Shown: positions 1 through 64,000 of the stretch, piece by piece
How positions within the stretch are numbered: the stretch's first letter is position 1
Layout of the letters: the number at the start of each line of letters is the position of its first letter
NCBI GenBank assembly: GCA_947085255.1
Contig: CAMTVQ010000002.1
Coordinates: forward strand, 68,688-132,687
DNA: 64,000 nucleotides
Direction: 5' to 3'
Source: an uncultured bacterium
GTDB lineage: Bacteria > Bacteroidota > Bacteroidia > Sphingobacteriales > Sphingobacteriaceae
Program-made: the position numbers and the translations under genes
Notes under the pieces: model-generated
Databases searched by the model: none
What the model saw: only the letters and a program-made list of their open reading frames with translations
Told to the model about the DNA's origin: nothing

Positions 1-1
1 G

Positions 2-535
2 AATTGGCATTTTTTCACAATACTCTTTTAGTTTTGTCAAACCTTGATCAAACTGATCCTCTAAGGCACCCTTCATCAGTACATTCATATAGCGCATCAT
101 TGGGTTATTGCTTTCTTGACCAATGCTCCACCAGGTTACTTTTACCCCTTCTGGAACCGATTCAAACGTCCATTTGTCTTCTGAATGTGCATCAAAATCT
201 GCGAAATACAAGTCATTTACAATAACACTATTAGGAGTAGTTTCGGTACGTGTCATCGATCCTTTTCCAACTTTATCACCTTCCCAAGAGTATTTGTACT
301 CTGCTTCTCCCTTAGTACCTTCAATGGTAGTTTTGGCTTCAGGATCCATTACATGCCATGGGCTGTAATTATTAAACTGATCGAAATCAGCTACTACTTC
401 AAAAACAGCTGCTGGTTCTGTAGCAACTACAATACTTCTACTCATTTCTAACTTGGTGGGCAAGAAGAAACTAATAAGGGCTAATACAAGCACAAGGGCC
501 GATAAGCCGATTAAAATCTTTTTAAATACATTCAT
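2..535 (-). CDS. SRPBCC (START/polyketide-cyclase-like) family protein; C-terminus runs off the left window edge
   Basis: Absent from the ORF track because it is open-ended. Minus-strand ATG at 535-533 reads MNVFKKILIGLSALVLVLALISFFLPTKLEMSRSIVVATEPAAVFEVVADFDQFNNYSPWHVMDPEAK... with no stop down to position 2. N-terminal membrane anchor plus SRPBCC-like core by recognition. The + strand ORFs 4-451 are its shadows. Confidence 0.6.
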   Translation of the reverse strand, partial: MNVFKKILIGLSALVLVLALISFFLPTKLEMSRSIVVATEPAAVFEVVADFDQFNNYSPWHVMDPEAKTTIEGTKGEAEYKYSWEGDKVGKGSMTRTETTPNSVIVNDLYFADFDAHSEDKWTFESVPEGVKVTWWSIGQESNNPMMRYMNVLMKGALEDQFDQGLTKLKEYCEKMPI

Positions 536-605
536 AACATTGGTTTTTTGTTTAAGTAAAACTACCTATTTTAAACCAACAGTCAATTATTTTGTAATAA
601 AAAAA

Positions 606-1508
606 TTACAAAATATCTGCTATAGCTGCTTTTATATCCGGGAACTCAAACTCAAAACCCATTTTTTGTACACGCTGCACAGAACATCGGTTACTGTTGA
701 GCACCACCTTACTCATCTCTCCTAACATAATTTGTAGTGCCCATACCGGAACGGCTGGCAGAAAGAATGGCTTATTTAAATGATTAGCTATCACTTTAGT
801 TACTGCATAATTCGTTTCTGGTTGAGGTGAAGCTGCATTATACACTCCTTTATAATCAGTTTGCTCAACTACCTTCAAAAAGAGTTTACATAAATCGGAT
901 ATATGTATCCAAGACATCCACTGCTTACCCGAGCCTAACGCTGCAGCCAAACCCCATTTTATAGGTGCTGCTAATTGCACTAATGCGCCACCATCGGCAG
1001 CCAATACGACCCCAATACGCAACTTTACGGTACGGATACCCAAACCTGCAATTGTATCGGCAGCTTGTTCCCATTGCTTACAACAGGTGCCCATAAAATC
1101 CATTGCTACTTCATGCTCTTCTGTAATCAATGCATCAGCCGTATCGCCATAATACCCTACTGCCGAAGCCGACACATAAGTAGTTACCTGATGCGTATTA
1201 TTTTTAAGAAAATTATATAAGGTATACGTACTTTGAACACGGCTATCAATCAATTCTTTTTTGCGTGCAGGTGTCCATCTTTTTTCGGCTATGCCTGCCC
1301 CTGCTAAGTTTATTACCGTATCTACACCATCAAAAGCACGCAGATCTATGGTATGCATCTGTGGATTCCATGCGTATTTTTTTATGTCTGCTTGTAAATC
1401 ATCCGACCGGCTCAACCATACCACTTCATGCCCCTTTTTGAGCAATAATTGAGTAAGCCTTTTGCCTAACAATCCGCTACCACCAGCTATGAGTATTTTT
1501 TGTTTCAT
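606..1508 (-). CDS. TIGR01777/YfcH-like NAD-dependent epimerase family protein (with DUF1731-type C-terminus)
   Basis: 300-aa ORF. N-terminal Rossmann motif ILIAGGSGLLG. Overall layout typical of the YfcH/TIGR01777 family. Confidence 0.75.
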   Translation of the reverse strand: MKQKILIAGGSGLLGKRLTQLLLKKGHEVVWLSRSDDLQADIKKYAWNPQMHTIDLRAFDGVDTVINLAGAGIAEKRWTPARKKELIDSRVQSTYTLYNFLKNNTHQVTTYVSASAVGYYGDTADALITEEHEVAMDFMGTCCKQWEQAADTIAGLGIRTVKLRIGVVLAADGGALVQLAAPIKWGLAAALGSGKQWMSWIHISDLCKLFLKVVEQTDYKGVYNAASPQPETNYAVTKVIANHLNKPFFLPAVPVWALQIMLGEMSKVVLNSNRCSVQRVQKMGFEFEFPDIKAAIADIL

Positions 1509-1545
1509 TGGCCTTGTAACAACACATATTTAAGTAAGTTTGCGC

Positions 1546-1863
1546 ATGAGATTCAAAAAACATGTTTTTATTTGCGTTAACGAACGTCCCGAAGGCAAGA
1601 AATGTTGTGGTGAGGGACATGGAATGGCATTAGTAAATGAGTTTAAACGATTAATAAAGGATCAAGGACTACAAGTAACGATGCGTGCCCAAAAAACAGG
1701 CTGTTTTGATTTATGTGCTTTTGGCCCAACGGTAATGATTTACCCCGAAGGAAGAATATATGGCAAGGTACAACTTAGCGATGTAAGTGATATTATAGAG
1801 TTAGATTTGAAAGAGAATAAAGTCGTAACACGATTATTGGTAGAACTGCCAATCGTTTCCTAA
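1546..1863 (+). CDS. thioredoxin-like (2Fe-2S) ferredoxin domain protein
   Basis: ORF 1540-1863. The ATG at 1546 is preferred over the TTG at 1540. HVFICVNERPEGKKCCGEGHG ... GCFDLCAFGPTVMIYPEG shows the Cys pattern of 2Fe-2S thioredoxin-like ferredoxins. Confidence 0.7.
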   Translation: MRFKKHVFICVNERPEGKKCCGEGHGMALVNEFKRLIKDQGLQVTMRAQKTGCFDLCAFGPTVMIYPEGRIYGKVQLSDVSDIIELDLKENKVVTRLLVELPIVS

Positions 1864-1979
1864 AAAGGTACTTTTCAATAACAGCTCAGAAATGCGCAGA
1901 ATGATTCTAAATTTTAATATAAAGCGCTTTTAAGAAACATCTTTAGCTTTATGCTGTTGAATGATCTATTGTAGCACTA

Positions 1980-2879
1980 ATGAGAAATTTTTCTATTCGA
2001 GACATTGAATCACTTACTGGCATAAAAGCTGGCACAATACGTATTTGGGAACAGCGATACAATCTCATTACTCCAAAACGTACCAGCACAAATATTAGGT
2101 ACTATGACGATACCGATTTGCGACTATTGCTCAATATTTCGGTACTCACCAGCAATGGATATAAAATATCGGAAATAGCACAATTAAGCACACCCATTAT
2201 TGCTGAAAAAGTACGTTGTTTATTGGAAGATAGCGCCACTGCCTGTTTACAAAAAAATGCGCTTTGCGATGCCATGATACATATGGATGAAAGTGCTTTT
2301 GATAAAATACTACATACCTCTATCCTAAAAATGGGATTTGAGAACACCATGGAAAACCTGATACTGCCTTTTTTGAAAAAAATTGGCAACATGTGGCAAA
2401 CAGGAGCTATTAATCCCGCACATGAGCATTTTGTATCTCACCTTATCCGTCAAAAATTAATGGTGGCTATAGATGGTATTTCTATTACCCCAAATTGCGA
2501 GATTAAAAAGTTCTTATTGTTTTTACCAGCGGGAGAAAATCACGACATCAGTTTGTTGTATGCCAAATATCTCATAAAATCTAGGGGACATTTTGTGCTT
2601 TACTTAGGCAACAATATCCCATTAACTGATTTAGAGACCGTATCGCTCCATTTTAAGCCAGATTATGCACTTACCTTACTCACATCTGGATTAGTCACAG
2701 ACCCTACTGCTACTACACACACAATTAGCCAAAAACTAAATTGTCCTTTGCTTATTTCTGGAGCTCAGGTAATAGATAAAGTAGAAAGCACAGAAGATAT
2801 CATCGTGCTTAAAGGTATATCTTGTTTATTGAAACAACTTGCCTTGTTTAGTACTGCTTCTGTAGAAGCAGTTGCCTAA
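1980..2879 (+). CDS. MerR-family regulator with C-terminal cobalamin-binding domain (CarH/LitR-like)
   Basis: N-terminal MerR HTH (FSIRDIESLTGIKAGTIRIWEQRYNL). Contains WQTGAINPAHEH, which fits the Wx9EH motif. ENHDIS fits an ExHxx(G/S) B12-binding-like motif, followed by an SGL (SxL-like) motif. Confidence 0.7.
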   Translation: MRNFSIRDIESLTGIKAGTIRIWEQRYNLITPKRTSTNIRYYDDTDLRLLLNISVLTSNGYKISEIAQLSTPIIAEKVRCLLEDSATACLQKNALCDAMIHMDESAFDKILHTSILKMGFENTMENLILPFLKKIGNMWQTGAINPAHEHFVSHLIRQKLMVAIDGISITPNCEIKKFLLFLPAGENHDISLLYAKYLIKSRGHFVLYLGNNIPLTDLETVSLHFKPDYALTLLTSGLVTDPTATTHTISQKLNCPLLISGAQVIDKVESTEDIIVLKGISCLLKQLALFSTASVEAVA

Positions 2880-2921
2880 TTTGAAAGAAGAGTAGCTACT
2901 CAAACCAAATATCAAAGGCCC

Positions 2922-2943
2922 TTTTGGCGGAGAGGGCGGGATT
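2922..2943. repeat. 22-bp exact direct duplicate of the tRNA-Ser 3' end (ttttggcggagagggcgggatt)
   Basis: 2922-2943 is identical to 3071-3092. The second copy covers the last 19 nt of the tRNA (including the encoded CCA) plus 3 flanking nt. Confidence 0.9.
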
Positions 2944-3073
2944 ATTCCGCTGCGCTCCATGAATCCTCCACGGGCTTTTACCCACAACCCGTCGGATTTC
3001 AAACCAGTTCTCATCCCTCCTCAATCACACTAAACAAAAAAAGCACAACGTTGTAGTTGCACTTCCATTTTTT

Positions 3074-3163
3074 TGGCGGAGAGGGCGGGATTCGAACCCG
3101 CGATACCCTTGCGAGTATACTAGCTTTCCAAGCTAGCTCGTTCGGCCACTCTGACACCTCTCC
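3074..3163 (-). tRNA. tRNA-Ser (anticodon GGA), CCA encoded
   Basis: Reverse complement reads GGAGAGGTGTCAGAGTGGCCGAACGAGCTAGCTTGGAAAGCTAGTATACTCGCAAGGGTATCGCGGGTTCGAATCCCGCCCTCTCCGCCA. It has a 7-bp acceptor stem, anticodon stem CTAGC/GCTAG with loop TTGGAAA, a long variable arm and a GTTCGAATC T-loop. Confidence 0.9.
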
Positions 3164-3185
3164 TTTTTTTGAACGCCCAAAGGTA

Positions 3186-4205
3186 TCAATTTTCAGTCAA
3201 CTCGCCCCGTAGGCTTTGCTCCATTTGCATTTTTAGTTCGCTATCCGAAAGTTGCTGAGGCAGTAAAAACATCAGTTTTGTGAGTGCCGCTTCAAAAGTC
3301 ATATCATACCCACTTATTACTCCTAAACTCACCAAATGACTACTTGTAGCATAACGCCCCAATTCTACAGAACCACCTGCGCACTGCGTAATAGCTACAA
3401 TTAATTTTCCAGCGGTTATAGCAGTACTTAATTCATCAATAAACCATTGTTCGGTAGCTGTGTTGCCCGAACCAAAGGCTTCGATAATAATTGCTTTATG
3501 AGTGTTTTCTTGCAATACGGCATGCACACTGGCAGGACTAATACCTGGAAAAAGTTTTAAACTGCCTACTTGCGTACTCATCTGTTTGTATACTCGTAGC
3601 GCTTTTGTAGAAGTTGTACGCAATTCGTTCTCGCTAAAAAGCAAATGCACCCCTGCCTCGGCTAGTGGCTGGTAATTTGGTGATTGAAATGCTTCAAACT
3701 TAGTAGCGTGTGCCTTAGTAGAACGATTACCACGCAACAACAAGTAATCAAAGTAAATACATACTTCGGGCACTAATGGATGACCATTTTTGCGCGATGC
3801 AGCAATTTCAATTGCTGTGATTAAATTTTCTTTGGCATCTGTTCTTATCTGCCCAATAGGCAATTGCGACCCTGTAAATACTACTGGTTTACTTAAATTT
3901 TCGAGTAAAAAACTTAGTGCAGAAGCTGTATAAGCCATTGTATCGGTACCGTGCAATACTACAAAGCCATCGTACTTTTCATAATTTTCGGCGATTAATG
4001 CAGCTAGCTCTATCCATATTTCCGGTTTCATGTCCGACGAATCTATAATGGGACTAAAAGAGTGTACCGTTAAACGATGATCGAAACGCTGCAATTCGGG
4101 TACATTTTGCAAAACCTGTTCAAAATCAAACGGCTTAAGCATTCCCGTATGTGCATCATGCACCATACCTATGGTACCTCCTGTATATATAATGAGTATA
4201 TCCAT
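3186..4205 (-). CDS. ansA: type I (cytoplasmic) L-asparaginase
   Basis: 339 aa. N-terminal [12 protein letters not shown] active-site motif and HGTDTM motif. Confidence 0.85.
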
Positions 4206-4208
4206 TTT

Positions 4209-4973
4209 TTATACGCCAAATATCAGTTTAGAATTTTGTGTGGTAATTGTTGCTACTTCCTCAATACTTATGTGTTTTATATCAGCTACTTTTTGAGCAA
4301 CATGGTACAAGTAGGCACTTTCGTTGGGTTTACCTCTAAACGGTACAGGAGGCAAATACGGCGAGTCGGTTTCGAGCACAATATTTGATAGTGATACGTT
4401 TTCCAACACTTTATCCAAACCTGCATTTTTATACGTTACCACACCACCAATACCCAAATAAAACCCCAAGGCAATTACTTGGTTAGCTTGTTCTATTGTT
4501 CCGGTAAAGCAATGGAAAATTCCGCGTAGCAATTCGTCTTTTTCTTCTTGTAAAATGGCTAACACCTCATCAAATGCATCTCTGCAATGGATTACAATAG
4601 GTAATTGTAATTTTTTAGCCCAGGCTATTTGTTTGCGGAAAGCCGCTTGCTGTTGTACTAAAAAGGTTTTATCCCAATACAAATCAATGCCTATTTCGCC
4701 AATAGCAACTATCTTTTTATTGAGGTGCTGTTCGATTACGGCTAGTTCCTCTTCTACTCGCTCGTTTACCGAACAGGGGTGCAAACCCATCATAGCAAAG
4801 CAATGCTCAGGGTAATTACCTGCCAAACGCCATACATCCGCAACCGATTCGCTATCAATATTTGGCAAGAAAAATCGGGTTACACCTGCATCAAAAGCAC
4901 GTTGCATCATACTGGCTTCATCTGTAGCCAATGCAGGTAAATAAATATGGGTGTGGGTATCGGTAAGTATCAT
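4209..4973 (-). CDS. TatD-family metal-dependent hydrolase/DNase
   Basis: 254 aa. N-terminal LTDTHTHIY and EIGIDLYWDK motifs, typical of TatD/YabD. Confidence 0.85.
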   Translation of the reverse strand: MILTDTHTHIYLPALATDEASMMQRAFDAGVTRFFLPNIDSESVADVWRLAGNYPEHCFAMMGLHPCSVNERVEEELAVIEQHLNKKIVAIGEIGIDLYWDKTFLVQQQAAFRKQIAWAKKLQLPIVIHCRDAFDEVLAILQEEKDELLRGIFHCFTGTIEQANQVIALGFYLGIGGVVTYKNAGLDKVLENVSLSNIVLETDSPYLPPVPFRGKPNESAYLYHVAQKVADIKHISIEEVATITTQNSKLIFGV

Positions 4974-5024
4974 AAAAAGAAACGCCTGTAAGAATCATCT
5001 TACAGGCGTTTTTGGAGTGTTTTA

Positions 5025-5873
5025 CTACTTAATGTCTATCAATTCTACATCAAAAATGAGTGGTTCAAATGGACCGATTGACCCACCTGCGCCTCTAGCA
5101 CCATATCCTAATTTAGAAGGAATAAGTAATGTAGCTTTAGCACCTTTGTTTAACAACGCAATACCTTCGTCCCAGCCTTTTATTACCTGACCTACACCAA
5201 TAGTAAATTCAAATGGTTCATTACGATCTACAGAAGAATCGAATTTTTGGCCATTGACCAATCTACCTGTGTAATGCACAACTACTGTTTTGCCATTTTC
5301 GGGCTTAGGGCCAGTTGCAGCTTGGGTAATAACATATTGCAAGCCACTTTCTGTTTTTTCAGGCTGTAACTTATTATCTGCTATATATTTAGACAACACA
5401 ACTGTTTCTTCTTTCTCTTTCATTTCTGCTTCTGCTTGTTGCTCTCTTAAAAGGGCATCTTGATTAGTTACCTTATTTACTTTTATGTAAAACTTAAGTG
5501 CTGTTCCCTTTTCGATAAAAGGAGGCAGAGGTTGACGAAACGTTTTTTGAAATAACGAATCAGCATTGATCTTAAAAATTCCGCTATCGCCAAGTGTTAA
5601 CAATTTCAAGGCATCGTTTAAATCGCCTTTAAAATCGCCATCGCTTACAATAAGTTGTACCGGCTGGCCAATTACTTTCTTATTATCAAACAAGATAGAA
5701 TCTTTAGCATTAGCATAACTTAAATCTACAAAAACAACGTCATTATTTTTGATACGCTCACCTTTATTTGGCTTTACGATAACGTACTCTAATCCACTTT
5801 TTGTTTTTTCGAACTTTTGCGCAAATGCCGTTGTTGCAAACAGCACTGTTGCTATAATTAGTATCTTTTTCAT
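5025..5873 (-). CDS. secreted FKBP-type peptidyl-prolyl cis-trans isomerase
   Basis: 282 aa with a signal peptide. C-terminal FKBP domain (VVVHYTGRLVNGQKFDSS ... GWDEGIALLNKGAKATLLIPSKLGYG). Confidence 0.85.
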   Translation of the reverse strand: MKKILIIATVLFATTAFAQKFEKTKSGLEYVIVKPNKGERIKNNDVVFVDLSYANAKDSILFDNKKVIGQPVQLIVSDGDFKGDLNDALKLLTLGDSGIFKINADSLFQKTFRQPLPPFIEKGTALKFYIKVNKVTNQDALLREQQAEAEMKEKEETVVLSKYIADNKLQPEKTESGLQYVITQAATGPKPENGKTVVVHYTGRLVNGQKFDSSVDRNEPFEFTIGVGQVIKGWDEGIALLNKGAKATLLIPSKLGYGARGAGGSIGPFEPLIFDVELIDIK

Positions 5874-5987
5874 CTGTTTATTTTTGATTTTTTATGGTCA
5901 GATGGAACTCGCAAAAATAATCATCACCCTTGTGGTAAGAACTAACATGCTCGTTTCATTTGTTTAAAATTTAGGTGGTTAAAGCTA

Positions 5988-6860
5988 TTACTTCTTTACA
6001 ACATCTATTAATTGTACATCAAACAATAATGTTGCGTTGGCAGGTATTACACCACCACCAGCACCATTAGGACCATATCCTAAATGAGAAGGAATAACCA
6101 AAGTTGCTTTTGCTCCTTTTTTAAGCAAGGCAATACCTTCGTCCCATCCTGGAATTACTTGTCCTTCGCCAATTGGGAAACGGATAGCTTCGCGTCCTTC
6201 TGAAGAATCGAACACTTTACCATCTAATAGTTTACCTGTATATTTTACTACTACGGTATCACCAGATTGTGGCATTATGCCTGTTCCTTCACGGGTAATA
6301 ATGTATTGCAAACCTGTACCAGTAGCTTTTGCTTGTAACTTATTATCGGCAATGTACTGATCGATAATTTTCTTTTCGGCACCAATTTGTGTGGCTTTTT
6401 CGCGATCTAATTCTTCTTGCAATTTTGCTTTTGGTGTTACTTTATTAATTTTCAATTGAAAAGTAATTGGGCTACCTGCAGGAATAAACTCTGGACGAGG
6501 GAAACCAAATGTGCGTGTAAACAACGAATCAGCATTGATTTTGCACGTCATGCTATCGCCTGCTGTACACAACATTAAGGCATCCATTAAATCGCCTTTA
6601 AAAGTTGGTTTCATAATCATTAAATCTACCTTACGACCTTGCTCATAGGTATTAAAAAGAACTGAATCCTTATCTAAAGAATCCGAATGGTATGAGTAAA
6701 TCATATCCATACTGATATAATCACCTTCAGTGATTTTAGCACCTTCATTTTCGGTATGAATTTTATACGTTAAGCCATCATCAGTTGTCTTAAAGCCATC
6801 TCCGCAGCTTTGCAAAAGTGCCATTGCAACGGCGCTTATAAGAATTAGTTTTTTTTGCAT
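5988..6860 (-). CDS. FKBP-type peptidyl-prolyl isomerase lipoprotein (tandem paralog of 5025-5873)
   Basis: 290 aa. Lipobox LLQSCG. Same domain layout and FKBP motifs as its neighbour. Confidence 0.85.
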   Translation of the reverse strand: MQKKLILISAVAMALLQSCGDGFKTTDDGLTYKIHTENEGAKITEGDYISMDMIYSYHSDSLDKDSVLFNTYEQGRKVDLMIMKPTFKGDLMDALMLCTAGDSMTCKINADSLFTRTFGFPRPEFIPAGSPITFQLKINKVTPKAKLQEELDREKATQIGAEKKIIDQYIADNKLQAKATGTGLQYIITREGTGIMPQSGDTVVVKYTGKLLDGKVFDSSEGREAIRFPIGEGQVIPGWDEGIALLKKGAKATLVIPSHLGYGPNGAGGGVIPANATLLFDVQLIDVVKK

Positions 6861-6873
6861 GTTCTATTTGTTT

Positions 6874-7893
6874 TTATTGATTTAATAATTGTTTGTATTC
6901 TGGTAAAATTGATTTGAATTTATGAACTACCGCGTCTAATGGTTCTTTAGACTGTCCGCCTGCTGCATTGCGATGCCCGCCACCTTCAAAATACTTTTGG
7001 GCAAATTCGTTTGCTGGAAACTCTCCCTTAGAACGAAAAGATAGCTTTACTAAATCTTTACGCTCTACAATAAAGGCTGCAAATTTAATACCCGCTATTG
7101 CCAAGGCATAGTTTACCACCCCTTCGGTATCGCCAGTAGTAATCTTATAACGCTCTAATTCCTCTTTATTAAGATAAATGAGTGCTGTATTGTATTCGTG
7201 GTAAATTTCTAATTTGTCCTTTAAGCAAAACCCTAAAAATCGCAAACGCGATTCGGTAAAGGTATCGTACACTTGCTCGTGAATATGGGAATTATTAGCC
7301 CCCGCTTCTATCAAATCGGCTACTTTACGGTGCAAAGAAGAAGTAGTAGACGGAAAACGGAAAGAACCAGAATCTGTCATAATACCAGCGTACAAACACG
7401 TAGCTATTTCTTTAGTTAGTAAGGCTTTATCACCCATTAGTTCGATAAAATCTAACACTAACTCGGCAGTAGCGCAGGCTTTCGTACTCCATAGGCGGTA
7501 ATCATCAAATCCTTGAGGAGCTAAATGGTGGTCAATCATCACCTTTACGGCTGCTGATTTTTCTACCAAAGCGCCTAACTCATAAATTCTACCCAGATGA
7601 TTGAAATCCAAGCAAAAAATAAGTTCTGCATTCGCTATTATATTTGCCGTCTCTTCTAGATGTTCGGTATATACCAAAACATGTTCGTTGCCAGGCATCC
7701 ACTGTAAAAAGTAGGCGTAATCACTAGGGGTAATTACTGTTACCTCGTGACCCTTTAACTTTAAGTAGTGATACAAGCCCAAAGACGAACCCATTGCATC
7801 ACCATCGGGTTTGTGATGCGTTGTGATAACAATGCGCTTACTGGAGGAGAGGATGGCTTTAAGTGCCGATAAGTTTTCCATTAAAGGAGGCAA
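6874..7893 (-). CDS. nrnA: DHH/DHHA1 phosphoesterase (NrnA-like oligoribonuclease/pAp phosphatase)
   Basis: 339 aa. HHKPDGDAMGS (DHH subfamily motif), DHH at MIDHHL, GGGHRNAAG near the C-terminus. Confidence 0.75.
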   Translation of the reverse strand: MPPLMENLSALKAILSSSKRIVITTHHKPDGDAMGSSLGLYHYLKLKGHEVTVITPSDYAYFLQWMPGNEHVLVYTEHLEETANIIANAELIFCLDFNHLGRIYELGALVEKSAAVKVMIDHHLAPQGFDDYRLWSTKACATAELVLDFIELMGDKALLTKEIATCLYAGIMTDSGSFRFPSTTSSLHRKVADLIEAGANNSHIHEQVYDTFTESRLRFLGFCLKDKLEIYHEYNTALIYLNKEELERYKITTGDTEGVVNYALAIAGIKFAAFIVERKDLVKLSFRSKGEFPANEFAQKYFEGGGHRNAAGGQSKEPLDAVVHKFKSILPEYKQLLNQ

Positions 7894-8034
7894 AGTTATT
7901 GAAAATACTTACATTTCAGTTGTAAATAATTTGTTTTTAACCAACTGAAAAGAATCGCTAAAACGCGCCTCGTTTATACCTATAAATAGTTGGAAACAGT
8001 AAAAACAAAGTGCTAAACTTTTACTTTTATAGCA

Positions 8035-9339
8035 ATGACTCCTATTTCTATTTTTTGGTTTAGAAGAGACCTTCGATTGGAAGACAATGCCGCATTGTAT
8101 CACGCCCTTAAATCAGGACTACAAGTCCTGCCTATTTTCGTTTTCGACATCAGTATATTAAATCAGTTGGAAGACAAAACGGATGCTCGTGTCTCTTTCA
8201 TCCACCAAACAATTAGTACATTAAAAAAAGAGCTGGAAGCATTAGGGACTTCTCTGTATGTACACCATGGAACAGCAACCGAGGCCTTCGGGAAATTACT
8301 AAACGAGTATAGTGTAAAAGCCGTTTATACGAACCATGACTATGAGCCATCGGCAATAGCACGTGATGAGCATATCACAACCTTATTGGGAGAATTAGGC
8401 ATTCCGTTAAAAACCTATAAAGACCAATGCATTTTTGAGAAATGCGAAGTAACAAAAGATGATGGTAAGCCTTATACTGTTTTTACGCCCTATAAAAACA
8501 AATGGCTTGCTAAGCTGAATGATTTTTATTTGAGCAGTTACCCTACCGAAAACTATTTCAAAAATCTTTACCAAACAACTGCTTTTACACTGCCTTCTTT
8601 AACTGAGGTAGGTTTTGAGCAATCAGCTATCCACTTTCCTCCAACAACCGATTTTGAGCATTTACTAAAAGATTACCAAACCAATAGAGATTACCCCGCA
8701 TTAGGTGCTACAACGCGTTTAAGTGTGCACTTACGTTTCGGGACGGTAAGCATTAGAAAATTGGCTAAGTTGGCTCAACAAACATCCGATACTTGGCTAA
8801 GCGAATTGATATGGCGTGATTTTTACTTTCAGATTCTGTATCATTTTCCGCATGCAACAAAAGGTGCTTTCAAACCTCAATACGATGCCATACAGTGGCG
8901 AAACAATGAAGTTGAATTTGAAAAATGGTGTAATGGGCAAACGGGTTACCCCATAGTAGATGCTGGCATGCGCGAGTTAAATACTACTGGATTTATGCAC
9001 AACCGCGTACGCATGATTGTTGCCAGTTTCCTCACCAAACACTTATTAATCGACTGGCGTTGGGGAGAGGCTTATTTTGCCAAAAAATTACTGGATTTTG
9101 ACCTATCGGCTAATAATGGTGGCTGGCAGTGGGCGGCGGGCAGTGGCTGCGATGCGGCTCCTTATTTCCGAATTTTTAACCCGTATGAGCAAACCAAAAA
9201 GTTTGATGCTGATTTAAAATACATCCGTAAATGGGTACCCGAGTTTCAGCAATTAAATTACCAAAAACCTATAGTAGATCACAGTATGGCGAGAGAACGT
9301 TGCCTTACTGTATATAAAAATGCGCTAAAAACTGACTGA
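8035..9339 (+). CDS. phrB: deoxyribodipyrimidine photolyase (cryptochrome/photolyase family)
   Basis: 434 aa. N-terminal IFWFRRDLRLEDNAAL and C-terminal FAD-binding motifs (WREFY-like LIWRDFYF, NNGGWQWAAGSG). Confidence 0.9.
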   Translation: MTPISIFWFRRDLRLEDNAALYHALKSGLQVLPIFVFDISILNQLEDKTDARVSFIHQTISTLKKELEALGTSLYVHHGTATEAFGKLLNEYSVKAVYTNHDYEPSAIARDEHITTLLGELGIPLKTYKDQCIFEKCEVTKDDGKPYTVFTPYKNKWLAKLNDFYLSSYPTENYFKNLYQTTAFTLPSLTEVGFEQSAIHFPPTTDFEHLLKDYQTNRDYPALGATTRLSVHLRFGTVSIRKLAKLAQQTSDTWLSELIWRDFYFQILYHFPHATKGAFKPQYDAIQWRNNEVEFEKWCNGQTGYPIVDAGMRELNTTGFMHNRVRMIVASFLTKHLLIDWRWGEAYFAKKLLDFDLSANNGGWQWAAGSGCDAAPYFRIFNPYEQTKKFDADLKYIRKWVPEFQQLNYQKPIVDHSMARERCLTVYKNALKTD

Positions 9340-9361
9340 TTTAGGTCTGACTTGAAACACA

Positions 9362-10501
9362 CTAAAATGCTTCGCCAATGTATATATAAAACCCCGGACC
9401 TTCATTGGTAAAGGCTGCATCAGCCCGTACAAAAACATCTTTCTTAGGAAATAAAAGGTACCTGATTCCGCCACCTCCAGCCACTAAAAAATTCTTGAGG
9501 TATAAATTATCTAAACGATTATAAACAGTTCCTGTACTAATAAAAGTGGCTAGACCCAAGCGCTTAGTAAATCTAAAAGGCAAAGGCAGCATGCGGTATT
9601 CTACCTGTGCTGCAAGACTATTTTTATCGCGGTAACGTCCGTAATAATAACCTCTCATAATGGTTTCTCCCCCCAACAAAGCCAACTGATTAAATGGGAC
9701 ATTGCCAGAAGTAACAATGCTTACAGCCTGCGCAGCTAACACGTTATTACGTCCTAAGGGTTTATACCATCTATTGTCCAGCATAAGCGTGGTAAAAGAA
9801 AAATCACTTCCCAACGTTTGGTTGGCGTGCAAAAAAGCCAATTCGCTGTAGGCACCCTTACGCACGTTAAGTACATTATCTCTATTGTCGAACACCAAAC
9901 CCATGCCCATACCTAAATTTGCCGAACCTCGACTACCTTCAGGTAGTTCGCTCAATCCCACACCTACTGGAGTAAAAGTAACAGAACTAAGTTGTTGAAA
10001 ATCTAATTCAGGACCAAGATAAAGGTTGTGAAACAATTGATACAGCAGCCGTTGTCGAATTTGAGTACTAAAGGCATTAACTTGTGCAAGTGGCCGTTCT
10101 GAAGAATTCGGACCAATGCCATGGTATAAAAGTGGGTAGCTTTGAAAACGCATTTTACCTAATAAAAACCATTCTTCTTGATCGGAATACAGGGCATTGT
10201 CGAGCCACATACCGTACTGATTTTCAAACGTATAAAAAGCAAATCCACTTATTTCTGAAAGTCGATTAGTAGTATCGTTTTTTGCATAAAAAACGTAAAG
10301 CCCGCTTGTGCCCAGCTCCCAACTGGTTTCGGGTGAATATGCCAATGTAGGATATATAACAAACTGGGGGCGAGCTGATTCTGAGGTGTCATTTACTAAC
10401 TTCTGAATATACTTTTTGCCAGCCTCAATGGGCTTGGGTTGCGCCAAAAGCGTTAAAGAAAACAGTAGTTGTAAAAAAAGCAGGTAATAGTTTTTTATCA
10501 T
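9362..10501 (-). CDS. Omp85/BamA-TamA-family outer-membrane beta-barrel (bacterial surface antigen domain only)
   Basis: ORF 9362-10531. The internal ATG at 10501 (MIKNYYLLFLQLLFSLTLLAQ signal peptide) is preferred. C-terminal aromatic-rich beta-barrel ending in F. Confidence 0.6.
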   Translation of the reverse strand: MIKNYYLLFLQLLFSLTLLAQPKPIEAGKKYIQKLVNDTSESARPQFVIYPTLAYSPETSWELGTSGLYVFYAKNDTTNRLSEISGFAFYTFENQYGMWLDNALYSDQEEWFLLGKMRFQSYPLLYHGIGPNSSERPLAQVNAFSTQIRQRLLYQLFHNLYLGPELDFQQLSSVTFTPVGVGLSELPEGSRGSANLGMGMGLVFDNRDNVLNVRKGAYSELAFLHANQTLGSDFSFTTLMLDNRWYKPLGRNNVLAAQAVSIVTSGNVPFNQLALLGGETIMRGYYYGRYRDKNSLAAQVEYRMLPLPFRFTKRLGLATFISTGTVYNRLDNLYLKNFLVAGGGGIRYLLFPKKDVFVRADAAFTNEGPGFYIYIGEAF

Positions 10502-10716
10502 TATTTCGGTATCCTCCACTGACTCATGCAAACGACAACAAGAGAAAGCAATATTTGTTAGACATGCTCAATAAGTTACCTGCTTACATAAAAATTCCAA
10601 CCACAATCAAAATACCGAATCTATCAGAGCAAAACTATACAAAAAAGTAGTAGTGATTTTTAGGTTATAATATTAAGATCGACGCGGTATTTAACCTCGT
10701 CGACCTTAATAAATAT

Positions 10717-11148
10717 TTATGCAGGCCAACAAGTTAAAATAAAGGCCGCAATTAATACGGATACTAAATCATATCCTGCATTGATACAAAACAAGGTCCA
10801 TGATTTTTTCTCCCATACCGTATTTCCTAAATGAGCAGGCAGGTAAAAACCCAACCATGTAAATATACCTGCGCTTATTGCATTAGAGATAGCGCCCATT
10901 TCATTCATACCAGGAACAAAGCTCCAAGCTGCAATATTGTGTGCAAATACCCACGCAAATAAGAAGTTACCGATTACCATAAATAACATCCCTTTCATCA
11001 TCACCTTTGAATCAGGTTTTTGGGTCATATCAAAACCCATTTCTCTGCCCCATACTTTACCAAACAATGGGGTGTACCATAAGAATCCGACAAAAAAATT
11101 AACTACAACAGCCACAGCTATGGCCATAAAATTTAACTGCATTTCCAT
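10717..11148 (-). CDS. DUF1761-family membrane protein
   Basis: The ORF track extends to 11316. The start at 11148 (MEMQLNFMAIAVAVVVNFFVGFLWYTPLFGKVW...) matches the usual DUF1761 N-terminus. Four predicted TM helices. Confidence 0.6.
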   Translation of the reverse strand: MEMQLNFMAIAVAVVVNFFVGFLWYTPLFGKVWGREMGFDMTQKPDSKVMMKGMLFMVIGNFLFAWVFAHNIAAWSFVPGMNEMGAISNAISAGIFTWLGFYLPAHLGNTVWEKKSWTLFCINAGYDLVSVLIAAFILTCWPA

Positions 11149-11384
11149 ACTAATTAAGGGTATAATTGGTCCTACTCTTATGGATTTTCGGTTACTCCCG
11201 TTTTTACTGTGTTTTCTGCTACACATAACAAATGTAGTATTTAATCGCATTGGAGAAAATTCAAGATAATCTATCTTTTTACAGCACATTACTGAAGAAC
11301 AATGTACTTTTGGCAAACCTTAACAACCACAGGTTTCTTTTAAAAACTTCACAAAAAACATCCATTAAATTACACGATAATCAT

Positions 11385-12710
11385 ATGCGTTACACAAAAT
11401 CTGGAATACTATTACTCAGCATTTTCCTAAGCACCAGTATTGCTTTACAAGCACAAGAAAGCACCGTTAAAATTCCTTTTGAAGGAATGGATTTGAGTTG
11501 GGTAAACGGGCAAAACAGACAGCAAAACTTTCCACTAGCGCTTACCGATAAAAATACTGGCGAAACCATACTAACAGGAGTGGCATTTTTAGATGCCTAT
11601 TACAATTACAATTTTGCCAATCCCAACGACAATACGCATACCATTAGCAGCAGCATTGGCAGGCACAATGAATTTACCGTAAACATGGCAAGCATTGGCA
11701 TTGAAACCAATTACAAAAATACTATAGGCAGGTTGTGGCTACAAACTGGGCAAATAGGAAGCATTGTACAAGATTTGGATGGCTCGGTACTACGCGGACG
11801 TAACACCAGCATCAACAATTTAAAATACATTAGAGAAGGTGCAGCTGGCTACCATTTTAACAAGTGGTACGGCATAAATGTAGAAGCTGGTATTTTTATG
11901 AGTTACATAGGCTTAGAGAGCTATGTAATGAACGAAAACTGGAGTTACCAACGTAGCATGGTGTGCGATTTTACTCCCTTCTATTTCTCTGGGGCACGTA
12001 TACAGGCATTTCCATCCAAAAAATTTAAGACAGAATTGTGGCTGCTAAACGGCTGGCAGAGCTATAATAGCTGGAGCAATGCGCCTGGTGTTGGTTCGTC
12101 TAACTATTACCGACCAAATGAAAACCTGCAATTAGTGGCTAACTTTTACTACGGTACCGATACCCGTAATAGCAAACGCACCCGTTTTCATCACGATAAT
12201 AGTATAGTAGCACGCTATTACAACAACAAACAAAGTGCAGGGGTATCTCAAGCTGCTTTTAGTTTAAATACGCATTACGGTTTTCAGGATAATGATGGCG
12301 TAACTCCATCTAGTAATTACATGACAGGTACTTCTTTGTCTAACCGTATTTGGTTTAATAAAAACAAATTAGCATTAACATTACGTGCAGATGTGGTAAC
12401 TAATCCTGGCTTGTACTTAGCCTTTTCACCAAGCCCAGTAACGCCAAATGATTTTACAGATGCTATTGCAGCTGATCCAAAACAAAAATTAGATATATTT
12501 CAAGGAACGGCAACACTTGATATTATGCCTTCTGACTTTGTAACCTTTCGTTTAGAATACGGCTACCGAAAAAGCAATGTGCCTTATTTTGCTGGCTCTG
12601 GAGGCACCACATCGCCTGATGGATTTATAGACACACCAACTGCTGGCTATCGCCCTGATTTGCGCAAAACGGAAAACAGAATTACGCTGGGCGTGAGTTT
12701 TAGGTTATAA
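11385..12710 (+). CDS. porin-like outer-membrane beta-barrel protein
   Basis: The ORF track starts at 11250. The ATG at 11385 gives a signal peptide (MRYTKSGILLLSIFLSTSIALQAQ). Alternating beta-strand pattern with a C-terminal ...LGVSFRL. Confidence 0.55.
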   Translation: MRYTKSGILLLSIFLSTSIALQAQESTVKIPFEGMDLSWVNGQNRQQNFPLALTDKNTGETILTGVAFLDAYYNYNFANPNDNTHTISSSIGRHNEFTVNMASIGIETNYKNTIGRLWLQTGQIGSIVQDLDGSVLRGRNTSINNLKYIREGAAGYHFNKWYGINVEAGIFMSYIGLESYVMNENWSYQRSMVCDFTPFYFSGARIQAFPSKKFKTELWLLNGWQSYNSWSNAPGVGSSNYYRPNENLQLVANFYYGTDTRNSKRTRFHHDNSIVARYYNNKQSAGVSQAAFSLNTHYGFQDNDGVTPSSNYMTGTSLSNRIWFNKNKLALTLRADVVTNPGLYLAFSPSPVTPNDFTDAIAADPKQKLDIFQGTATLDIMPSDFVTFRLEYGYRKSNVPYFAGSGGTTSPDGFIDTPTAGYRPDLRKTENRITLGVSFRL

Positions 12711-12724
12711 ATAATAATTATATT

Positions 12725-13051
12725 CTATAATGAAAAAAGACGGGTTCCAATCCTATCTATATGTATATCTGACGATAACAATTTATCTAAGTCCAAACAG
12801 ATGCAATCATCTTTTATGTCTATCCTTATAATACAATTATCAATTGCTGAACATCTATCAAATGAATAATTTGTAGATACAGACTTAGAATCTAACAATC
12901 TTACAAAAGTTATTTGTCCACCACCTATATCCCCTGTAGGTTCTGAAAATGATACTGAATATTTACCTAAATTTAAAGTTTCACCCATTACTTTTTGAAA
13001 GCAACTGTACAATGGCTCTTCTTTCCAGTCAGGCTTATTTGGTATTCCCAT
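12725..13051 (-). CDS. hypothetical cytoplasmic protein (108 aa)
   Basis: ORF lies 14 bp downstream of the ELWxxDGT gene on the same strand. No recognisable motif. Confidence 0.35.
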   Translation of the reverse strand: MGIPNKPDWKEEPLYSCFQKVMGETLNLGKYSVSFSEPTGDIGGGQITFVRLLDSKSVSTNYSFDRCSAIDNCIIRIDIKDDCICLDLDKLLSSDIHIDRIGTRLFSL

Positions 13052-13065
13052 TTTTATATTTGTTA

Positions 13066-15876
13066 TTAGTTCTTAATAATACTCGTTATTGTGCGTTCTC
13101 CCAATGAGTTTATAATGGCTATAAAGTACAAACCATTAGGACCAGTAATTACAGTATTTATTACATCCGTATTGTTATATTCTTCTGAATTTATTTTTTG
13201 CCCAATAGAATTATAAATTTCTATTGAAATAAAATCATATATTCTATTTAGATTAATCGTAAAGTGCTCGTTTGTAGGATTAGGGTAAATACTACTTATT
13301 TCATCAATCTTATCGTTAAATACTCCAGCAGAACCTACAAAACTACATTTAGAAGTATCGATACAAGTAGAATTTTTTGTTAGTATAACAGCATAGCTGC
13401 CTGATGTCTTAACATTATAAGACTTTTTAGTTGCAAACTCAATTGGCTTATAATTATTATTACAATCTACCCATTGATATGTAGAGCTAGCTTCATTACT
13501 TGTAATTGTTGACCCATTAATAGAAAGTGTTTTATCATTCTTAACTATGGTTAAATCTAACAACAGTATACTATCACATTGATGTGAATTAGGAACTGTA
13601 TCCTTGTAAATCCCAGACTTTGTAAAAGTATAACCTCTCCATTCATATTCATTGCAAACAGTAGTTTTAAATGAAGAACTATTACTTTTATTGATAATGA
13701 GTACCAAAGTCATAATACTATCACAACCTACTCTATTCATACCTTTTTTAATATATTGACCACTTACAGTATACGTATTCCCTTGCCAATAATACCTATC
13801 ACATGCTGTCACGGTATCAGTGCGATTAGTGCTTTTTCTGATTGTAAGATTGAGAGTTAATATACTATCACAACCAGCCTTATTAAAGACTGTGTCTTTG
13901 TAAGTTCCAGACTCTGTATAAGTATTTCCCTGCCATTGATAGCTATTGCGTGATGTCTTGTCTGTTGTTGAACTAGTACTTTTTTTAATGGTTAGGTTCA
14001 ATGTCATGGCACTATCGCAACCAGCTTTATTTGGAATAGTATCTTTGTAAACTCCACTCTTTGTAAACAATTTACCATTCCAAGTATAACTATCGCAAGA
14101 TGATGCATTCTTCGTAGATGAGGTCGATAAAATTTTCAAGTTAAGAGTCATTACGCTATCACATCCAACACTATTGGGAATAGTTTTCTTATATACACCT
14201 GTTTGAGTATAAGTAGCTCCATTCCAATCATAACTCTTACAAGCATTTGCATTAGCTGTTGAAGATGTATGAGCTTTACCCATACCTAATACAGCAAATG
14301 TAAATGGGCTTTCATTACCGTCATTATTAGTTAAACTAATGATGGCTTGGCGAATGCCAGCTGCTTTTGGAGAAAATTTTATCTTAAAAGTAGTAGATTC
14401 TCCAAAACGGATATACCCAGATGGCTGTTTTTCAATTGAATAATCACTTGCATTCACACCAGTAATACTAACAGGCACTGTAATTAATAACTTACCAGTA
14501 TCAGTATTATTGATAGAATATTCATATATTTTACTTCCACCAGTACACAATTTTCCAAAGTCAGTATTATTAGACTCAGAAAAAGATGAACTGCCATTAG
14601 AAATATTCATGTTATTGCCGGTTATTCCAATTTCAGAATTAAAACAGCCGTATGACCATAATTCAAGACCATAATAAGGGGGTTTTCCGTCGTTAGCGCC
14701 CATAAAAACAGCTCCATTAAATGCCTCAATGTCTGTAATATCTGAATTTTGAGTTCCCGATCTTATATCTTTAACTAAAGTAATTCCAGAGACCGTCCCA
14801 TCACACTGATAAAGTTCATCACCTATATTTTCATCTCTTGCTTTAAAATAAAGGATATTCTTAGCAATTGCAAAGAAGTCAGGATTAGTAATAATATTAT
14901 TAGGATTATCAAGCATTATTGTCCCTGAATCAGTCCCATCAGACATCCATAATTTATCAACCCCACTATTATCATGTGCTGCGAAGAAAAGCTTATCTTT
15001 ATAAACTATGAATGAATGTGGATCTGAAGGAAAATTTCCAATATTAATATCTTTTACCAATTGAGTTCCCTGATCCGTTGCATCTGTAACCCATAATTCA
15101 GATCCATAATTATTATCGTCTCCAGCAAAATATAGTTTTCCTTTGTACTCAATGAAACTTGAGTTTCCAATAAGGTTATTCTTAATATATGCCAAGCCGT
15201 TACTCGTACCATCTGAACTCAGTATGGCATATTGTAAGGGGCTATTAAAATTCCAAGCAAAAATTAATTTATTGTTATAGGCTTTTAAATACTTTATTTG
15301 TGACAAATCAAATTGAGAATCTGCAGGGTGATAACTAAAAGCAAATTTTGTGCCCCCTGATGTACCATCTGATTCATAAACTAATGCTGCATTTGAGGTA
15401 CCTTGTGCCACAAAAAATAACTTCCCGTTAAATACTGTTAAAAATCTTGGATAAGATGAAGCCCTACCATTATTGATATCCAAAACCAAGCTAGTTCCAT
15501 TGGTTGTTCCATCTGTGACCCAAAGCTCTATTCCTTCGTTTTCAGTTTCAGCGCTGAAATAAAGTTTACCATTAAACTCGAGGAAGTTACCCGGTTCAGA
15601 TCCATCCTTTCCTGCAAAAATATCCTTTACTAAAACGGTTCCATTTGCTGTTCCATCAGAACAAAACAATTCTTGACCATAGTAACCATTATCTGCTGAA
15701 AAATACAACTTGCCGTTGAACTTTACGAAGTTTTTGGGATTAGAATTTGCACTAGCAGGATTTGTATTAATCTTTTTAATAAAGGAGGTATCGCAAACTT
15801 GAGCTATTGAATTTTGTTTTATCAAAATTAAAAAAGAACAAACTAATAGTATAAAAATATTTTTCATGGTAATCAA
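13066..15876 (-). CDS. ELWxxDGT-repeat protein with Cys-containing repeats and a T9SS type A C-terminal sorting domain
   Basis: 936 aa with a signal peptide. Repeated GxELWxTDGTxxGT motifs. Five ~45-aa repeats (C..Y.W.G..YT.SG.Y....N..GCDS..TLNLTI). C-terminal IYPNPTNEHFTINL...GLYFIAI tail. Confidence 0.8.
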   Translation of the reverse strand: MITMKNIFILLVCSFLILIKQNSIAQVCDTSFIKKINTNPASANSNPKNFVKFNGKLYFSADNGYYGQELFCSDGTANGTVLVKDIFAGKDGSEPGNFLEFNGKLYFSAETENEGIELWVTDGTTNGTSLVLDINNGRASSYPRFLTVFNGKLFFVAQGTSNAALVYESDGTSGGTKFAFSYHPADSQFDLSQIKYLKAYNNKLIFAWNFNSPLQYAILSSDGTSNGLAYIKNNLIGNSSFIEYKGKLYFAGDDNNYGSELWVTDATDQGTQLVKDINIGNFPSDPHSFIVYKDKLFFAAHDNSGVDKLWMSDGTDSGTIMLDNPNNIITNPDFFAIAKNILYFKARDENIGDELYQCDGTVSGITLVKDIRSGTQNSDITDIEAFNGAVFMGANDGKPPYYGLELWSYGCFNSEIGITGNNMNISNGSSSFSESNNTDFGKLCTGGSKIYEYSINNTDTGKLLITVPVSITGVNASDYSIEKQPSGYIRFGESTTFKIKFSPKAAGIRQAIISLTNNDGNESPFTFAVLGMGKAHTSSTANANACKSYDWNGATYTQTGVYKKTIPNSVGCDSVMTLNLKILSTSSTKNASSCDSYTWNGKLFTKSGVYKDTIPNKAGCDSAMTLNLTIKKSTSSTTDKTSRNSYQWQGNTYTESGTYKDTVFNKAGCDSILTLNLTIRKSTNRTDTVTACDRYYWQGNTYTVSGQYIKKGMNRVGCDSIMTLVLIINKSNSSSFKTTVCNEYEWRGYTFTKSGIYKDTVPNSHQCDSILLLDLTIVKNDKTLSINGSTITSNEASSTYQWVDCNNNYKPIEFATKKSYNVKTSGSYAVILTKNSTCIDTSKCSFVGSAGVFNDKIDEISSIYPNPTNEHFTINLNRIYDFISIEIYNSIGQKINSEEYNNTDVINTVITGPNGLYFIAIINSLGERTITSIIKN

Positions 15877-15998
15877 TTTTTTAGTAAGCTAATGCTTACA
15901 AAAGTATAGCATACTACAGCTTATCTTATTGTAAATAAAAAATATTCTACCACCCTAAGTATTATTTTGCTACTTTTACGGAACAACAAAATATTACT

Positions 15999-16361
15999 AT
16001 GCTAAATATTGGTGATAACATTAAAAAATTTCGGGAGTTAAAAGACTTAACTCGTGAACAAATGGCTGCAAACCTAAATATGAGTTTAAGTGGCTACAGC
16101 AAAATAGAGCGTGGTGAAAGCGACCTCACAATATCAAAGCTTGTACAAATATCAGAAGTACTTGGCATTAGCTTAGCTCAATTATTAAGCTTTGATGCCT
16201 CACAAATTTTTAATATTTCCAATAACCAAACCGTACAAGGCATAGGTGCCAAATCTGAACACATGTATTTCCATGGGGATGAGTACCGTGAAAAATACAT
16301 TAAGATACTTGAAGAAGAAAACAATAGACTAAAGACGCAGTTAGCTACCAAGAATAAATAA
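15999..16361 (+). CDS. XRE-family helix-turn-helix transcriptional regulator
   Basis: 120 aa. IGDNIKKFRELKDLTREQMAANLNMSLSGYSKIERGESDLTISKLVQISEVLGISLAQLL is a classic HTH_3/Cro-C1 fold. Confidence 0.8.
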   Translation: MLNIGDNIKKFRELKDLTREQMAANLNMSLSGYSKIERGESDLTISKLVQISEVLGISLAQLLSFDASQIFNISNNQTVQGIGAKSEHMYFHGDEYREKYIKILEEENNRLKTQLATKNK

Positions 16362-16576
16362 TCTGCATTTTTATTTAAACAACCACTTCAACCACAATCC
16401 AAACACGGGATCAATCAAAAACAGCTTCCCTTCTACCCTGTCGATAATTTCCTTTTGTTACATGGCAGTCAAAATACTGTTTACATTGGCGGAAGTGCCA
16501 AATTTGCATTACTTTGAGAGCTAACAACGTTGTAACTAACAATATTGTTAGTTTATATTCATCAAAACCAAGTAAA

Positions 16577-16604
16577 AGGTCGGTAAGAATAATCCTACCG
16601 ACCT
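16577..16604. terminator. hairpin between convergent genes (candidate bidirectional terminator)
   Basis: AGGTCGGTA (16577-16585) pairs with TACCGACCT (16596-16604). 10-nt loop with A/T-rich flanks on both sides. Confidence 0.5.
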
Positions 16605-16690
16605 AATAAAATATATAGTGTCTGTACAATTTAGAAGAAAAGCACTATCTGTCTATCGTCTAATATCTATTGACTTACGACTAAAGACTA

Positions 16691-18481
16691 TTAAAAACAA
16701 TACTTGTTCTCTTCAATCAGTTTTTTAGCTACACGTTGGCGTGCGTCTTTTACATTAAAAGATTCTGCTTTGGTAAAGCGTTTTATCCCCATCAATAGCA
16801 TGCGTTGTTCATCCCCTTCGGCAAAACTATTAATGGCTTCTTTACCAGCCAATCCTACTTTATCTAAGGTTTCGGACAAGTAAATACGTGCCATATCTAA
16901 TTGCAAAGCACAGGCTGCTTCGCCACGTTGTAAAATAAGCTTTTCGGTACGCAGAATAGTTGACTCGGCAACGTACGTTAAGCTTGCCATGTCGGCAATA
17001 TTCATCAATATTTCTTGCTCCTTAGATAAAGTCAGCATAAACTTTTGAACCGCTGCTCCAGCAACCATCAATGTTGCCTTTTTTAAGTTTCGTAGGTATT
17101 TTTTCTCTGCTGCAAATAAGGTAGTATCCTCTTCTCCAAAATCAGGGATTGCCATTAATTCAGCAGCAACTGCTTGCGCAGGTCCCATTAAATCCAATTC
17201 TCCTTTCATGGCACGCTTTAGCATCATGTCAACAGTCAATAAGCGGTTGATTTCATTCGTTCCCTCAAAAATACGGTTGATACGTGCATCGCGATAGGAA
17301 CGATCCATAGGCGCTTCGGCCGAAAATCCCATTCCTCCATAAATTTGCACGCCCTCGTCTACCACATAATCCAATGCTTCGGAAGCCGTTACTTTAAGAA
17401 TAGCACACTCGATTGCAAAATTTTCTACACTTTTCAATTTAGCTTTAGCAGATTCCATCCCTCCAGCAACCAAAGCATCATAAGCATCATCAATATTTTG
17501 ACCTGCACGGTACGTTGCCGATTCGTTGGCATAAATTTGCGTAGTCATTTCTGCCAACTTGTAACGAATAGCACCAAACTTAGAAATCGGCAATTCGAAT
17601 TGTGTACGCTCATTGGCATAATTCACTGCTTTGTTAACTACTTCTTTAGAAGCACCGATTACTGAAGCAGCCAATTTAATACGTCCGATATTCAGAATAT
17701 TTACCGCGATTTTAAAGCCATTTTCACGTTCCGAAAGCATATTCTCTACAGGAACTTTACAATCGTTGAAGAAAACTTGACGGGTAGAAGAGCCTTTGAT
17801 ACCCATTTTATGCTCCTCTGGATTCATGGTAATTCCACCGAATCCTTTTTCTACTATAAAAGCCGTTAAGTTTTTATCGTCGTCAATTTTAGCAAACACA
17901 ATAAACAAATCAGCGAAACCACCATTGGTAATCCACATTTTTTGTCCCGTAATTACATAATGCTTGCCATCTGCTGTTAATTTAGCTTTAGTTTTGCCTG
18001 AATTGGCATCCGAACCAGAGTTGGGCTCTGTTAAGCAATACGATGCCTTCCATTCGCCAGAAGCTAATTTTGGTAAATATTTAGCTTTTTGCGCTTCATT
18101 ACCATAATACAAAATTGGCAAGGTGCCTATACCTGTATGTGCCGATAGTGCTACGGCAAACGAATGACCTGCGCCTACCACTTCGGTTACCAGCATCGAA
18201 CTGTTAAAATCTTTACCAAATCCACCATACTCTTCGGGTACAGATATACCCAACATGCCCAATTCGCCTGCCTTATTCATTAAACTTTGCATCAAACCTT
18301 CTTCCTGATTGTCGATGCGATCCAAAATTGGATACACTTCTTGATCCAAAAAGTCGTAACAGGTTTGCGCAATCATGCGTTGCTCTTCGGTCCATTCCTC
18401 AGGGATAAAAATATCTTGAGCTTTAGTTTCTTTGATTAAGAATTCGCCACCAGTGATGGCTTTTTTAGTTTGAGTTTCCAT
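16691..18481 (-). CDS. fadE: long acyl-CoA dehydrogenase (FadE-type, ~600 aa)
   Basis: 596 aa with ACAD motifs (YCLTEPNSGSDA, QIYGGMGF). Last gene of a fadN-fadA-fadE-like arrangement. Confidence 0.85.
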   Translation of the reverse strand: METQTKKAITGGEFLIKETKAQDIFIPEEWTEEQRMIAQTCYDFLDQEVYPILDRIDNQEEGLMQSLMNKAGELGMLGISVPEEYGGFGKDFNSSMLVTEVVGAGHSFAVALSAHTGIGTLPILYYGNEAQKAKYLPKLASGEWKASYCLTEPNSGSDANSGKTKAKLTADGKHYVITGQKMWITNGGFADLFIVFAKIDDDKNLTAFIVEKGFGGITMNPEEHKMGIKGSSTRQVFFNDCKVPVENMLSERENGFKIAVNILNIGRIKLAASVIGASKEVVNKAVNYANERTQFELPISKFGAIRYKLAEMTTQIYANESATYRAGQNIDDAYDALVAGGMESAKAKLKSVENFAIECAILKVTASEALDYVVDEGVQIYGGMGFSAEAPMDRSYRDARINRIFEGTNEINRLLTVDMMLKRAMKGELDLMGPAQAVAAELMAIPDFGEEDTTLFAAEKKYLRNLKKATLMVAGAAVQKFMLTLSKEQEILMNIADMASLTYVAESTILRTEKLILQRGEAACALQLDMARIYLSETLDKVGLAGKEAINSFAEGDEQRMLLMGIKRFTKAESFNVKDARQRVAKKLIEENKYCF

Positions 18482-18483
18482 GT

Positions 18484-18539
18484 GTTAGTGATTAGCCTTG
18501 AGCTGTTAGCAATGAGCTTTGAGCCGCCAGCAGTTAGCT
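18484..18539. repeat. tandem heptanucleotide array (8 units, core T[T/G]AGC)
   Basis: gttagtg attagcc ttgagct gttagca atgagct ttgagcc gccagca gttagct, read directly from the sequence. Inverted relative to the array at 18926-18960. Confidence 0.8.
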
Positions 18540-18545
18540 TTAATA

Positions 18546-18899
18546 TTATTTATTTAGTGTTTGTTGAAAACCAAAAATCATCTTCTGAATTTCCACAGTT
18601 TGTTTATTTAAGTTCTCTAATGTTGTAGATGATACCATCTGTAAATCATTTGAAATTTGAAGCAAAGTTTGAACTTCATAAGCCGAGCCTGAAGCTATAC
18701 CTAAAAACTGCTTAAATTCTCCATTAGTATTTCTCCCCGCACCTTCGGAAATATTAGCAGCAATAGAAACAACAGCACGTCTCAACTGAGATACTAATCC
18801 ATATTGTTCCTCTTTAGGAAAATCCCTAGTAATCATATAAACCTCCTTTATTAAAGCTCTTGCTTTATGCCAAACCATTATATCTTCAATTTTTCTCAT
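18546..18899 (-). CDS. four-helix-bundle protein (23S rRNA intervening-sequence protein / Avd-like family)
   Basis: 117 aa. FPKEEQYGLVSQLRRAVVSIAANISEGAGR ... FLGIASGSAYEVQTLL is the signature of the TIGR02436/PF05635-type family. Confidence 0.85.
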   Translation of the reverse strand: MRKIEDIMVWHKARALIKEVYMITRDFPKEEQYGLVSQLRRAVVSIAANISEGAGRNTNGEFKQFLGIASGSAYEVQTLLQISNDLQMVSSTTLENLNKQTVEIQKMIFGFQQTLNK

Positions 18900-18925
18900 A
18901 GCAGTATATTAAATTAATTGTGCCT

Positions 18926-18960
18926 TCTCATAGCTCAAGGCTCATCGCTCACTGCTATAA
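18926..18960. repeat. tandem heptanucleotide array (5 units, core GCTCA, the reverse complement of TGAGC)
   Basis: tctcata gctcaag gctcatc gctcact gctataa. Overlaps the thiolase stop codon. 18932-18946 is the inverted partner of 18490-18504 (14 of 15 positions match). Confidence 0.75.
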
Positions 18961-20133
18961 AAGCTCAAATATCCCCGCAGCTCCCTGCCCTGTCCCCACA
19001 CACATACTTACCATTCCATACTTGTTTTTACGTCTGCGCATTTCATTGAAGAGTTGCACCGATAATTTAGCTCCTGTACATCCCAATGGGTGACCTAAAG
19101 CAATTGCTCCTCCATTTACATTCACGATTTCTTTATTTAATCCCAACTCTTGTATAATAGCCAAGGATTGTGAGGCAAACGCTTCATTCAATTCTATCAA
19201 TTCGATATCCTGTAATTTCATATTAGCTCTTTTCAAAGCAGCAGGAATTGCCTCGATTGGCCCAATACCCATGATGCGCGGAGGAACGCCGGCTACGGCA
19301 TAACTCACCAAACGCGCAATAGGCTGTACATTCAATTCCTTCAACATCTTTTCAGAAACAATTAATACGAAGGCTGCTCCATCTGATGTTTGCGAAGAAT
19401 TTCCCGCCGTAACACAGCCTCCTTGTGCGAATACAGGTTTCAACTGAGCCAATTTGGTGATGTCTGTATCAGCACGAGGCCCTTCATCTGTATCTACTAC
19501 ATAATTGCGGGTTTTGCGCTTCTCATTTCCATCTAAAAATATTTCCTCTATATTAATGGGGGTAATATCATCCTTGAACTTACCTGTCTGTATGGCAGCA
19601 ATAGCTTTTTTATGAGAATTAAATGAAAACTCATCCTGGGCCTCGCGACTAATATTGAAATCCTTGGCGACAGCTTCAGCAGTTAAACCCATTCCCCAAT
19701 ACCAATCAGGATTAACCTTTGCGATATCGTAATTCGGGATTACTTTCCAACCGCCAAAAGGAATCGGCGACATTACCTCTACCCCGCCAGCAATGATGCA
19801 ATCAGCCATGCCTGCTTTAATTTTAGCAGTAGCAATTGCAATCGTTTCTAAGCCTGAGGAACAATAACGGTTTACTGTCATGCCCGGAACTTTATCCGTT
19901 TGCAAACCCAATAAAGAAATCATACGGCCTATATTCAAGCCTTGTTCCGCCTCTGGTGTGGCATTGCCGACAATAACATCGTCAATACGTTCCTTATCTA
20001 ATTGAGGGATAGTTTTTAAAATATGTTGAATAACCTGTGCCGACATATCTTCGGGACGAGTAAAGCGGAACACCCCACGTGGAGCTTTTCCTACTGCGGT
20101 GCGGTAACCTGCTATGATGTATGCTTCTTGCAT
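18955..20133 (-). CDS. fadA: acetyl-CoA C-acyltransferase (3-ketoacyl-CoA thiolase)
   Basis: 392 aa. Thiolase motifs VNRYCSSGLE (active-site Cys), NGGAIALGHPLGCTG, C-terminal CVGTGQG. Confidence 0.9.
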   Translation of the reverse strand: MQEAYIIAGYRTAVGKAPRGVFRFTRPEDMSAQVIQHILKTIPQLDKERIDDVIVGNATPEAEQGLNIGRMISLLGLQTDKVPGMTVNRYCSSGLETIAIATAKIKAGMADCIIAGGVEVMSPIPFGGWKVIPNYDIAKVNPDWYWGMGLTAEAVAKDFNISREAQDEFSFNSHKKAIAAIQTGKFKDDITPINIEEIFLDGNEKRKTRNYVVDTDEGPRADTDITKLAQLKPVFAQGGCVTAGNSSQTSDGAAFVLIVSEKMLKELNVQPIARLVSYAVAGVPPRIMGIGPIEAIPAALKRANMKLQDIELIELNEAFASQSLAIIQELGLNKEIVNVNGGAIALGHPLGCTGAKLSVQLFNEMRRRKNKYGMVSMCVGTGQGAAGIFELL

Positions 20134-20142
20134 GTTGTAGTA

Positions 20143-20184
20143 TTTAGATATTAGACAATAGACGTTAGATTTTAGACTTTAGCG
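20143..20184. repeat. tandem heptanucleotide array (6 units, core TTAGA)
   Basis: tttagat attagac aatagac gttagat tttagac tttagcg. Overlaps the 3' end of the four-helix ORF. 20153-20169 is a perfect 17-bp inverted partner of 20540-20556. Confidence 0.8.
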
Positions 20185-20524
20185 ATTCTTGTAATCCACG
20201 ATTCATCTTCTGAATTTCATCTAATTGGGTTAATAGTAAATTTAATTGGTCTTGGCTTATTAGTTTTAATTGATGTGATAGAATTAATTGTGTTTGTAAT
20301 TCGTAAGATGAGCCTTGTGCTATTCCTAAAAAATGAATAAACTCAGCAGTACCATTTCTACCTGCACCTTCTGAAATATTAGAAGTTATTGACACTGCAG
20401 CTCTTCGAATTTGACTTATCAATCCATATTTTTCTTCTTTTGGAAAATTGGCAGTAACCTCATAAACAACAACTGTTAAGTCCATTGCCTTTTGCCATAT
20501 TTTCAATTCTTTCAAATTATGCAT
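20165..20524 (-). CDS. four-helix-bundle protein (23S rRNA IVS / Avd-like family), second copy
   Basis: 119 aa. FPKEEKYGLISQIRRAAVSITSNISEGAGR ... FLGIAQGSSYELQTQL. By-eye alignment shows it is a clear paralog of 18546-18899. Confidence 0.85.
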   Translation of the reverse strand: MHNLKELKIWQKAMDLTVVVYEVTANFPKEEKYGLISQIRRAAVSITSNISEGAGRNGTAEFIHFLGIAQGSSYELQTQLILSHQLKLISQDQLNLLLTQLDEIQKMNRGLQESLKSKI

Positions 20525-20564
20525 CTCTAATATCTATCGTCTAACGTCTATTGTCTCTGCCCTA
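20523..20564. repeat. tandem heptanucleotide array (6 units, core TCTA, the reverse complement of TAGA)
   Basis: atctcta atatcta tcgtcta acgtcta ttgtctc tgcccta. Lies between the four-helix ORF start and the stop of the upstream fadN-like gene. Confidence 0.75.
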
Positions 20565-22967
20565 ATTCCTCAATATCTTCCCTTTAGTTAATAAACTCTG
20601 CATTCTTTCTAGCGTTTTGCGTTCGCCACAGAGCGATAAGAACGCTTCTCTTTCTAAATCCAATAAATACTTTTCGGAAACGATAGTTGGCTGCGACAAA
20701 TCACCACCACACAATACCCAACCTAATTTTTGAGATATTTTTTTATCATGCTCGGAAATGTAATTACCACTAAACATGGTATTAGCGCCTGCATACACAA
20801 TACCCAAACCTTGCTTACCCAATACTTTAATATCCTTACGCATTATCGGTTTGTTGTAACCTCTATCTGCCAATTCTATAGCGGCAGCTTTAGCATCTGT
20901 AATGAGTCTGCTGCGGCTCATTGTTACTGTATCTCGCCCTGCAACCAAATACCCTAAGTCAAAGGCATCGTACCCAGAAGTAGAAACCTTAGCAGTTCCA
21001 ATAGTCAAAAAACGCTCACGCAAACGAGGCAATTCTATATCCCCTTCTTTAAATTCATCGGAAGTACGTACCGCAAATTCTTTGGTACCCCCACCGCCTG
21101 GAATCAAGCCTACCCCAAATTCTACCAAACCCATATAAGTTTCGGCATGGGTAACCACTTTATCGGCATGCAAACACACTTCACATCCTCCACCCAAAGC
21201 CATATTAAACGGAGCGGCTACCACCGGAATATTGGAATAACGCAAACGCATCATTGTATTTTGGAACGCACGAACAGAAAAATCAATTTCATCATATTCT
21301 TGTTCGGCAGCCATCATAAAAATCATGCCTACATTGGCTCCTGCTGAGAAATTTGCTCCATCATTAGAAATTACCAATCCTCTATACTCTTTCTCTGCTA
21401 TATCGATCGCTTTATTGATGCCTGCAATGGTATCGCCACCAATGGTGTTCATTTTTGAATGAAACTCGGCATTAATAATTCCATCACCAATATCGATAAT
21501 GCTTACTGCAGCATTTTTCCAGATGGTTTTGCTGGCGCGAAGATTATCTAAAACGATAAAAGCCTCCGTTCCAGGAATTACCCTATAACTTTTGCTTGGG
21601 ATATCGTAATACTTACGTTGCCCATTTTCTACTTTATAAAATGAAGTATGCCCAGCAGCTAGCATTTCGTGCACCCAAGGTGCAGCTTCGTTGCCATACT
21701 TTTTCATTGCGGCAACACTCTCGGCAATACCGCAAGCATCCCACACTTCAAAAGGACCTAATTCCCAACCAAAACCTGCACGCAACGCATCGTCGATACG
21801 ATACAACTCATCGGCTATTTCTGGAATTCTGTCGGATACATATTCATTCAAGCCATAAAACAAGGTGCGGAAAAACTCTCCTGCTTTATCAGTTCCTTTA
21901 GAAAAAGCCTTCATCCGCAAAGCCAAATTATCTATAGGCTTTAAGGTTTCTAGCGTAGCAAATTTTACTTTGTTTTGCGGACGGTATTCCAATGTTTTAA
22001 GATCTAAAGCCAAAATTTCGGCTTTACCACTGGCATCCTTTGTTTTTTTGTAGAAACCCTGTTTAGTTTTATCGCCCAACCAACTGTTCTTTTCCATCTG
22101 CACCACATAATCGGGCAACTTGAACAATTCGCGCGCTTTATCATCAGGGCAGTTATCATATAATCCCTTAGCTACTTTAATCATGGTATCTAAACCTACC
22201 ACATCCGTCGTACGGAAAGTAGCCGATTTAGGACGACCTAATACTGGACCGGTTAGTTTATCAACTTCCTCTACCGTTAAATCCATTTTTTGCACCAAGT
22301 GCAACAAAGCCATAATCGAATATACACCTACTCGGTTGGCAATAAATGCTGGTGTATCTTTACACAATACGGTGCTTTTACCTAAATGTAAGTCGCCGTA
22401 GAGCATCAAGAAATCAACAATTTCGGGCTTGGTATATGGAGTAGGAATTACTTCCAATAATTTAAGGTAACGCGGTGGATTAAAAAAATGCGTACCACAG
22501 AAATGAGCTTTAAAATCATCCGAACGACCATCGGCCATTAAATGAATAGGAATACCTGAGGTATTGGAAGTAATGAGCGTGCCTTTTGTACGGAATTGTT
22601 CTACTTGCTCAAATACTTTTTTCTTGATATCCAGATTCTCCACCACCACCTCGATAATCCAATCGTACGCAGCAATATCCTTCATGTTATCATCGAAGTT
22701 TCCGATACTGACACGCGAAGCAAACGACTTGCGGTAAAGCGCTGCAGGATTAGCCTTTAAGGTACTCTGCAATGCATCATTTACAATGCGATTGCGCACT
22801 GCTTTACTTTCAAGTGTAAGTCCCTTTGCTATTTCAGCATCATTGGATTCCTTGGGTACTATATCTAACAAAAGCACCTCTACACCTATATTGGCAAAGT
22901 GGCAGGCAATACGGCTGCCCATAATACCAGAGCCTAATACAGCTACTTTTTTTATTGTTCTGTTCAT
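20562..22967 (-). CDS. fadN: bifunctional 3-hydroxyacyl-CoA dehydrogenase / enoyl-CoA hydratase (FadN-type order: HAD N-terminal, crotonase C-terminal)
   Basis: 801 aa. N-terminal NAD motif VAVLGSGIMGSRIA. C-terminal crotonase fold (NFSAGANVGMIFM ... ALGGGCEVCLH). Confidence 0.85.
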   Translation of the reverse strand: MNRTIKKVAVLGSGIMGSRIACHFANIGVEVLLLDIVPKESNDAEIAKGLTLESKAVRNRIVNDALQSTLKANPAALYRKSFASRVSIGNFDDNMKDIAAYDWIIEVVVENLDIKKKVFEQVEQFRTKGTLITSNTSGIPIHLMADGRSDDFKAHFCGTHFFNPPRYLKLLEVIPTPYTKPEIVDFLMLYGDLHLGKSTVLCKDTPAFIANRVGVYSIMALLHLVQKMDLTVEEVDKLTGPVLGRPKSATFRTTDVVGLDTMIKVAKGLYDNCPDDKARELFKLPDYVVQMEKNSWLGDKTKQGFYKKTKDASGKAEILALDLKTLEYRPQNKVKFATLETLKPIDNLALRMKAFSKGTDKAGEFFRTLFYGLNEYVSDRIPEIADELYRIDDALRAGFGWELGPFEVWDACGIAESVAAMKKYGNEAAPWVHEMLAAGHTSFYKVENGQRKYYDIPSKSYRVIPGTEAFIVLDNLRASKTIWKNAAVSIIDIGDGIINAEFHSKMNTIGGDTIAGINKAIDIAEKEYRGLVISNDGANFSAGANVGMIFMMAAEQEYDEIDFSVRAFQNTMMRLRYSNIPVVAAPFNMALGGGCEVCLHADKVVTHAETYMGLVEFGVGLIPGGGGTKEFAVRTSDEFKEGDIELPRLRERFLTIGTAKVSTSGYDAFDLGYLVAGRDTVTMSRSRLITDAKAAAIELADRGYNKPIMRKDIKVLGKQGLGIVYAGANTMFSGNYISEHDKKISQKLGWVLCGGDLSQPTIVSEKYLLDLEREAFLSLCGERKTLERMQSLLTKGKILRN

Positions 22968-22994
22968 GTTTTTTAGCTACTAGACTTTATTTTA

Positions 22995-24746
22995 CTAAGC
23001 GTATATCTGGTCAACCAGTTGGGCGTATCTTTCCAGAATAGCTTTGCGTTTCAGGCTCATTTTTGGGGTCATCTCACCAGCATCGATAGAAAATTCGCGG
23101 GGCAATAGTGCAATCTTCTTTACTTGTTCCCAATGACCAAAATCGGCATTGTAGCGTTCTATTTCACGATTAAATTTATCAAGCACGCTAACGTGTTTTA
23201 TCATTTCTTCATTGTTGGTGTAGGTAATACCTTTTTTCTCGCACCATTCTTTTAGTGCAGCAAAAGTTGGAACGATAAGAGCTGCTGGAAAGCGTTGATT
23301 CTCACCTATTACCATTATCTGTTCGATTAGTGGGCTCTCTTTGTATTTATTTTCCATCACCTGAGGAGCAATGTACTTACCTCCAGCTGTTTTAAATATT
23401 TCCTTTTTTCTATCGGTAATGCGTAGGTATTTGCCATGGTCTAACACGCCAATATCTCCGGTATGAAACCAGCCTTCAGCATCAATAGCCTCTGCCGTAG
23501 CATCGGGACGTTTGTAATAACCCTTCATCACATTCGGTCCTTTTACCAATATTTCTCCATCACTGGCAAATTTTATTTCTACGTGTGCTATTACCGAACC
23601 AGAAGAGCCAAAAACATTGTCTCCAGGACGATTTACAGTAGTTACTGGAGAAGTTTCAGTAAGTCCGTACCCTTGATACACGGGTAGTTTTGCGGCTGTA
23701 AATATTCTGGCTAAACGTGGCTGCAATGCTGCTCCGCCAGAGGTAATTCCTTTTACATTTCCTCCTAAGGCTTCGCGCCATTTAGGAAATATTAATACGT
23801 TGGCAATGGCCAATTGCACATAATACCACCAGCCATTACCGGTATACTCATACCGTAATCCCAAATCAAGTGACCAGAAAAATAGTTTACGTTTAATACC
23901 AGTAAGCTCAGATCCCTTTGCTACGATACGATCATATACTTTTTCGAGCAAGCGTGGCACTGTGGTAAACATCTGCGGTTTTACTTCTTGTAAATTGGCA
24001 GCAATGGTATCTAAACTCTCGGCATAATATACTGCCATACCCAAACTAAAGTACAGATACACTACCATGCGCTCAAAAATATGCGACATGGGTAAAAAAC
24101 TTAATGCTTTATTGGCACCTTGAGGTACAATGCTTTTACACGCTAAAAAATTAGACACTAAATTATTGTGGGTAAGCATTACGCCTTTGGGAGTACCTGT
24201 AGTGCCAGAAGTATAGATAAGGGTAAGCAAATCATCAGGACCTACCTGCTGTTGCAAGGCTACAATTTCGGTTTCACTCCTACCTTTTCCTAACGATTTC
24301 AACTCTGTCCAACAAGGTGTACCCGACAATTCATCAAAGGAGTAAACTGCGATTAATGATGGTATGTCTTTACGTACAAGTGCAATTTTTGCTACTAAAT
24401 CAGCGCTTGCGGCAAAAATTACTTTTACCTCTGCATCATTAAGGATATACCGCAAATCTTGCTCCGACAAGGTAGGATACAATGGCACTTGGGTTGCACC
24501 AATTTGCATGATACCAAAGTCGGTAAAGTTCCACTCTGGACGATTAGGAGACATTATGGCTACTTTATCACCTTTTTTAATGCCCAGTTCCAATAAGCCT
24601 AAGCTTACTGCATTGCAATTGGCAATAAATTCGTCTGTAGAGTACTTGCGCCACACACCCTTTTCTTTCATGGCTACCATATCCTCTTTTTGATGATAGA
24701 CTTTGCTGTATGCCAATAAATCAAAAACCCTACTTACTTCAATCAT
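22995..24746 (-). CDS. fadD: long-chain fatty acid-CoA ligase (AMP-dependent synthetase)
   Basis: 583 aa. AMP-binding motifs LIYTSGTTGTPKGVMLTH, GYGLTET, TGDIG...RKKEIFKTAGGKYIAP. Confidence 0.85.
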   Translation of the reverse strand: MIEVSRVFDLLAYSKVYHQKEDMVAMKEKGVWRKYSTDEFIANCNAVSLGLLELGIKKGDKVAIMSPNRPEWNFTDFGIMQIGATQVPLYPTLSEQDLRYILNDAEVKVIFAASADLVAKIALVRKDIPSLIAVYSFDELSGTPCWTELKSLGKGRSETEIVALQQQVGPDDLLTLIYTSGTTGTPKGVMLTHNNLVSNFLACKSIVPQGANKALSFLPMSHIFERMVVYLYFSLGMAVYYAESLDTIAANLQEVKPQMFTTVPRLLEKVYDRIVAKGSELTGIKRKLFFWSLDLGLRYEYTGNGWWYYVQLAIANVLIFPKWREALGGNVKGITSGGAALQPRLARIFTAAKLPVYQGYGLTETSPVTTVNRPGDNVFGSSGSVIAHVEIKFASDGEILVKGPNVMKGYYKRPDATAEAIDAEGWFHTGDIGVLDHGKYLRITDRKKEIFKTAGGKYIAPQVMENKYKESPLIEQIMVIGENQRFPAALIVPTFAALKEWCEKKGITYTNNEEMIKHVSVLDKFNREIERYNADFGHWEQVKKIALLPREFSIDAGEMTPKMSLKRKAILERYAQLVDQIYA

Positions 24747-24872
24747 ATTTTGCCGTTATTTGTTCAAACCTACTAAAGATAACTATTAAAGAAATATTTT
24801 GAAATTATGTTTTTATAAAACACCTTTATACCAAATTGGTATTTGGTACAAAAATAGCTTTATAACAATAAT

Positions 24873-25880
24873 ATGCAAGTAAAAAATACATTTACAAAAG
24901 AACTAGACCTACGGCTGCCTATTATTATGGCGCCTATGTTTTTGGTAAGTAACACCGCCATGTTAAAAGCCGCTATGGACGAAGGAATTATGGCTGTTTT
25001 TCCGAGTTTAAACTTCCGAAAAGAAGGCGAATTAGCAAGCGTATTGCAAGAATTAAATACCCACAAGCAAAACAGCAGCATTGGCAATTACGGTGTAAAC
25101 TTAATTGTACAAAAAACGAATCCTTTGTATGCTAAACATTTGGAGCTGTGTATAGCGCACAAAGTGCCTTTTTTTATTACCTCTTTAGGTAGCCCTGCCG
25201 AAGTAATAAAAGCTGCACACAGTTATGGCGCCAAAGTATATAGCGATGTAACGAACTTAGCCCACGCCGAAAAATGCGCAAGTTTGGGTGTAGATGGTTT
25301 TATTGCTGTAGGTCAGGGAGCTGGCGGACATGCTGGTCCTTATCCTTTACATATTTTAGTGGATTCCTTACAAAAGCGTTTTCCAAATATTCCGGTAATT
25401 GCAGCAGGAGGTATTGCTTCAGGCACGGCTATTCTTTCGGCACTAAGCAGCGGTGCTGCTGGTGTATCTATTGGAACACGTTTTATTGCCTCTACAGAAG
25501 CATCGGTAAGCGATGCCTATAAAAATGCTGTGGTAACCTCAAAAATGGAAGACATTGTACTTACCGAACGTATATCGGGTACGCCTTGCACCATTATTAA
25601 TACGCCTTACGCCAAAAAGATAGGTTACACCCAAAACTGGCTCGAAAAACTACTTTCTACTAACTCGCAGACTAAAAAATATTTTAAGATGTTGGTGCAG
25701 TTTAGAGGGATGAAAAAACTCGAAGCAGCCATTAAACCGGGCAATTATGACACTTTGTGGTGTGCAGGTCAATCGGTTGAATTAATTGACGATATTTTAC
25801 CTATAAAAACGATTGTGCAGCAGTTGGAAACAGAATTTGACGAGGCATATAGTACTCTAATTAGCCACATTACTATTTAA
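24873..25880 (+). CDS. nitronate monooxygenase / NPD-family FMN oxidoreductase (FabK-like)
   Basis: 335 aa. LPIIMAPMFLVSN, GAGGHAG, IAAGGIASG motifs. Confidence 0.8.
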   Translation: MQVKNTFTKELDLRLPIIMAPMFLVSNTAMLKAAMDEGIMAVFPSLNFRKEGELASVLQELNTHKQNSSIGNYGVNLIVQKTNPLYAKHLELCIAHKVPFFITSLGSPAEVIKAAHSYGAKVYSDVTNLAHAEKCASLGVDGFIAVGQGAGGHAGPYPLHILVDSLQKRFPNIPVIAAGGIASGTAILSALSSGAAGVSIGTRFIASTEASVSDAYKNAVVTSKMEDIVLTERISGTPCTIINTPYAKKIGYTQNWLEKLLSTNSQTKKYFKMLVQFRGMKKLEAAIKPGNYDTLWCAGQSVELIDDILPIKTIVQQLETEFDEAYSTLISHITI

Positions 25881-25886
25881 ATCATC

Positions 25887-26396
25887 ATGAAAAAACTTAC
25901 CGCCTTATTACAAAAAGCTAAAACATCTGCTTTTTACCGTTGGATACTAAATCAAGCTCTTTGGCGTGCTATTCCGTTCAACCACCCACACCGATTTTTG
26001 ATAGAGGAGGTAGCTGATGAATCTATTCGTATCCGTATGCCTTATCGTAAAAGCAACCTTAATCATATAAAGGGTTTGCATGCTTGTGGGTTGGCTACTC
26101 TTTGCGAATATGCCTGTGGCTTGCAATTGGTACATTTATTAGGTGCAGATACCTACCGTATTATTATGCAAAAAATAGAAGTGGACTACTTTTACCAAGG
26201 CAAAACCGATGCTGTATTGGAATTTGGCATTACGCACCATTTTATTGATACGGTGATAAAACCCGCGCTAGAAGAGCAAGATGCTGTACTTCATACTTTT
26301 TCGCTGGATGTACATGACATAAACAAGAATCATTTATGCACAGCAAAGGTTACTTGGCAAATAAAAGATTGGAAAAAAGTAAAAACAAAAATTTAG
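25887..26396 (+). CDS. DUF4442 / hotdog-fold thioesterase-like protein
   Basis: 169 aa. NHIKGLHACGLATLCEYACGL, typical of YiiD_C/DUF4442 hotdog proteins. 6 bp after the preceding gene. Confidence 0.55.
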   Translation: MKKLTALLQKAKTSAFYRWILNQALWRAIPFNHPHRFLIEEVADESIRIRMPYRKSNLNHIKGLHACGLATLCEYACGLQLVHLLGADTYRIIMQKIEVDYFYQGKTDAVLEFGITHHFIDTVIKPALEEQDAVLHTFSLDVHDINKNHLCTAKVTWQIKDWKKVKTKI

Positions 26397-26469
26397 TACC
26401 TTTAGTATAATAAGTATGTCATATTCTTAAATGGCAATTATTCCATTCATAGTACTAAAAAAAACAACC

Positions 26470-26970
26470 ATGAAACGTATCACATTATTAGCGACAATTT
26501 TGAGCACTCTGATTTACTCGATTGGAGAAGCACAAGTAGATTACAAACAGTCAGTAGGGATTCGATTAGGCGGCGATGCCAATGGATTAACCTATAAATA
26601 TCAGAAAAACAGCACTACTGGCATAGAGGGTATTTTGCATAGTGCTTCTTTTGGCAGAGGCTTTGGTCTTACAGGACTGTATGAGAAAAATCAAACCGCT
26701 TTTGGTAGAAAGGAATTCCAATTTTACTACGGCGCTGGAGCTCATATTGGTTTTTACAGAAGTGGTTTTTACAAAAGCAGATATAACAATACGTTATACT
26801 ATTATAACTCCACCAGCACCCAACTGGGTATAGATGGAATAATAGGATTACAATATCATATTCCTACTATTCCGTTTGCGATAAGTTTGGATATAAAGCC
26901 TACAATAGAGTTTTTTAGCCCAATTTATAGTTTTATAGACGGCGGATTTAGTATCAGATATACGTTTTAA
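26470..26970 (+). CDS. small outer-membrane beta-barrel protein (hypothetical)
   Basis: The ORF track starts at 26431. The ATG at 26470 gives signal peptide MKRITLLATILSTLIYSIGEAQ. Gly/aromatic-rich alternating strands, ending ...FSIRYTF. Confidence 0.5.
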   Translation: MKRITLLATILSTLIYSIGEAQVDYKQSVGIRLGGDANGLTYKYQKNSTTGIEGILHSASFGRGFGLTGLYEKNQTAFGRKEFQFYYGAGAHIGFYRSGFYKSRYNNTLYYYNSTSTQLGIDGIIGLQYHIPTIPFAISLDIKPTIEFFSPIYSFIDGGFSIRYTF

Positions 26971-28773
26971 CTATTCGGCTTTTAGCCATTTTTTGTACAC
27001 TGCATTTTGCTGAGCGGTAGCATTTTCTACCTTCTCTAGTTTGTAGCGCGCATTAGAAATGGTGCCCAACGTAACTGATAGTGTTTGAATAACTCCATCT
27101 CGACTGATTAGTAATTTAATCACATCGCCTGATTTTTTCATGTTTATCAGTTTAGATAAATCATCTACCCGGAAATTATCTACGGCAATAATCTCGTCGT
27201 TTACATTCAATCCATCGTTCCAAGCAGCACTACCTCGCACAACAGCTGTTACCAACGTTTTGCCATTTGTTACTGTTGTTTGCGCGCCCAAGTACGGTTC
27301 TTTACTATCGGCATCTTTATTCACCAATTTTAATCCTGCATAGGCAAAGTACGTAGCATAGTCTATAGCTTGTGTACCATGAATATAGCTAGCAAAGAAA
27401 GCATCCCATTTTACACCCGAAACTTCTTCTAAAGCCTTTATAAAATCAGCTTCAGTATAGCCTTTAGTAGTATTTTTGTAATGACGATCGTACATTAGTT
27501 TCATCACGTCATCCAAACTCTTTTTTGCTTTTGTGGCATCCATAATGCGCAAATCAATTAGAGTAGCTATAATAGAGCCCTTATCATAATACGAGATGGT
27601 GGCATTTCGTGAGTTTTCGTTACGGCGATAGTATTTTATCCACGCATCTAAACTAGCCTCCGACAAAGGCTGTACTTTATTACCCGGTGAATTTTCTACT
27701 GTACCAATATTACCCGCAACTGTATTTAAGTATTTTTCAACTGTGTTGAAATTTGTACGACGCACAAACAGTTCATCGTAATAAGCTGTAAAGCCTTCTG
27801 CTATCCACAATAAACTGGTATAGTTTTCTTCATCGTAATTAAAAGGCCCTAACTCTATGGGACGTAAGCGTTTTACATTCCACAAATGAAAATACTCATG
27901 CGCCACTAAACTTAAAAACCCAGCATAAGCCGTTTCGTCTTGGTAAGTAAAACGTGAAGTTTGTAAAGTAGTAGAATTTAGATGCTCTAAGCCACCGCCG
28001 CCATTAGCAACATTATGCACAATAAATGTGTAATTTTTGCAAGGATTTTCGCCAAACATTGCTGTTTCTTCCTCTATAATTTTTGTAAAATCTTTTATTA
28101 GTCTCTCCTTATCATACGTTGCCTGCCCATACATGGCAATGCTGTGAGGAATATCTGCCGCCACAAAATCAACCACCGCATGGTTACCTATTTCGAAAGG
28201 AGAATCTGCCAATACATCATAATTAGGAGCAGAAAACATCAACTTATTTGTTGTACTGCGCTCTAAAGCAGTAGAAATTTGCTGCCAACCTGTATAAGGC
28301 TCAATCGTAATAGTACTAGGTAACTCTTGTGCACCATCTACATACATAAAAATGCTGCTGCCGTTTAAATACGCATGCGAAGCATCTACAAAACTGGTAC
28401 GTACAGTAAGTTCATACGCATACACCTTATAGGTAATAGTAATTATACTGTTTGGTTTTGATTTAATCTTCCACGCATTTTTACTCGTTTTTTCTACTTG
28501 CAGTATTGCATTTCCAACTTTTGCTTCAAAAGCTTCTACATGACGCGAAAATTCACGGATAAGGTAAGACCCTGGTGCCCATACTGGCATTTTTACAAGC
28601 AGTTCTTCGCCCGCTACATTTTCTATCTGCATGGTTACATTTACGTAATGTGCTTGCGCCTCTGGGAACGATAGCGTGTAGCTAATGGGAGACTGGGGCA
28701 TATTTGCGTAAACAGAATGTGCAGTCATAATTAGTAGAAGGAAAAGTGTGGTTTTAATTTTAGAACAACTCAT
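26971..28773 (-). CDS. M61-family glycyl aminopeptidase-like metallopeptidase with C-terminal PDZ domain
   Basis: 600 aa with a signal peptide. HEYFHLWNVKRLRP zinc motif characteristic of M61. PDZ-like C-terminus (GLNVNDEIIAVDNFRV). Confidence 0.8.
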   Translation of the reverse strand: MSCSKIKTTLFLLLIMTAHSVYANMPQSPISYTLSFPEAQAHYVNVTMQIENVAGEELLVKMPVWAPGSYLIREFSRHVEAFEAKVGNAILQVEKTSKNAWKIKSKPNSIITITYKVYAYELTVRTSFVDASHAYLNGSSIFMYVDGAQELPSTITIEPYTGWQQISTALERSTTNKLMFSAPNYDVLADSPFEIGNHAVVDFVAADIPHSIAMYGQATYDKERLIKDFTKIIEEETAMFGENPCKNYTFIVHNVANGGGGLEHLNSTTLQTSRFTYQDETAYAGFLSLVAHEYFHLWNVKRLRPIELGPFNYDEENYTSLLWIAEGFTAYYDELFVRRTNFNTVEKYLNTVAGNIGTVENSPGNKVQPLSEASLDAWIKYYRRNENSRNATISYYDKGSIIATLIDLRIMDATKAKKSLDDVMKLMYDRHYKNTTKGYTEADFIKALEEVSGVKWDAFFASYIHGTQAIDYATYFAYAGLKLVNKDADSKEPYLGAQTTVTNGKTLVTAVVRGSAAWNDGLNVNDEIIAVDNFRVDDLSKLINMKKSGDVIKLLISRDGVIQTLSVTLGTISNARYKLEKVENATAQQNAVYKKWLKAE

Positions 28774-28889
28774 GGCAATATTTTTGCAAGTATAAAAATT
28801 AAAATCAGGGTATCGAAACCATGTTCACCTCTTTGCGTTGTATGAAAATTAAATTATATTGCACTTTATTAACACAATTATTTCGTAAA

Positions 28890-31109
28890 ATGAATTATCG
28901 TATCATTCTAAAACATGCAGCTATTTTAGCTTTATCACTTTGCAGTACAGGCACTTTTGCACAAATTGCTATCAATAAGATTTGGAGTGACGTAAGCATC
29001 GAAAGAAGTGCAAATACTGCTACCCTACCAAGTGCATTTAGAGCAGTAAGCATACAAACCGACAATTTAAGGTTACTACTTAATAGCGCCCCTTTAGAAG
29101 CCATAATTACAGCAAAAGCATCACCAGTAGTTATTTCATTACCTATGCCAGATGGCAGCATGCAACGCTTTAGCTTTGTAGAAGCCCCTATTATGGAAGC
29201 CGAATTGGCGGCAAGATACCCTGAAATAAAAACCTATTTAGGTCAAGGAATAGACAACCCCGCGGCAACTGTTCGTTTCGATCTTACTTCTTTGGGATTT
29301 CATGCCATGATATTAAGCTCTGAACATACTGTGTTTATTGACCCTATAACACCCGAAAGTTCTCTATTAATTAGCTATTACAAAGAGAATATGCAGCCAA
29401 GCACAGAATTGCGAAACTGTGCAACAAATACTGCCGAATTAGAGGAATCTACTTCACCACAAAACAAAACAACAGGAACAAACTCAACAGGTAGCACCCT
29501 ACGCACCTATCGTTTGGCCTTGGCAGCTACTGCTGAATATACCAAAGCCCGTGGCGGAACTGTAGCAAAAGCACTTGCCAGCATGACCACTAGCGTTAAC
29601 CGTGTAGTAGGCGTGTATGAAAAAGAAGTGGCTATACGCATGGTATTAATTAGTAATACCGATCAATTAATATTTACAGATGCCACTACAGATGGGTATA
29701 CCAATAGCAATGGAAGTGTTATGCTGAGCGAAAACCAAACAAAGATAGACCTTGTTATTGGAGGTGCTAATTATGACATTGGACACGTTTTTAGTACAGG
29801 CGGTGGTGGTATTGCCGATTTACAATCGCCATGCAGTAGCAACAGAAAAGCACGTGGAGTTACAGGTTCATCCAACCCAACTGGCGACCCTTTTGATATT
29901 GATTTTGTAGCACACGAAATGGGGCATCAATTTGGTGGATTACACACATTTAATAGTACGTTTAGTGGCTGTGCGGGCAATCGCTCGGCAAGTGCCGCTT
30001 ATGAGCCAGGTAGTGGAGTAACTATAATGGGATATGCTGGTCTTTGCGGTAGCGATAACATACTCAGCAACAGTATTCCTTACTTCCATGTAAAGAGTTT
30101 TGATCAGATAACCGAATTTTCAGCAGGAGGAGGAAATTGTGCCACCAGTTCGGCAACAGGTAATGCGGCACCATTAGTTGATGCAGGTAATGATTTTGTA
30201 ATTCCAAAAAGCACTCCTTTTCTACTTACAGGTACAGCTAGCGACCCTAATGGCGATGCGCTTACCTATTCTTGGGAACAATATGATTTAGGACCTGCTG
30301 GACCACCTAACCAAGCTACAGAAACCAATGCACCTTTATTTCGCTCGTTTGCGCCAAAGCCAACTCCATCACGCATGTTTCCTCAACTAAAGGATGTATT
30401 ATCGGGAAAACCTACCAAAGGTGAAATTTTGCCTTCGGTTGGTAGAGACTTAAACTTCCGTTTTATTGTACGCGACAATCGTGCAGGTGGTGGTGGAGTA
30501 GCTTATGATGACTTGTTAGTTATTGTAGATAATGCAGGTGGCCCTTTTATTGTTACAGATCCAATACAAGGAACAGCTTGGGCGTTTGGTCAACTTCGCC
30601 CCGTAAGATGGAATGTGGCAAACAGCAATAAGTCACCTATAAATTGTGCGCTTGTAAATATTCTCATTTCATACGATAGCGGCCTTACATTTCCTGACAC
30701 CCTTTTAAAAAACGCTCCTAATACTGGCGAAGCATTTGTGGTTACACCGAACAAGCTAACTACTAAAGGACGTATTTTAGTACAAGGGGTAAATAATGTA
30801 TTCTTCAATATTACTCCTTCTGATTTTGCCATTGTAGCTACAGGCGGAACTTCAGCTATTGAAACCGTATTAGCCGAGAGCATATCTATTTTTCCTAATC
30901 CTACAAAACATATTTTTACTATTAACCTAAATGGAGTTGATAGCAAAGCAGTAACAGTAACTAACTACTTAGGACAACTGATATACGAAACACGTACCGC
31001 AAACACTACTACTACAATTGATTTAAGTACTGAAAAAGCAGGCGTTTATTTTGTAAAAGTGCAAACAAAAGACAATTACTTTATCACCAAAAAGCTGATA
31101 AAATTATAA
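28890..31109 (+). CDS. reprolysin-like (M12B-type) zinc metalloprotease with T9SS type A C-terminal sorting domain
   Basis: The ORF track starts at 28821. The ATG at 28890 gives signal peptide MNYRIILKHAAILALSLCSTGTFAQ. HEMGHQFGGLHTF zinc site. C-terminal SIFPNPTKHIFTINL...GVYFVKV tail. Confidence 0.8.
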   Translation: MNYRIILKHAAILALSLCSTGTFAQIAINKIWSDVSIERSANTATLPSAFRAVSIQTDNLRLLLNSAPLEAIITAKASPVVISLPMPDGSMQRFSFVEAPIMEAELAARYPEIKTYLGQGIDNPAATVRFDLTSLGFHAMILSSEHTVFIDPITPESSLLISYYKENMQPSTELRNCATNTAELEESTSPQNKTTGTNSTGSTLRTYRLALAATAEYTKARGGTVAKALASMTTSVNRVVGVYEKEVAIRMVLISNTDQLIFTDATTDGYTNSNGSVMLSENQTKIDLVIGGANYDIGHVFSTGGGGIADLQSPCSSNRKARGVTGSSNPTGDPFDIDFVAHEMGHQFGGLHTFNSTFSGCAGNRSASAAYEPGSGVTIMGYAGLCGSDNILSNSIPYFHVKSFDQITEFSAGGGNCATSSATGNAAPLVDAGNDFVIPKSTPFLLTGTASDPNGDALTYSWEQYDLGPAGPPNQATETNAPLFRSFAPKPTPSRMFPQLKDVLSGKPTKGEILPSVGRDLNFRFIVRDNRAGGGGVAYDDLLVIVDNAGGPFIVTDPIQGTAWAFGQLRPVRWNVANSNKSPINCALVNILISYDSGLTFPDTLLKNAPNTGEAFVVTPNKLTTKGRILVQGVNNVFFNITPSDFAIVATGGTSAIETVLAESISIFPNPTKHIFTINLNGVDSKAVTVTNYLGQLIYETRTANTTTTIDLSTEKAGVYFVKVQTKDNYFITKKLIKL

Positions 31110-31163
31110 GTCAAGTATATTAAAAAGGGTTGGGATGAATGCTGAACTCTTATCTTATTGCCT

Positions 31164-31217
31164 ATCCACAAAAACACAAAATCCGACTAATTAGTCGGAT
31201 TTTGTGTTTTTGTGGAT
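31164..31217. repeat. 54-bp perfect palindrome (27-bp arms, no spacer); possible terminator of the protease gene and left edge of the island
   Basis: atccacaaaaacacaaaatccgactaa / ttagtcggattttgtgtttttgtggat, read directly. Both arms are exact reverse complements. Confidence 0.9.
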
Positions 31218-31714
31218 TTAGATGGAGAGTTTTCGAAACTTCTATTTGAATTCGGGAAAGTAGTAACACAAATAAACCTCCCCTCCCTGGTTGATTCAAT
31301 CTTAATAGACCCAATACCACATTCGACCATTTAGTAAACGTGATTTATGCTATCAATTAGCTTGTTATCAAGGATAATTAGTTACTTTTATAACAGATAG
31401 CGCTAAAATCCCCAACTCTTACACACCACAAAATAGTGGTAGCGCTGGTATAAAACAAGTTTATTACCCTTTATACCTATACCAATAAAAGGCCACGACC
31501 TGTAAACTCCAAAATGGGTTGCTTAGTCGGATTACAGGCGCATTACATACGGCTGAACAACACAAAATGGCAGCTGTATCTCCCCAATAACAAAAGATGT
31601 AGTGTTTGAGCAACTGGCTATTATTGGTGCAAATTATTCTTGCCCTATTAGCTACAAAACCCATTTAAGGGTGGCAAAGCTATTCTTTTACCAATTCTTA
31701 ACGTATTAAAATCT

Positions 31715-31750
31715 GTGATTTATGTAACTATTTTACAGATTTATGTAACA
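31715..31750 (+). promoter_or_regulatory. 36-bp promoter module, copy 1 (upstream of the AraC-type regulator)
   Basis: GTGATTTATGTAACTATTTTACAGATTTATGTAACA. Hexamers at 31724 and 31744, 21... correction: exactly 20 bp by start position 31724 vs 31744 under the hexamer call, while GTGA-to-second-hexamer spacing is 29 bp as in all copies. -7-like TTTG at 31774-31777. TTG start at 31805. Confidence 0.7.
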
Positions 31751-31804
31751 TCCACCTGCTTTAAACTGGCAATTTTGAAGTACCCTATTTAAAAGAAAAT
31801 TGAT

Positions 31805-32374
31805 TTGAAACTGTACATCAAATACATGGTAAGCACACGCTGTATAATGGCAGTAAAAGCTGAATTAAAAAAGCTTGGGCTGCATTATATTCTTGTGGAT
31901 TTAGGTGAGGTAGAGATTATGGAAGACCTTTCCTTAGCACAACGGGAGGAACTATCTGCTGCTTTGCGCGAATCGCGGTTGGAATTAATGGATGATAAAC
32001 GGTCTGTGATAATTGAACGAATAAAAACGGTCATCACCGAAATGATTCACTATTTGGATGATATGCCCAAGGTGAACTACTCTGAATATCTTAGTGAAAA
32101 GCTAAACTACGATTACACCTATCTTTCCAATATATTCTCGGAGGTAAAGGGTATTACCATACAGCAATTTATCATTCTACATAAGATTGAGCGGGTAAAA
32201 GAGTTGCTGATATATGAGGAACTAAATCTTACGGAGATTTCTTACAAACTCCACTACAGCAGCGTAGCCCACTTATCCAATCAGTTTAAAAAAGTTACGG
32301 GGCTCTCTCCATCTGATTTTAGACATTTAAAAGGACACAAGCGTATGCCAATTGAAGAAATTGGCGTCCGTTAA
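31805..32374 (+). CDS. AraC/XylS-family transcriptional regulator with a short N-terminal non-HTH domain
   Basis: 189 aa, TTG start. C-terminal HTH_18 (YDYTYLSNIFSEVKGITIQQFIILHKIERVKELL...LNLTEISYKLHYSSVAHLSNQFKKVTGLSPSDFR). The N-terminus MKLYIKYMVSTRCIMAVKAELKKLGL resembles the common Bacteroidota AraC N-terminal module. Confidence 0.8.
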   Translation: MKLYIKYMVSTRCIMAVKAELKKLGLHYILVDLGEVEIMEDLSLAQREELSAALRESRLELMDDKRSVIIERIKTVITEMIHYLDDMPKVNYSEYLSEKLNYDYTYLSNIFSEVKGITIQQFIILHKIERVKELLIYEELNLTEISYKLHYSSVAHLSNQFKKVTGLSPSDFRHLKGHKRMPIEEIGVR

Positions 32375-32420
32375 GGAGTGATGCACACAGAGCTATCCTA
32401 ACAGAAAACGGTTACACCAC

Positions 32421-34427
32421 ATGGAACTACTAAAAAGCAAAGAATCTCAATACGCCCGAAACTTAATTGAAGCGAGTTTGGATCCGTTGATTACGATTAA
32501 TACCCAAGGTAAGATTACAGATATGAATCAAGCAACCGTAAATATTACGGGCATATCACGCGAAAAATTAATTGGCACCGATTTCTTCGATTATTTTACC
32601 GAACCAGATAAAGCACAAGAAGTTTACAAGCAAGTGTTTGCTAAAGGCTTTGTGGCCGACTATCCGCTTACTATACGCGACCATAAACTGACCGATGTGC
32701 TATTTAATGGTTCGGTGTACAAAGACGAAGAAGGCAATGTAGCGGGCATAGTGGTGGTAGCAAGAGATATTACCGAACAAAAGAAGAATGAAAAAGAACT
32801 GACCGAAGCAAAAGTGTTTGCCGAATTGGCAACAGCTATTGCAGAAGAAGCAAAATGCAAAGCCGAATGTGCTATGCGTATAGCCGAAGATGCGGTAAAG
32901 GCAAAACAACAGTTTTTGTCGAATATGAGTCACGAAATTCGCACGCCAATGAATGCGATTATCGGGTTTACCAAAGTAGTACTGCGCACCGACCTTACGG
33001 CAAAACAAAAGGAATACCTTACTGCCATAAAAATGAGTGGTGATGCCTTAATTGTGCTCATTAACGATATTCTGGATTTGGCAAAAGTAGATGCCGGAAA
33101 AATGGTATTTGAACATACACCTTTCAAAATGGCATTATCCATATCGGCTATGCTGCATTTGTTTGAAACAAAAATACAGGAGAAAAACCTGCAAATGATT
33201 AAAGAATACGACAACAGGATTCCGGAAGTATTGCTTGGCGACCCTGTGCGTTTGCACCAAATTATTTTAAACTTAGTAAGCAATGCAGTAAAATTTACCA
33301 ATACCGGAAAGATTGTAGTAAAAGTGAGTTTAATGCACGAGGATGAGGATAACGTAACGATTGAGTTTGCCGTTACAGATACAGGCATTGGCATTGCAGC
33401 AGATAAACTAAAAAATGTTTTTGATGATTTTCAGCAAGCCACCAGCGGCACTTCCAGATTGTATGGCGGCACCGGATTGGGCTTGGCCATTGTAAAACAA
33501 TTAGTAGAACCACAAGGAGGAAAAATTACGGTAAAAAGTAAAATTGGTGAGGGTTCTACGTTTAGTTTCTTCCTTACTTTTCAAAAAACCATAGCACTGG
33601 CAGAGTTAGAAACCAGTATTGAGGAGTTGGATAAAGAAGTGACGAATATAAAAGTATTGGTGGTAGAAGATATTGCACTGAACCAATTACTGATGAAAAC
33701 CTTATTGGATGATTTTGGCTTTGAGCGCGACATTGCAGCAAACGGGCGCATCGCCATTGAAAAGGTAGAAAGCAAGGAATACGACATTATTTTAATGGAC
33801 TTGCAGATGCCCGAAATGAATGGATTTGAAGCCACCGAATATATTCGAAAAACGATAGGCTCCAACGTTCCGATTATTGCCTTAACTGCCGATGTAACCA
33901 CCGTTGATTTGGCAAAGTGCAAAGCCGTGGGCATGAACGATTACATTGCCAAACCCATAGACGAACGTTTGCTCTATAGCAAAATAATAGGCTTGGTAAA
34001 AAAACCAGCTATTGTTGCCCCTAAAAAAATAGTAAACGAAGCTGGTCAAAAGCTAAAATGCATTGACTTGGATTACCTAACACACCGCACCAAATCAAAC
34101 CCAGCGCTGATGATGGAAATGATTTTGTTGTATTTGGAACAAACCCCTGTTTTGATTAATAATATGAAACAAAGTTTTCAGGATAAAGATTGGCAGTCCT
34201 TATATGTAGCAGTACATAAAATGATTCCTTCTTTTGCCATAGTGGGCATTAGTCCAAGCTTTGAAACGATGGCAAAAAGGATACAGGATTTTGCCAGCAC
34301 ACAACAACAAGCCGACGAAATACCAGACTTGGTATTGCAACTGGAGAATGTATGCACACAGGCCTGCATTGAATTGGAAGAAGAATTTAACTTAATTAAA
34401 AATACAACTGATGAACAGCACAAATAA
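32421..34427 (+). CDS. PAS - HisKA - HATPase - REC - HPt hybrid sensor histidine kinase
   Basis: 668 aa. PAS (ITINTQGKITDMNQATVNITG). H-box [17 protein letters not shown]-boxes DTGIGI and GGTGLGLAI. Receiver (VLVVEDIALNQ...[12 protein letters not shown]...ALTA). C-terminal HPt-like helix bundle (AVHKMIPSF). Confidence 0.85.
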   Translation: MELLKSKESQYARNLIEASLDPLITINTQGKITDMNQATVNITGISREKLIGTDFFDYFTEPDKAQEVYKQVFAKGFVADYPLTIRDHKLTDVLFNGSVYKDEEGNVAGIVVVARDITEQKKNEKELTEAKVFAELATAIAEEAKCKAECAMRIAEDAVKAKQQFLSNMSHEIRTPMNAIIGFTKVVLRTDLTAKQKEYLTAIKMSGDALIVLINDILDLAKVDAGKMVFEHTPFKMALSISAMLHLFETKIQEKNLQMIKEYDNRIPEVLLGDPVRLHQIILNLVSNAVKFTNTGKIVVKVSLMHEDEDNVTIEFAVTDTGIGIAADKLKNVFDDFQQATSGTSRLYGGTGLGLAIVKQLVEPQGGKITVKSKIGEGSTFSFFLTFQKTIALAELETSIEELDKEVTNIKVLVVEDIALNQLLMKTLLDDFGFERDIAANGRIAIEKVESKEYDIILMDLQMPEMNGFEATEYIRKTIGSNVPIIALTADVTTVDLAKCKAVGMNDYIAKPIDERLLYSKIIGLVKKPAIVAPKKIVNEAGQKLKCIDLDYLTHRTKSNPALMMEMILLYLEQTPVLINNMKQSFQDKDWQSLYVAVHKMIPSFAIVGISPSFETMAKRIQDFASTQQQADEIPDLVLQLENVCTQACIELEEEFNLIKNTTDEQHK

Positions 34428-34848
34428 AATAGCCCTTTTTTTGGTAGATGATGATGCCGTGTTTTTAAAAACATTAGAGATTGAGCTCTTAGAACATGGC
34501 GATTTTGATATTGAAACCTTTGCCACAGGTGAGTTGTGCTTGGCACGCCTCGCATCATTCTGCCCTGATATAATCATTTTAGATTATCATTTAGATGGTA
34601 TTGAAAAAAATGCCATGAACGGCATGGATGCCTTGGATGCTATAAAGGCAATAAACTCAGAAATACCGGTAATCATGCTCTCTTCGCAAGATAAAATCGA
34701 GGTAGCTGTCAACTGTATGCATCACCGTGCTTTTGATTATGTGGTGAAAAGCGAAACTGCTTTTATGCGCGTACAAAAAATCATTACCAACGTATTTAAG
34801 TACAAAAAAATAGAGAAAGAATTAAAATGGTATATGGAGCGGATGTAA
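34411..34848 (+). CDS. single-domain response regulator (receiver only)
   Basis: 145 aa. LFLVDDD...IIILDYHL...MLSS...VVK receiver signature. Overlaps the upstream kinase gene by 17 nt. Confidence 0.8.
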   Translation: MNSTNKIALFLVDDDAVFLKTLEIELLEHGDFDIETFATGELCLARLASFCPDIIILDYHLDGIEKNAMNGMDALDAIKAINSEIPVIMLSSQDKIEVAVNCMHHRAFDYVVKSETAFMRVQKIITNVFKYKKIEKELKWYMERM

Positions 34849-34901
34849 ATCACATTACTTTGTTACTATACCTTGCTTAATACGCGTTTTAAACACTAAT
34901 A

Positions 34902-35366
34902 ATGGATCCTGAACAATTACCTACATCGTTGAAAATTCTACTGGCTGATGACGATACTGACGATCGCTTTTTCTTTGATAAAGCAATTAATGAAATACCC
35001 ATTGCAACGCAACTTGCAACTGTAAATGATGGGGAACAGCTAATGAATTACCTTTTTGAAAACGCAGTATGCTTACCCGATATTCTTTTTCTTGACCTTA
35101 GTATGCCACGTAAAACGGGGTTTGAATGCCTAACAGAGATTAAAGAAGATGAACGGTTTAAAAATATTCCGGTGATCGTTTTTACAACCTCATTTGGCAG
35201 AGGACAAGAATACGAGCAACGATTAATAGACACTCTCCAAAATATAGGAGCACAAGAATACATTCGGAAACCAGGTGATTTAAAACAACTTAAACAAGTT
35301 ATTCTCGATCAACTTGTAAAAGCAACAGAGAAAAAAAACGCTGACCCATCAGGAGACATTCTATAA
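34902..35366 (+). CDS. single-domain response regulator (Rcp1-like receiver)
   Basis: 154 aa. ILLADDDTDDRFFF ... LFLDLSMPRKTGFECL ... VIVFTTS ... YIRKP. Confidence 0.8.
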   Translation: MDPEQLPTSLKILLADDDTDDRFFFDKAINEIPIATQLATVNDGEQLMNYLFENAVCLPDILFLDLSMPRKTGFECLTEIKEDERFKNIPVIVFTTSFGRGQEYEQRLIDTLQNIGAQEYIRKPGDLKQLKQVILDQLVKATEKKNADPSGDIL

Positions 35367-35424
35367 TGCCTCTATTAATTACTAAAACTATTTTTCAATC
35401 AGATTATCCCCTAATTACCCTATT

Positions 35425-35868
35425 ATGAAACTAAAAGCTCTTAATATATTACTTGCAGATGACGATATTGACGATTGCGCATTTTTTCAGCAAGCGTTGG
35501 ACGAGTTATCCTTATCTGCACAGCTCACCATTGTACACGATGGAGAAAAACTGATGAAACACCTTTCAGAAAATTTAGAACACCTTCCACATGTTATTTT
35601 TCTTGATATTAATATGCCGCTCAAAAACGGTCCAGAGTGCTTATCGGAAATGAAAAAAAATACGCATTTAAAAGATATCCCCGTAGTTATGTTTTCTACC
35701 TCTAATTCTTGGGATACCATAAATACGCTATTTAAGAGTGGGGCGCATGTGTATATTCACAAACCAAGTGATTTTAAACAATTGAAACAGGTGATTCATC
35801 ATGCATTGCCGATAGCGGCAGAAAAAATATTTTCGAACGGACCCGTAAAGTATGTTCTTAACGCATAA
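35425..35868 (+). CDS. single-domain response regulator (Rcp1-like receiver)
   Basis: 147 aa. ILLADDDIDDCAFF ... IFLDINMPLKNGPECL ... VVMFSTS ... YIHKP. Confidence 0.8.
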   Translation: MKLKALNILLADDDIDDCAFFQQALDELSLSAQLTIVHDGEKLMKHLSENLEHLPHVIFLDINMPLKNGPECLSEMKKNTHLKDIPVVMFSTSNSWDTINTLFKSGAHVYIHKPSDFKQLKQVIHHALPIAAEKIFSNGPVKYVLNA

Positions 35869-35894
35869 AACACCTTTAAAAAACAACAACTCAT

Positions 35895-36395
35895 ATGAAT
35901 TTAGACCAAATGAATATTCTGCTTGCAGATGACGATACGGATGATTGTGTTTTTTTTAAAGAGGCTGTAGAAGAAGTACTACCAGCTACTAACCTTACTG
36001 CCGTGCATGATGGTGAACAATTAATGCGATTTCTTGCAAATGAGGGCAATAAACTTCCTGATGTACTTTTTTTAGACTTGAATATGCCACGTAAAAACGG
36101 TTTTGAGTGTTTGTCGGAAATAAAGCTAAATCACAAATTAAAGCAACTTCCGGTAATTATGTTCTCTACTTCTTATGAACAAGAAGTGGTAAACCAACTT
36201 TACCAAAATGGTGCCCAATACTTTATTCGTAAGCCTTCTGAATTTTCGCAATTCAAAAAAATTATTCAACATACCCTTTTGCAACTACAGCAAGAACTAT
36301 CTGCACCAATAAGTATGCTACAGGGCAGCGAAGCGGAGCATATTTTACAACCAACCAGAGAAGATTTTGTACTCTCTGTGCAAAGTAACAATTAG
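35895..36395 (+). CDS. single-domain response regulator (Rcp1-like receiver)
   Basis: 166 aa. ILLADDDTDDCVFF ... LFLDLNMPRKNGFECL ... VIMFSTS ... FIRKP. Confidence 0.8.
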   Translation: MNLDQMNILLADDDTDDCVFFKEAVEEVLPATNLTAVHDGEQLMRFLANEGNKLPDVLFLDLNMPRKNGFECLSEIKLNHKLKQLPVIMFSTSYEQEVVNQLYQNGAQYFIRKPSEFSQFKKIIQHTLLQLQQELSAPISMLQGSEAEHILQPTREDFVLSVQSNN

Positions 36396-36406
36396 CACTA
36401 AAACAC

Positions 36407-37723
36407 ATGATAGAACTAACGAAAGCGGACGAACTAACTATTGCTAGTAAGGAACTTGCTTTTCAGAACGATGAGAAAGAAAAACGGGCCGCCGAATTAC
36501 TAATTGCCAACAAAGAGCTTGCTTTTCAGAACGATGAGAAAGAAAAACGGGCCGCCGAATTACTAATTGCCAACAAAGAGCTTGCTTTTCAGAATGATGA
36601 GAAAGAAAAGCGCGCAGCCGAATTGTTAATTGCCAACAAAGAATTGGCTTTCCAAAACGATGAGAAAGAAAAACGTGCAGCAGAACTAACCATTGCTAAC
36701 AAAGAGCTTGCTTTCCAAAACGATGAGAAAGAAAAGCGCGCAGCCGAGCTGATAATTGCTAACAAAGAATTGGCTTTCCAGAACGACGAGAAAGAAAAGC
36801 GTGCAGCCGAACTGATTATTGCCAACAAAGAATTGGCTTTCCAGAATGATGAGAAAGAAAAGCGCGCAGCAGAACTAATTATTGCCAACAATGAACTAGC
36901 TTTCCAAAACGATGAGAAAGAAAAGCGCGCAGCAGAACTAATTATTGCCAACAAAGAACTTGCTTTCCAGAACGATGAGAAAGAAAAGCGTGCAGAAGAG
37001 CTGATTATTGCCAATAAAGAACTGCTTGCATTTACGTACATATCCAGTCATGATTTGCAAGAACCCTTGCGAAAAATACAAACCTTTGTTACGATTATAC
37101 TCGAAAACGAAAACAAGAATTTATCTGAAAAAGGTAAGTATCATTTCGAGCGCATGCAAGTGGCCGCAGGACGAATGCAGCAACTTATTGATGATTTACT
37201 GGCCTTTTCTCGCATTGCCACAACGGAGCTCAAGTTTGAAAAAACGGATCTCAATTTAATTGTAGAAGAAGTAAAAACAGAGCTTAGAGAAACCATTCAG
37301 GAAAAAAATGGTACTATAGAGGCCATAGAACTGGGTTCTGCCAATATCATTGCTTTTCAGTTTAGGCAATTGATGTACAATCTTATCAGCAATGCGCTCA
37401 AGTTTTCGAACCCTAATTTACCATCACATATTACCATAACAAGCAGTATTATAAAAGGCAGTAAACTAAACAACGAACGGCTTTCTGCCGGCAAAAACTA
37501 TTGCCACATTACTGTAAAAGACAATGGCATAGGCTTTGAGCCCCGCTTTAGTGAACGCATTTTTGGTGTATTCCAAAAGCTGCACGGCAAAGAAGTATAT
37601 GCCGGAACAGGTATTGGACTTGCCATTGTAAAAAAGATAGTAGAAAACCACAACGGCATTATTGCTGCCGCCAGTGAATTAAATAAGGGGGCAACTTTTA
37701 ATATTTATATCCCTGCTAACTAA
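36407..37723 (+). CDS. soluble histidine kinase whose whole N-terminal region is a tandem 21-aa coiled-coil repeat, joined directly to HisKA-HATPase
   Basis: 438 aa. No TM segment and no PAS/GAF domain. 9 full copies plus 1 partial copy of L(L/I/T)IANKELAFQNDEKEKRAAE. Then H-box FTYISSHDLQEPLRKI, N-box LISNALKF, and G-boxes DNGIGF and GTGIGLAI. Confidence 0.85.
   Translation: MIELTKADELTIASKELAFQNDEKEKRAAELLIANKELAFQNDEKEKRAAELLIANKELAFQNDEKEKRAAELLIANKELAFQNDEKEKRAAELTIANKELAFQNDEKEKRAAELIIANKELAFQNDEKEKRAAELIIANKELAFQNDEKEKRAAELIIANNELAFQNDEKEKRAAELIIANKELAFQNDEKEKRAEELIIANKELLAFTYISSHDLQEPLRKIQTFVTIILENENKNLSEKGKYHFERMQVAAGRMQQLIDDLLAFSRIATTELKFEKTDLNLIVEEVKTELRETIQEKNGTIEAIELGSANIIAFQFRQLMYNLISNALKFSNPNLPSHITITSSIIKGSKLNNERLSAGKNYCHITVKDNGIGFEPRFSERIFGVFQKLHGKEVYAGTGIGLAIVKKIVENHNGIIAAASELNKGATFNIYIPAN
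36434..37024 (+). repeat. 63-bp in-frame tandem repeat, about 9.4 copies (coding)
   Basis: Each unit encodes 21 aa (three heptads). The first copies are DNA-identical. Later copies differ mostly at synonymous positions (for example gcttttcagaac versus gctttccaaaac; aaacgggccgcc versus aagcgcgcagca). Confidence 0.9.
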
Positions 37724-37844
37724 GAAAATCAGCGGATAATATGTATATTCGCTATACATAGATGTTGATAATTACCAACCTGATTGATAGGTAATTATTG
37801 CTAAATCTTATTACGAGTAATATACCAGTTAGATAGGTAGTGCC

Positions 37845-40800
37845 ATGAAATTACTCACCCCCGCCTTACAAAAAAAAGTAGTTCTGCAAGAAAAGACCCC
37901 TGAACATTCATTTCCGATAGTTGCTATTGGTGCTTCGGCAGGAGGCTTGGAAGCCGTGAGCGAATTATTGAGAAATTTGCCGGCTAATACAGGCATGGCC
38001 TATATTTACGTACAACACTTAAGCCCCGATCATAAAAGTTTTCTCACTCCTATCTTATCTAAGGTTACTAAGATGAAAGTGCAGGAAATTGAAAATATGG
38101 AGCACATGGCTCCGAACAACGTATATGTAATTCCACACAATAAGGGAATAGAGGTTATTGATGGGCAGATTCAGTTAATTCCTCGCCTTAAAATCAGTAC
38201 TGGAAGTCTTACCATTGATGTTCTTTTTTCCTCGTTGGCAGAAACTCATAAAGAAAATGTAATAGGCATCGTTCTTTCTGGCTATGCCAGTGATGGCGCA
38301 ATTGGACTTAAAACAATTAAAGCTGCCGGAGGATTAACCTTTGCGCAGGACGACTCCGCTCAGGCAAGCAGTATGCCCGAATCGGCCATAGCCGTAGGGG
38401 CTGTCGATTTTGTGATGTCGCCAAAAAAAATAGCGCAGGAATTAGTAAAAATTAGCAAAAATGGCTTTCTGCGGACTATTATTAAGCTCCGACAAAATAA
38501 GAATACCCTTGAGGAGAATAATTTCAACCTGAAAACAATTTTTGAGCTCTTGCATAAGCAAACCGGTGTTGATTTTAGTCATTACAAAATGAGCACCATT
38601 AAGCGGCGCTTAAGGCACAGAATGCTTCAAACAGATATACATACTGTAGAAGAATTTACGGAGCACTTGCTTAAAAATACTGCTGAGGTAGATTTGCTTT
38701 ACAAAGATTTGCTAATACATGTAAGTAGTTTTTTTAGGGAGACCGAAACCTTTAAGTATTTGCAAACAGCTTTTTTGCCCAAACTTATTGCCAGCAAGCA
38801 CGCCGACGAAACACTACGGATATGGGTAACTGCCTGTTCTAGTGGAGAAGAAGCCTACTCTATTGCTATGCTCATTAGCGAAATTCAGAGCCATAACAAA
38901 ACAAAAATACCTGTACAAATTTTTGCTACCGACCTTAGCGAAGAAGCCATTCGTATTGCACGTATTGGTGAGTATACGCAAAAGGATGTTAGTGTAATTG
39001 CTAAAAAGAGAGTAAGTACCTTTTTTACAAAAACGGGTGATACGTACCGCATTGCTAAAGAAATTAGAGAGATGTGTATATTTGCACCTCATAATGTTTT
39101 GAGCGATCCTCCCTTTGCGCGGATTGATTTTATTAGCTGTTGCAACCTGCTCATTTACTTTGATATGCCTGCGCAAAAAAGAGCACTAGCAACCTTTAAT
39201 TTTGCGTTGAATGATGGGGGCTATTTGATGTTGGGCAAATCTGAAACCATAGGAGCAGCCTCTCCCTTTTTTACTCGAATAGATACTAAATTCAAGGTTT
39301 ATTCACGAAAAAAAAATACAGGCATTCGAAAAGTACCCGACCTGTTGCCGCGCATTCCCAGAACCGCTATTCCTGAAAAAAGCACAAAACCTGTTTTAAT
39401 GAAAAGTACAGCTATTAATTCGGCAGAGTTAGACAAGTCTATAGATGCTATTCTGCTTACGAATTACATGCCCGCCTGTGCAATCATCAATAAGGATATG
39501 GAAATCCTTCAGTTTAGGGGCTCCACCTCTGTATTTCTAGAGCATGCTTCGGGCAGGGCAAGTCTTAATATTTTGAAGATGATAAAGCCAGAGTTTGCTT
39601 TTGAACTTAGAAGTGTGATACACAAAGCACTAAAAAGCAAAACAACGGTACGCAAATCGGATATTGAGATGAAGATTGGTGCCAATTATAAAATGATTTC
39701 GTTGGAGGTATGCCCTCTTAAAATTGATTGGGATGAACCACTGCTGCTTATCGTTTTTACGATACAAGAACAGGTTGAAAAATATATTGGGGTTGGCAAA
39801 GATAAAAGGTTAGTCATTGGAACAAAAGAGCAAGAGCAAAAAATAAAAAGGCTGAGTGAAGAATTAGCTCTTGCACGTGCCGAAATGCATACGATTATCG
39901 AATCGCAGGAAATAGCTTATGAGGAACTGCAGGCAGCTAATGAAGAAATAACCTCTACCAACGAAGAGTTTCAGACCTTGAATGAAGAACTTGAAACCTC
40001 TAAGGAAGAAATTGAGGCTACCAACGAAGAGCTTATTTGTACCAACCATGAGTTGCAAATACGCAATGATCTTTTGACGGAGTCGTACAGATACTCGGAA
40101 GCTATTATAGCTACTATTCATGAACCAATGATTGTTCTTGACAGTAATCTTCATGTAAAATCTGCCAACAAATCGTTTTACAAAAAATTTCGCACTACTA
40201 AAGAGGATACCGAAGGAGTGCTCGTGTTTGAATTAGGAAACAAGCAATGGGATATTCGTCAGCTACATCTATTGCTCGAAAATATTGTTTCGAAAAATAG
40301 TGATTTTAATAGTTTTGAGGTAACGCATACATTTCCGGGTATAGGCGAAAAAATAATGTTGCTTAACGCACACCGTATTGTTCAAAAGATTCATCATGAG
40401 CATTTAATTCTTCTTGCTTTTGAAGACATTACAGAACGTGCCAACTATTACCTCAATGAAAAGGCCATTCTTAGCCGCGAAAAGCAAATAGCAGAAATGG
40501 CGGTTCATTCCAAACAACAGTTTTTGTCGAACATGAGCCACGAAATTCGCACGCCTATGAATGCGATTATTGGCTTTACCAAAGTGGTTTTAAAAACAGA
40601 TTTAACTGAAAAACAAAAGGAATACGTAAATGCCATTAAAGTATCGTGTGATGACTTAATCGTTTTGATAAATGACATACTTGATCTTGCCAAGGTAGAC
40701 GCCGGCAAGATGACTTTTGAGCAATCTAAATTTGCAGTACTGCCATCCATTACGGCTATACTCCATTTGTTTGAAACAAAAATTCAAGAAAAAAGCTTAG

Positions 40801-42017
40801 AATTAATTACAGTATACGACACTACTATTCCTAAAGTAGTACTTGGCGACGCTGTACGACTAAACCAGATTATTCTGAATTTAGTTAGTAATGCCATTAA
40901 ATTTACCGAAAAGGGAAAAATTACTGTAAGTGTGCGTAAGATAGCCGAGGATGAGGAAGGCACAACTATTGAATTTGCAGTGAAAGATACTGGAATTGGA
41001 ATACCAGCAGATAAGCTACCCAGTATTTTTCAAAAATTCCAACAGGCATCCAGCAGTACTGCACGATTATATGGAGGTACAGGATTGGGGCTTGCCATTG
41101 CTAAACAATTAGTGGAAGCACAGGGCGGAACAATTAAGGTTGAAAGCGAAAACAATATAGGATCTACGTTTACTTTTACACTTGCTTTTCAAAAAACAAC
41201 GGAGGAAATAGGCATTGAAACCGAAGATGTTGCATCAGGATCTGAATTTAAACACCTAAAAGTATTGGTGGTTGAAGATATTCAGCTCAACCAGTTGCTG
41301 ATGAAAACCATATTAGATGATTTTGGATTTGAAGGTGACATTGCTGCCAACGGAAAAATAGCCATAGAGCTGCTGAAACATAAATCGTACGATGTTATTT
41401 TGATGGATTTGCAAATGCCCGAAATGGATGGGTTTGAAGCCACAGAATATATTCGAAAAACGCTAGGTTCCACCGTTCCGATTATTGCCTTAACTGCAGA
41501 TGTAACCACGGTTGATTTAGCAAAATGCAAAGCCGTGGGCATGAACGACTATTTGGCAAAACCTGTAGACGAGCGTTTGCTATACAGAAAGATAGTTGGT
41601 TTGGTAAAAAAAACAACGACTGCACGAGGCAATAAGACTAAAAATAAAGCAGTTAAAAAACAAAAAACGGATACCTACACTAATTTGGATTACTTAGTGC
41701 AGCGTACCAAATCAAACCCAGCATTATTGGCCGAAATTATTTCTCTTTACTTGAAGCAAAATCCGCTCTTAATTGCTGCACTTAAACAAAGCTTGGTGAA
41801 TAAAGATTGGCATGCCATGCACATGGCGGCACATAAAATGATTCCCTCCTTTTCAATAATGGGTTTTAGCAACAACTTTGAAGATGCCGCCAAAAAAATT
41901 CAGGAGTATGCAAGTGCCAAAGAGCATCTGGATAAAATACCTGATTTAGTGGCGCAGTTGGATAAAGTTTGCACAGATGCCTATATAGAATTAGAAGACG
42001 CACTTACTAAACTATAA
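37845..42017 (+). CDS. CheB methylesterase - CheR methyltransferase - coiled coil - PAS - HisKA - HATPase - REC - HPt fusion protein
   Basis: 1390 aa. CheB-like ([15 protein letters not shown]...YVQHLSPDH). CheR SAM motif ([18 protein letters not shown]). EE-heptad coiled coil. PAS. The kinase/REC/HPt part is a close paralog of 32421-34427 ([24 protein letters not shown] identical). Confidence 0.85.
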
Positions 42018-42051
42018 CACAGTACCAAGGTACTTACTGCTATTATATACT

Positions 42052-42085
42052 TACCCATTATGCTTTGCGTAGTGGGTATTTTTTT
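42052..42085 (+). terminator. rho-independent terminator after the kinase operon
   Basis: TACCCATTA (42052-42060) pairs with TAGTGGGTA (42070-42078), followed by a T7 run at 42079-42085. Confidence 0.65.
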
Positions 42086-42095
42086 GTGATGTTCT

Positions 42096-42131
42096 GTGAT
42101 TTATGTAACTAATTTCCATTAGTGTGTAACA
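42096..42131 (+). promoter_or_regulatory. 36-bp promoter module, copy 2
   Basis: GTGATTTATGTAACTAATTTCCATTAGTGTGTAACA. -7-like ccTTTG at 42156-42159. ATG at 42194, 63 nt after the module end. Confidence 0.7.
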
Positions 42132-42193
42132 CCTGCACACCCAAAGGTCGCCACCTTTGAGCATTACAACTCAATCAAAAAAAAACACAGGTT

Positions 42194-42637
42194 ATGAAAA
42201 TATTATTAGCTATAGATGGTTCTGCGCATAGTATGGCCGCTGTTCAAGAAATTGCATGCAGGCCGTTTCCGCCTAAAACAGAAGTGCGCATTCTTGCTGT
42301 GTACGAAATTGCACCATTTATTATGCAAACAGAATTAGCAAGCATATCTCAAGAATACTATGCCGAAGCTGATAAGTATGCGCTAAAAGCAGCCACAACT
42401 ATTGCCGAAAAGGCAGCTCATGAATTACACACAAAAAATCCTGCACTCACAGTTAGTACTACGGTGGTAGAAGGCGCTCCAAAGAGTGTTATTTTAAAAG
42501 AAGCCGAAACTTTTGGTGCTAATTTGATTGTGGTGGGTTCTCATGGATATGGGGCTATAGAGCGTTTTTTGCTTGGCTCTGTTTCTCAATCGGTGGCATT
42601 ACATGCAAAATGTTCGGTAGAAATAGTACGCAAATAA
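42194..42637 (+). CDS. universal stress protein (UspA family)
   Basis: 147 aa. KILLAIDGS ... LIVVGSHGYGAIERFLLGSVSQSVALHAKCSVEIVR is the canonical Usp ATP-binding motif. Confidence 0.85.
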   Translation: MKILLAIDGSAHSMAAVQEIACRPFPPKTEVRILAVYEIAPFIMQTELASISQEYYAEADKYALKAATTIAEKAAHELHTKNPALTVSTTVVEGAPKSVILKEAETFGANLIVVGSHGYGAIERFLLGSVSQSVALHAKCSVEIVRK

Positions 42638-42671
42638 CAGTCAGATAAACAATAGTATAAATAAAAACAAC

Positions 42672-43415
42672 ATGAAATTACAACACAACACCCTAACAGC
42701 CTTTGCTTTGGTAACATTGCTTTTGGTAACCGCTTGTACAGAAGACAACAATAACCCAGGAGGTAATCCTATTGTAATTCCTCTTCAAACTACGGTACAT
42801 GCTATCGTTCCACTTGGAGGCACTATCAACTTTGCAGTACTTGCTGGTTCAGCTGTTACCAATACAGGTGCAACCGTAATTACTGGCGATTTAGGACTTA
42901 GCCCTGGCACTTCGGTAGGCGGATTTCCTCCCGGCATACTCAATGGCACACAACACATTAACGATACCATTGCCACCCAAGCAAAACAGGATTTAACTAC
43001 CGCCTATAACGATGCAGCAGGAAGAACAGCTACAGATATCGTTACCCTATCGGGCAATATCGGTGGACTTACACTTACCCCAGGGCTGTATAAATCTACC
43101 TCCTCATTGTCTATCTCTTCGGGTGATGTTACGTTTGATGCAAAAGGAAATGCAAATGCTGTGTTTATTATACAAATAGCTTCTGCTTTTACCACCACAT
43201 CTGGTCGTAAAGTTATTCTTAGTGGAGGTGCGCAGGCATCCAATATTTTTTGGCAGGTAGGCAGTTCGGCAACTTTTGGTACTACCTCTGTACTTAAAGG
43301 AACAATAATGGCTATGCAGTCGATTACGTTTAATACTGGAGCAACGCTTGATGGCAAAGCACTAACTAGAACAAGCGCCGTTACCCTATCGGGCAATACC
43401 ATTGTAAAGCAGTAA
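42672..43415 (+). CDS. ice-binding-like (DUF3494) family lipoprotein, single domain
   Basis: 247 aa. Lipobox LLVTAC. FAVLAGSAVTNTGATVITGDLGLSPG ... LTPGLYKSTSSLSISSGDVTFDAKGNANAVFIIQI ... IFWQVGSSATFGTTSVLKGTIMA ... LDGKALTRTSAVTLSGNTI is the DUF3494 beta-solenoid signature. Confidence 0.8.
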   Translation: MKLQHNTLTAFALVTLLLVTACTEDNNNPGGNPIVIPLQTTVHAIVPLGGTINFAVLAGSAVTNTGATVITGDLGLSPGTSVGGFPPGILNGTQHINDTIATQAKQDLTTAYNDAAGRTATDIVTLSGNIGGLTLTPGLYKSTSSLSISSGDVTFDAKGNANAVFIIQIASAFTTTSGRKVILSGGAQASNIFWQVGSSATFGTTSVLKGTIMAMQSITFNTGATLDGKALTRTSAVTLSGNTIVKQ

Positions 43416-43428
43416 TCAGCCAACCAGT

Positions 43429-45183
43429 ATGAGCACTAAAAAAACAGAACTACCTGTGGCGGAAACTGCCCCTAAATGGGCAAAATTCCGTTCGGATATG
43501 CTTAAGTCATTTCCATCTCCGTATAAAGGCGAAAAGGATTCTTTGGCAGATGCCATAGATAAAGCCATACGCCAGTTGGATAAACTAAAATCTGAAAAAA
43601 CAGGAGGTGCTGCGTATTTAGGAACCAACTCTGCTCTTACTATTGATTTCGAAAATGTAAAAGATTCTGCTCTATTACCACAAATGAGCACCTCGGCTGC
43701 GGTAATAGAGCAAGTAATCGAGTTATTTGAAGGATTGCCTAACTGGGGACATCCGCTTACCATGTGCAACGTAAGTCCGCAAGGAAATACAGCAGCAGTA
43801 GTTGCCGCCATTTTATCCGAAATATTTGCCCCCAATATTTTGGAAGGCGAGTATGCCTGGAATATTCACAAAGCAGAATTAGAATCAGCCGGAATATTAG
43901 CAAATCTTGCTGGCTGGGAGCCTAAAAAAGCAGGAGCAATTTATACCTATGGCGGTTCGGGCTGCTGGACCTACCACTTAAAATATGCCCTTACGCGCGT
44001 GCTGCCAAATTCGCGGAATACAGGCGTACGCACAGATGCAAAAGTAATTTGTTCGCAACAAGCGCATTATACCATGCTCAACAGTACCGATTGGACCGGG
44101 TTAGGAATGGATAATATTATCCGTATCCGCACAGATATGGATACCAATGCCATGGACATGAAACATCTGGAAGACGTATTGAAAGATTGTAGAGATAAGA
44201 AAATTCCTGTTGCTTCTGTGGTGTGCACGATGGCTACTACCGATGCAAATGCATTTGATCCCGTAAAAGAAGTACGCCAGCTAATAGACAAATACCCCAA
44301 CCCCAATGGCTATGGAAAAACCTTATTGTATTGCGATTCGGTAATTGGCTGGTCGTGGATCGCTTTCAAAAACTACGACTTCAAGGCCAATCCACTTGGT
44401 TTTTCTGAAGCAGTGCTTCCGTATATCGAACAAAACTATACGGCAATAAAAGACATTTTTTATGCCGATGCTTTTGGGGTAGATTTTCATAAAACAGGCT
44501 TTTCTCCGTACATCAGCAGTGCTTTTGTGTACAAAGATGCCGCCGAGTTTGAGGGTTTACTTACACGCGAAGGGCCTGCCTATTTGCAACCCCGCTCCCC
44601 TTACAACCCAATGGATTATACCTTAGAGGTTTCGCGCGCAGCAACAGGTTCTTTGGCTGGATGGGCTACCCTTAAATTTTTTGGTCACGAAGGTTTTCAG
44701 GCTGTGTTAGGCGGCATATTGGAGAACAAAGTGTACCTCAAAAATCAGATTGCCAAAAGAAGCGATATGGTTTGTGTAAACCCATCCGACTATGGATTGG
44801 TAACCCTCTTAAGAATCTATCCTACGGGAGTACATGCACAAACACAATTTGATGGTGAGTTAAGCGACCCTACTTACCGCAAGGCCTTAATTACCCACAA
44901 CAAACTAACTCATAGTATTGGTGATACCCTATTTAACTGGTTCCGTTCGGGCAAAAAGATACAGGGTAAATGCACTCCGTATCTTAGTTTCAGCACGGGT
45001 TTTCGTACCGCAGAATACAACCGAGATATGAAAGATGGAGAAGCACTTATTTACGCCCTTAAAATATTTCCGATGAACGTACACATTACTCCCGAAGTAA
45101 TGGATCATGTATTAGACTGTATCAGTGCCGCCAGAGATGAAGTAATGGCACTGGAAGAAAGCAAATACGTGGAGAGTTTTTAA
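43429..45183 (+). CDS. PLP-dependent group II decarboxylase-like enzyme (fold-type I)
   Basis: 584 aa. TMATTDANAFDP, LYCDSVIGWSW and DFHKTGFSPY (candidate PLP lysine) resemble the TLGTT..G..D / H.DAA / N.HK motifs of group II decarboxylases. Substrate unknown. Confidence 0.55.
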   Translation: MSTKKTELPVAETAPKWAKFRSDMLKSFPSPYKGEKDSLADAIDKAIRQLDKLKSEKTGGAAYLGTNSALTIDFENVKDSALLPQMSTSAAVIEQVIELFEGLPNWGHPLTMCNVSPQGNTAAVVAAILSEIFAPNILEGEYAWNIHKAELESAGILANLAGWEPKKAGAIYTYGGSGCWTYHLKYALTRVLPNSRNTGVRTDAKVICSQQAHYTMLNSTDWTGLGMDNIIRIRTDMDTNAMDMKHLEDVLKDCRDKKIPVASVVCTMATTDANAFDPVKEVRQLIDKYPNPNGYGKTLLYCDSVIGWSWIAFKNYDFKANPLGFSEAVLPYIEQNYTAIKDIFYADAFGVDFHKTGFSPYISSAFVYKDAAEFEGLLTREGPAYLQPRSPYNPMDYTLEVSRAATGSLAGWATLKFFGHEGFQAVLGGILENKVYLKNQIAKRSDMVCVNPSDYGLVTLLRIYPTGVHAQTQFDGELSDPTYRKALITHNKLTHSIGDTLFNWFRSGKKIQGKCTPYLSFSTGFRTAEYNRDMKDGEALIYALKIFPMNVHITPEVMDHVLDCISAARDEVMALEESKYVESF

Positions 45184-45204
45184 GCTGATTTTACTGCTGC
45201 TGCT

Positions 45205-46026
45205 TTAAATCTTTTTTTGTTGTTTTGGTGGTAAAAAATTTTCTCCTGTTACTACTTTTTTTCCTGTTTGCACCTCCAATTGCACCCTTGCATCTTTGGC
45301 AATTTTGCCTCCTTTTTTGCTTGCTTTTGCATTTTCAAGTAACCCTTTAGCGTCATCTGTTTGGGCTATTTGTCGTGTTGATAGTTCAGCTAAGGCAGTA
45401 AAAATCAATTCGGCTTCGCTCATGTGGTCACGCAGGTTTTGCGATTTTAAGCCCTTCAAATCTTTGTGTTTTTTTACCGATAAGCCTGTCCATTCCTGAT
45501 GAATAATATTTGTAAGCAATGCAAATTCATCCGCTTTTTCTACACCGCTCTCTTTCCAGTAATCCGTGAGTTTGTTTCGGGTTTCTTGCCCTGTCATTCG
45601 TTGCTGAATCCATTTTTCGCTACGTCCTAGTTTTTGCCAGTTTTCTCTGGCTCTATCTATACTTTGGCTAGGGTCGGCTATTTCTTGCATACGTTCGTAG
45701 CCCACTTTGGCTAGCCATTGTTTAAAAGGTTCTGCTTTGGGTGATGGTATGGATTGGATAAGCCTAAAAATATCTTGCGCATTGCCAGCCAAAGTTTTAC
45801 GCTTCTTTCCGTTTGATAACATTTCTACCTGGGGACAATTTGTCCCTAGGTAAGCGCCGAGTTCAGTGTCTCTTTTTCTGAGTTTTTTTAAATAATCAGT
45901 TGGATTAATCGATTCTGTAAGGGCTTCTACAATATCTACAACAGAAAAATACCAAATATCTTTTTCTGCGTCGTAATACCTACGTACTTGCCTGTTTTCA
46001 AATAAAATAATGTTTTGATTACTCAT
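45205..46026 (-). CDS. BRO-N domain / DNA-damage-inducible protein D (DinD)-like protein
   Basis: 273 aa. FENRQVRRYYDAEKDIWYFSVVDIVEAL ... FRLIQSIPSPKAEPFKQWLAKVGYERMQEI is the typical DinD/Bro pattern. It is the only minus-strand gene in the island. Confidence 0.75.
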   Translation of the reverse strand: MSNQNIILFENRQVRRYYDAEKDIWYFSVVDIVEALTESINPTDYLKKLRKRDTELGAYLGTNCPQVEMLSNGKKRKTLAGNAQDIFRLIQSIPSPKAEPFKQWLAKVGYERMQEIADPSQSIDRARENWQKLGRSEKWIQQRMTGQETRNKLTDYWKESGVEKADEFALLTNIIHQEWTGLSVKKHKDLKGLKSQNLRDHMSEAELIFTALAELSTRQIAQTDDAKGLLENAKASKKGGKIAKDARVQLEVQTGKKVVTGENFLPPKQQKKI

Positions 46027-46378
46027 AGATAAATTACTTTTTAGTTCCCCTCAATTAATTTTTTGTTCCTTCTCTTTCAAATCATACAATGTTTTGTTGG
46101 CATTTCAATAGTTACTATCTCGCCAATGCTTTTAGTGCTTTTTTTGGTGTTTGCGGTACTAATTTAATCACGGTTTATTTGCTTTTCATTTGTGTTATAG
46201 AAGATATTAAGCGGTTTAATCCAATAAGATCTGTCCATTATTAAGGTGTTAAAGTTAAGTTTTTAAACCGTTTTTAGCCCAAAAATGCCATCAAATTATC
46301 AACGGTCTGAACGTCCTGCTATCCGGCTGGGCATACTCAGATGCCGCTACTCTTAGCTACCCCCAACGCTTACAATAC

Positions 46379-46414
46379 GTGATTTGTATAACTCTTTTAC
46401 AGAGTTATGTAATG
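46379..46414 (+). promoter_or_regulatory. 36-bp promoter module, copy 3
   Basis: GTGATTTGTATAACTCTTTTACAGAGTTATGTAATG. -7-like ccTTTG at 46439-46442. The ATG at 46477 is 63 nt after the module end. The ORF-track start at 46384 lies inside the module and is rejected. Confidence 0.7.
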
Positions 46415-46476
46415 TTCAAGCCCCCCAAGCAACTGACCTTTGTGACGTAGCCATGCTACACGAATTTAGCTCCACA

Positions 46477-48207
46477 ATGAACATGAAAATTCTATTCCGA
46501 TTACTTACTCTACTGCTGCTAATACATGCAAGCACCGCATTTGCACAAGCTCCGCCTCAGGCATTCAAATACCAATCTATTGTTCGTAATACGGCTGGAA
46601 ACCCACTCGTAAATACCAGCATTCAGATACGTGCCACCGTGCATGAAAGTTCAGCAACGGGCGTTGCAGAGTATCAAGAAACGCATAATGCTATTACCAA
46701 CCAATTTGGATTGATAAACCTTGAAATAGGTACAGGAACAGTGGTAAGTGGCGTATTTGCTAACATTGATTGGGGAGCAGGAACTAAATGGATGCAAATT
46801 GAAGCCGATTTTGGAACGGGATATGAGCCAATGGGAAATTCCCAATTATTGAGCGTTCCGTATGCATTGTACGCCCCCAATAGAACAGCAGGAGTAACGG
46901 GCACAACAAGTGCTACTGGAGCAAATGGAATAAATGGTGCTACTGGAGCCACCAGCGCAACAGGCAAAGGAAATACAGGAACAACAGGCAGTACCAGCGC
47001 AACGGGCATTAATGGAATTACTGGGGCTACAGGGGCTACGAGTGCCACTGGAAAAGGAAATACAGGAACGACAGGATCTACCAGTGCAACAGGCACAGAA
47101 GGAATTACTGGAGCAACAGGCAGTACCAGTGCTACTGGTATGGGAATTACTGGAACAACAGGTTCTACTAGTACAACAGGTGAAATAGGCGCTACTGGAG
47201 TAACAGGCAGTACCAGTGCTACAGGCATGGGTATTACCGGAACAACGGGTAGTACAAGTGCGACAGGTGCAGAAGGAATTACTGGAGCAACGGGCAGTAC
47301 CAGTGCTACTGGCATGGGTATTACTGGAACAACAGGTTCAACTAGTGCCACAGGTGCAGAAGGTGTTACTGGAGTAACGGGCAGTACCAGCGCTACAGGC
47401 ATGGGTATTACCGGAACAACAGGTTCAACTAGCGCCACAGGTGCAGAAGGAATTACTGGAGCAACAGGCAGTACCAGTGCTACAGGCATGGGAATTACCG
47501 GAACAACGGGTAGTACCAGCGCAACTGGTGCAGAAGGAATTACCGGAGTAACAGGCAGTACTAGTGCAACTGGAGCTGAAGGCATTACCGGAACAACGGG
47601 TTCTACCAGTGCAACTGGCGCAATAGGAATTACTGGAACAACAGGTTCTACCAGTACAACAGGTGAAATAGGCGCTACTGGAGTAACAGGTAGTACCAGC
47701 GCTACAGGTGCGATAGGAATTACTGGAGCAACCGGCATTACCAGCGCAACTGGATTACAAGGAATTACTGGAGCAACCGGCAATTCAATAAATACTTATG
47801 CAGAGTTTTATGCACTAATGCCTACCGACAATGCTGCAACTATAGCAATTGGCGCACCCGTATTATTCCCTCGAGATGGGCCAACAGATGGGGTAATTAC
47901 CCGCATTTCTGCTGGTACTTTTCAACTAACGGATGTAGGAACATACCAAGTGTTTTTTCAGGTAAGTATATCGGAAGCAGCACAACTGGTGTTGGTACTC
48001 AATGGAACTGAACTTACCAGAACAGTAGTAGGACGTGCTACGGGTACCAGTCAGGTGGTAGGTATGTCATTTATCACTACCACTACAGCAAATTCCATAT
48101 TGGCGGTACATAATCCAGCTACGAATAGCACAGCACTAACCATTACTCCTATTGCTGGAGGTGCCAATGCGGTTTCGGCTAATCTGGTTATTATGAGAAT
48201 AAAGTAA
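46477..48207 (+). CDS. secreted collagen-like (GxT triplet repeat) protein with a BclA-C / C1q-like C-terminal globular domain
   Basis: Start re-set to [24 protein letters not shown] (signal peptide). ~110-aa N-terminal domain, ~300 aa of G-x-T triplets, and a ~140-aa beta-rich C-terminal domain ([16 protein letters not shown]...LVLNGTEL...ANLVIMRIK). Confidence 0.7.
46891..47781 (+). repeat. coding triplet-repeat region with an 87-bp (29-aa) higher-order period
   Basis: The unit [30 protein letters not shown] is repeated. G-x-T runs are interrupted by SAT and by 2-residue GM steps. The antisense PVAPV ORF 46674-47783 is a shadow. Confidence 0.85.
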
Positions 48208-48232
48208 CCCATTATTTAGACACCTAAATACC

Positions 48233-48763
48233 ATGAAGATGAAATTTAAAATCAGTACCCTACTTACCGTCCTATACTTTTATGGCGCAAGCAGTTGTTT
48301 GTATGCTCAATACTTCCCTCACCATGTGATTGCCTCCTCAGGAACTTTTACAACATCAGCAAGTGGTTCCATGGCTTGGACCCTTGGTGAAATCACAATA
48401 GAAACCTGTACCTCTATTGATAATTTTCTAACGCAGGGCTTTCATCAGCCATCTGAACGCGCAACAGCAGTAGTGCCTACCGATTTTTTTATTCCAGAGG
48501 GTTTCTCGCCGAACGACGATGTGGTAAACGACTTGTTTATTATTAGAGGCATTGACAATTACCCCAAAAACACCTTTGTGGTGCTTAACCGTTGGGGTAC
48601 TAAGCTATTTGAGGCAAGTCCGTATCAAAACAATTGGGACGGAAAAGCCAAAATGGGCATGCGCCTCGGAGAAGGTGAATTGCCCACAAGTACGTATTTC
48701 TACCTGCTCGATTTGGGTGATGGTTCTGAGGTGTTTAAAGGAACTATCTATTTGATTAAATAA
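48233..48763 (+). CDS. minimal T9SS type B (gliding-motility CHU_C) C-terminal-domain protein
   Basis: 176 aa. Signal peptide, a ~70-aa N-terminal part, then FIPEGFSPNDDVVNDLFIIRGIDNYPKNTFVVLNRWGTKLFEASPYQNNWDGK...GTYFYLLDLG...KGTIYLIK, closely similar to the C-terminus of 57677-60940. Confidence 0.8.
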   Translation: MKMKFKISTLLTVLYFYGASSCLYAQYFPHHVIASSGTFTTSASGSMAWTLGEITIETCTSIDNFLTQGFHQPSERATAVVPTDFFIPEGFSPNDDVVNDLFIIRGIDNYPKNTFVVLNRWGTKLFEASPYQNNWDGKAKMGMRLGEGELPTSTYFYLLDLGDGSEVFKGTIYLIK

Positions 48764-48799
48764 GTGAATTATGTAACTATTTCCGGAAGATGTGTAAAG
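48764..48799 (+). promoter_or_regulatory. 36-bp promoter module, copy 4 (starts 1 nt after the stop codon of 48233-48763)
   Basis: GTGAATTATGTAACTATTTCCGGAAGATGTGTAAAG. -7-like tcTTTG at 48823-48826. ATG at 48862, 63 nt after the module end. Confidence 0.7.
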
Positions 48800-48861
48800 C
48801 GGCAGCATACGAAGCAAGCATCTTTGTGGGGTGAAGATTCATTCACCCTAATTACAATAAA

Positions 48862-50487
48862 ATGAACAATCCATTACGCTATATTATAGCCACAGCCATT
48901 ACACTGTTAGCTATTCCTTCTGTAAATTTTGGACAGGCTCCTAACTTAGGATCAGCTGCCAATTTTGTATTATTTTCTACCGATGGTGCTGTAAGCAACT
49001 CGGGCATTTCTCAACTTACAGGTAATGTAGGTACCAACAATGGTTCTAGTACCAATTTTGGAAACGTAAACGGTGGCATGCACGACCAGGACATTACCAG
49101 TGCGCAGTGTGCCGCAGATTTACTGATTGCTTACAATCAATTGGATGCAGCTATTCCAACTATGTTTCCTGCTCCACTTCTTGGAAATGGCGATACACTT
49201 GATGCGGCAGTATATGCTGTAGCGCAAGCAGCTACTTTAAACGGAACCCTTATTTTGGATGGAAAGGGGCAACCTGGTTCTGTATTTGTTTTTCAGATAG
49301 ATGGCTCATTTTTAACAAGCGCCAACTCAAAAATACTATTGATTAATGGAGCACAAGCATGTAATGTATTTTGGAAAATAGAAGGTTTGGTAAGCATGGC
49401 TTCTGGAACAAGTATGAAAGGCACTGTGATTGCCAACAATGCTGCCATTGAAATGAACACCACCAATACATTGGAAGGCAGATTGCTTTCTACGGCTGGT
49501 GCGGTTACGGTTGATGGCGTATTGGCATATACACCTATTGGTTGCGGAAGTGCTGTACTTACTGGTCCTACTGCTCCTGCATTGGGCAGTGCTATCTGTT
49601 ATGCACTATTTTCTTCTAACGGAGCGGTTTCTAATACTGGTGTAACGTATGTTACTGGTGATATTGGTAGCAACAACGGAAGCGCTACTGGCTTCAATCC
49701 ATTGTTTGTAACAGGCACTATTCACCCTATACCTGATGGCTCTACACAACAATGTGCTAACGATTTATTAGTTGCTTATAATTATATAAACGCATTGCCT
49801 TTCGATATCGAATTATTATATCCTGAGCAGTTTGGAAGAAACTTGGTACTTACTCCACATACCTACCGTATGAACGGTGCAGTTACTTTTACTGATAGTT
49901 TGTACCTAAATGCACAAGGCAATGCCGATGCGGTATTTGTGATACAAGTAAACGGAGCACTTTCTACCAGCACATACGCAAAAGTGATTTTGATAAACGG
50001 AGCACAAGCTAAAAACGTGTATTGGAAAATAGAAGGTGCTGTAAGCATTAATAACTATTCTATTTTTAGAGGAACAATTATTTGCAACAACGGTGCTTTG
50101 GGAGCTTTTAATACAGGAGTTGAGTTGGATGGCAGAATGCTTACCACTACAGGTGCTTTAACAACTGCAGCAGTAAATGTAGTAGCTACCATGTTGCCTG
50201 GCAATTGTGCTACAGCAAGCATTTCGTCTCCTAATGAGGATACAAAAGCGGTAACTATTTACCCAAATCCATTTAGCACCATTGCTACTATTGAGGTAAA
50301 TGATGCAGCACATATTGGACGCGTTGAGTTGGTACTATACAACGTACTGGGAGCCGAAATAACCCGCACCCGCATTACAAAACAAACGACCACCTTGCAC
50401 ACCAATGACCTACCTGCAGGCGTGTATTTTTACAAGGTAATTGATGGCGCTAAAACCATACAATCAGGAAAACTGATTGCTCAATAG
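48862..50487 (+). CDS. tandem double DUF3494 (ice-binding-like) protein with T9SS type A C-terminal sorting domain
   Basis: 541 aa with a signal peptide. Two DUF3494 units (FVLFSTDGAVSNSG...VFWKIEGLVS...LEGRLLSTAGAVTV, and YALFSSNGAVSNTG...VYWKIEGAVS...LDGRMLTTTGALT). C-terminal IYPNPFSTIATIEV...GVYFYKV tail. Confidence 0.8.
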   Translation: MNNPLRYIIATAITLLAIPSVNFGQAPNLGSAANFVLFSTDGAVSNSGISQLTGNVGTNNGSSTNFGNVNGGMHDQDITSAQCAADLLIAYNQLDAAIPTMFPAPLLGNGDTLDAAVYAVAQAATLNGTLILDGKGQPGSVFVFQIDGSFLTSANSKILLINGAQACNVFWKIEGLVSMASGTSMKGTVIANNAAIEMNTTNTLEGRLLSTAGAVTVDGVLAYTPIGCGSAVLTGPTAPALGSAICYALFSSNGAVSNTGVTYVTGDIGSNNGSATGFNPLFVTGTIHPIPDGSTQQCANDLLVAYNYINALPFDIELLYPEQFGRNLVLTPHTYRMNGAVTFTDSLYLNAQGNADAVFVIQVNGALSTSTYAKVILINGAQAKNVYWKIEGAVSINNYSIFRGTIICNNGALGAFNTGVELDGRMLTTTGALTTAAVNVVATMLPGNCATASISSPNEDTKAVTIYPNPFSTIATIEVNDAAHIGRVELVLYNVLGAEITRTRITKQTTTLHTNDLPAGVYFYKVIDGAKTIQSGKLIAQ

Positions 50488-50505
50488 TTACACAAGTTAA
50501 CTATC

Positions 50506-50540
50506 AAAAGCCCCCTTGCTTTAGGCGAGGGGGCTTTTTT
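50506..50540 (+). terminator. rho-independent terminator
   Basis: AAAAGCCCCCT (50506-50516) pairs with AGGGGGCTTTT (50528-50538). T-run to 50540. Confidence 0.8.
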
Positions 50541-50548
50541 ATGAATGT

Positions 50549-50584
50549 GTGAATAATGCAAGTAATTATCAAAGTTGTGTAACA
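50549..50584 (+). promoter_or_regulatory. 36-bp promoter module, copy 5
   Basis: GTGAATAATGCAAGTAATTATCAAAGTTGTGTAACA. TAccTTTA -7-like box at 50605-50612. Confidence 0.65.
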
Positions 50585-50671
50585 GCTACCACAATATATG
50601 AGGGTACCTTTACAAGGCATTATACCTTTTAAATTAACTCCTGATATTTTGGGATTCAACTATTGACTACC

Positions 50672-51502
50672 ATGGCTATTACCTATTACATGCTTCAAAT
50701 ACCTACTATATGGCTATTTCTTTTGCTTGTTTCTTTTGGAGCACTTTTTACGGGTATGGCTACTTTTCTTTTTCGCAAATATATGAACGTGAAAATTCTC
50801 CGTTCGCACAATGAAGTAACTGGATTCTTTTTTATGGCTATTGCTAGCCTTTATTCCTTGTTACTTGGCTTTGTGGTGTTTGTGGTGTTTGGTCAATTAA
50901 ATGAAACACAAAGCAACGTGAGTAAGGAAGGCAGTTCTGCTATGGGTTTGTATCGCGATATTAAGTTTTACCCCGACACCTTTGAATCAAAGCAACTGAT
51001 GATCGTGTACCTCGATTTTGTGTTTAATGTAATAGATGACGAGTTCCCAAATATGGAACAAATGAAAGTAAGTCGCAAAACACCCGAATCATTTAATCGT
51101 GTGTTTTACAAAATGGAGCACTTAAATCCCAAAAATCCTTTCCAAATTCAGTTGGTAGCAGGAATGTTCAATCACTTAAACGAACTAGCTACTTACAGGG
51201 GACTCCGTACCGCTTCTACAGAGACAGAAATTCCTCCTTTTATGTGGTTGCCTATTATATTAGGTGCAATCATTACCATCACTTGTGCTTTGTTACTAGA
51301 TATTGAACATACCTCTGTACATGTGGGATTAAATGCACTTTTCGGTGCTTTTATTGGCATGTTCCTTTTCATCATTATTCTGCTGGACCACCCCTACACG
51401 GGCAGCTTGCGTATTAAGCCCAAATCGTATAAAGAAATATTTACGATGGAACAGTGGGCAAATGAAAACCACTCAAAAAAAGCAAACAAACTAACTAAGT
51501 AG
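50672..51502 (+). CDS. DUF4239-family membrane protein
   Basis: The ORF track starts at TTG 50663. ATG 50672 is preferred. N-terminal two TM helices, a soluble middle part and C-terminal TM helices with ...LLDHPYTGSLRIKP, as in DUF4239 proteins. Confidence 0.55.
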   Translation: MAITYYMLQIPTIWLFLLLVSFGALFTGMATFLFRKYMNVKILRSHNEVTGFFFMAIASLYSLLLGFVVFVVFGQLNETQSNVSKEGSSAMGLYRDIKFYPDTFESKQLMIVYLDFVFNVIDDEFPNMEQMKVSRKTPESFNRVFYKMEHLNPKNPFQIQLVAGMFNHLNELATYRGLRTASTETEIPPFMWLPIILGAIITITCALLLDIEHTSVHVGLNALFGAFIGMFLFIIILLDHPYTGSLRIKPKSYKEIFTMEQWANENHSKKANKLTK

Positions 51503-51521
51503 AAAATCTAATTCTAAAAAA

Positions 51522-52004
51522 ATGACTATTCCCGGAAAATTAATTCCCGCAATTATAATAGGCTGTTTCTTGACACTTATTATCACTGCTTGCGAATCAC
51601 GTGAGCAAAAAACAGACGATGCATTCGATCGTGTAAAGAAAGAAAAAATGAGCTTTAATGATAGCAACAGCGTTGATAGAGCAATGCTTCAGGAGCAAAA
51701 TAAAGTTGAGATTTTTAAGGCAACTAAAAAATTGGATGAGTGGGTTGTGTTTAAGATTGAAATGGAGAAAAAACTACTCACCAACGAAAATAAAATTGAA
51801 AAAATAAAGGGTATTCCTAATACAGGAAACAAGCTATCCAGAAAAATAACAAGCTTAGAAACAGCTAATCGTGATTTGAGAATACAAATGGATGAATACA
51901 AGAAAGAAACGAAAGCGAAATGGGAAAGCTTTAGGGCGAAAATAAATCAGGATGTAGATAAGATTGATATTGAGTTAAAAGACATCATCCTAAACGATAA
52001 GTAA
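51522..52004 (+). CDS. coiled-coil lipoprotein (hypothetical)
   Basis: 160 aa. Lipobox LIITAC. Lys/Glu-rich helical sequence. The C-terminal KAKWESFRAKINQDVDKIDIELKD resembles the C-terminus of 52404-52844. Confidence 0.5.
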   Translation: MTIPGKLIPAIIIGCFLTLIITACESREQKTDDAFDRVKKEKMSFNDSNSVDRAMLQEQNKVEIFKATKKLDEWVVFKIEMEKKLLTNENKIEKIKGIPNTGNKLSRKITSLETANRDLRIQMDEYKKETKAKWESFRAKINQDVDKIDIELKDIILNDK

Positions 52005-52024
52005 TAGTAAACGAGTTTACTATC

Positions 52025-52067
52025 AAAAGCCCCTGTCTGATTGAATTCAGCGCAGGGGCTTTTTTTA
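52025..52067 (+). terminator. rho-independent terminator
   Basis: AAAAGCCCCTG (52025-52035) pairs with CAGGGGCTTTT (52053-52063), plus inner CTGA/TCAG pairing and a T7 run. Confidence 0.8.
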
Positions 52068-52078
52068 TGCCTCAATAT

Positions 52079-52114
52079 GTGAATGATGTAACTAATTATC
52101 AAAGTTGTGTAATA
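52079..52114 (+). promoter_or_regulatory. 36-bp promoter module, copy 6
   Basis: GTGAATGATGTAACTAATTATCAAAGTTGTGTAATA. -7-like tcTTTA at 52139-52142. ATG at 52179, 65 nt after the module end. Confidence 0.7.
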
Positions 52115-52178
52115 TCTAAAGGGATGTATTTCCTCATCTTTAATCAGTGGTAATTAAGCCCTACAAAAAAATAAGACG

Positions 52179-52367
52179 ATGAAAAATACCCTAGAGTTAC
52201 AAGGCAATTGGAACGAAATAACAGGAAAATTGAAGCAAAAATTTGCTGTACTAACAGATAGCGATTTGCTACTAGTAGAAGGAAAAGCCGATGAGTTAAT
52301 AGGCAGACTGCAAATAAAATTGGGTAAAAGTAAAGAAGAAATACAAAAGCTTATCAGCGAATTATAA
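52179..52367 (+). CDS. CsbD-family general stress protein
   Basis: 62 aa. GNWNEITGKLKQKFAVLTDSDLLLVEGKADELIGRLQIKLGKSKEE is the CsbD signature. Confidence 0.8.
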   Translation: MKNTLELQGNWNEITGKLKQKFAVLTDSDLLLVEGKADELIGRLQIKLGKSKEEIQKLISEL

Positions 52368-52403
52368 ATCTAAAAAAGCAATAACCCCTTAAAAATAACG
52401 AAC

Positions 52404-52844
52404 ATGAAAAAGTCAATCGTAGTACTGGCAGTATGTACCCTTACAATAGGTATAGCAGCAACAAGTTGTAATAACTCGGCTAAAAAAGTAGAAAATGCTC
52501 AAGAAGAAGTTATAGAAGCCAATGAAGAATTGGATGAGGCCAACGAAGAATATATCGAAGATATGAATGAATATAGAAGAGAAACTGCAGAAAGAATTGC
52601 TGCCAACGAAAAAAGCATAGCCGAACTAAAAGCACGAGTAGAAAACGAAAAGAGTGAAGCACGTGCAGAGTACAATGAAAAAATTGCCAAGCTAGAACAA
52701 AGAAACAGTGACATTAAAAAGAAATTAGACGATTACAAAGCAGAAGGAAAAGAGAGTTGGAATACGTTCAAAGCAGAGTTTAATCGTGATATGGATGAGT
52801 TAGGCGAAGCGTTTAGAGATCTAACTGTTAAAAATAACAAGTAG
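52404..52844 (+). CDS. coiled-coil lipoprotein (hypothetical; paralog-like to 51522-52004)
   Basis: 146 aa. Lipobox AATSC. Glu/Lys/Asn-rich helices. C-terminal KESWNTFKAEFNRDMDELGEAFRD. Confidence 0.5.
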   Translation: MKKSIVVLAVCTLTIGIAATSCNNSAKKVENAQEEVIEANEELDEANEEYIEDMNEYRRETAERIAANEKSIAELKARVENEKSEARAEYNEKIAKLEQRNSDIKKKLDDYKAEGKESWNTFKAEFNRDMDELGEAFRDLTVKNNK

Positions 52845-52866
52845 TAATTTAAAGCAATTGGTGCAG

Positions 52867-53109
52867 ATGAAAAAGCAAAGTACTTCTAACAAAAACGAGG
52901 CGAAGAAAGCCAGTTTACCCACACCTGATTTTACCAGTCCGGAAATAAATACGGACAAAACCAGACGGGATAACGATGCCGACAAAACGATTAAAAGAAG
53001 CAAATCGAAAAAATCGAAATTGGAGATAGACCCTGACTCGACAAAGATAGATACCGACGCTGATAAAACAGATCGATTGAATTTGCCAAACAACCCAAGT
53101 AAGCAATAA
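52867..53109 (+). CDS. small highly charged, probably disordered (hydrophilin-like) protein
   Basis: The ORF track starts at TTG 52858. ATG 52867 gives MKKQSTSNKNEAKK... About 80 aa dominated by K/D/T/S with repeated DxDADKT motifs and no hydrophobic core. Confidence 0.4.
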   Translation: MKKQSTSNKNEAKKASLPTPDFTSPEINTDKTRRDNDADKTIKRSKSKKSKLEIDPDSTKIDTDADKTDRLNLPNNPSKQ

Positions 53110-53135
53110 TAAAACACTGCTAGTAATATTGAGTT

Positions 53136-54611
53136 ATGGAAAAGAAAAAATTAACAACCGCAAGCGGTAGACCTTACTACGAATTCGACAATACGATGTC
53201 TGTTGGCAACAGGGGACCACTCCTGTTGCAAGACTTCCTTCTGCACGAAGACATGGCTCATTTCAACCGCGAACGTATTCCAGAACGTGTAGTACATGCA
53301 AAAGGTGCGGGTGCTTTTGGCACTTTTACAGTAACGCATGATATTACCGCCTATACCAAAGCTCACTTATTTTCTAAAATTGGTCAGCAAACACCCATTT
53401 TTGCCCGCTTTTCGCAAGTAGGTGGCGAAAAGGGAAGTGCCGATACCGAAAGGGATCCACGTGGCTTTGCCATTAAGTTTTATACCGAAGAAGGCAATTG
53501 GGATTTAGTAGGTAATAATACCCCCGTATTTTTTATTAAGGACCCTAAAAAGTTCTCTCATTTTATACATACGCAAAAGCGCGACCCAAAATCAAACTGC
53601 AAAAGCCCCACCATGATGTGGGATTTTTGGAGCCTAAATCCCGAAAGCTTGCATCAGGTAATGATTTTGATGAGCGACCGAGGCACACCCTATTCTTATC
53701 GCCACATGCATGGATTTGGAAGCCATACGTTTTCGCTCATCAACAGTAAGGAAGAACGTACTTGGGTAAAATTCCATTTTGTAACCCTACAAGGCATTAA
53801 AAACCTATTAGGTAAAGAAGCCGATGAAATGCGCGGCATAGACCCCGACCATGCACAACGTGATTTGGTAGAAGCCATCGAAAAAAATGACTTTCCGAAA
53901 TGGGCACTCAAAATTCAGGTAATGACCACCGAGCAGGCAAAAACATTTAAATGGAACCCCTTTGACCTGACTAAAATTTGGCCACATAAAGAATATCCAT
54001 TGCTGGATGTAGGCATTATGGAGCTCAACAGAATTCCCGAAAACTATTTCCGTGATGTAGAACAAGCTGCCTTTGCGCCAGCCAGTATTGTAGCAGGCAT
54101 TGGCTTTTCGCATGATAAAGTATTACAAGGCAGGTTGCTTTCTTACCCCGATGCACACCGTTATCGTTTGGGGGTAAACTACGAACAAATTCCAGTAAAC
54201 AAGTGTCCATACGTGGTTACCAATTATCAACGCGATGGACACATGCAAATGAGCGAAAACGGAGGTGCAAGCCCCAATTATCGCCCAAATAGCTTTGACG
54301 ACATTGTGGCAGAAGAACAGTACAGAGAACCTGCAATAACATTAGATTCTAACGTTGCCGATTGGTTTGACCGTAATGAAAACGACGACGACCATTACTC
54401 TCAACCAGGGGCGCTTTACCGCAATGCCATGAACGAGGACGACCGTAAAAATTTGGCACACAACATCGTGCGCTCTATGAGTGGTATTACAGGAGAAAAA
54501 AAAGACGAGATTATTAATAGAACCTTAGGTCATTTCTCTTATGTAGATGTTCGGTTAGGAAATGCAATAGCAGCAGAATTAGGTGTAAGAACTATTAACG
54601 AATCTGTTTAA
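53136..54611 (+). CDS. monofunctional heme catalase (small-subunit type)
   Basis: 491 aa. FNRERIPERVVHAKGAGAFG (distal His), RFSQVGGEKGSADTERDPRGFA, and the proximal Tyr region RLLSYPDAHRYRLG. Confidence 0.9.
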   Translation: MEKKKLTTASGRPYYEFDNTMSVGNRGPLLLQDFLLHEDMAHFNRERIPERVVHAKGAGAFGTFTVTHDITAYTKAHLFSKIGQQTPIFARFSQVGGEKGSADTERDPRGFAIKFYTEEGNWDLVGNNTPVFFIKDPKKFSHFIHTQKRDPKSNCKSPTMMWDFWSLNPESLHQVMILMSDRGTPYSYRHMHGFGSHTFSLINSKEERTWVKFHFVTLQGIKNLLGKEADEMRGIDPDHAQRDLVEAIEKNDFPKWALKIQVMTTEQAKTFKWNPFDLTKIWPHKEYPLLDVGIMELNRIPENYFRDVEQAAFAPASIVAGIGFSHDKVLQGRLLSYPDAHRYRLGVNYEQIPVNKCPYVVTNYQRDGHMQMSENGGASPNYRPNSFDDIVAEEQYREPAITLDSNVADWFDRNENDDDHYSQPGALYRNAMNEDDRKNLAHNIVRSMSGITGEKKDEIINRTLGHFSYVDVRLGNAIAAELGVRTINESV

Positions 54612-54624
54612 AACATACAGCACC

Positions 54625-54963
54625 ATGGAAAAGCACCCAACAACACCAGCAGAAAGCAACCAAAAAATGGAACGTGCTCAAAAGGTAACGGAACAGGCGC
54701 TTTATGGAAATACACGGAAAGAAAAGCTACCTCACCCAGAAACAGAAGAAATGCTGAACGCCAAGATTTTGAAAATAACGATGAAGATACGCAACGAACA
54801 CCCCGAGCTATCTAAATACATAGAAGAAATGACGGTAACAATACCCGATGAGAAGCATCCAGAAATAACACTCCAAAATTTAAGATCCTACTACAATACG
54901 TTGTGCTTGGTGGTAAATAAATATGTAATAGAACATCCAGAGAACACACCCCTAAAGAAATAA
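54625..54963 (+). CDS. hypothetical protein (112 aa)
   Basis: ORF 13 bp after the catalase gene, same strand. No recognisable motif. Confidence 0.4.
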   Translation: MEKHPTTPAESNQKMERAQKVTEQALYGNTRKEKLPHPETEEMLNAKILKITMKIRNEHPELSKYIEEMTVTIPDEKHPEITLQNLRSYYNTLCLVVNKYVIEHPENTPLKK

Positions 54964-54996
54964 AACAATAATCAGTTACACCTAATAGTTAAGAAG

Positions 54997-55689
54997 ATGA
55001 ACGTATTCCTAAAAATAAACTCCGTAAATGTTATGTTGCTTATAAGCTGCATACTCCTTTTTGGTTATATCGGCTGTTCATGGGACAATCAATCAAAAGG
55101 AAATTTACTGGACAGAACGGTAGCCGTGAGCCAACCCGCCGTGGAGCTAAAAACCAATATGCGCAAGCTATGGGAAGACCATGTAATTTGGACCCGCAAT
55201 GTAATACTGTGTTATGTTGATGGACTTCCAGGATCAGACCAATCCATAGGCCGCTTACTGCAAAACCAAGTAGATATTGGCGAGGCTATTAAACCCTATT
55301 ACGGAGAAGAAGCGGGCGAGCAATTAACCCAACTGCTGTATCCACACATTACTATTTCTATTGAGGTAATAAAAGCGGCGAAAGCCAAAAACCCAGTAGC
55401 ATTAGCAGCTGCTAGTAAACGGTGGCACCAAAACGCTAACGATATTGCCCTATTCTTAAGCGAATCTAACCCAGCATGGTCATTAGATGATATGCAAATG
55501 ATGATGGAAGATCATCTTAGATTGACAACCGATGAGGTTCAGGAACGTATCAATAAAGATTACGAAGCCGATGTGGTTGCGTATGAAGAAGCACACAAAG
55601 GCGTTTTAGCCATGGCCGATATGTTATCGGAAGGTATAATTAACCAATTCCCTGAAAAATTCGAGTTGGAAATTGCCTACTCTAAATAA
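54997..55689 (+). CDS. hypothetical all-helical protein, probable lipoprotein/secreted (230 aa)
   Basis: N-terminal hydrophobic segment ending ...GYIGCSWD. The rest is predicted helical. No recognisable catalytic motif. Confidence 0.45.
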   Translation: MNVFLKINSVNVMLLISCILLFGYIGCSWDNQSKGNLLDRTVAVSQPAVELKTNMRKLWEDHVIWTRNVILCYVDGLPGSDQSIGRLLQNQVDIGEAIKPYYGEEAGEQLTQLLYPHITISIEVIKAAKAKNPVALAAASKRWHQNANDIALFLSESNPAWSLDDMQMMMEDHLRLTTDEVQERINKDYEADVVAYEEAHKGVLAMADMLSEGIINQFPEKFELEIAYSK

Positions 55690-55701
55690 AACTATACACA
55701 C

Positions 55702-56373
55702 ATGAAACAACACATTGTAAAAGTAAAGTCGATAAGCCCCGTAACACATGATGTGTTAAAAATTGTAACGGAAAAGCCAGAAAATTTTCACTTTATTCCG
55801 GGTCAGGCAACGGGCATTTCTATTAATAAACCAGATTGGGATAAAGAGAAAAGACCTTTTACTTTTACCTGCCTACCCACTGCAGATTACTTAGAGTTCG
55901 TTATCAAAACGTACCCGCTGCACAAGGGGGTTACCAACGAGTTGTTACAACTTAAACCGAAAGACGAGTTAATTTTGCACGATGTTTTTGGAGCTATTAA
56001 CTACAAAGACGAAGGCTTATTTATTGCCGGTGGCGCAGGCATCACTCCATTTATTTCTATCTTTAGATACCTACAATCGGTAAACAAAATAGGGGACAAC
56101 AAACTGCTGTTTGCTAATAAAACAAAAGGCGACATTATTTTGGAGCAAGAATTTAAAACACTTTTGGGTAAAAACTTCATTAATATTTTAGCCGACGAAA
56201 AAGCAGATGGCTATCTACACGGGCATATTACCAAAGAATTGATTGAAAAAACTGCTGGAACTACTAATAACTCCTATTACTTATGCGGTCCGCCGCCTAT
56301 GATGGATGCCATCGAAAAACAATTAGCAGAATTAAATATAGCTCCCAGCTCCATTGTAAAAGAGACGTTTTAA
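55702..56373 (+). CDS. ferredoxin-NADP reductase-like FAD/NAD(P)-binding oxidoreductase
   Basis: 223 aa. RPFTFTC (RxYS-like FAD motif), GGAGITPFISIFR (NAD(P) motif), YLCGPPPMMDAI. Confidence 0.7.
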   Translation: MKQHIVKVKSISPVTHDVLKIVTEKPENFHFIPGQATGISINKPDWDKEKRPFTFTCLPTADYLEFVIKTYPLHKGVTNELLQLKPKDELILHDVFGAINYKDEGLFIAGGAGITPFISIFRYLQSVNKIGDNKLLFANKTKGDIILEQEFKTLLGKNFINILADEKADGYLHGHITKELIEKTAGTTNNSYYLCGPPPMMDAIEKQLAELNIAPSSIVKETF

Positions 56374-56428
56374 AAACCGTTCTCAAAAAAGCATACCAAG
56401 CATTATCAGTTCACTCACACCTCAGATA

Positions 56429-57196
56429 ATGAAACACAAACGTATTCGATTAACAGACATATCCACACTGCCTACCGAAAAAATAGGTAAAGAAAAAGCT
56501 GCCACAGAAATTGCCCTTTTGATAGAAAAGCTATCAATCATACAGAACAAACTGTATGCGCAGCAAAAACATGCGGTACTTATTGTGCTGCAAGGCATGG
56601 ATACCAGCGGAAAAGATGGCGCTGTAAAAAATGTATTCTCGGGCGTAAACCCTGCAGGCTGCAATGTAAAATCATTTAAAGTTCCTACCGCAGAAGAAGC
56701 TGCCCATCATTTTTTATGGCGCATTAGCAAAGAGTGTCCACAAAAGGGGATGATTCAAATTTTTAATCGCTCGCACTACGAAGATTTACTAGTGCCTATA
56801 GTAAACAAAACGATAGAGAATAAACAGATAAAAATACACTGCAACGAAATAAATGCATTCGAAAAAGGATTAATTCACGATAATACGATCGTGTTAAAAT
56901 TTTACTTGCATATATCTCATAACCAACAGCTGGAGCGATTGGCAGCCCGCAAAAAAGAAGAACACAAACGCTGGAAATATCAAAAGGAAGATATAGCTGC
57001 TATCAGCAAACACAAAGAATACCGCAAAGCTTACGAAACTATTTTTAAGCATTGCTCGGATGTTGCGCCTTGGCAAATAATACCCGCCGATTTAAAATGG
57101 TATAAAAACTACCGCATACTAAAAGATATTGTACACGAGCTGGAACAATACCCTATTGACTACCCAAAAATTACCGAAAAACAATTGGATCATTAA
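56429..57196 (+). CDS. polyphosphate kinase 2 (PPK2) family protein
   Basis: 255 aa. VLQGMDTSGKDGAVKNVFSGVNP (Walker A-like), FLWR, FNRSHYEDLLV. Confidence 0.8.
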   Translation: MKHKRIRLTDISTLPTEKIGKEKAATEIALLIEKLSIIQNKLYAQQKHAVLIVLQGMDTSGKDGAVKNVFSGVNPAGCNVKSFKVPTAEEAAHHFLWRISKECPQKGMIQIFNRSHYEDLLVPIVNKTIENKQIKIHCNEINAFEKGLIHDNTIVLKFYLHISHNQQLERLAARKKEEHKRWKYQKEDIAAISKHKEYRKAYETIFKHCSDVAPWQIIPADLKWYKNYRILKDIVHELEQYPIDYPKITEKQLDH

Positions 57197-57207
57197 TTGT
57201 ACGAAGC

Positions 57208-57243
57208 GTGATTTATATAACTATTTGCAACTACTATGTAATA
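57208..57243 (+). promoter_or_regulatory. 36-bp promoter module, copy 7
   Basis: GTGATTTATATAACTATTTGCAACTACTATGTAATA. TAatCTTG -7-like box at 57264-57271. The ORF-track TTG start 57269 lies in that box and is rejected. Confidence 0.65.
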
Positions 57244-57313
57244 GTTAAGTACCTCATCTACCGTAATCTTGTGTTGTCGTGAAAATTCATTCACAACAAA
57301 AAAAATAATAAAG

Positions 57314-57511
57314 ATGAAAAATATTGAAAATCACAAAAAAGCTGCAATGCATTCAGAAGAAGCTGCAAAAAATCATCATGAAGCTGCAAAGCATCACGAA
57401 GCAGGTAATCATGATAAAGCACACAACCACACGGTTAAAGCTCATGGACATTCTACCTTAGCTCACGAAGCTCAGAAAGAAGTGCTAAAAGACCAAGCAT
57501 TAACTAAGTAG
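57314..57511 (+). CDS. small histidine-rich helical protein
   Basis: 65 aa from ATG 57314: MKNIENHKKAAMHSEEAAKNHHEAAKHHEAGNHDKAHNHTVKAHGHSTLAHEAQKEVLKDQALTK. It has its own promoter module and terminator. Confidence 0.5.
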   Translation: MKNIENHKKAAMHSEEAAKNHHEAAKHHEAGNHDKAHNHTVKAHGHSTLAHEAQKEVLKDQALTK

Positions 57512-57531
57512 TCCTTTTGCTGTATTTAGTC

Positions 57532-57568
57532 AAAAAAAGCATCCCGCCTAAGGCGGGATGCTTTTTTT
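57532..57568 (+). terminator. rho-independent terminator
   Basis: GCATCCCGCC (57539-57548) pairs with GGCGGGATGC (57552-57561). TAA loop, A-run before and a T7 run after. Confidence 0.85.
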
Positions 57569-57577
57569 ATGGAATGT

Positions 57578-57613
57578 GTGAATCATGTAACTTATTAAAG
57601 GAGTTGTGTAACA
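57578..57613 (+). promoter_or_regulatory. 36-bp promoter module, copy 8
   Basis: GTGAATCATGTAACTTATTAAAGGAGTTGTGTAACA. -7-like acTTTA at 57638-57641. ATG at 57677, 64 nt after the module end. Confidence 0.7.
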
Positions 57614-57676
57614 CATACCCCTACCAATGGTAGCAACTTTACATCGTGAAAACTTAATAACTAAAACTCAACTCAC

Positions 57677-60600
57677 ATGAAAATTAAACTACTCCATACC
57701 CTACTAATAGCCATAGGCTTATTATGTATTCCGAAGGTAAACTTCGGACAAGCGGTAGCACCTACATTAGGTACTGCAGCTAATTTTGCAATTTTCTCAT
57801 CTGCCGGCGCCGTAACCAGCTCCAGCAGTTTGTTATACCTCACACACGTTACAGGTAATATAGGTTCACAGCCTGCATCCACCTCTGGTTTTGGTAATGT
57901 GGACGGTGTGCTGTACCAAGGTGGTACTACGTTCGGTACGGGTACAACCGATGTTCAAGCTACCTATGCACAACTAAATGGACTAACACCCACCAATGCT
58001 TTAGCAACTCCTTTTGGAGCTGGTGTAGTGCTTGTAGAAGGTGTTTATGCGATATCAAGTGCATCACAACTTACCGGGGATTTGATACTGGATGCCCAAG
58101 GAGACGCCGACGCAGTATTCATTTTTCAACTGGGTGGCGCATTTAACACCGCCGCCAATACAAAAGTAAAATTGGTAAACGGCGCCTTAGCCTGTAATGT
58201 ATTTTGGAAAGTAGAAGGAGCCGTTACGATGGCTGCCGGAACCAGCATGAAAGGAACCATTATTGCCAACAACGATTTTATCAGCATGGCAGCCAACGAT
58301 ACCTTAGAAGGAAGAGCACTTTCTTTAAATGGAGCAGTAAGCATGAACCAAACGGTTGTTTACCTACCAAAAGGCTGCAATAGTCCGGTACTTACAGGAC
58401 CAATAGCACCAACACTTGGTTCTTCAGAATGCTACGGCATATTTACTTCCGACGGTCCTGTTACCGATGACGGTGCATCACGCGTAGTTGGCGATATTGG
58501 AACAAACGGTCCTGGTGATTTAACCATTGGCTATAATCCATTATTCGTAACGGGTACGATTCACCCTATAGCAGATGCTTCTACAGCACAGTGTGCTACA
58601 GACGTGGGCGTAGCTTATAGTTATGTAAATACGTTAGCAGAAGATATTATTTTACTACGCCCCGATTTGTTTGGGCATGATTTGGTGCTTACCCCACATA
58701 CCTACCGTATGAATGGTGCCGTAACCTTTACCGATTCGGTATTCCTTAATGGAGAAGGTAATCCAGATGCCGTATTTATCATCAAGGTGTATGGTGCTTT
58801 TAATACCAATGTAGGTTCAAAAGTAGTATTGACTAACGGAACACAAGCAAAAAATGTATACTGGATGATTAATGGTGCTGTTGATATAAACATCAACTCC
58901 ATTTTTAATGGTTCATTTATTAGTGCAGGTGCCATCGATTTACAAACTGGCGTACGCATGAACGGAAGAGCATTTACTACCGTTGGTGCCATTAATACCT
59001 ATGCCATTATTACTACATTACCTTCTGGATCGGCCGGCGCAGCTGGACCTATATCGGGCGACGACTCGGTGTGCAGCGGACAAACAGGAGTTATTTACTC
59101 TGTAGCTCCAATTGCTGGCGCAACCGACTATAGCTGGACAGTACCAATTGGTGCAACCATCACTTCAAGCGATACTACAAACACTATAGCCGTAACTTTT
59201 GGTCCACTTGCTATTAGCGGAAACGTAACCGTGCAAGGTACGGGTACGTGTAGCAATGGTTCTACATCAACATTTACAGTTATTGTAAACCAACCACCAA
59301 CAGTAAACTTTGTACCCAACCAAACGGTGTGCAACAACGAACAAACAATGCCAGTAATTTTTACAGGCACTATGCCAGGAACAACCTATAGCTGGACAAA
59401 TACCGACAGTACTATCGGATTGGCAGCAAACGGAACTGGAAACATCAATCCGTTTACCGCAATAAACACAACGGCACTTACCATTATTGCAACAATAACC
59501 GTAACACCTACTGCCAACGGATGCGATGGAGCTGATACTAGTTTTACCATCACCGTAAACCCAACACCGGTGGTTGATAGCGTAACAGACCAAGCGGTGT
59601 GTAACAACTCGCAAACAGCAGCAGTACTATTTACTGGTACCGTTGCAGGCACTACTTACAACTGGACCAATAGTGATACCACTATAGGATTAGCAGCAAG
59701 CGGAAGTGGAGATATTAATCCTTTTACAGCCACAAACACAACTGCAAATGCCGTTATAGCAACTATAACCGTAACACCTACTGCCAATGGTTGTGCTGGA
59801 ACAGATACTTCTTTTACCATAACCGTAAACCCAACACCAACAGTAAATAGTGTGGCCAGCCAAACGGTATGTGCCAACACAACCACAACAGCCATCGCTT
59901 TTGGTGGTAGTGTTGCAGGTGCTACGTACAACTGGACAAACGACAATACCTCAATAGGATTGGCTGCAAGTGGCACTGGAACGATTGCCGCCTTTATAGG
60001 CAGCAACACCACATTAGTAGCTAATACCGCTAACATAACCGTAACGCCTACAGCAAACACCTGTACTGGTGCAGCTACCAGTTTTACGATTACAGTAGAC
60101 CCAGCACCTATGTTGGATACCGTAGCCGACCAAACCTTGTGCAACACAGCAACAACTGCACCCATCGTATTTAGTGGAGCAGGCGTAGGCGCTACCTATA
60201 GCTGGACAAACGATAATACCTCTATAGGCTTGGCGGCAAGCGGAAACGGAGACATTAATTCGTTTACAGCAACCAATACTGGCTCAGTTGCCGCCATAGC
60301 AACTATTATTGTTATATCACCAGCACCAGGCTGTGATGGAACAACACTTTTTACGATAACCGTAAACCCAACACCAACAACCAACCCCGTAGGCAACCAA
60401 ACGGTATGCACCAATACAGCAACAACACCAATCACTTTTAGCGGCGCTGTTGCGGGTACTACCTACAACTGGACCAATAACAATACGTCTATCGGATTGG
60501 CTGCTGCTGGTAATGGAGATATTGCTGCCTTTACTGCAACCAATACAGGTGTAAATGTAGTTACAGCAACCATAACTGTAACACCTACCGAAACCACTAC

Positions 60601-60940
60601 TGGATGTGCCGGAAGCGCTACCGCCTTTACTATTGCAGTAGACCCTTGCCCTACTACCGACTTTCATATTCCAGAAGGTTTTTCTCCGAATGCCGATGGT
60701 ATAAACGATTTGTTTATCGTGAGAGGAATTCAGAACTACCCTGCCAATACATTCGAAGTATTTAATCGTTGGGGTGATAAATTATTTGGAGCAGCACCTT
60801 ACCAAAACACATGGGATGGTAAAGCTACAACAGGAGTACGTTTGGGTGATAATGAATTGCCTACAGGCACGTATTTCTACATACTCGACTTAGGTAATAA
60901 CTCACCTATTTATAAAGGAACTATTTATCTAAACAGGTAA
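57677..60940 (+). CDS. large surface protein: tandem double DUF3494 (ice-binding-like) head, PKD/Ig-like repeats, and a T9SS type B (CHU_C) C-terminal domain
   Basis: 1087 aa with a signal peptide. Its two DUF3494 units are close paralogs of 48862-50487 (LVLTPHTYRMNGAVTFTDS shared). One PKD-like unit plus five ~89-aa tandem repeats (...TYxWTNxxTSIGLAAxGxGxI..FTAxNT...ATITVTPTANGC.G...FTITVNP). C-terminal FHIPEGFSPNADGINDLFIVRG...GTIYLNR. Confidence 0.8.
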   Translation: MKIKLLHTLLIAIGLLCIPKVNFGQAVAPTLGTAANFAIFSSAGAVTSSSSLLYLTHVTGNIGSQPASTSGFGNVDGVLYQGGTTFGTGTTDVQATYAQLNGLTPTNALATPFGAGVVLVEGVYAISSASQLTGDLILDAQGDADAVFIFQLGGAFNTAANTKVKLVNGALACNVFWKVEGAVTMAAGTSMKGTIIANNDFISMAANDTLEGRALSLNGAVSMNQTVVYLPKGCNSPVLTGPIAPTLGSSECYGIFTSDGPVTDDGASRVVGDIGTNGPGDLTIGYNPLFVTGTIHPIADASTAQCATDVGVAYSYVNTLAEDIILLRPDLFGHDLVLTPHTYRMNGAVTFTDSVFLNGEGNPDAVFIIKVYGAFNTNVGSKVVLTNGTQAKNVYWMINGAVDININSIFNGSFISAGAIDLQTGVRMNGRAFTTVGAINTYAIITTLPSGSAGAAGPISGDDSVCSGQTGVIYSVAPIAGATDYSWTVPIGATITSSDTTNTIAVTFGPLAISGNVTVQGTGTCSNGSTSTFTVIVNQPPTVNFVPNQTVCNNEQTMPVIFTGTMPGTTYSWTNTDSTIGLAANGTGNINPFTAINTTALTIIATITVTPTANGCDGADTSFTITVNPTPVVDSVTDQAVCNNSQTAAVLFTGTVAGTTYNWTNSDTTIGLAASGSGDINPFTATNTTANAVIATITVTPTANGCAGTDTSFTITVNPTPTVNSVASQTVCANTTTTAIAFGGSVAGATYNWTNDNTSIGLAASGTGTIAAFIGSNTTLVANTANITVTPTANTCTGAATSFTITVDPAPMLDTVADQTLCNTATTAPIVFSGAGVGATYSWTNDNTSIGLAASGNGDINSFTATNTGSVAAIATIIVISPAPGCDGTTLFTITVNPTPTTNPVGNQTVCTNTATTPITFSGAVAGTTYNWTNNNTSIGLAAAGNGDIAAFTATNTGVNVVTATITVTPTETTTGCAGSATAFTIAVDPCPTTDFHIPEGFSPNADGINDLFIVRGIQNYPANTFEVFNRWGDKLFGAAPYQNTWDGKATTGVRLGDNELPTGTYFYILDLGNNSPIYKGTIYLNR

Positions 60941-60982
60941 TACCATTAAAACCAGAAAACACCATTAATAACGAACAAGAAA

Positions 60983-61924
60983 ATGAAAACACTTAAAAAT
61001 ATATCCCTCGCATTGGTCTTAACACTAGGGAGTTTAACCCTTAAGGCCCAACAAATACCAGCTTATACCCACTATATGAACAATACACTGGTAATAAACC
61101 CTGGTTACGCCGGAAGCAGAGATGCACTAACCGTAACGGCATTGCACCGCTCGCAATGGGTAGATTTTAAAGGGGCACCCACTACCCAAACCATAACAGC
61201 ACATACGCCATTGCGCAACGAACGCTTAGGTTTAGGTTTAGCAGTAATGAACGACAAAATAGGACCGACCAACAACACATCGGCCATTGTTGATTTTGCT
61301 TACAAACTAAAACTAACCGAAAAAGCCAAATTAGCTTTTGGTGTGGGCGCAGGTGCAAATATTATGCAAGCCGACTTAAATACGCTTGATTTAGATCAAC
61401 AAAACGACCCCTCTTTCCAAAACAACGTCAACAATAAGGTAACCCCTACTGTTGGTGTGGGTCTGTATTTGTCTAAAGAACGTTTTTATGCAGGTATTTC
61501 AACACCTAACGTATTGCAAAACACGTTTGCAGAAACCACACAGGCAAACGGAGCTACCCTTACAGCAAAAGAACAACGTCATTATTTTGCCATAGCAGGT
61601 GCTGTGTTTAATCTAAGCGAAAACTTAGCTTTTAAACCTACTACATTAATTAAAATAACGGCTGCTGCACCTATACAAGGTGATCTTACTGCATCTTTTA
61701 TCATCAAACAACGCCTATTAGTAGGTGCAATGGTACGCTCGGGTGATGCTGTTGGTGGTTTAATTGGATTTGATATTACCAATCAACTACACTTAGGATA
61801 TTCTTACGATTGGTCGTATGGCTTAGAAACAGGCAAATACAACCAAGGAAGCCATGAGTTGCTATTACGCTACGACTTCGTATTCTTCAACAAAAAACAA
61901 ATTCACTCACCAAGATATTTTTAA
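60983..61924 (+). CDS. PorP/SprF-family type IX secretion system membrane protein
   Basis: 313 aa with a signal peptide. QQIPAYTHYMNNTLVINPGYAGS ... LGLGLAVMNDKIGP ... C-terminal beta-barrel. Immediately follows a type B CTD cargo gene. Confidence 0.85.
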   Translation: MKTLKNISLALVLTLGSLTLKAQQIPAYTHYMNNTLVINPGYAGSRDALTVTALHRSQWVDFKGAPTTQTITAHTPLRNERLGLGLAVMNDKIGPTNNTSAIVDFAYKLKLTEKAKLAFGVGAGANIMQADLNTLDLDQQNDPSFQNNVNNKVTPTVGVGLYLSKERFYAGISTPNVLQNTFAETTQANGATLTAKEQRHYFAIAGAVFNLSENLAFKPTTLIKITAAAPIQGDLTASFIIKQRLLVGAMVRSGDAVGGLIGFDITNQLHLGYSYDWSYGLETGKYNQGSHELLLRYDFVFFNKKQIHSPRYF

Positions 61925-61964
61925 TCCCTTATCCTAAAATTTAATGTACAAAAAATTAGAAAAC

Positions 61965-63899
61965 ATGAAAAAGATACTTATTCCCCTAATTATATTCATA
62001 GCGCTATGCATTAATGCTTTTGCAAGTGTCAAATCAAACAAAGAATTAAAAGGCGATAAACGCTATGCGAGCTACTCGTTTACCAAGGCTATTAATGCCT
62101 ATACAAACGCAAAAGCGTTAACACCCGAAGGGCAACGTCGCTTGGCAGAAAGCTATAGCAGGATTAATAAAAATGCAGAAGCGGAAACGGCGTATTCAAC
62201 CTTGGTAAGTACACCAGAAGGTGTAGTTCCCGAAGATTATTACCGCTATGCAATGGTATTGAAAGCCAATGGAAAATACGAACAGTCAAACAACTGGATG
62301 GACAAGTTTGTGGCCATAAAACCAACCGATTTGCGTGCAAAAAGCTTTGCCGCCAACAAAAAAGAATTAGCCAATCTATCAAAAGATGATGGTAAGTATA
62401 AGTTAACAACCATGACGGCTAATAGCGATGATAGAGATTTTGGCCCAGCTTATTACAACAATAAAATTGTTTTTGCCTCGAACAGAGAAACTCCTGGCAT
62501 TATTTCTCGCAAATCCGCTTGGACAGGAAAACCTTTTTTAGACTTATACATGGCCGAAGTAGAAGCTGGTCAGCTAAAGGATCCTGAAAATTTTGACAGA
62601 AACCTAAATAGCAAAATGCACGACGGTCCTGCAAGTTTTAGCAACGACGGCACGTGTATGGCTTATACAGTAAACAACTACAAGGACAAAAGTAAAGACC
62701 GTGTAGTAGAGCTTAGAATCTTTTTTAGCAACTATGTAGACGGAAAGTGGTCGAAACCAGAAGGTTTTGCGCTAAACAATCCTGGTTATTCAGTGGGTCA
62801 CCCCTGCCTTACTGCCGATGGAAACACCATGTATTTTACCAGTGATATGCCTGGCGGATTTGGTGGAGCAGATATTTACCGCATTACTAAAGTAAGCAAC
62901 GGAACATGGGGTAAAGCCGAAAACATGGGCGATAAAATAAATACAGAAGGGAATGAAATGTTCCCGTTTTTTGAAGAAAACAACGGCGTATTATTTTTTG
63001 CCTCCGACGGACATTATGGGTTAGGCGGTTTAGATGTTTTTATCTGCATGCTTAACGGCACAGAAGCAGGCAAGATGTACAATGCTGGTTCTCCATTAAA
63101 TACTCGGTACGATGATTTTTCTGTCATCGTAAACAAGCAAGCAAGCAAAGGATACTTTGCATCAAACAGAGTGGGTGGTAGCGGAGACGATGATATTTAC
63201 GCATTCGACTTACTGCGCTCATTAAATGTTGGTAAACGCATAGAAGGCGTTGCCAAAGACAATAACGGCAACAGCATACCCCGCACTTTTGTAACCTTGC
63301 TCGACAACAATGGGGTGATTGTAAACACCATTACCACCAATGACGAAGGCGCATTCACCTTTTTAGTTGATCCAGATAAAATATTCAAGCTAATTGGCAA
63401 CAAAGAAAACTACACCGAAGGCACCAGTGCCGCCAGCACATTTGGTAGCGAGTTTATTGTAAAAGCCGATGTTACCTTACTACTAAAAACAGTTGCTAAA
63501 ATGGACGTGGGTGATGATTTGGCAACAATTGTAGTCTTTAATCCCAACAAAATTTATTTTGATGTAGACCAATTCGCTATACGCCCAGATGCGGAGAAAG
63601 AATTGAAAAAAATTGTAGATATCATGAATGAATACCCAAGTATGATAGTCGAGTTGCGTGCACATACCGATTGCCGCGCACCTAAAGAATATAACCAAAT
63701 ACTATCCGAAAAAAGAGCTACCGCTTCTGCCGAGTATATCCGCAACCGAATTGTAAACCCTGAGCGTATTTATGGTAAAGGCTATGGTGAAACAAAATTG
63801 GCTAACGGTTGCGAGTGCGAAGGCGAAGTTGTTTCTACCTGCAGCAATAATGAGCAACAGAAAAACAGACGTACCGAATTTATTATCGTAAGAAAATAA
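61965..63899 (+). CDS. OmpA-family protein (TPR-like, TolB/PD40-like beta-propeller, CarboxypepD_reg-like and OmpA_C domains)
   Basis: The ORF track starts at 61944. ATG 61965 (MKKILIPLIIFIALCINAFA) is preferred. C-terminal IYFDVDQFAIRPDAEKEL...ELRAHTDCRAPKEYNQILSEKRA...RRTEFIIV is the OmpA peptidoglycan-binding motif. Confidence 0.8.
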   Translation: MKKILIPLIIFIALCINAFASVKSNKELKGDKRYASYSFTKAINAYTNAKALTPEGQRRLAESYSRINKNAEAETAYSTLVSTPEGVVPEDYYRYAMVLKANGKYEQSNNWMDKFVAIKPTDLRAKSFAANKKELANLSKDDGKYKLTTMTANSDDRDFGPAYYNNKIVFASNRETPGIISRKSAWTGKPFLDLYMAEVEAGQLKDPENFDRNLNSKMHDGPASFSNDGTCMAYTVNNYKDKSKDRVVELRIFFSNYVDGKWSKPEGFALNNPGYSVGHPCLTADGNTMYFTSDMPGGFGGADIYRITKVSNGTWGKAENMGDKINTEGNEMFPFFEENNGVLFFASDGHYGLGGLDVFICMLNGTEAGKMYNAGSPLNTRYDDFSVIVNKQASKGYFASNRVGGSGDDDIYAFDLLRSLNVGKRIEGVAKDNNGNSIPRTFVTLLDNNGVIVNTITTNDEGAFTFLVDPDKIFKLIGNKENYTEGTSAASTFGSEFIVKADVTLLLKTVAKMDVGDDLATIVVFNPNKIYFDVDQFAIRPDAEKELKKIVDIMNEYPSMIVELRAHTDCRAPKEYNQILSEKRATASAEYIRNRIVNPERIYGKGYGETKLANGCECEGEVVSTCSNNEQQKNRRTEFIIVRK

Positions 63900-63918
63900 G
63901 TCTTAAATCAGCTTACGA

Positions 63919-63950
63919 GGCGCCATCTCTTAAACAAGGGGTGGCGTTTT
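63919..63950 (+). terminator. rho-independent terminator
   Basis: CGCCATCTC (63921-63929) pairs with GGGGTGGCG (63938-63946, with G-U pairs), followed by TTTT. Confidence 0.6.
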
Positions 63951-63964
63951 GCTTTACAAAATAT

Positions 63965-64000
63965 GTGAATAATATAACTTTTTGATAGAGATATATAACA
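63965..64000 (+). promoter_or_regulatory. 36-bp promoter module, copy 9 (its downstream gene lies beyond the right window edge)
   Basis: GTGAATAATATAACTTTTTGATAGAGATATATAACA. Same geometry as the other copies. The window ends at the last base of the module. Confidence 0.6.

Follow-up and report, generated by a model that had tools for sequence, protein, structure and literature searches.

The window analysed here, the whole 64-kb stretch of DNA, contains a forward-strand gene (31805..32374) for a regulator of 189 aa that begins with a TTG codon and ends in the tail ..PIEEIGVR, which we call type 1. The TTG start at 31805 is backed by an alignment of homologs (MK[LI]YIKYMVS), several of which also start with TTG. 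Its C-terminal domain belongs to the AraC/XylS family, as judged from Pfam scores for HTH_18 (64.6 bits, cut-off 33.6) and HTH_AraC (54 bits, cut-off 26.6), the presence of seven helices, and structural matches found with Foldseek. In NCBIfam, the regulator as well as the kinases and receivers encoded behind it scored below the cut-off of every model. As the first-pass annotation had proposed, the first copy of a promoter module lies ahead of this gene, starting at 31715, 90 nt 5' of the ORF.

Module 1 (31711..31749, + strand) consists of a distal half-site, AATcTGTGATTTATGTAAC, and a proximal half-site, AGATTTATGTAAC, arranged as a 21-nt direct repeat, and scored 44 bits on the refined matrix. 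The string GATTTATGTAAC is present twice, 21 nt apart, between 31717 and 31749, an exact 33-nt pattern match where none is expected from 100 shuffles. Downstream, at 31770..31777 on the + strand and outside the search matrix, is a −7 box of the Bacteroidota type, CAATTTTG. A −33 TTG is absent at the usual distance in this promoter, and the proximal half-site fills that position. The same module was found eight times in the window, always on the + strand, at 31715, 42096, 46379, 48764, 50549, 52079, 57208, and 57578. On the refined matrix these copies scored 30 to 53 bits, whereas no other position of either strand exceeded −4 bits; the ninth copy that had been claimed did not emerge from this search of the window. 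The 35-nt module follows the consensus GTGAwTnATGTAAC-N15-TGTAAC and is followed, after about 21 nt, by the −7 box. Its repeated core, AATnRTGTAAC, is an 11-nt direct repeat with a 21-nt period, whose proximal copy ends 20–22 nt before the −7 box, at the −33 location, which agrees with the geometry noted earlier, a spacing of about 21 bp between half-sites and an overlap of the nearer one with the −35 region. The distal site is the most conserved part of the module, with about 19 conserved positions. Conservation extends to the flanks outside the matrix, where, among 159 modules, an A occupies position −3 in 93% and positions 57–64 read cAcCTTTG. An Rfam search returned nothing at the module sites, so the modules correspond to no described RNA motif.

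The regulator gene heads an operon of about 10 kb, all on the + strand, in which Pfam bore out the kinases and the four output-less receivers that had been noted behind it. It is followed by a soluble hybrid kinase with the domain order PAS-HisKA-HATPase-REC and a weak Hpt match (32421..34427), and by a single-domain receiver of 145 aa (34411..34848), in which D13–15, D58, S92, and K113 are intact and the C-terminal helix (..WYM) is conserved. Three further receiver-only proteins (34902–35366, 35425–35868, and 35895–36395) precede two accessory members of the operon, a histidine kinase (36407–37723) and a CheB-CheR-PAS-kinase-REC protein (37845–42017). The operon ends in an intrinsic terminator (42052..42088, +) that directly abuts module 2.

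The seven modules beyond module 1 precede genes of a stress type, three of which encode ice-binding-like surface proteins and one a bestrophin-like channel. Behind module 2 (42096..42159, with its −7 box at 42152–42159) are genes for a Usp protein (42194–42637), an ice-binding-like protein (42672–43415), and a PLP-decarboxylase-like protein (43429–45183). Module 3 and its −7 box (46379..46442) are followed by a gene for a collagen-repeat protein, which ends at 48207 and has its probable start at 46477, and by a CHU_C gene (48233–48763), and module 4 with its −7 box (48764..48826) lies ahead of an ice-binding-like T9SS protein (48862–50487). Module 5 and its −7 box (50549..50612) precede a bestrophin-like protein (50663–51502) and a 160-aa ORF (51522–52004). 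Module 6 with its −7 box (52079..52142) stands before CsbD (52179–52367), a 146-aa ORF, catalase (53136–54611), further ORFs, and PPK2 (56429–57196). Module 7, which has a weak −7 box (57208..57272), is ahead of a His-rich 65-aa ORF (57314–57511), and module 8 with its −7 box (57578..57641) precedes an ice-binding-like T9SS protein of 1087 aa (57677–60940), a PorP/SprF protein (60983–61924), and an OmpA-family protein (61944–63899).

To describe the regulator itself, we used an AF2 model with an overall pLDDT of 86.8. Residues 1–62 form a beta-alpha-beta-beta-alpha-beta unit (E2–6, H11–23, E28–32, E35–38, H44–56, and E60–61; pLDDT about 90) that joins the first helix of the DNA-binding domain directly, and residues 64–176 form a seven-helix AraC DNA-binding domain. 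The first-pass annotation was right that a receiver domain is lacking, since Pfam detects none in the regulator, but its N-terminal domain of about 90 aa shrinks to about 62 aa in the model. Foldseek matched the DNA-binding domain to AraT, YesN, MarA, AdpA, and SoxS (E 1e-5 to 3e-4), and the N-terminal domain to the copper chaperones Atox1, Atx1, and CopZ with TM(target) of about 0.59–0.7 and probabilities of 0.98–1.0. The predicted N-terminal structure thus has the ferredoxin-like fold of HMA domains. The metal loop GMxCxxC is replaced by M8-V-S10-x-R-C13 in the window protein and in all 45 aligned homologs, an SxxC in which an invariant Ser stands for the first Cys. C13, H27, and H82 are invariant as well. 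Pfam HMA (PF00403) gave no match to this domain even at E up to 10. Residues 1–95 likewise gave no Pfam match to a cupin/AraC_binding effector domain. Such an N-terminal domain is typical of the AraC/XylS family without defining it; MarA and SoxS do without one. From the model, the protein is an HMA-like N-terminal domain fused to an AraC DNA-binding domain. A symmetric dimer of the N-terminal domains would be hard to square with head-to-tail DNA-binding domains on a direct repeat, because the N-terminal domain abuts the first helix.

The regulator is one of a so far undescribed group of proteins spread across the phylum Bacteroidota. More than 8000 homologs were found, the closest at 73–80% identity, with the nearest (80%) in a Cyclobacteriaceae MAG. 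The N-terminal domain is almost confined to AraC proteins of about 186 aa, apart from one PAS-kinase fusion; a second match in another architecture proved to be a low-complexity artefact. We fetched 80 loci (1.2 Mb) by way of the regulator homologs, with 100 homolog copies among them, and searched them with a matrix built from the window modules only. This yielded 187 modules of at least 14 bits, and none in reversed sequences. At least one module was present in 68 of the 80 loci and none in the other 12, a co-occurrence that is partly built in because the loci were fetched through the regulator. Of the 100 homolog copies, 56 abut a module and 44 have none adjacent. The module lies upstream in 32 copies, in 25 of them 101–115 nt before the MVS codon, a distance that is 111 nt in the window, and at or after the stop codon in 24, with the TGA forming module positions 2–4 in 17. 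Modules are densest over the 2 kb that precede the gene, and 85 of the 95 counted share its strand. Among the conserved neighbours of the 80 loci, no DNA-binding family other than that of the regulator was seen, and this family is also the one most often found directly downstream of modules (23/125). Other module-associated genes in these loci encode Ice_binding (13), CsbD (10), and OmpA (6) proteins, and also YtxH, BON, and Usp proteins.

The neighbours of the homologs also single out part of the operon. The hybrid kinase follows the homolog gene in 59 of 80 loci (about 71% identity) and the 145-aa receiver in 54 (about 69% identity), the CheBR-kinase is present in 13, and the other three receiver-only proteins (34902–36395) are rarely found beside homologs (2–4 of 80 loci). 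The suggestion that a phosphorylated single-domain receiver might set the activity of the regulator fits this conserved AraC-kinase-receiver synteny. One database protein, possibly artefactual, joins the regulator to PAS-HisKA-HATPase, and it is this fusion together with the synteny that points to a possible contact between receiver and regulator.

We propose that the regulator is the most likely switch for the stress-protection gene cluster, since genes of its family physically adjoin the same module, to which the protein is predicted to bind. The earlier choice of this gene as the best activator candidate in the window is upheld by the cross-genome coupling and by the fact that the module cluster contains no second gene for a DNA-binding protein. 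Two more regulators of the window, a MerR/B12 gene (1980–2879) and an XRE gene (15999–16361), are at least 15 kb away and have no module nearby. We infer each step that leads from adjacency to binding and activation, and regard it as probable that the protein activates transcription of the module-driven stress regulon in the following manner. Two copies of the regulator would bind each module at the direct repeat AATnRTGTAAC with its 21-nt period. The distal copy would make an additional contact, with a GTGA/TGTGAA element lying one turn of the helix further upstream, and the proximal copy would sit at the −33 position of a sigma-A promoter, at a fixed 20–22 nt from a good −7 box. Given a proximal site in place of the −33 element at fixed spacing, the protein would recruit RNA polymerase to otherwise defective promoters, as a class II-type activator. 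If it does activate, module 1 ahead of its own operon (the regulator, the hybrid kinase, the receivers, and more kinases) would provide positive feedback. As to the input, synteny suggests that the hybrid kinase may phosphorylate the 145-aa receiver along a His-Asp-His path, and that the receiver may in turn act upon the regulator, with the HMA-like domain as the probable point of contact, as a response regulator split in two.

A sister branch of the family, in which the metal loop is intact, is found with copA in Chitinophagaceae and relatives. These copper regulators have the same two-domain architecture as the window protein, to which they are only 31–52% identical. They keep the CxxC in a loop MVC[ED]RC and reach 13–14 bits with Pfam HMA, below the cut-off of 24.8. 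A tandem pair of CxxC genes stands before copA in 8 of 9 loci; in the ninth, a single copy precedes copA. The branches also share their layout, two genes in tandem and a module directly at the stop codon of the upstream one. The branch differs in its effector, a Cu-type P-type ATPase, and in a cassette without kinase or receiver that holds no other regulator besides the HMA-AraC genes. All 17 intergenic regions examined in copper cassettes show the same 35-nt architecture, with the same spacing to the −7 box, in different letters: AA replaces TG at positions 2–3, and G gives way to A at positions 10 and 31. A T occupies position 2 in none of the 17 copper modules versus 154 of the 159 stress modules, position 3 is G in 0/17 versus 152/159, position 10 is G in 0/17 versus 129/159, and position 31 is G in 4/17 versus 130/159, counts whose statistical weight is overstated owing to common descent and to the matrix with which the stress set was gathered. 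The recognition helices also differ between the subfamilies (YTYLSNlFSEVkG versus YhYLtTLFSSVEG; SSVAHLSNQFKK versus SSVQHLSqQFKK). This parallel change in module and protein fits the proposed role of the family as the reader of the modules. The stress family may descend from, or share an ancestor with, the HMA(CxxC)-AraC regulators of copA, with loss of the first metal-binding Cys. HMA-AraC regulators go unmentioned in a flavobacterial copper-homeostasis survey of 2024 (PMC11213822). TGTAAC in stress modules and TATAAC in copper modules (GTGA and GAAA in the distal element) constitute a natural specificity pair, which permits a clean specificity-swap experiment.

Among other explanations, the one that overlaps most with ours is that a type-2 paralog encoded elsewhere in the genome is the main binder of the modules, the window gene being a target and amplifier, which we consider possible though rather doubtful. 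Type-2 genes (tail ..NLEN[MLV]) are common in other genomes; they usually have no upstream module, stand directly before modules, with the stop codon within the module, and in 7 loci directly precede a type-1 gene. A comparable a-then-b layout is seen in the copper branch, with modules only at b and copA. No fixed difference between the types was found outside the C-terminal tail, so the two share the same DNA-binding domain, and what looks like autoregulation could partly be regulation by the paralog. By the same token, identical DNA-binding domains predict the same sites for both types. Moreover, the 64-kb window contains no type-2 copy, the 600-nt gap at 31110–31714 holds no degraded second AraC copy and has no similarity to other loci, and in about 20 of the 80 loci a type-1 gene with an upstream module has no second copy within the DNA compared. 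That the type-1 regulator binds the modules and instead represses, occluding the −33 region until stress relieves repression, is unlikely. Some AraC-family members do repress, and the proximal half-site overlaps the −33 position. However, the module promoters should be weak unaided because the −33 TTG is missing at its usual distance, the −7 box stands at a strict distance, as is typical where an activator contacts polymerase, and placement of its own gene and the kinases under a module suits positive feedback.

We give very little weight to a different kind of reader. The modules could attract a response regulator of the LytTR type whose gene lies beyond the window, since AgrA, ComE, and PlnC likewise use direct repeats of 21-nt periodicity (9-bp repeats with 12-bp spacers) before autoregulated, kinase-containing operons such as the one behind module 1, and the bottom strand of the module, GTTACA, includes GTT, the core of many LytTR sites. 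Yet Pfam searches of window ORFs of at least 100 aa (in one scan, the best 25 of 34 families) detected neither LytTR nor sigma-70 domains, in agreement with the earlier remark on LytTR genes, and the LytTR family is absent from the 30 most conserved neighbour clusters of the 80 loci. The 11-nt core and the distal site of some 19 positions are longer than the 9-bp LytTR repeat, modules of the same architecture also stand in the copper cassettes, whose genes are confined to HMA-AraC genes and copA, and the overlap of modules with AraC-gene stop codons would be left unexplained. Just as improbable is a promoter of an alternative (e.g. ECF-type) sigma factor that reads TGTAAC as its −35 element without any activator. 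GTAAC-like −35 elements are common in ECF promoters, and alternative sigma factors drive stress regulons in other phyla, but the spacer from TGTAAC to the downstream box is 20–22 nt rather than 16–17, and that box fits nAnnTTTG, which we take to be the housekeeping −7 consensus of Bacteroidota. The most conserved part of the module, the distal repeat, lies 21 nt further upstream, beyond the reading of a sigma factor, and no sigma or anti-sigma genes were found in the window or were evident in the conserved-neighbour clusters, four of which were scanned with Pfam.

Activation by the HMA-like-AraC protein has well-known relatives. AraC at araI1-I2 and XylS at Pm share its AraC-type domain with two helix-turn-helix units and the sequence geometry seen here, in which two half-sites are repeated directly at 21 nt and the one nearer the promoter overlaps −35/−33; they are sound precedents, whereas RhaS, cited alongside them before, is not, since its half-sites are inverted repeats. 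Unlike AraC and XylS, the window protein has a 62-aa HMA-like fold in place of a cupin sugar/effector-binding domain, its gene is conserved beside a phosphorelay, its promoters are of the Bacteroidota −33/−7 type, and its regulon is of a stress type, not catabolic. MarA, SoxS, and Rob are likewise small proteins with a dispersed stress-gene regulon and a site before their own operon. The DNA-binding domain of the window protein superposes on those of MarA and SoxS in Foldseek, and the two conserved blocks of the distal site, about 9–10 nt apart, look like a marbox bound by one monomer. MarA and SoxS differ in binding as monomers to one asymmetric 20-bp site and in having no N-terminal domain, as opposed to two repeated sites and an extra domain here.

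By sequence, the nearest solved DNA-binding domains are those of YesN, AraT, and Bacteroides hybrid systems (6swi, 6.6e-8; 3lsg, 6.5e-7; 12aw, 3e-5). REC-AraC regulators and hybrid two-component systems place an AraC output under the control of phosphotransfer, a coupling that we infer here, with the difference that the receiver would be a separate 145-aa protein and that the HMA-like domain takes the place of REC. In gene content (CsbD, Usp, catalase, YtxH, BON, and OmpA-like proteins) the regulon resembles those of SigB, RpoS, and EcfG-NepR-PhyR, and such responses have, as proposed here, an input from kinases and single-domain receivers and a positive feedback on the control operon. Their output is an alternative sigma factor, in contrast to the activator with housekeeping-type promoters proposed here. 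To our knowledge, Bacteroidota lack general stress sigma factors of the RpoS, SigB, and EcfG types. We suggest, tentatively and with less than even confidence, a general-stress-type regulon across the phylum, governed by degenerate-HMA/AraC activators derived from copper sensors, with a split response regulator (hybrid kinase to Hpt to single-domain receiver to regulator), a 35-nt module that replaces the −33 element of sigma-A promoters, and a stop codon within the binding site.

A full-text literature search found no paper describing the regulator family, the module, or the copper branch. The question of how Bacteroidota, which are dominant in soil, water, and guts, coordinate protection against general stress becomes testable with a named candidate gene, a motif informative enough for reading the regulon from any genome, and a conserved three-gene signalling core of regulator, hybrid kinase, and single-domain receiver. 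The regulator would add the HMA-like fold as a new type of effector domain to the AraC family, and may exemplify the control of a transcription factor by a single-domain receiver. The motif could serve as a ready-made stress-inducible promoter part for Bacteroidota genetics. In viral contigs, the correct module pattern gave five matches with no related proteins. A motif scan of metagenomes, made with a pattern of 20-nt instead of 21-nt spacing, returned six loci off register, and these held canonical modules together with one AraC homolog, a CsbD gene, and an ice-binding gene.

The AraC-type gene of this stretch, the window regulator, is preceded by a 35-nt promoter element, module 1 (31715-31749, + strand), which reads GTGATTTATGTAACTATTTTACAGATTTATGTAAC and carries GATTTATGTAAC twice at a spacing of exactly 21 nt. 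A search with its 33-nt repeat pattern, allowing up to three mismatches, found module 1 as the sole match, with none expected from 100 shuffles. A −7-type box, CAATTTTG, follows at 31770-31777 (+), and the regulator ORF extends from TTG 31805 to 32374 (+), scoring 64.6 bits against Pfam HTH_18 (cut-off 33.6) and also matching HTH_AraC. TTG 31805 is the correct start because 44 homologs align from MK[LI]YIKYMVS, several likewise TTG-initiated. On the same strand and separated by short gaps, Pfam scans revealed a soluble PAS-HisKA-HATPase-REC kinase with a weak Hpt match (32421-34427, +), four receiver-only proteins (34411-36395, +), a second kinase (36407-37723, +) and a CheB-CheR-PAS-kinase-REC protein (37845-42017, +), and a strong terminator (42052-42078) ends the operon. 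The first-pass annotation had described a module copy ahead of an AraC-type protein without a receiver domain, followed by kinases and four output-less receivers; the repeat, the −7 box and the Pfam assignments bear this out.

A matrix built from the window's own copies recovered eight sites of at least 30 bits over a background maximum of 9.1 bits. With the refined matrix the identical eight scored 30-53 bits, and no other position on the two strands exceeded −4 bits. The modules start at 31715, 42096, 46379, 48764, 50549, 52079, 57208 and 57578, all on the + strand and each just 5' of genes. Nine had been claimed from the sequence; a ninth was not found with either matrix. At every window module, a nAnnTTTG box lies 20-22 nt after the proximal TGTAAC, a fixed spacing seen directly, and this box matches the Bacteroidota housekeeping −7 consensus TAnnTTTG. 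A −33 TTG is missing at its usual distance, its place being taken by the proximal half-site. Matches to sigma-70-type −35/−10 consensus sequences in 31000-64000 were fewer than in shuffled sequence (39 vs 51.5 and 23 vs 35.1), a deficit that fits a Bacteroidota genome with −33/−7 promoters.

Modules 2, 5, 6 and 8 lie directly behind intrinsic terminators (42052-42095, ~50509-50548, ~52027-52078 and ~57527-57577, three of the four read by eye and having long loops), and therefore behave as separate promoters. ATG(A/G)AATGTGTGAAT comes right after the T-run at modules 5 and 8, and at module 6 a few more bases intervene before AATATGTGAAT. With the T-run passing so closely into these three modules, each terminator-module pair makes up a compact insulating unit. 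Positions 5-6 distinguish two flavours, GTGATT/GTGATA (31715, 42096, 46379, 57208) and GTGAAT (48764, 50549, 52079, 57578), which may represent affinity classes. Overall, 18% of modules have T at position 5, against about half of those directly 5' of regulator genes.

The modules stand before the regulator's own operon and before seven others, and the gene set behind them is of stress type. By Pfam it encodes a universal stress protein, three ice-binding-like proteins with T9SS sorting domains, a collagen-repeat protein, a bestrophin-like channel, CsbD, catalase, PPK2, PorP/SprF and an OmpA-family protein. Module 7 is followed by a single 65-aa His-rich ORF with repeated HxEAAKxH units (57314-57511, +) and no Pfam match. 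The ORF listed at 46384-48207 (+) begins within module 3; its product, the collagen-triple-helix-repeat protein, probably starts at ATG 46477 with a signal peptide. The sole minus-strand gene within the otherwise co-directional module cluster encodes a Bro-N domain (45205-46026, −) and may be a mobile-element remnant.

Database homologs of the window regulator number more than 8000. The top 120 share 73-80% identity with it and are drawn from Cytophagales, Chitinophagales, Flavobacteriales, Bacteroidales and Saprospiraceae, and conservation among close homologs extends over both domains. In an AlphaFold2 model (pLDDT 86.8), residues 1-62 form a beta-alpha-beta-beta-alpha-beta unit joined directly to a seven-helix AraC DNA-binding domain (64-176), a domain make-up that is directly apparent. 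The C-domain matches AraT, YesN, MarA, AdpA and SoxS in the PDB, and this domain places the protein in the AraC/XylS family. For the N-domain the matches are the copper chaperones Atox1, Atx1 and CopZ (TM 0.6-0.7). Its metal loop is degenerate, M-V-S-x-R-C, with Ser and Cys invariant in the homolog alignment; Cys13, His27 and His82 are invariant. The regulator does not qualify as a canonical HMA protein, having the HMA fold but neither a CxxC loop nor a score above the Pfam threshold. Neither Pfam nor NCBIfam has a model for the N-domain or the family, and among 1.84 billion representative proteins this domain is almost confined to AraC proteins of ~186 aa.

We then examined 80 genomic loci (1.2 Mb in total) retrieved via close homologs of the regulator. 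The window-only matrix found 187 sites of at least 14 bits and none in the reversed sequences, with at least one module in 68 of the 80 loci. Conservation of positions outside the matrix (A at −3 in 93%, T at 0 in 87%, and cAcCTTTG at positions 57-64) independently shows that these sites are homologous promoter elements. Their consensus, AAtgTGTGAATnATGTAACTtwTt...a.AaTTgTGTAACac.T, shows AATnRTGTAAC as a direct 11-nt repeat (positions 4-14 and 25-35), with an additional GTGA/TGTGAA block at the distal end. A module lies 5' of the gene in 32 of 100 regulator copies, and in 25 of these its distance to the MVS codon is 101-115 nt (111 nt for the window regulator); in 24 copies a module stands at or just past the stop codon. 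With modules occurring about once per 5 kb, each of these arrangements is expected in far fewer than one copy per hundred. Module density is highest in the 2 kb upstream of the regulator gene and still high downstream, and 85 of 95 modules counted are on its strand. Among the first genes after 125 modules, the AraC family is commonest (23), followed by ice-binding-like proteins (13), CsbD (10), OmpA and outer-membrane barrels, and then YtxH, BON and Usp. Gene and site are visibly coupled across the phylum.

Two paralog types were recognized. Type 1, to which the window regulator belongs, carries a ..PIEEIGN.. tail and stands ahead of kinase and receiver. Type 2 ends in ..NLEN[M/L/V]-stop, with the stop codon inside a module, and precedes small stress genes or a type-1 gene; no type-2 copy was found within the 64-kb window. 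In 17 of the 100 copies the TGA stop of a type-2 gene forms module positions 2-4 (AAT-nTG-TGA; locus L039 10535-10540, and L001, L002, L008, L022, L028, L037, L038, L056, L059, L060, L062, L066, L072, L074 twice, L080), so that coding end and predicted binding site overlap in a fixed register in distant taxa. The types show no fixed difference beyond the tail, recognition helices included, and therefore both should read the same DNA; a type-2 protein could act as co-activator, competitor or primary binder.

A sister system varies together with its sites. At locus L051, a distant paralog (31% identity) with an intact MVCERC loop sits 5' of a CopA-type ATPase, with a module-like repeat upstream at the same distance. 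With eight further loci (L093-L100), nine copper-type cassettes were compared (e.g. L051 2631-6178, L096 2845-6436). Two tandem HMA(CxxC)-AraC genes precede copA in eight of them, and a single copy in L095; none of the nine cassettes contains a kinase, receiver or other regulator. Modules of identical architecture (35 nt, 21-nt repeat, ~21 nt, TTTG box) occurred in 17/17 intergenic regions examined, again abutting the stop codon of the upstream gene, with variant modules (..AAAATTATATAA..N..TTGTATAAC) 5' of the second regulator and copA. The copper consensus,.AAAATTATATAAa......aATtgTATAAcA, differs consistently from the stress set. T at position 2 is found in 0/17 copper and 154/159 stress modules, and G in 0/17 and 152/159 at position 3, 0/17 and 129/159 at position 10, and 4/17 and 130/159 at position 31, counts that are phylogenetically non-independent and come from a stress set collected with a matrix favouring those bases. 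The same G-to-A change affects both half-sites, as it should if each is contacted by a copy of a single DNA-binding domain, and several positions of the recognition helices differ between the two subfamilies. Since HMA-AraC proteins are the sole possible local binders in the copper cassette, this directly observed co-variation is the strongest computational evidence that the family binds the modules. The cassette itself looks like an undescribed Bacteroidota copper regulator system, and the window family would have arisen from metal-sensing ancestors whose first cysteine was lost.

The main alternative named in the first-pass annotation was a LytTR-type response regulator, with no LytTR gene in the window. 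Our Pfam scans covered the 64-kb window (all ORFs ≥100 aa and two shorter ORFs behind modules, partly as the best 25 of 34 families); within this scope neither a LytTR domain nor a sigma factor was seen in ORFs ≥100 aa, in agreement with the stated absence of LytTR, and a LytTR or alternative-sigma system is considered very unlikely. The same survey, partly from the best 25 of 34 families, revealed two other DNA-binding proteins, MerR/B12-binding (1980-2879) and XRE-type (15999-16361), both far from the module cluster and without a nearby module. In a cluster survey of 1145 ORFs, the window-regulator family was the only conserved DNA-binding family in the 80 loci. Together with gene-module coupling and the copper co-variation, this supports the AraC-type gene as the best available activator candidate in the window, and we consider it probable that its product binds and activates the modules.

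Two protomers would occupy the direct repeat, the proximal one replacing the missing −33 element and recruiting polymerase, much as AraC works at I1-I2 and XylS at Pm, and the regulator's own operon would provide positive feedback. For signal input, a conserved hybrid kinase follows the regulator in 59/80 loci (~71% identity; homologs of 633-1530 aa) and a 145-aa receiver in 54/80 (~69%). The receiver retains the acidic pocket, acceptor Asp58, Ser92 and Lys113, and a conserved C-terminal helix. The nearest DNA-binding domains by sequence belong to REC-AraC response regulators and a hybrid two-component protein. A metagenomic 620-aa protein (P0184) joins HMA-like, AraC and PAS-HisKA-HATPase domains in one ORF, and may be a natural regulator-kinase fusion or a frameshift or assembly artefact. 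Taken together, these features suggest, short of proof, a response regulator split into receiver and output protein, as proposed earlier. Contact of the receiver with the regulator is plausible, if tentative; a phosphorelay could act through it, perhaps at the HMA-like domain. Regulon and kinase/receiver input resemble general stress responses of other phyla, whose output is a sigma factor, whereas here it would be an activator. Full-text literature searches found no description of the family, module or copper branch.

Elsewhere in the window, the MerR/B12-binding (CarH/LitR-like) regulator (1980-2879, +), a few kb from a DNA photolyase gene (8035-9339, +), probably forms a light-response unit with it; no modules occur there. 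The minus strand also carries a tRNA (3077-3163, −) and, in the 5' part of a DUF1761 gene (10717-11316), an Rfam DUF805 RNA motif (11165-11229, −; 59 bits against a gathering score of 51); the TTG start listed for this gene probably lies too far upstream. Two paralogous 23S-rRNA-intervening-sequence/bAvd-like genes (18546-18899, − and 20165-20524, −) are interleaved with fatty-acid beta-oxidation genes.

What the first reader, a model, noticed from the sequence alone, without database searches (positions are those of the whole stretch)
36407..37723. A histidine kinase whose only input region is about 9.4 tandem copies of a 21-residue (3-heptad) coiled-coil unit
Residues 10-206 consist of L(L/I/T)IANKELAFQNDEKEKRAAE repeated nine times plus a partial tenth copy. 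The repeats run straight into the DHp H-box (KELLAFTYISSHDLQEPLRKI). There is no TM helix and no PAS, GAF or other sensor domain.

The unit is exactly three heptads, so all copies stay in coiled-coil register with the DHp helix. Single copies of the same ELAFQNEEKEKRAAEL-type motif are familiar as linker (signalling) helices between PAS domains and DHp in other kinases. Here the linker has been amplified into a helix of about 200 residues.

At the DNA level the first copies are identical. Later copies differ mainly at synonymous sites while the peptide stays nearly invariant. This argues for selection on the repeat itself, not only for recent slippage.

Possible roles are a thermosensing or unfolding coiled coil, a length-variable (contingency) element, or a docking or methylation scaffold for the neighbouring CheB-CheR protein.
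Basis: partly seen in the sequence, partly recalled or inferred. Interest (0 to 1): 0.62.

Follow-up and report, generated by a model that had tools for sequence, protein, structure and literature searches.

The report
Kinase with repeated coiled-coil stalk
A soluble bacterial signalling kinase whose entire front half is predicted to be one roughly 30-nm helix built from nine near-identical 21-residue units, and this repeat, for which I found no description, turns out to be a common building block of signalling proteins in Bacteroidota.

Summary
ORF 36407-37723 (438 aa) carries 9 full and one partial copy of ELxIANKELAFQNDEKEKRAA (63-nt period, no indels). The array runs into the H-box (His215) of an intact HisKA/HATPase_c kinase. 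It has no TM segment or sensor domain.

With an alignment, AlphaFold2 predicts one uninterrupted helix, residues 7-234. The DNA copies are old and under purifying selection (pS 0.61, pN/pS 0.07).

The gene is not unique. The repeat alone finds 1,682 50%-identity clusters, and relatives occur in at least 594 stretches of species-representative genomes, mostly Bacteroidota. It sits in many architectures: N-terminal arrays, PAS-to-DHp linkers, SpoIIE phosphatases and CHASE3 receptors.

Length changes are nearly always whole heptads, and the distance from the last unit to the histidine is fixed. The conserved neighbour is a receiver gene directly upstream (39 of 41 close loci), not CheB-CheR. The repeat has no methylation consensus.

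Best reading: a parallel coiled-coil signalling stalk continuous with the DHp, comparable to poly-HAMP arrays, whose input is unknown. A thermosensing role is untested. Contingency and CheBR-substrate roles are weakly supported or unsupported. Pfam, NCBIfam and the searchable papers do not describe the repeat.

The parts
36407..37723 (+). Gene for a 438-aa soluble histidine kinase: repeat array, then DHp (HisKA), then CA (HATPase_c)
   Evidence: ORF; Pfam; PDB sequence matches to bacteriophytochrome-type kinase modules and HK853; fold search
36431..36997 (+). Nine full 63-nt / 21-residue units (aa 9-197), each made of three heptads: ELxIANK, ELAFQNx, EKEKRAA
   Evidence: family logo from 2989 units; heptad-level indels
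36998..37030 (+). Partial tenth unit (ELIIANKEL) that merges into DHp helix 1
   Evidence: continuous predicted helix 7-234
36455..36594 (+). The only long exact DNA repeat in the array: 77 nt at an offset of 63 nt (36455-36531 = 36518-36594). Copy count here cannot be verified with short-read unitigs
37031..37219 (+). HisKA / DHp domain (aa 209-271). The phospho-acceptor His215 is at 37049-37051 in the H-box SHDLQEPLRKI
37358..37717 (+). HATPase_c catalytic domain (aa 318-437). N, G1, F and G2 boxes are present (NLISNALKF, DNGIGF, IFGVF, GTGIGL)
   Evidence: invariant columns; pLDDT 85-93; boxes read directly from the sequence
35895..36395 (+). Single-domain receiver REC4, ending 11 nt before the kinase start; the likely cognate partner. 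The acidic pocket (DDD), the LFLDLNMP aspartate, the Ser/Thr and the FIRKP lysine are all present
   Evidence: an orthologous receiver gene lies directly upstream in 39 of 41 close loci
34411..35868 (+). Three further stand-alone receiver genes: REC1 34411-34848, REC2 34902-35366, REC3 35425-35868. REC2-4 are paralogues (48-54% identity)
   Evidence: related loci carry 1-6 tandem receiver genes
32421..34427 (+). PAS-HisKA-HATPase-REC-Hpt hybrid kinase; it overlaps the REC1 start by 17 nt
   Evidence: 68% identical over 505 aa to the C-terminal part of the CheB-CheR hybrid kinase
31805..32374 (+). AraC-type HTH protein at the head of the cluster
   Evidence: orthologues lie near the kinase in about 9 loci
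37845..42017 (+). CheB-CheR-PAS-HisKA-HATPase-REC-Hpt hybrid kinase downstream; an occasional neighbour, not a conserved one
42052..42078 (+). The only strong plus-strand terminator-like hairpin after the cluster (12-bp stem plus a T-run)

Best explanation
The gene encodes a cytoplasmic class-I (HisKA) histidine kinase of the bacteriophytochrome-like type. Its N-terminal ~200 residues form one long alpha-helix made of 9-10 copies of a conserved three-heptad unit, and this helix is continuous with DHp helix 1.

In the kinase dimer the two helices most likely pair as a parallel, in-register coiled-coil stalk about 30 nm long (inferred). The stalk is not a recent slippage product. It is a portable signalling module, a 'poly-21-mer', used throughout Bacteroidota wherever coiled-coil linkers occur, and also as a free N-terminal array.

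I propose that the pairing or rotational state of the stalk is read directly by the DHp and sets kinase activity (inferred). The analogy is with S-helix and HAMP modules, and with LvrB, where coiled-coil formation upstream of the DHp frees the catalytic domains. In this sensor-less member the array itself is the input and dimerisation element, as in input-less poly-HAMP kinases.

The kinase is probably co-transcribed with the adjacent single-domain receiver(s), above all REC4, and most likely phosphorylates them (inferred). It sits inside a larger cluster: AraC, hybrid kinase-Hpt, four receivers, this kinase. What sets the state of the stalk is not known. It could be a physical variable or a partner binding the conserved surface.
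For: Shown:
- Intact ORF with the array running into the H-box.
- Intact HisKA and HATPase_c domains and catalytic boxes.
- The kinase core matches RpBphP2 and other bacteriophytochrome kinase modules and HK853 by sequence (E 5e-37 to 1e-18) and by fold.
- AlphaFold2 with a 46-sequence alignment gives a single helix 7-234 through His215, with pLDDT 60-79 in the array.
- Heptad quantisation. 2637 spacings are 21 residues, and 45 of 52 others are 7, 14, 28, 35 or 42. Individual heptads (ELAFQNx, ELxIANK, EKEKRAx) are deleted or duplicated as modules.
- All 1069 pairs of kinases with at least 80% core identity differ in array length by multiples of 7.
- The last-unit-to-His distance is 38 in 109 of 112 homologues. 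The (His minus unit start) mod 7 class is mostly shared across different H-box types.
- Purifying selection on every unit: pS 0.61, pN 0.042.
- In 2989 units, 11 of 21 positions are at least 91% conserved. They fill four adjacent heptad spokes, while the variable positions fill two adjacent spokes.
- The module is portable. The repeat alone finds 1682 clusters, in architectures with PAS, GAF, CHASE3, REC, several HisKA types and SpoIIE.
- A receiver gene lies directly upstream in 39 of 41 close loci, 11 nt from the kinase start here. No plus-strand terminator occurs before 42052.

From the literature:
- Heptad periodicity of sensor-kinase linkers, with 7n versus 7n+1 inverting the output (PMC6798134).
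- Coiled-coil formation upstream of the DHp activates LvrB (PMC13269768).
- Poly-HAMP kinases lack an input domain (PMC13446029).
Against: - No dimer model or experiment exists. The parallel two-stranded state is inferred only from continuity with the DHp.
- Hydropathy power at period 3.5 is weak in the array. The pattern is a hydrophobic block (ELxIANKELAF) alternating with a charged block (QNDEKEKRAA) that looks like a single-alpha-helix segment.
- In either plausible register the core would hold Asn/Asn/Lys or Gln/Lys/Arg. Conserved Ile4 and Phe11 would then lie outside a two-stranded core. A higher-order or partner-bound state is therefore possible.
- Most 21-residue length changes follow trivially from whole-unit recombination and do not by themselves prove selection for register. 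Seven non-heptad spacings exist, all in degenerate units.
- Sixty-three arrays sit N-terminal to PAS or other domains rather than next to a DHp, so direct read-out by the DHp cannot be the only role of the module.
- No expression data were found.
Confidence: 0.45

Rival explanations
1. Physical sensor. The stalk is a marginally stable coiled coil whose cooperative melting or re-pairing with temperature, ionic strength or pH switches the kinase. Copy number would tune the set-point and sharpness, in the manner of TlpA.
For: - Polar or charged residues occupy the predicted core positions, and heptad amphipathicity is weak.
- There is no other input domain.
- Copy number ranges from 7 to 21 among relatives and differs between kinases with identical cores.
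- In this window a universal stress protein and an ice-binding-like protein follow the cluster. Ice-binding-like genes lie within 10 kb in five other loci.
- Many carriers come from cold freshwater, glacier-fed or Antarctic samples, judging by record titles.
Against: - A coil that only needs to melt does not need 16 of 21 positions conserved across paralogues and phyla.
- The same unit serves as a linker between PAS/GAF/CHASE3 sensors and outputs, where it must transmit a signal rather than sense one.
- The link to ice-binding genes is weak (6 of 85 loci), and that family is common in Bacteroidota.
- The environmental bias may reflect sampling.
- No biophysical data exist.
Confidence: 0.2
2. 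Docking or co-assembly scaffold. Each unit is a binding site. Either a common partner (such as the small receivers) binds periodically along the rod, or arrays of different signalling proteins zip together into hetero-oligomers or cytoplasmic signalling arrays.
For: - Strong conservation extends to positions that would be solvent-exposed in a two-stranded coil: Glu1/8/15, Ile4, Phe11 and Lys18.
- Near-identical units occur on many different signalling proteins. These include orthologues of the very hybrid kinase that neighbours this gene: P0197 and P0232 have receiver domains 75-80% identical to the window's.
- One to six receiver genes lie next to the kinase.
- Two hydrophobic seams (Leu2/Leu9 and Ile4/Phe11) fall on nearly opposite faces of the helix.
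Against: - No partner has been identified.
- Only one array-bearing gene lies in this 64-kb window.
- The count of array-bearing genes per genome could not be obtained.
- Receiver adjacency is what any kinase-regulator pair would show.
Confidence: 0.17
3. Passive rod. The array is only a strong dimerisation domain or spacer for a constitutively active kinase. Control is entirely transcriptional or through the phosphorelay partners.
For: - No sensor domain is present.
- The gene sits in a multi-kinase cluster that contains two sensor-bearing hybrid kinases with Hpt domains.
- N-terminal arrays also precede PAS arrays, where a dimerising role would suffice.
Against: - Simple dimerisation coils diverge quickly in sequence, whereas this unit is nearly invariant.
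- Strict phase conservation up to the histidine.
- The cost of maintaining 200-400 residues under purifying selection.
Confidence: 0.1
4. Contingency element. Recombination between units changes the copy number at high frequency within populations and produces functional variants.
For: - Kinases with 100% identical 225-aa cores carry 10, 11 or 12 units (P0053, P0016, P0014). Other pairs at 99-100% core identity differ by 1-2 units.
- A 77-nt exact repeat exists in this array.
- Units resemble each other within the array (4-9 nt differences) more than they resemble any unit in other genomes (7-10 nt differences).
Against: - The copies have diverged (pS 0.61), which suppresses slippage.
- The unit is 63 nt, so no ON/OFF frameshift is possible.
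- The near-identical pairs are separate database clusters precisely because their lengths differ (ascertainment bias). They also come from short-read metagenome assemblies, which collapse repeats, and many contigs break inside arrays.
- No length-variant joints were seen in run X1, though contigs hide rare variants.
Confidence: 0.04
5. Substrate or docking helix for the neighbouring CheB-CheR protein, with methylation of glutamates in the repeat as in chemoreceptors.
For: The repeat is rich in glutamate. A CheB-CheR hybrid kinase lies next to the gene here and in a few other loci (L001, L024, L046, L054, L075, L077, L081).
Against: - CheB/CheR is present in only 4 of 33 loci with at least 8 kb of upstream sequence.
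- The kinase matches neither the strict nor a loose methylation consensus, and it has no C-terminal pentapeptide (C-terminus read directly).
- The CheB-CheR protein carries its own heptad coil (aa 697-725) with four consecutive loose-consensus sites, which is a better candidate substrate.
Confidence: 0.03
6. Assembly artefact. The array, or its length, was created by mis-assembly of repeats from several organisms.
For: - Repeat k-mers are shared among co-occurring species. Depth in the array reaches 2257x in run X3, where the flanks are at about 5x.
- The 77-nt exact repeat leaves the count of the first units ambiguous.
Against: - Zero-mismatch unitigs of 163-175 nt, each with a unique pattern of synonymous differences, chain copies 3-9 into the unique flanks at matching depth (74-98x).
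- The reading frame is intact.
- Hundreds of independent assemblies, including isolate genomes (Flavipsychrobacter stenotrophus, Algoriphagus aquimarinus, Flavobacterium spp.), carry the same architecture.
Confidence: 0.01

Closest known systems
Poly-HAMP arrays of soluble histidine kinases and chemoreceptors (AskA/AskB, Aer2; Coles et al. 2026, PMC13446029)
   Same: Both are long concatenated arrays of one small coiled-coil signalling module placed directly upstream of the output. Both occur in soluble proteins and typically lack any upstream input domain. Array length varies widely between homologues, and the source of the input is an open question.
   Different: A HAMP unit is about 50 residues and forms a four-helix bundle (two helices plus a connector per chain). 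Here the unit is 21 residues of a single uninterrupted helix, which would give a two-helix coil. Pfam finds no HAMP match. The taxonomic home (Bacteroidota) and the sequence are unrelated.
Signalling helix (S-helix; Anantharaman, Balaji & Aravind 2006, PMC1592074)
   Same: Both are parallel coiled-coil segments just upstream of the DHp, or between sensor and output domains, with conserved polar residues at core positions. In one register the unit's Lys18-Arg19-Ala20 falls on positions c-d-e, where the S-helix has Glu-Arg-Thr.
   Different: The S-helix is a single segment of about 40 residues (5 heptads) lying between two globular domains and defined by the ERT signature. Here there is no ERT, the unit is 3 heptads repeated 7-21 times, and the array is often N-terminal and free. 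The paper does not describe tandem arrays.
Coiled-coil linkers of PAS/LOV/bacteriophytochrome histidine kinases (YF1, BphP; Moglich 2019, PMC6798134)
   Same: The kinase core is of the bacteriophytochrome type: SHDLQEPL H-box, best PDB matches 8f71, 9ys3 and 8uph. The linker is continuous with DHp helix 1. Linker lengths are quantised in heptads.
   Different: Known linkers are about 20-50 residues, non-repetitive and poorly conserved in sequence. Here the helix is about 200 residues, built of near-identical units, and in this protein has no photosensor or PAS domain upstream.
LvrB and Rec-controlled histidine kinases (Agustoni et al. 2026, PMC13269768)
   Same: LvrB offers a mechanistic precedent: formation of a coiled coil in the helices upstream of the DHp releases the catalytic domains and activates the kinase. 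The LvrA and LvrB kinase modules are among the sequence matches. A few family members carry REC-array-kinase fusions, such as P0018.
   Different: LvrB has an N-terminal REC domain in the same chain and one short alphaS helix. This protein has no REC domain of its own, and its helix is a 9-unit repeat.
TlpA-type thermosensing coiled coils (own knowledge; reviewed in PMC2814129 and PMC9611254, listed but not read)
   Same: Both are long, largely uninterrupted coiled coils that form the only plausible sensing element of the protein.
   Different: TlpA is a DNA-binding autorepressor, not a kinase. It has no exact 21-residue repeat and no comparable sequence conservation. Thermal behaviour of the present array is untested.

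Membership tests
HisKA-type (class I) histidine kinase | DHp domain with an H-box and a phospho-acceptor histidine | tested here: met
   Pfam HisKA E 1.5e-10, aa 209-271. SHDLQEPLRKI with His215 invariant in 46 homologues.
HisKA-type (class I) histidine kinase | HATPase_c catalytic domain with N, G1, F and G2 boxes | tested here: met
   Pfam HATPase_c E 3.9e-20. N325, N329, D372, G374, G376, F386, F389, G400, G402 and G404 are invariant. The fold matches HK853 and BphP kinase modules (E 1e-17 to 1e-15).
HisKA-type (class I) histidine kinase | Homodimer with a four-helix DHp bundle; autophosphorylation and transfer to a receiver | not testable with these tools
   Only monomer prediction was available. 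The adjacent receiver gene is consistent with this feature.
Bacteriophytochrome / Cph1-type photoreceptor kinase | Kinase module similar to BphP kinase modules | tested here: met
   8f71 (RpBphP2 kinase domain) E 5.4e-37; 9ys3 and 8uph E about 2.5e-27. 8upk is the top fold match.
Bacteriophytochrome / Cph1-type photoreceptor kinase | N-terminal PAS-GAF-PHY photosensory core | tested here: not met
   No PAS, GAF or PHY hit. Only 8 residues precede the array.
S-helix (signalling helix) | Conserved ERT signature at c-d-e of the central heptad | tested here: not met
   The unit consensus is E-L-x-I-A-N-K-E-L-A-F-Q-N-x-E-K-E-K-R-A-A. There is no ERT, and the nearest match is K-R-A.
S-helix (signalling helix) | A single module of about 40 residues (5 heptads) between two globular signalling domains | tested here: not met
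   About 28 heptads, N-terminal and free in this protein.
Poly-HAMP array | Units are HAMP domains (two helices plus a connector, forming a four-helix parallel bundle) | tested here: not met
   No HAMP hit in Pfam. AlphaFold2 gives one uninterrupted helix with no connectors.
Poly-HAMP array | Concatenated modules upstream of the kinase in a soluble protein without an input domain | tested here: met
   description of poly-HAMP
Canonical heptad coiled coil | Length variation quantised in heptads, and fixed phase to the downstream helix | tested here: met
Canonical heptad coiled coil | Amphipathic a/d hydrophobic pattern with 3.5-residue periodicity | tested here: inconclusive
   Leu2 and Leu9 are invariant on one spoke, but the other core candidates are Asn6/Asn13/Ala20 or Ala5/Gln12/Arg19, plus Lys16. 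Hydropathy power at 3.5 is weak (31.6, against 191.7 at 5.25).
Chemoreceptor-like CheR/CheB substrate | Methylation consensus [ASTG][ASTG]xx[EQ][EQ]xx[ASTG][ASTG], or a looser form | tested here: not met
   No strict or loose match in the kinase.
Chemoreceptor-like CheR/CheB substrate | Conserved genomic association with CheR/CheB | tested here: not met
   4 of 33 loci with at least 8 kb upstream; about 8 of 84 overall.
Contingency (repeat-length phase-variable) locus | Near-identical DNA units that allow frequent slippage | tested here: not met
   Copies differ at 4-16 of 63 nt and pS is 0.61. Only one 77-nt exact repeat exists.
Contingency (repeat-length phase-variable) locus | Copy number varies among closely related strains | tested here: inconclusive
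   Identical kinase cores carry 10, 11 or 12 units, but clustering bias and short-read collapse are not excluded.
TlpA-like thermosensing coiled coil | Reversible unfolding or dissociation in the physiological temperature range, coupled to output | not testable with these tools
   Needs CD or DSF and activity assays.

The most novel reading that the evidence does not exclude
The ELxIANKELAFQNxEKEKRAA array is a previously unrecognised class of modular signalling element. It would be a heptad-quantised 'poly-21-mer' coiled coil, the Bacteroidota counterpart of poly-HAMP arrays. In sensor-less kinases like this one it would itself be the receptor. It could act as a cooperative physical sensor, for example of temperature in cold-adapted bacteria. 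Alternatively it could act as a zipper that assembles several array-bearing kinases and phosphatases into cytoplasmic signalling complexes.
Probability: 0.25. Interest if true: 0.8.

Novelty: new variant of a known kind. Interest (0 to 1): 0.58.

Why it matters
How signals travel along coiled-coil backbones, and what input-less kinases sense, are open questions in two-component signalling.

This family offers a natural experiment. One near-invariant three-heptad unit is repeated from 1 to more than 20 times, and its length changes are almost always whole heptads. It sits upstream of several output types and downstream of several sensors. It therefore provides a ready-made series for testing long-range transmission, register dependence and cooperativity, and possibly a new kind of physical sensor.

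There is also a practical point. More than a thousand protein clusters carry a module that Pfam and NCBIfam do not model, and it currently attracts a false PH_SLA1 annotation. A dedicated repeat model would improve annotation of Bacteroidota signalling proteins. Cultured carriers exist (Flavobacterium spp., Flavipsychrobacter stenotrophus, Algoriphagus aquimarinus), so genetics is feasible.

Tried and rejected
- **Literature.** Two 'anywhere' searches with ten peptide strings from the repeat, plus four keyword searches, found no description of the repeat.
- **Domain libraries.** Pfam at E up to 10 on the array alone gave only additive false positives: PH_SLA1, CMV_1a_C and DUF7444. NCBIfam gave only generic kinase models far below their cut-offs.
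- **Solved structures.** Nothing in the PDB covers the repeat.
- **Single-sequence AlphaFold2.** Too weak to use (pLDDT 51, with a spurious break at 132-142). It was replaced by the alignment-based model. Only monomers could be predicted, so oligomeric state and register stay unresolved.
- **RNA evidence.** No RNA run holds the gene.
- **Copy number from public runs.** Only Logan unitigs were available, and they cannot resolve the 77-nt exact repeat or rare length variants.
- **Positional orthology of units at the DNA level.** The signal is saturated. Only the last unit before the DHp pairs with its positional counterpart in other genomes.
- **Rosetta-stone link between REC4 and the array.** The rare REC-array-kinase fusions (P0018, P0157, P0225) carry a different type of receiver domain, so they do not link REC4 to the array.
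- **CheBR association and methylation consensus.** Both tested negative.
- **Other copies in the window.** None; this is the only array in the 64 kb.
Full report
**1. The observation**

The ORF at 36407-37723 (+) encodes 438 aa. Tandem Repeats Finder reports a 63-nt period, 9.5 copies, 87% matches and no indels over 36430-37027, with score 755.

In register there are nine full units, ELxIANKELAFQNDEKEKRAA (aa 9-197). A tenth copy keeps ELIIANKEL and then turns into LAFTYISSHDLQEPLRKI, with the phospho-acceptor His215.

Pfam sees only HisKA (aa 209-271) and HATPase_c (aa 318-437). The PH_SLA1 hit is the sum of weak per-unit matches and is spurious. The most hydrophobic 19-residue window scores 0.94, so there is no membrane segment. 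Only eight residues precede the array. The ORF cannot be extended, because the upstream receiver gene ends 11 nt before the ATG in another frame.

The first copies are not identical at the DNA level: they differ at 9 of 63 and 4 of 63 positions, and there is one 77-nt exact repeat at 36455/36518.

**2. Age and selection**

The nine copies differ pairwise at 4-16 of 63 nucleotides. Mean pS is 0.61 and pN is 0.042, giving a ratio of 0.07. The array is old, and every unit is under purifying selection at the peptide level.

Units are slightly more alike within the array (4-9 differences) than to any of 541 units from other genomes (7-10 differences). Only the last unit shows positional orthology. 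This is compatible with slow turnover by unit duplication and loss.

**3. Assembly**

A metagenome run holds 94% of the region's words. Its zero-mismatch unitigs chain copies 3-9 to both unique flanks at similar depth (74-98x). The 77-nt exact repeat forms a loop whose number of passes cannot be read from unitigs. Depth there is 248x, and 114x on the loop junction. The count could be 9.4 or 10.4.

The architecture itself is not in doubt, because hundreds of independent assemblies share it.

**4. Structure**

With a 46-sequence alignment, AlphaFold2 gives mean pLDDT 74. It predicts one uninterrupted helix from residue 7 to 234, running through all units and His215. This is followed by DHp helix 2 (241-270) and a confident alpha/beta catalytic domain. 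At about 0.15 nm per residue (textbook value) the helix is about 34 nm long.

The kinase core matches the RpBphP2 kinase domain (8f71, E 5e-37), full-length bacteriophytochromes and HK853, by sequence and by fold. No solved structure covers the repeat.

**5. A large family**

The whole protein finds thousands of relatives. All of the best 120 carry the same units, 7-19 copies each. The array alone (198 aa), searched against 1.84 billion representatives, finds 1,682 clusters at E<=1e-3, 1,047 at <=1e-10 and 440 at <=1e-30.

The best 80 loci are mostly Bacteroidota: Chitinophagaceae, Ferruginibacter, Sediminibacterium, Flavipsychrobacter, Algoriphagus, Flavobacterium, Runella and Puia. A few bins are labelled Ignavibacteriota or Kapaibacterium.

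Among 300 arrays in 268 proteins:
- 110 are N-terminal and run straight into an H-box, like this one.
- 63 are N-terminal but followed by other domains.
- 44 lie between a PAS 'DIT' motif and an H-box.

Documented architectures:
- array-HisKA-HATPase-REC x3
- array-PAS xn-kinase
- REC-PAS-array-kinase
- GAF-PAS-array-kinase
- TM-CHASE3-array-kinase
- PAS-array-PAS-array-kinase
- PAS-array-SpoIIE phosphatase

The array is thus a portable module, not a peculiarity of this gene.

**6. Anatomy of the unit**

A logo was built from 2,989 units:
- Glu1, Leu2, Ala5, Glu8, Leu9, Gln12, Glu15, Lys16, Arg19 and Ala20 are at least 94% conserved, and Asn6 is 91%.
- Ile4, Phe11, Asn13, Glu17 and Lys18 are 76-85% conserved.
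- Positions 3, 7, 10, 14 and 21 vary.

On a 3.5-residue wheel the conserved residues fill four adjacent spokes: 1/8/15, 5/12/19, 2/9/16 and 6/13/20. The variable residues fill two adjacent spokes. This looks like one conserved face, but an unusual one. Only Leu2 and Leu9 are classical core residues. The other core candidates are Asn/Asn/Ala or Ala/Gln/Arg, plus Lys16.

Hydropathy shows a block pattern rather than strong 3.5-residue amphipathicity. An apolar stretch (ELxIANKELAF) alternates with a charged stretch (QNxEKEKRAA) that resembles a single-alpha-helix segment.

Units near the DHp are closest to consensus (19.8 of 21 identities). The N-terminal units of most homologues are divergent subtypes. 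The window's array is unusually homogeneous.

**7. Heptad quantisation**

Of 2,689 within-array spacings, 2,637 are 21 residues. Of the other 52, 45 are 7, 14, 28, 35 or 42. The seven exceptions lie in degenerate units.

The events show the three heptads behaving as separable modules. Some units lack ELAFQNx, some lack ELxIANK, and some have an extra EKEKRAx.

All 1,069 pairs of kinases with at least 80% identical cores differ in array length by multiples of 7. The distance from the last unit to the histidine is 38 residues in 109 of 112 close homologues. The mod-7 class is mostly shared across other H-box types.

Whole-unit changes are expected from recombination alone. The sub-unit events and the fixed junction are the informative part. 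They match the heptad dependence known for sensor-kinase linkers, where 7n and 7n+1 linkers give opposite responses (PMC6798134).

**8. Genomic context**

In the window the order is:
- AraC-type regulator (31805-32374)
- PAS-kinase-REC-Hpt hybrid (32421-34427)
- four stand-alone receivers (34411-36395)
- this kinase (36407-37723)
- CheB-CheR-PAS-kinase-REC-Hpt hybrid (37845-42017)
- the only strong plus-strand terminator-like hairpin (42052-42078)

Across related loci the conserved feature is a receiver gene directly upstream on the same strand. It is present in 39 of 41 loci with at least 70% core identity and enough flank, within runs of 1-6 tandem receiver genes. More distant members have a receiver gene downstream or none nearby.

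CheB/CheR is nearby in only about 8 of 84 loci, the Hpt hybrid kinase in 6 of 33, and the AraC regulator in about 9.

REC4 has all the receiver active-site residues (read directly from the sequence). It is the most likely phosphotransfer partner, which is an inference.

**9.

(a) Thermosensing or unfolding is untested. The polar core and weak amphipathicity make a marginally stable coil plausible. The extreme sequence conservation, and the use of the same unit as a transmitting linker downstream of PAS, GAF and CHASE3 sensors, argue that more than meltability is selected.

(b) Length-variable contingency element. Kinases with identical cores carry 10, 11 or 12 units. However, the database's 90% clustering separates such pairs only because their lengths differ, and short-read assemblies collapse repeats. 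The copies here have diverged, and the 63-nt unit cannot shift the frame.

(c) CheB-CheR scaffold. The association is sporadic, and the repeat lacks even a loose methylation consensus. The CheB-CheR protein's own coil (aa 697-725) has four consecutive loose-consensus heptads.

**10. Most likely mechanism**

Shown:
- an intact kinase;
- a predicted continuous helix from the array into the DHp;
- heptad-quantised evolution and a fixed phase to the histidine;
- strong purifying selection;
- portability of the module;
- a conserved adjacent receiver gene.

Inferred:
- The two chains pair as a parallel coiled-coil stalk.
- The stalk's pairing or rotational state is read by the DHp and sets kinase activity. 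The precedent is LvrB, where coiled-coil formation upstream of the DHp frees the catalytic domains (PMC13269768).
- In this sensor-less member the array is itself the input and dimerisation element, as in poly-HAMP kinases, which also lack an input domain and whose input is still debated (PMC13446029).
- The four-spoke conserved face would allow two alternative core packings that share Leu2/Leu9/Lys16. That is what a rotary two-state wire would need. This last point is speculation.

I put 0.45 on this reading. The rivals are a physical sensor (0.20), a docking or co-assembly scaffold (0.17), a passive rod (0.10), a contingency element (0.04), a CheBR substrate (0.03) and an artefact (0.01).

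**11. Comparison with known systems and novelty**

The protein is a bona fide HisKA kinase with a bacteriophytochrome-type core but no photosensory module. The array is not an S-helix: it lacks the ERT signature and is not a single 5-heptad segment between two domains. It is not a HAMP array. No Pfam or NCBIfam model covers it, and it does not appear in the searchable literature.

It works most like poly-HAMP arrays and coiled-coil linkers, but it is a different module. I file it as a new variant of a known kind.

It is less singular for the same reason. Interest is 0.58.

Noticed in passing
window 42194-42637 and 42672-43415 (+): Just after the cluster's terminator lie a universal stress protein (Usp, E 4e-26) and an ice-binding-like protein (PF11999, E 2e-65). 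Ice-binding-like homologues also lie within 10 kb of the repeat kinase in L007, L014, L032 (directly downstream), L036 and L046. That is 6 of 85 loci. It suggests a cold-related regulon, but the enrichment is weak.
   Followed up: partly
window 37845-42017, aa 697-725 of the product: The CheB-CheR hybrid kinase carries its own heptad coil ([32 protein letters not shown]). Its four consecutive heptads fit a loose chemoreceptor methylation consensus, so the protein may methylate or demethylate itself.
   Followed up: partly
window 31805-32374 (+): An AraC-type HTH protein (189 aa) heads the signalling cluster. Orthologues at 61-72% identity recur near the repeat kinase in about 9 other loci (L011, L022, L024, L030, L031, L046, L081/82), plus a weaker 45% match in L041. 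It is a candidate output regulator, since none of the receivers has an output domain.
   Followed up: partly
window 32421-34427 and 37845-42017: The two hybrid kinases flanking the cluster are paralogues, 68% identical over 505 aa (HisKA-HATPase-REC-Hpt), with different sensor parts. In other genomes, relatives of these kinases carry an N-terminal 21-mer array: P0197 and P0232 have receiver domains 75-80% identical to the upstream hybrid kinase's.
   Followed up: partly
window 36589-37041 (-): A 150-aa antisense ORF made of SSAARFSFSSFWKA-type repeats is the mirror image of the array. It is almost certainly not a gene.
   Followed up: no
window 36431-37024 and the family as a whole: Pfam PH_SLA1 (PF24081) exceeds its gathering score (28-36 bits against 27) on the array by summing weak per-unit matches. 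This false positive appears in the precomputed annotation of most family members.
   Followed up: yes
window 36455-36594; run X1: Unitig depths over the 77-nt exact repeat (248x) and its loop junction (114x) exceed twice and once the flank depth (74-78x). Either co-occurring strains share these words or the true array has one more unit.
   Followed up: partly
window 37724-37844: The 121-nt gap between the kinase and the CheB-CheR gene holds two perfect short inverted repeats (37768-37776/37790-37798 and 37740-37747/37753-37760). They could be an operator or an RNA hairpin. No T-run terminator is present.
   Followed up: no
window 36431-36997: Some codons are invariant in all nine copies despite pS of 0.61: ATT for Ile4, GCT for Ala10, and GAG-AAA-GAA for Glu15-Lys16-Glu17. 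The GAG may serve to avoid long A-runs.
   Followed up: no
window 11165-11229 (-) and 3077-3163 (-): A DUF805 RNA motif (RF03081, 59 bits) and a tRNA gene were found by the Rfam scan.
   Followed up: no
window 28821-31109 (+): A reprolysin-like M12B metallopeptidase with a Por_Secre_tail (type IX secretion sorting domain) lies here. This fits a Bacteroidota origin for the window.
   Followed up: no

Follow-up and report, generated by a model that had tools for sequence, protein, structure and literature searches.

Nine copies of one promoter module

The right half of the window (the whole 64,000-nucleotide stretch analysed here) holds a regulator operon followed by a run of transcription units, all preceded by the same 39-nt module. 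Exactly nine copies occur in the window, all on the + strand and all intergenic, and wherever the gene behind a copy is visible its start codon follows 54–87 nt downstream. The leave-one-out PWM scores of the nine copies are 24–46 bits, against −7 bits for the next best site (128 kb, both strands) and a shuffle maximum of 6.8 bits, and are therefore far beyond chance.

31712–31750, + strand: module copy 1, TCTGTGATTTATGTAACTATTTTACAGATTTATGTAACA, 45.7 bits leave-one-out, ahead of the regulator operon
31774–31777, + strand: TTTG of the −7 box of module copy 1
42093–42131, + strand: module copy 2, ahead of Usp, IBP247 and PLP decarboxylase
46376–46414, + strand: module copy 3 (PWM)
48761–48799, + strand: module copy 4, overlapping the stop codon of the gene before
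48831–48846: inverted repeat GTGAAGATTCATTCAC, after the −7 box of module copy 4
50546–50584, + strand: module copy 5 (PWM)
52076–52114, + strand: module copy 6 (PWM)
57205–57243, + strand: module copy 7, weakest of the nine (23.8 bits)
57279–57294: inverted repeat GTGAAAATTCATTCAC, at module copy 7
57575–57613, + strand: module copy 8 (PWM)
63962–64000, + strand: module copy 9, cut by the window end, its gene beyond view

The module consists of two direct half-sites 21 nt, or two helical turns, apart: the distal GTGAATnATGTAAC and the promoter-proximal ..aaTTgTGTAAC. Each half-site has a two-box structure, GTGA and TGTAAC, about 9 nt apart. A Bacteroidota −7 box (TAnnTTTG) lies downstream at a fixed distance; in a set of 274 non-redundant copies, taken from this window plus 200 further loci, its TTTG stands at offset 62/63 in 222, and nothing is conserved in these copies between module and box. 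As its flanks lack conservation, the module is not a mobile repeat. Strong intrinsic terminators stand directly ahead of five modules.

An operon encoding a candidate regulator

Module copy 1 precedes the following operon (31805–42017).

31805–32374, + strand: AraC189, 189 aa, conserved TTG start, first gene behind module copy 1
32421–34427, + strand: PAS-HisKA-HATPase-REC hybrid histidine kinase with a weak Hpt-like C-terminal region (Hpt below the Pfam cut-off)
34411–34848, + strand: REC145, single-domain receiver, overlapping the end of the kinase gene, acceptor Asp present (IILDYHL)
34902–35366, 35425–35868 and 35895–36395, + strand: three more single-domain receivers (Pfam)
36407–37723, + strand: histidine kinase with an N-terminal array of 21-aa repeats
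37845–42017, + strand: CheB-CheR-PAS-HisKA-HATPase-REC fusion kinase
42053–42085: terminator after the fusion kinase

The original prediction had named no regulator; a strong candidate is encoded here, just upstream of the range it covered. AraC189 is assigned as candidate master regulator through guilt by association. Residues 1–62 form an HMA-like (copper-chaperone-like) domain of beta-alpha-beta-beta-alpha-beta order, followed by a linker helix, and residues 92–179 an AraC/MarA-type two-HTH DNA-binding domain (Pfam HTH_18, 64.6 bits); there is no receiver domain. Foldseek matched the protein (AF2 model, pLDDT 84.8) to the DNA-binding domains of AraT, YesN and MarA and to CopZ/Atox1. The DNA-binding domain has the AraC/MarA fold, also matching SoxS and AdpA, and is nearest to the two-component regulators AraT and YesN; the closest solved domains by sequence are those of AraT (6swi), YesN (3lsg) and an HTCS protein (12aw).

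AraC189 orthologues are 67–80% identical across Bacteroidota, and 47 orthologues from different orders share the same DNA-reading helices without change, paralleling the invariance of the motif. The combination of HMA-like and AraC domains defines a large family (525 clusters at 50% identity, E ≤ 1e-30), whose paralogues could blur the statistics of linkage between module and regulator. A kinase gene lies directly 3′ of the AraC189 orthologue in 20 of 27 related loci, and kinase and REC145 orthologue both follow the regulator in 15 of the 27; a REC145 orthologue also follows the kinase in L202 and L204. The link between AraC189 and the kinases is one of operon membership alone.

Genes behind the modules

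Seven further transcription units (TU2–TU8) lie behind module copies 2–8.

42194–45183, + strand: TU2
42194–42637, + strand: Usp (PF00582, 92.6 bits)
42672–43415, + strand: DUF3494 lipoprotein (PF11999 Ice_binding, 221 bits)
43429–45183, + strand: group II PLP decarboxylase
46477–48763, + strand: TU3
46477–48207, + strand: collagen-repeat protein (PF01391, 80 bits)
48233–48763, + strand: small protein with signal peptide and CHU_C T9SS sorting domain
48862–50487, + strand: TU4, protein with two DUF3494 domains and a T9SS type A CTD (PF11999, 257 bits)
50506–50540: terminator after TU4
50672–52004, + strand: TU5
50672–51502, + strand: DUF4239, renamed Bestrophin-like, membrane protein (PF14023, 167 bits)
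51522–52004, + strand: coiled-coil lipoprotein (signal peptide, lipobox Cys)
52025–52066: terminator after TU5
52179–57196, + strand: TU6, eight tightly spaced genes from CsbD to PPK2
52179–52367, + strand: CsbD (51.9 bits)
from 52404, + strand: coiled-coil lipoprotein (signal peptide, lipobox Cys; NCBIfam "sll1863 family stress response protein", 52.5 bits, cut-off 35)
from 52867, + strand: hydrophilic 80-aa ORF
53136–54611, + strand: catalase (638 bits)
from 54625 and from 54997, + strand: two hypothetical genes
55702–56373, + strand: FNR-like reductase (NAD_binding_1 / FAD_binding_8)
56429–57196, + strand: PPK2 (197 bits)
57314–57511, + strand: TU7, His-rich 65-aa protein (18.5% His)
57532–57568: terminator after TU7
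57677–63899, + strand: TU8
57677–60940, + strand: 1087-aa protein with two DUF3494 domains, PKD-like repeats and a CHU_C type B CTD (PF11999, 228 bits)
60983–61924, + strand: PorP/SprF
61944–63899, + strand: PorE/CHU_0125-like OmpA protein
63917–63955: terminator after TU8

Genes without an adjacent module (for example, catalase to PPK2) are assigned to their units solely by same-strand gaps of 12–55 nt and the absence of terminators. Gene families were checked with Pfam and NCBIfam, and all 13 genes listed in the original prediction lie where it had placed them and belong to the families it had named; the ORFs at 52867 and 57314, which matched no family in either collection, have the composition described, and their reading frames score best in a codon-usage test. 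The 52867 product, predicted to be hydrophilin-like, is indeed hydrophilic (GRAVY −1.69), but with 0% Gly it falls outside the usual hydrophilin criterion of more than 6% Gly. The NCBIfam ice-binding-protein equivalog has a cut-off of 400 bits, whereas the three DUF3494 proteins reach 138, 98 and 91 bits; adhesin models gave only below-cut-off matches.

Module and regulator across Bacteroidota

A genome scan found the module in at least 120 loci of at least six Bacteroidota orders; among the matches listed, all but three module loci were from Bacteroidota. The comparison used 120 module-anchored genome loci (8 kb) and 80 regulator-anchored metagenome loci, picked by motif or by regulator and thus not an unbiased genome sample. 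An AraC189 orthologue is present in 11 of the 120 module-anchored loci and is the first gene behind the module in 10 of these. Conversely, a strong module lies 31–72 nt (mostly 50–61) before the regulator start in 25 of 74 regulator-anchored loci, with a degenerate copy at the same distance in about 8–10 more; a module can be recognised immediately 5′ of the gene for only about one-third to one-half of the regulators. In Flavobacterium (L204), the regulator operon begins with a cupin gene, and the module lies in front of that gene. Modules are found in 24 of the 27 regulator-anchored loci of at least 10 kb (mean 3.0, about one per 5 kb).

The first genes behind modules elsewhere recurrently encode Ice_binding (10 + 9), CsbD (9 + 4), OmpA (5 + 4), YtxH (2 + 4), DUF5670 (5), glycine-zipper (4), Usp (2, module-anchored set only) and BON (1) proteins; DUF3494 is the most frequent family, and the regulator itself and sll1863-type lipoproteins are further recurrent targets. 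Within the regulator-anchored set, a module lies no more than 330 nt upstream of 9 of the 14 CsbD genes, compared with 23 of 238 background ORFs (p = 3.7e-6). One homologue of the His-rich 57314 protein stands behind a module elsewhere.

The claim that a single cis-element joins stress-type proteins to secreted DUF3494 proteins is thus borne out, and the tie is conserved well outside the source genome. Looking for the module upstream of orthologues in relatives, as the original prediction had suggested, gave a divided result: it is there for DUF3494, CsbD, sll1863-type lipoprotein and Usp genes, but catalase, PPK2, FNR-like reductase, bestrophin-like and collagen-like protein and PLP decarboxylase never lie behind modules in the 120 module-anchored and 80 regulator-anchored loci. 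The predicted general-stress programme is therefore only partly supported: its conserved part comprises CsbD, Usp and the sll1863-type lipoproteins, joined elsewhere by YtxH, DUF5670, BON, glycine-zipper and OmpA proteins as further families of general-stress type. The literature searched contained no description of such a Bacteroidota system, in agreement with the original prediction, which knew of no dedicated general-stress regulator or cis-element described for this phylum.

Discussion

We lean towards reading the 32-kb right half of the window as the core of a regulon found across Bacteroidota, controlled by AraC189 and with a general-stress-like output. AraC189 would bind both direct half-sites, probably as a dimer, with one two-HTH domain per half-site. 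The promoter-proximal half-site would occupy the −33 region of a sigma-A promoter with the −7 box at a fixed distance, and from this position we propose that AraC189 is a class-II-type activator; a module overlapping the −33 region could equally serve a repressor. Nine transcription units would be activated, including its own operon, resulting in positive feedback. AraC189 activity may be set by the PAS hybrid histidine kinases and single-domain receivers of the same operon, most likely by protein-protein contact with the HMA-like domain, a route proposed because AraC189 lacks its own receiver domain; stress is the presumed inducing signal.

Similar to the AraC/XylS-family class II activators (AraC at araI1-I2, XylS at Pm, RhaS, MelR), the system combines a two-HTH domain with direct half-sites of about 15–17 bp, 21 bp apart, the proximal one overlapping −35/−33, and with proposed autoregulation. 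Unlike them, AraC189 carries a 62-residue HMA-like ferredoxin fold instead of a cupin/jelly-roll ligand domain, is co-transcribed with kinases and receivers, and would act at Bacteroidota −33/−7 promoters, with a regulon of stress and envelope proteins in place of a catabolic pathway. Histidine kinase, receiver and AraC-type domain also form one signalling unit in Bacteroides HTCS and YesN/AraT-type REC-AraC proteins, whereas in the present system each part is a polypeptide of its own, a receiver domain is missing from the DNA-binding protein, and the targets are not polysaccharide utilisation loci. MarA/SoxS/Rob and GadX/GadW likewise activate dispersed stress regulons, as proposed here, but they are proteobacterial and lack the HMA-like domain and kinase cassette; MarA and SoxS bind single asymmetric boxes as monomers, and GadX/GadW serve acid resistance only.

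With the general stress regulons of sigma-B (Bacillus, Listeria), RpoS (Gammaproteobacteria) and PhyR-NepR-sigma-EcfG (Alphaproteobacteria), the regulon shares CsbD/YjbJ, YtxH, Usp, catalase, BON/OsmY, glycine-zipper lipoproteins, small hydrophilic proteins and, as proposed, positive autoregulation; several kinases and single-domain receivers also act upstream in the alphaproteobacterial system. It differs in its proposed control by a sigma-A-dependent AraC-type activator instead of an alternative sigma factor, in having no anti-sigma or partner-switching proteins, and in T9SS-secreted DUF3494 proteins as a major output.

It is possible, though rather unlikely, that the same regulator and module serve one specific task, remodelling the cell envelope and surface, instead of a general stress response. 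The cue sensed by the PAS kinases could then be stationary phase, life in a biofilm or on a surface, adaptation to osmotic change or desiccation, or a signal of the light/redox or day-night type. The great majority of the conserved targets are secreted or belong to the envelope, among them OMP beta-barrels, OmpA/PorE-like proteins, glycine-zipper lipoproteins, MlaE/MlaD, AI-2E transporters, and T9SS cargo accompanied by its own PorP and PorE. Two KaiB domains were seen in module operons, the cassette opens with PAS sensors, and classic cytoplasmic stress enzymes are not among the conserved members. Yet CsbD, Usp, YtxH, BON and sll1863-type proteins mark multi-stress regulons (sigma-B, RpoS, EcfG) in other phyla, catalase and PPK2 share the element in the source genome, and several kinases and five receiver domains in a single operon suggest the integration of many inputs.

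That another protein encoded elsewhere, such as a LytTR-type response regulator, binds the module, with AraC189 and the kinases as a mere target operon, seems improbable. LytTR-type regulators use direct repeats with 21-nt periodicity, so the spacing suits them as well as AraC proteins; AraC189 has no receiver domain, and over half of the regulator genes are not immediately preceded by a strong module. Nevertheless, AraC189 is the only DNA-binding protein in the conserved cassette, its DNA-binding helices are conserved as strongly as the motif, and the length and two-box build of the half-sites suit one two-HTH AraC domain per half-site. Moreover, modules cluster near AraC189 genes, and the regulator is present in about 10% of module-anchored loci against a roughly estimated 0.2% (random placement, 4-Mb genome).

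A programme devoted to protection from cold or freezing, with ice-binding proteins at its centre, a reading that the original prediction took solely from the Pfam name, is very improbable despite the prominence of DUF3494 in the window and elsewhere and some matches from MAGs named for palsa, fen and glacier-fed stream sites, because the window proteins fall far below the equivalog cut-off and the record names suggest varied habitats, with the same targets in many MAGs and isolates with non-cold names, including Flavobacterium piscis, and cold-shock genes absent among targets. Like the ice-binding proteins of Flavobacteriaceae (NCBIfam IBP_CFB), the three DUF3494 proteins carry the Pfam Ice_binding domain, but they differ in being multi-domain, with T9SS sorting domains and PKD-like repeats, and in being core targets of the present regulon in MAGs and isolates of varied habitats.

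In the AraC189-controlled general-stress-like regulon that we favour, which is apparently undescribed so far, the term "general stress" is used by analogy with other phyla, since most of the conserved targets are biochemically uncharacterised envelope proteins. Its output would be a protective programme of CsbD, Usp, sll1863-type lipoproteins and T9SS-exported DUF3494 surface proteins, elsewhere also YtxH, DUF5670, BON, glycine-zipper and OmpA-like proteins. To this, the source genome would have added catalase, PPK2, flavin reductase, a bestrophin-like channel and a collagen-like protein, and the programme's oxidative and metabolic components seem to be peculiar to this genome.

Promoter element

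A repeat finder returned a 39-nt family, the module, with nine copies in the window. A weight matrix built from these copies gave 24-46 bits per left-out copy; the next best window position on either strand scored -7 bits, and the maximum over 20 shuffles was 6.8. All nine copies are intergenic and on the + strand, with a start codon 54-87 nt downstream. Over 274 non-redundant copies from the window and 200 other loci, the consensus is tGTGTGAATnATGTAACTttTT-N8-TTgTGTAAcac, followed by about 20 bases without information and then by a conserved AnCTTTG, which is the Bacteroidota sigma-A '-7' box (TAnnTTTG). Of the 274 copies, 222 have their TTTG at offset 62 or 63, and the second TGTAAC is a fixed 22 nt from AnCTTTG. 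The module thus consists of two imperfect direct half-sites with 21-nt spacing, the proximal one covering the -33 region.

An alternative-sigma promoter (ECF or sigma-B) would carry its own sigma-specific -35 and -10 boxes, separated by about 16-17 nt. Here the 20-nt stretch behind the second TGTAAC has no information content, and an ECF-sigma promoter with TGTAAC as its -35 element was rejected because -10-like conservation is absent at 16-17 nt. This absence argues that the geometry is that of an activator site and not of an alternative-sigma promoter. A mobile repeat of the MITE or REP kind was also rejected: unconserved flanks, an orientation that always faces a gene and an unvarying distance to the -7 box all speak against it. 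Rfam gave no match in this region, so neither the module nor the inverted repeat downstream of it belongs to a known RNA family. Elsewhere in the window lie an Rfam DUF805 RNA motif (59 bits, above gathering, 11165-11229, minus strand) and a tRNA (3077-3163, minus strand).

That inverted repeat, GTGAAAATTCATTCAC (GTGAA-N6-TTCAC), is a second conserved element, 4-7 nt past the -7 TTTG box and approximately over the transcription start. It is present in 30 of the 274 module promoters, 25 of them with the repeat at offset 71 or 74, against a chance expectation of about 2. The same offset recurs in the comparison loci L001, L018, L023, L071, L088, L098, L103, L116, L127, L141 and others, and the genes downstream encode DUF3494 proteins, CsbD, sll1863-type lipoproteins and small secreted proteins. 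The repeat could be the operator of a second regulator, with a resemblance to CRP/FNR-type sites, or a 5' hairpin.

Strong terminators, hairpins followed by T-runs (-23 to -29 kcal/mol), stand directly before the modules at 42093, 50546, 52076, 57575 and 63962, and the modules at 48761 and 57205 adjoin the stop codon of the upstream gene without a terminator between. Gaps between genes within a unit are 12-55 nt. The terminators were confirmed by folding, not by a consensus promoter/terminator scan, whose counts were at or below shuffle expectation. Terminators and spacing divide the right part of the window into nine module-driven units, and the spacing by itself suggests one eight-gene unit (CsbD, lipoprotein, hydrophilic ORF, catalase, two hypotheticals, reductase, PPK2).

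Features of the module-driven part of the window
45205-46026, minus strand, Bro-N domain protein (phage-associated family)
48831-48846, inverted repeat GTGAA-N6-TTCAC
57279-57294, inverted repeat GTGAA-N6-TTCAC
60983-63899, PorP/SprF and a PorE/CHU_0125-like OmpA protein, behind a 1087-aa DUF3494/CHU_C protein
48862 protein, Por_Secre_tail, T9SS sorting domain
48233 and 57677 proteins, CHU_C/Bac_Flav_CTERM, T9SS sorting domain

The Bro-N gene is the sole minus-strand gene of a 32-kb co-directional block. It is convergent with TU2 (the unit of Usp, a DUF3494 lipoprotein and a PLP decarboxylase), is followed by a 350-nt gap and then module 3, and may be an insertion.

Module-driven genes of the window

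The original prediction had described the genes between 42194 and 63899 as resembling a general-stress and cold/surface programme under one cis-element. Every gene that it named was found at, or within a few codons of, the predicted position and in the predicted family. Pfam calls were clear for Usp, the collagen-repeat protein, CsbD, catalase, the FNR-type flavin reductase and PPK2; PF14023, the former DUF4239 and now named 'Bestrophin-like', is also present. Both coiled-coil proteins have lipoprotein-type signal peptides, and the second is above the cut-off for the NCBIfam 'sll1863 family stress response protein'. No family match was obtained for the hydrophilic 80-aa ORF or the His-rich 65-aa ORF; in both, the predicted frame scored highest for codon usage and the composition agrees with the earlier description.

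Some of the labels given to these proteins have to be narrowed. Hydrophilins combine high hydrophilicity with more than 6% Gly; the ORF at 52867 is indeed hydrophilic (GRAVY -1.69), but it is not a strict hydrophilin because it has no Gly (0%). The three 'ice-binding-like' proteins clearly match PF11999 ('Ice_binding', DUF3494), but at 138, 98 and 91 bits they fall far below the curated 400-bit cut-off of the NCBIfam ice-binding equivalog IBP_CFB. The adhesin-like label was not borne out, as adhesin models matched below cut-off only.

C-terminal sorting domains of type A or B identify T9SS cargo among the secreted products. The 57677 gene is followed by its own PorP/SprF and then a PorE-like gene, so that the three form a dedicated T9SS type B cargo module behind a stress-type promoter. 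The DUF3494-PorP order is the same in L039, another module locus. We rejected the possibility that the collagen-like gene and the next CHU_C ORF are a single frameshifted gene, since the CHU_C ORF has its own signal peptide.

Genes behind modules in other genomes

Genes behind modules at other loci, with number of cases
First genes, 123 genome sites: Ice_binding 10, AraC 10, CsbD 9, DUF6600 5, OmpA 5, glycine-zipper 4, DUF748 4, DUF4142 3, Usp 2, YtxH 2
First genes, 94 metagenome sites, regulator genes removed: Ice_binding 9, DUF5670 5, OmpA 4, YtxH 4, CsbD 4, Big_5 4, BON 1
Later operon genes: OMP beta-barrels 9, MlaE 4, AI-2E transporters 4, CsbD 4, holin-X-like 4, Usp 2, YtxH 2, KaiB 2

In direct comparison with the window proteins, the expectation that relatives would carry the module before orthologues of the window genes held for the three DUF3494 forms, CsbD, both lipoproteins, Usp, the PorE-like protein and one His-rich protein. 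It did not hold for catalase, PPK2, the PLP decarboxylase or the bestrophin-like and collagen-like proteins, none of which was found among about 270 + 250 downstream ORFs; the same ORFs contained a single FNR-like match. Of the 14 CsbD genes in the regulator-anchored loci, 9 have a module at most 330 nt upstream, versus 23 of 238 background ORFs (p = 3.7e-6). These target counts point to a conserved core made up of the regulator cassette, small stress/envelope proteins and T9SS-exported DUF3494 proteins, and excluding oxidative and metabolic genes, which would be additions of the window genome.

A rival account of these targets is a narrower envelope/surface programme responding to one cue. 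Families that mark general stress regulons in other phyla are found both in the window (CsbD, Usp, catalase and the sll1863-family protein) and at the module-driven loci of other genomes (CsbD, YtxH, Usp, BON, glycine-zipper and DUF5670). A cold-specific programme, also a rival, has little support because its only basis is the 'ice-binding-like' name, the proteins fall short of the ice-binding equivalog, and MAGs and isolates of varied habitats carry the same targets.

Two individual loci illustrate other gene sets. In Flavobacterium (L204, 13599-17007), modules precede a GH130 and glycosyltransferase pair and a DUF5670 gene; on a Bacteroidales contig (L202, 14623-15797), the genes behind them are an OMP beta-barrel-YtxH-holin-X-like cluster and one for a giant Big_5/DUF3494 protein.

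Candidate regulator and its operon

The first module, at 31712, lies outside the range of the original prediction and drives the operon of AraC189, a 189-aa candidate regulator.

Features of the regulator operon
31805-32374, plus strand, AraC189
32880-34014 and 40488-41622, duplicated kinase-receiver segment, offset 7608 nt
34411-34848, plus strand, REC145, single-domain receiver
36362-37086, eight 63-nt (21-aa) tandem repeats in the N-terminal part of a 438-aa histidine kinase

AraC189 is a member of the AraC/XylS family, with a C-terminal domain of about 100 residues containing two helix-turn-helix motifs (HTH_18, 64.6 bits against a cut-off of 33.6; HTH_AraC, 54 bits). In the AF2 model (pLDDT 84.8), an N-terminal domain of beta-alpha-beta-beta-alpha-beta topology is joined by a linker helix to a DNA-binding domain of seven helices (residues 92-179). 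Foldseek matched the C-terminal part to the DNA-binding domains of AraT, YesN, MarA, SoxS and AraC (target-normalised TM 0.67-0.84). For the N-terminal part, the matches were copper chaperones, CopZ and Atox1 (2qif, 7dc1, 1fee and 1fe0; probability 1.0, target-normalised TM 0.62-0.68, E 0.02-0.07).

The N-terminal domain thus has the ferredoxin-like fold of HMA domains, but AraC189 lacks MxCxxC and has no Pfam HMA match. Its invariant motif is M8-V-S10-x-R12-C13, in which Ser replaces the first Cys of MxCxxC; H27 is invariant as well. Because a single Cys is conserved in a stress regulator, C13 suggests possible redox or metal sensing. No Response_reg match and no REC domain were found in AraC189, and NCBIfam has no equivalog for it. 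AraC189 is thus neither a response regulator, having no receiver, nor a canonical HMA protein, having no CxxC. Its start codon is TTG, and other orders share the DNA of the start region (ttgaaattatacatcaaatacatggt). Strand beta-1 of the model is made up of the first residues, KLYIKY; the public gene call P0001 (182 aa) begins at an internal ATG and would truncate the fold.

In the operon, AraC189 is followed by a PAS-HisKA-HATPase-REC hybrid kinase, whose C-terminal region is Hpt-like at a sub-threshold score, then by four single-domain receivers, a second kinase and a CheB-CheR-PAS-kinase-receiver fusion. The kinase-receiver parts of the 1390-aa CheB/CheR fusion kinase and the 668-aa hybrid kinase share 73-86% DNA identity, which indicates a fairly recent duplication inside the operon.

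Distribution and linkage of module and regulator

A degenerate pattern that matches all nine copies, run against 185,579 species genomes, gave at least 135 sites in at least 120 loci, where less than one match was expected by chance. Among the matches listed are Bacteroidales, Chitinophagales, Saprospirales, Cytophagales, Flavobacteriales, Sphingobacteriia and unclassified Bacteroidota, and apart from the -7 box the module flanks are unrelated. Matches in bins labelled as non-Bacteroidota (L010, a Chlorobiales MAG; L054, a Saccharibacteria-labelled MAG; L047, FCB group) may be mis-binned contigs or may reflect a wider distribution of the element.

A protein search with AraC189 returned at least 8000 matches. 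The best 120 share 73-80% identity with it along the whole protein, and their sources include Cyclobacteriaceae, Paludibacter, Flavobacterium and Chitinophagaceae; the closest named homologue among the matches listed is from a Cyclobacteriaceae MAG. The DNA-reading helices are invariant across 47 aligned orthologues. The architecture of about 186 aa with HMA-like and AraC domains forms a large family (525 clusters at 50% identity), in which AraC189 is one highly conserved orthogroup amid paralogues.

Module and regulator are linked in comparison loci that were sampled through motif or regulator anchors. An AraC189 orthologue is present in 11 of the 120 module-anchored loci listed, usually as the first gene behind the module; by a rough estimate, random placement in a 4-Mb genome would give about 0.2%. 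In the regulator-anchored set (80 metagenome loci retrieved via AraC189), a strong module lies 31-72 nt, mostly 50-61 nt, upstream of the regulator start in 25 of 74 loci, with a weaker copy similarly placed in about ten others. Modules occur in 24 of the 27 regulator loci of at least 10 kb, with a mean of three. The regulator is followed by a kinase in 20 of these 27 and by a kinase and a REC145 orthologue in 15, and the stop codon of one gene often overlaps the start codon of the next; the same arrangement is seen in two annotated examples, a 3.7-Mb Bacteroidales contig and a Flavobacterium genome. That the module is bound by another DNA-binding protein is a rival to the assignment of AraC189.

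Three loci (L160, L177 and L179) have a variant site about 137 nt upstream of the regulator gene, TGTGTGAATTATGTAAC ... TTGTGCGTA, with only the first half-site intact. The regulator is followed there by a short kinase of about 300 aa, and this subgroup may be a diverged sub-system.

Discussion

The motif, its geometry, its conservation, its linkage and its recurrent targets are observed. That AraC189 binds the module, that it activates, how it is controlled and what signal induces the regulon are inferred. The best-supported reading is an AraC189 activator under kinase control with a stress-like output. An AraC189 dimer would bind the tandem half-sites and activate sigma-A promoters, its own included; the co-transcribed kinases and receivers would control AraC189, and the regulon output would resemble a general stress response.

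The site architecture of this system recalls AraC, XylS and RhaS on tandem direct repeats. The wiring is like that of a Bacteroides hybrid two-component system or a YesN/AraT regulator, although here it is split into separate proteins. The output recalls the sigma-B, RpoS and EcfG regulons. The system is not an alternative-sigma system. We rate it as a putative activator-controlled stress regulon that is unusual in its regulator architecture and its secreted DUF3494 output.

Bacteroidota are dominant in soils, waters, wastewater and guts, and we know of no general stress regulator or stress cis-element described for them. Full-text literature, mostly non-subscription papers, yielded no account of the motif, of the regulator or of a general stress regulon in Bacteroidota, which is absence of evidence only. 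What results is a concrete, testable system, with a motif by which regulon members can be predicted in any Bacteroidota genome, a candidate regulator open to deletion in genetically tractable relatives such as cassette-carrying Flavobacterium species, and a conserved kinase-receiver input. The module and its regulator could also serve as a metatranscriptome marker of stress-state transcription.

Taken jointly, the results allow a reading that we hold tentatively and rate as somewhat short of probable. Bacteroidota, without RpoS, sigma-B or EcfG-type systems, would have a phylum-wide general stress response of another design, with a nearly invariant HMA-like/AraC master activator whose invariant Cys-13 might sense redox state or metal. 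A phosphorelay from a PAS hybrid kinase to a single receiver would control this activator, the 39-nt tandem site would stand in for the -33 promoter element, and the response would switch on envelope-protective small proteins and T9SS-secreted DUF3494 proteins. The widespread 'ice-binding-like' DUF3494 family is itself seen in a different light, as in Bacteroidota its members appear to be co-regulated with CsbD/YtxH-type stress proteins whatever the habitat. If the joint reading is true, the real role of these proteins would be cell-surface stress protection and not ice binding.
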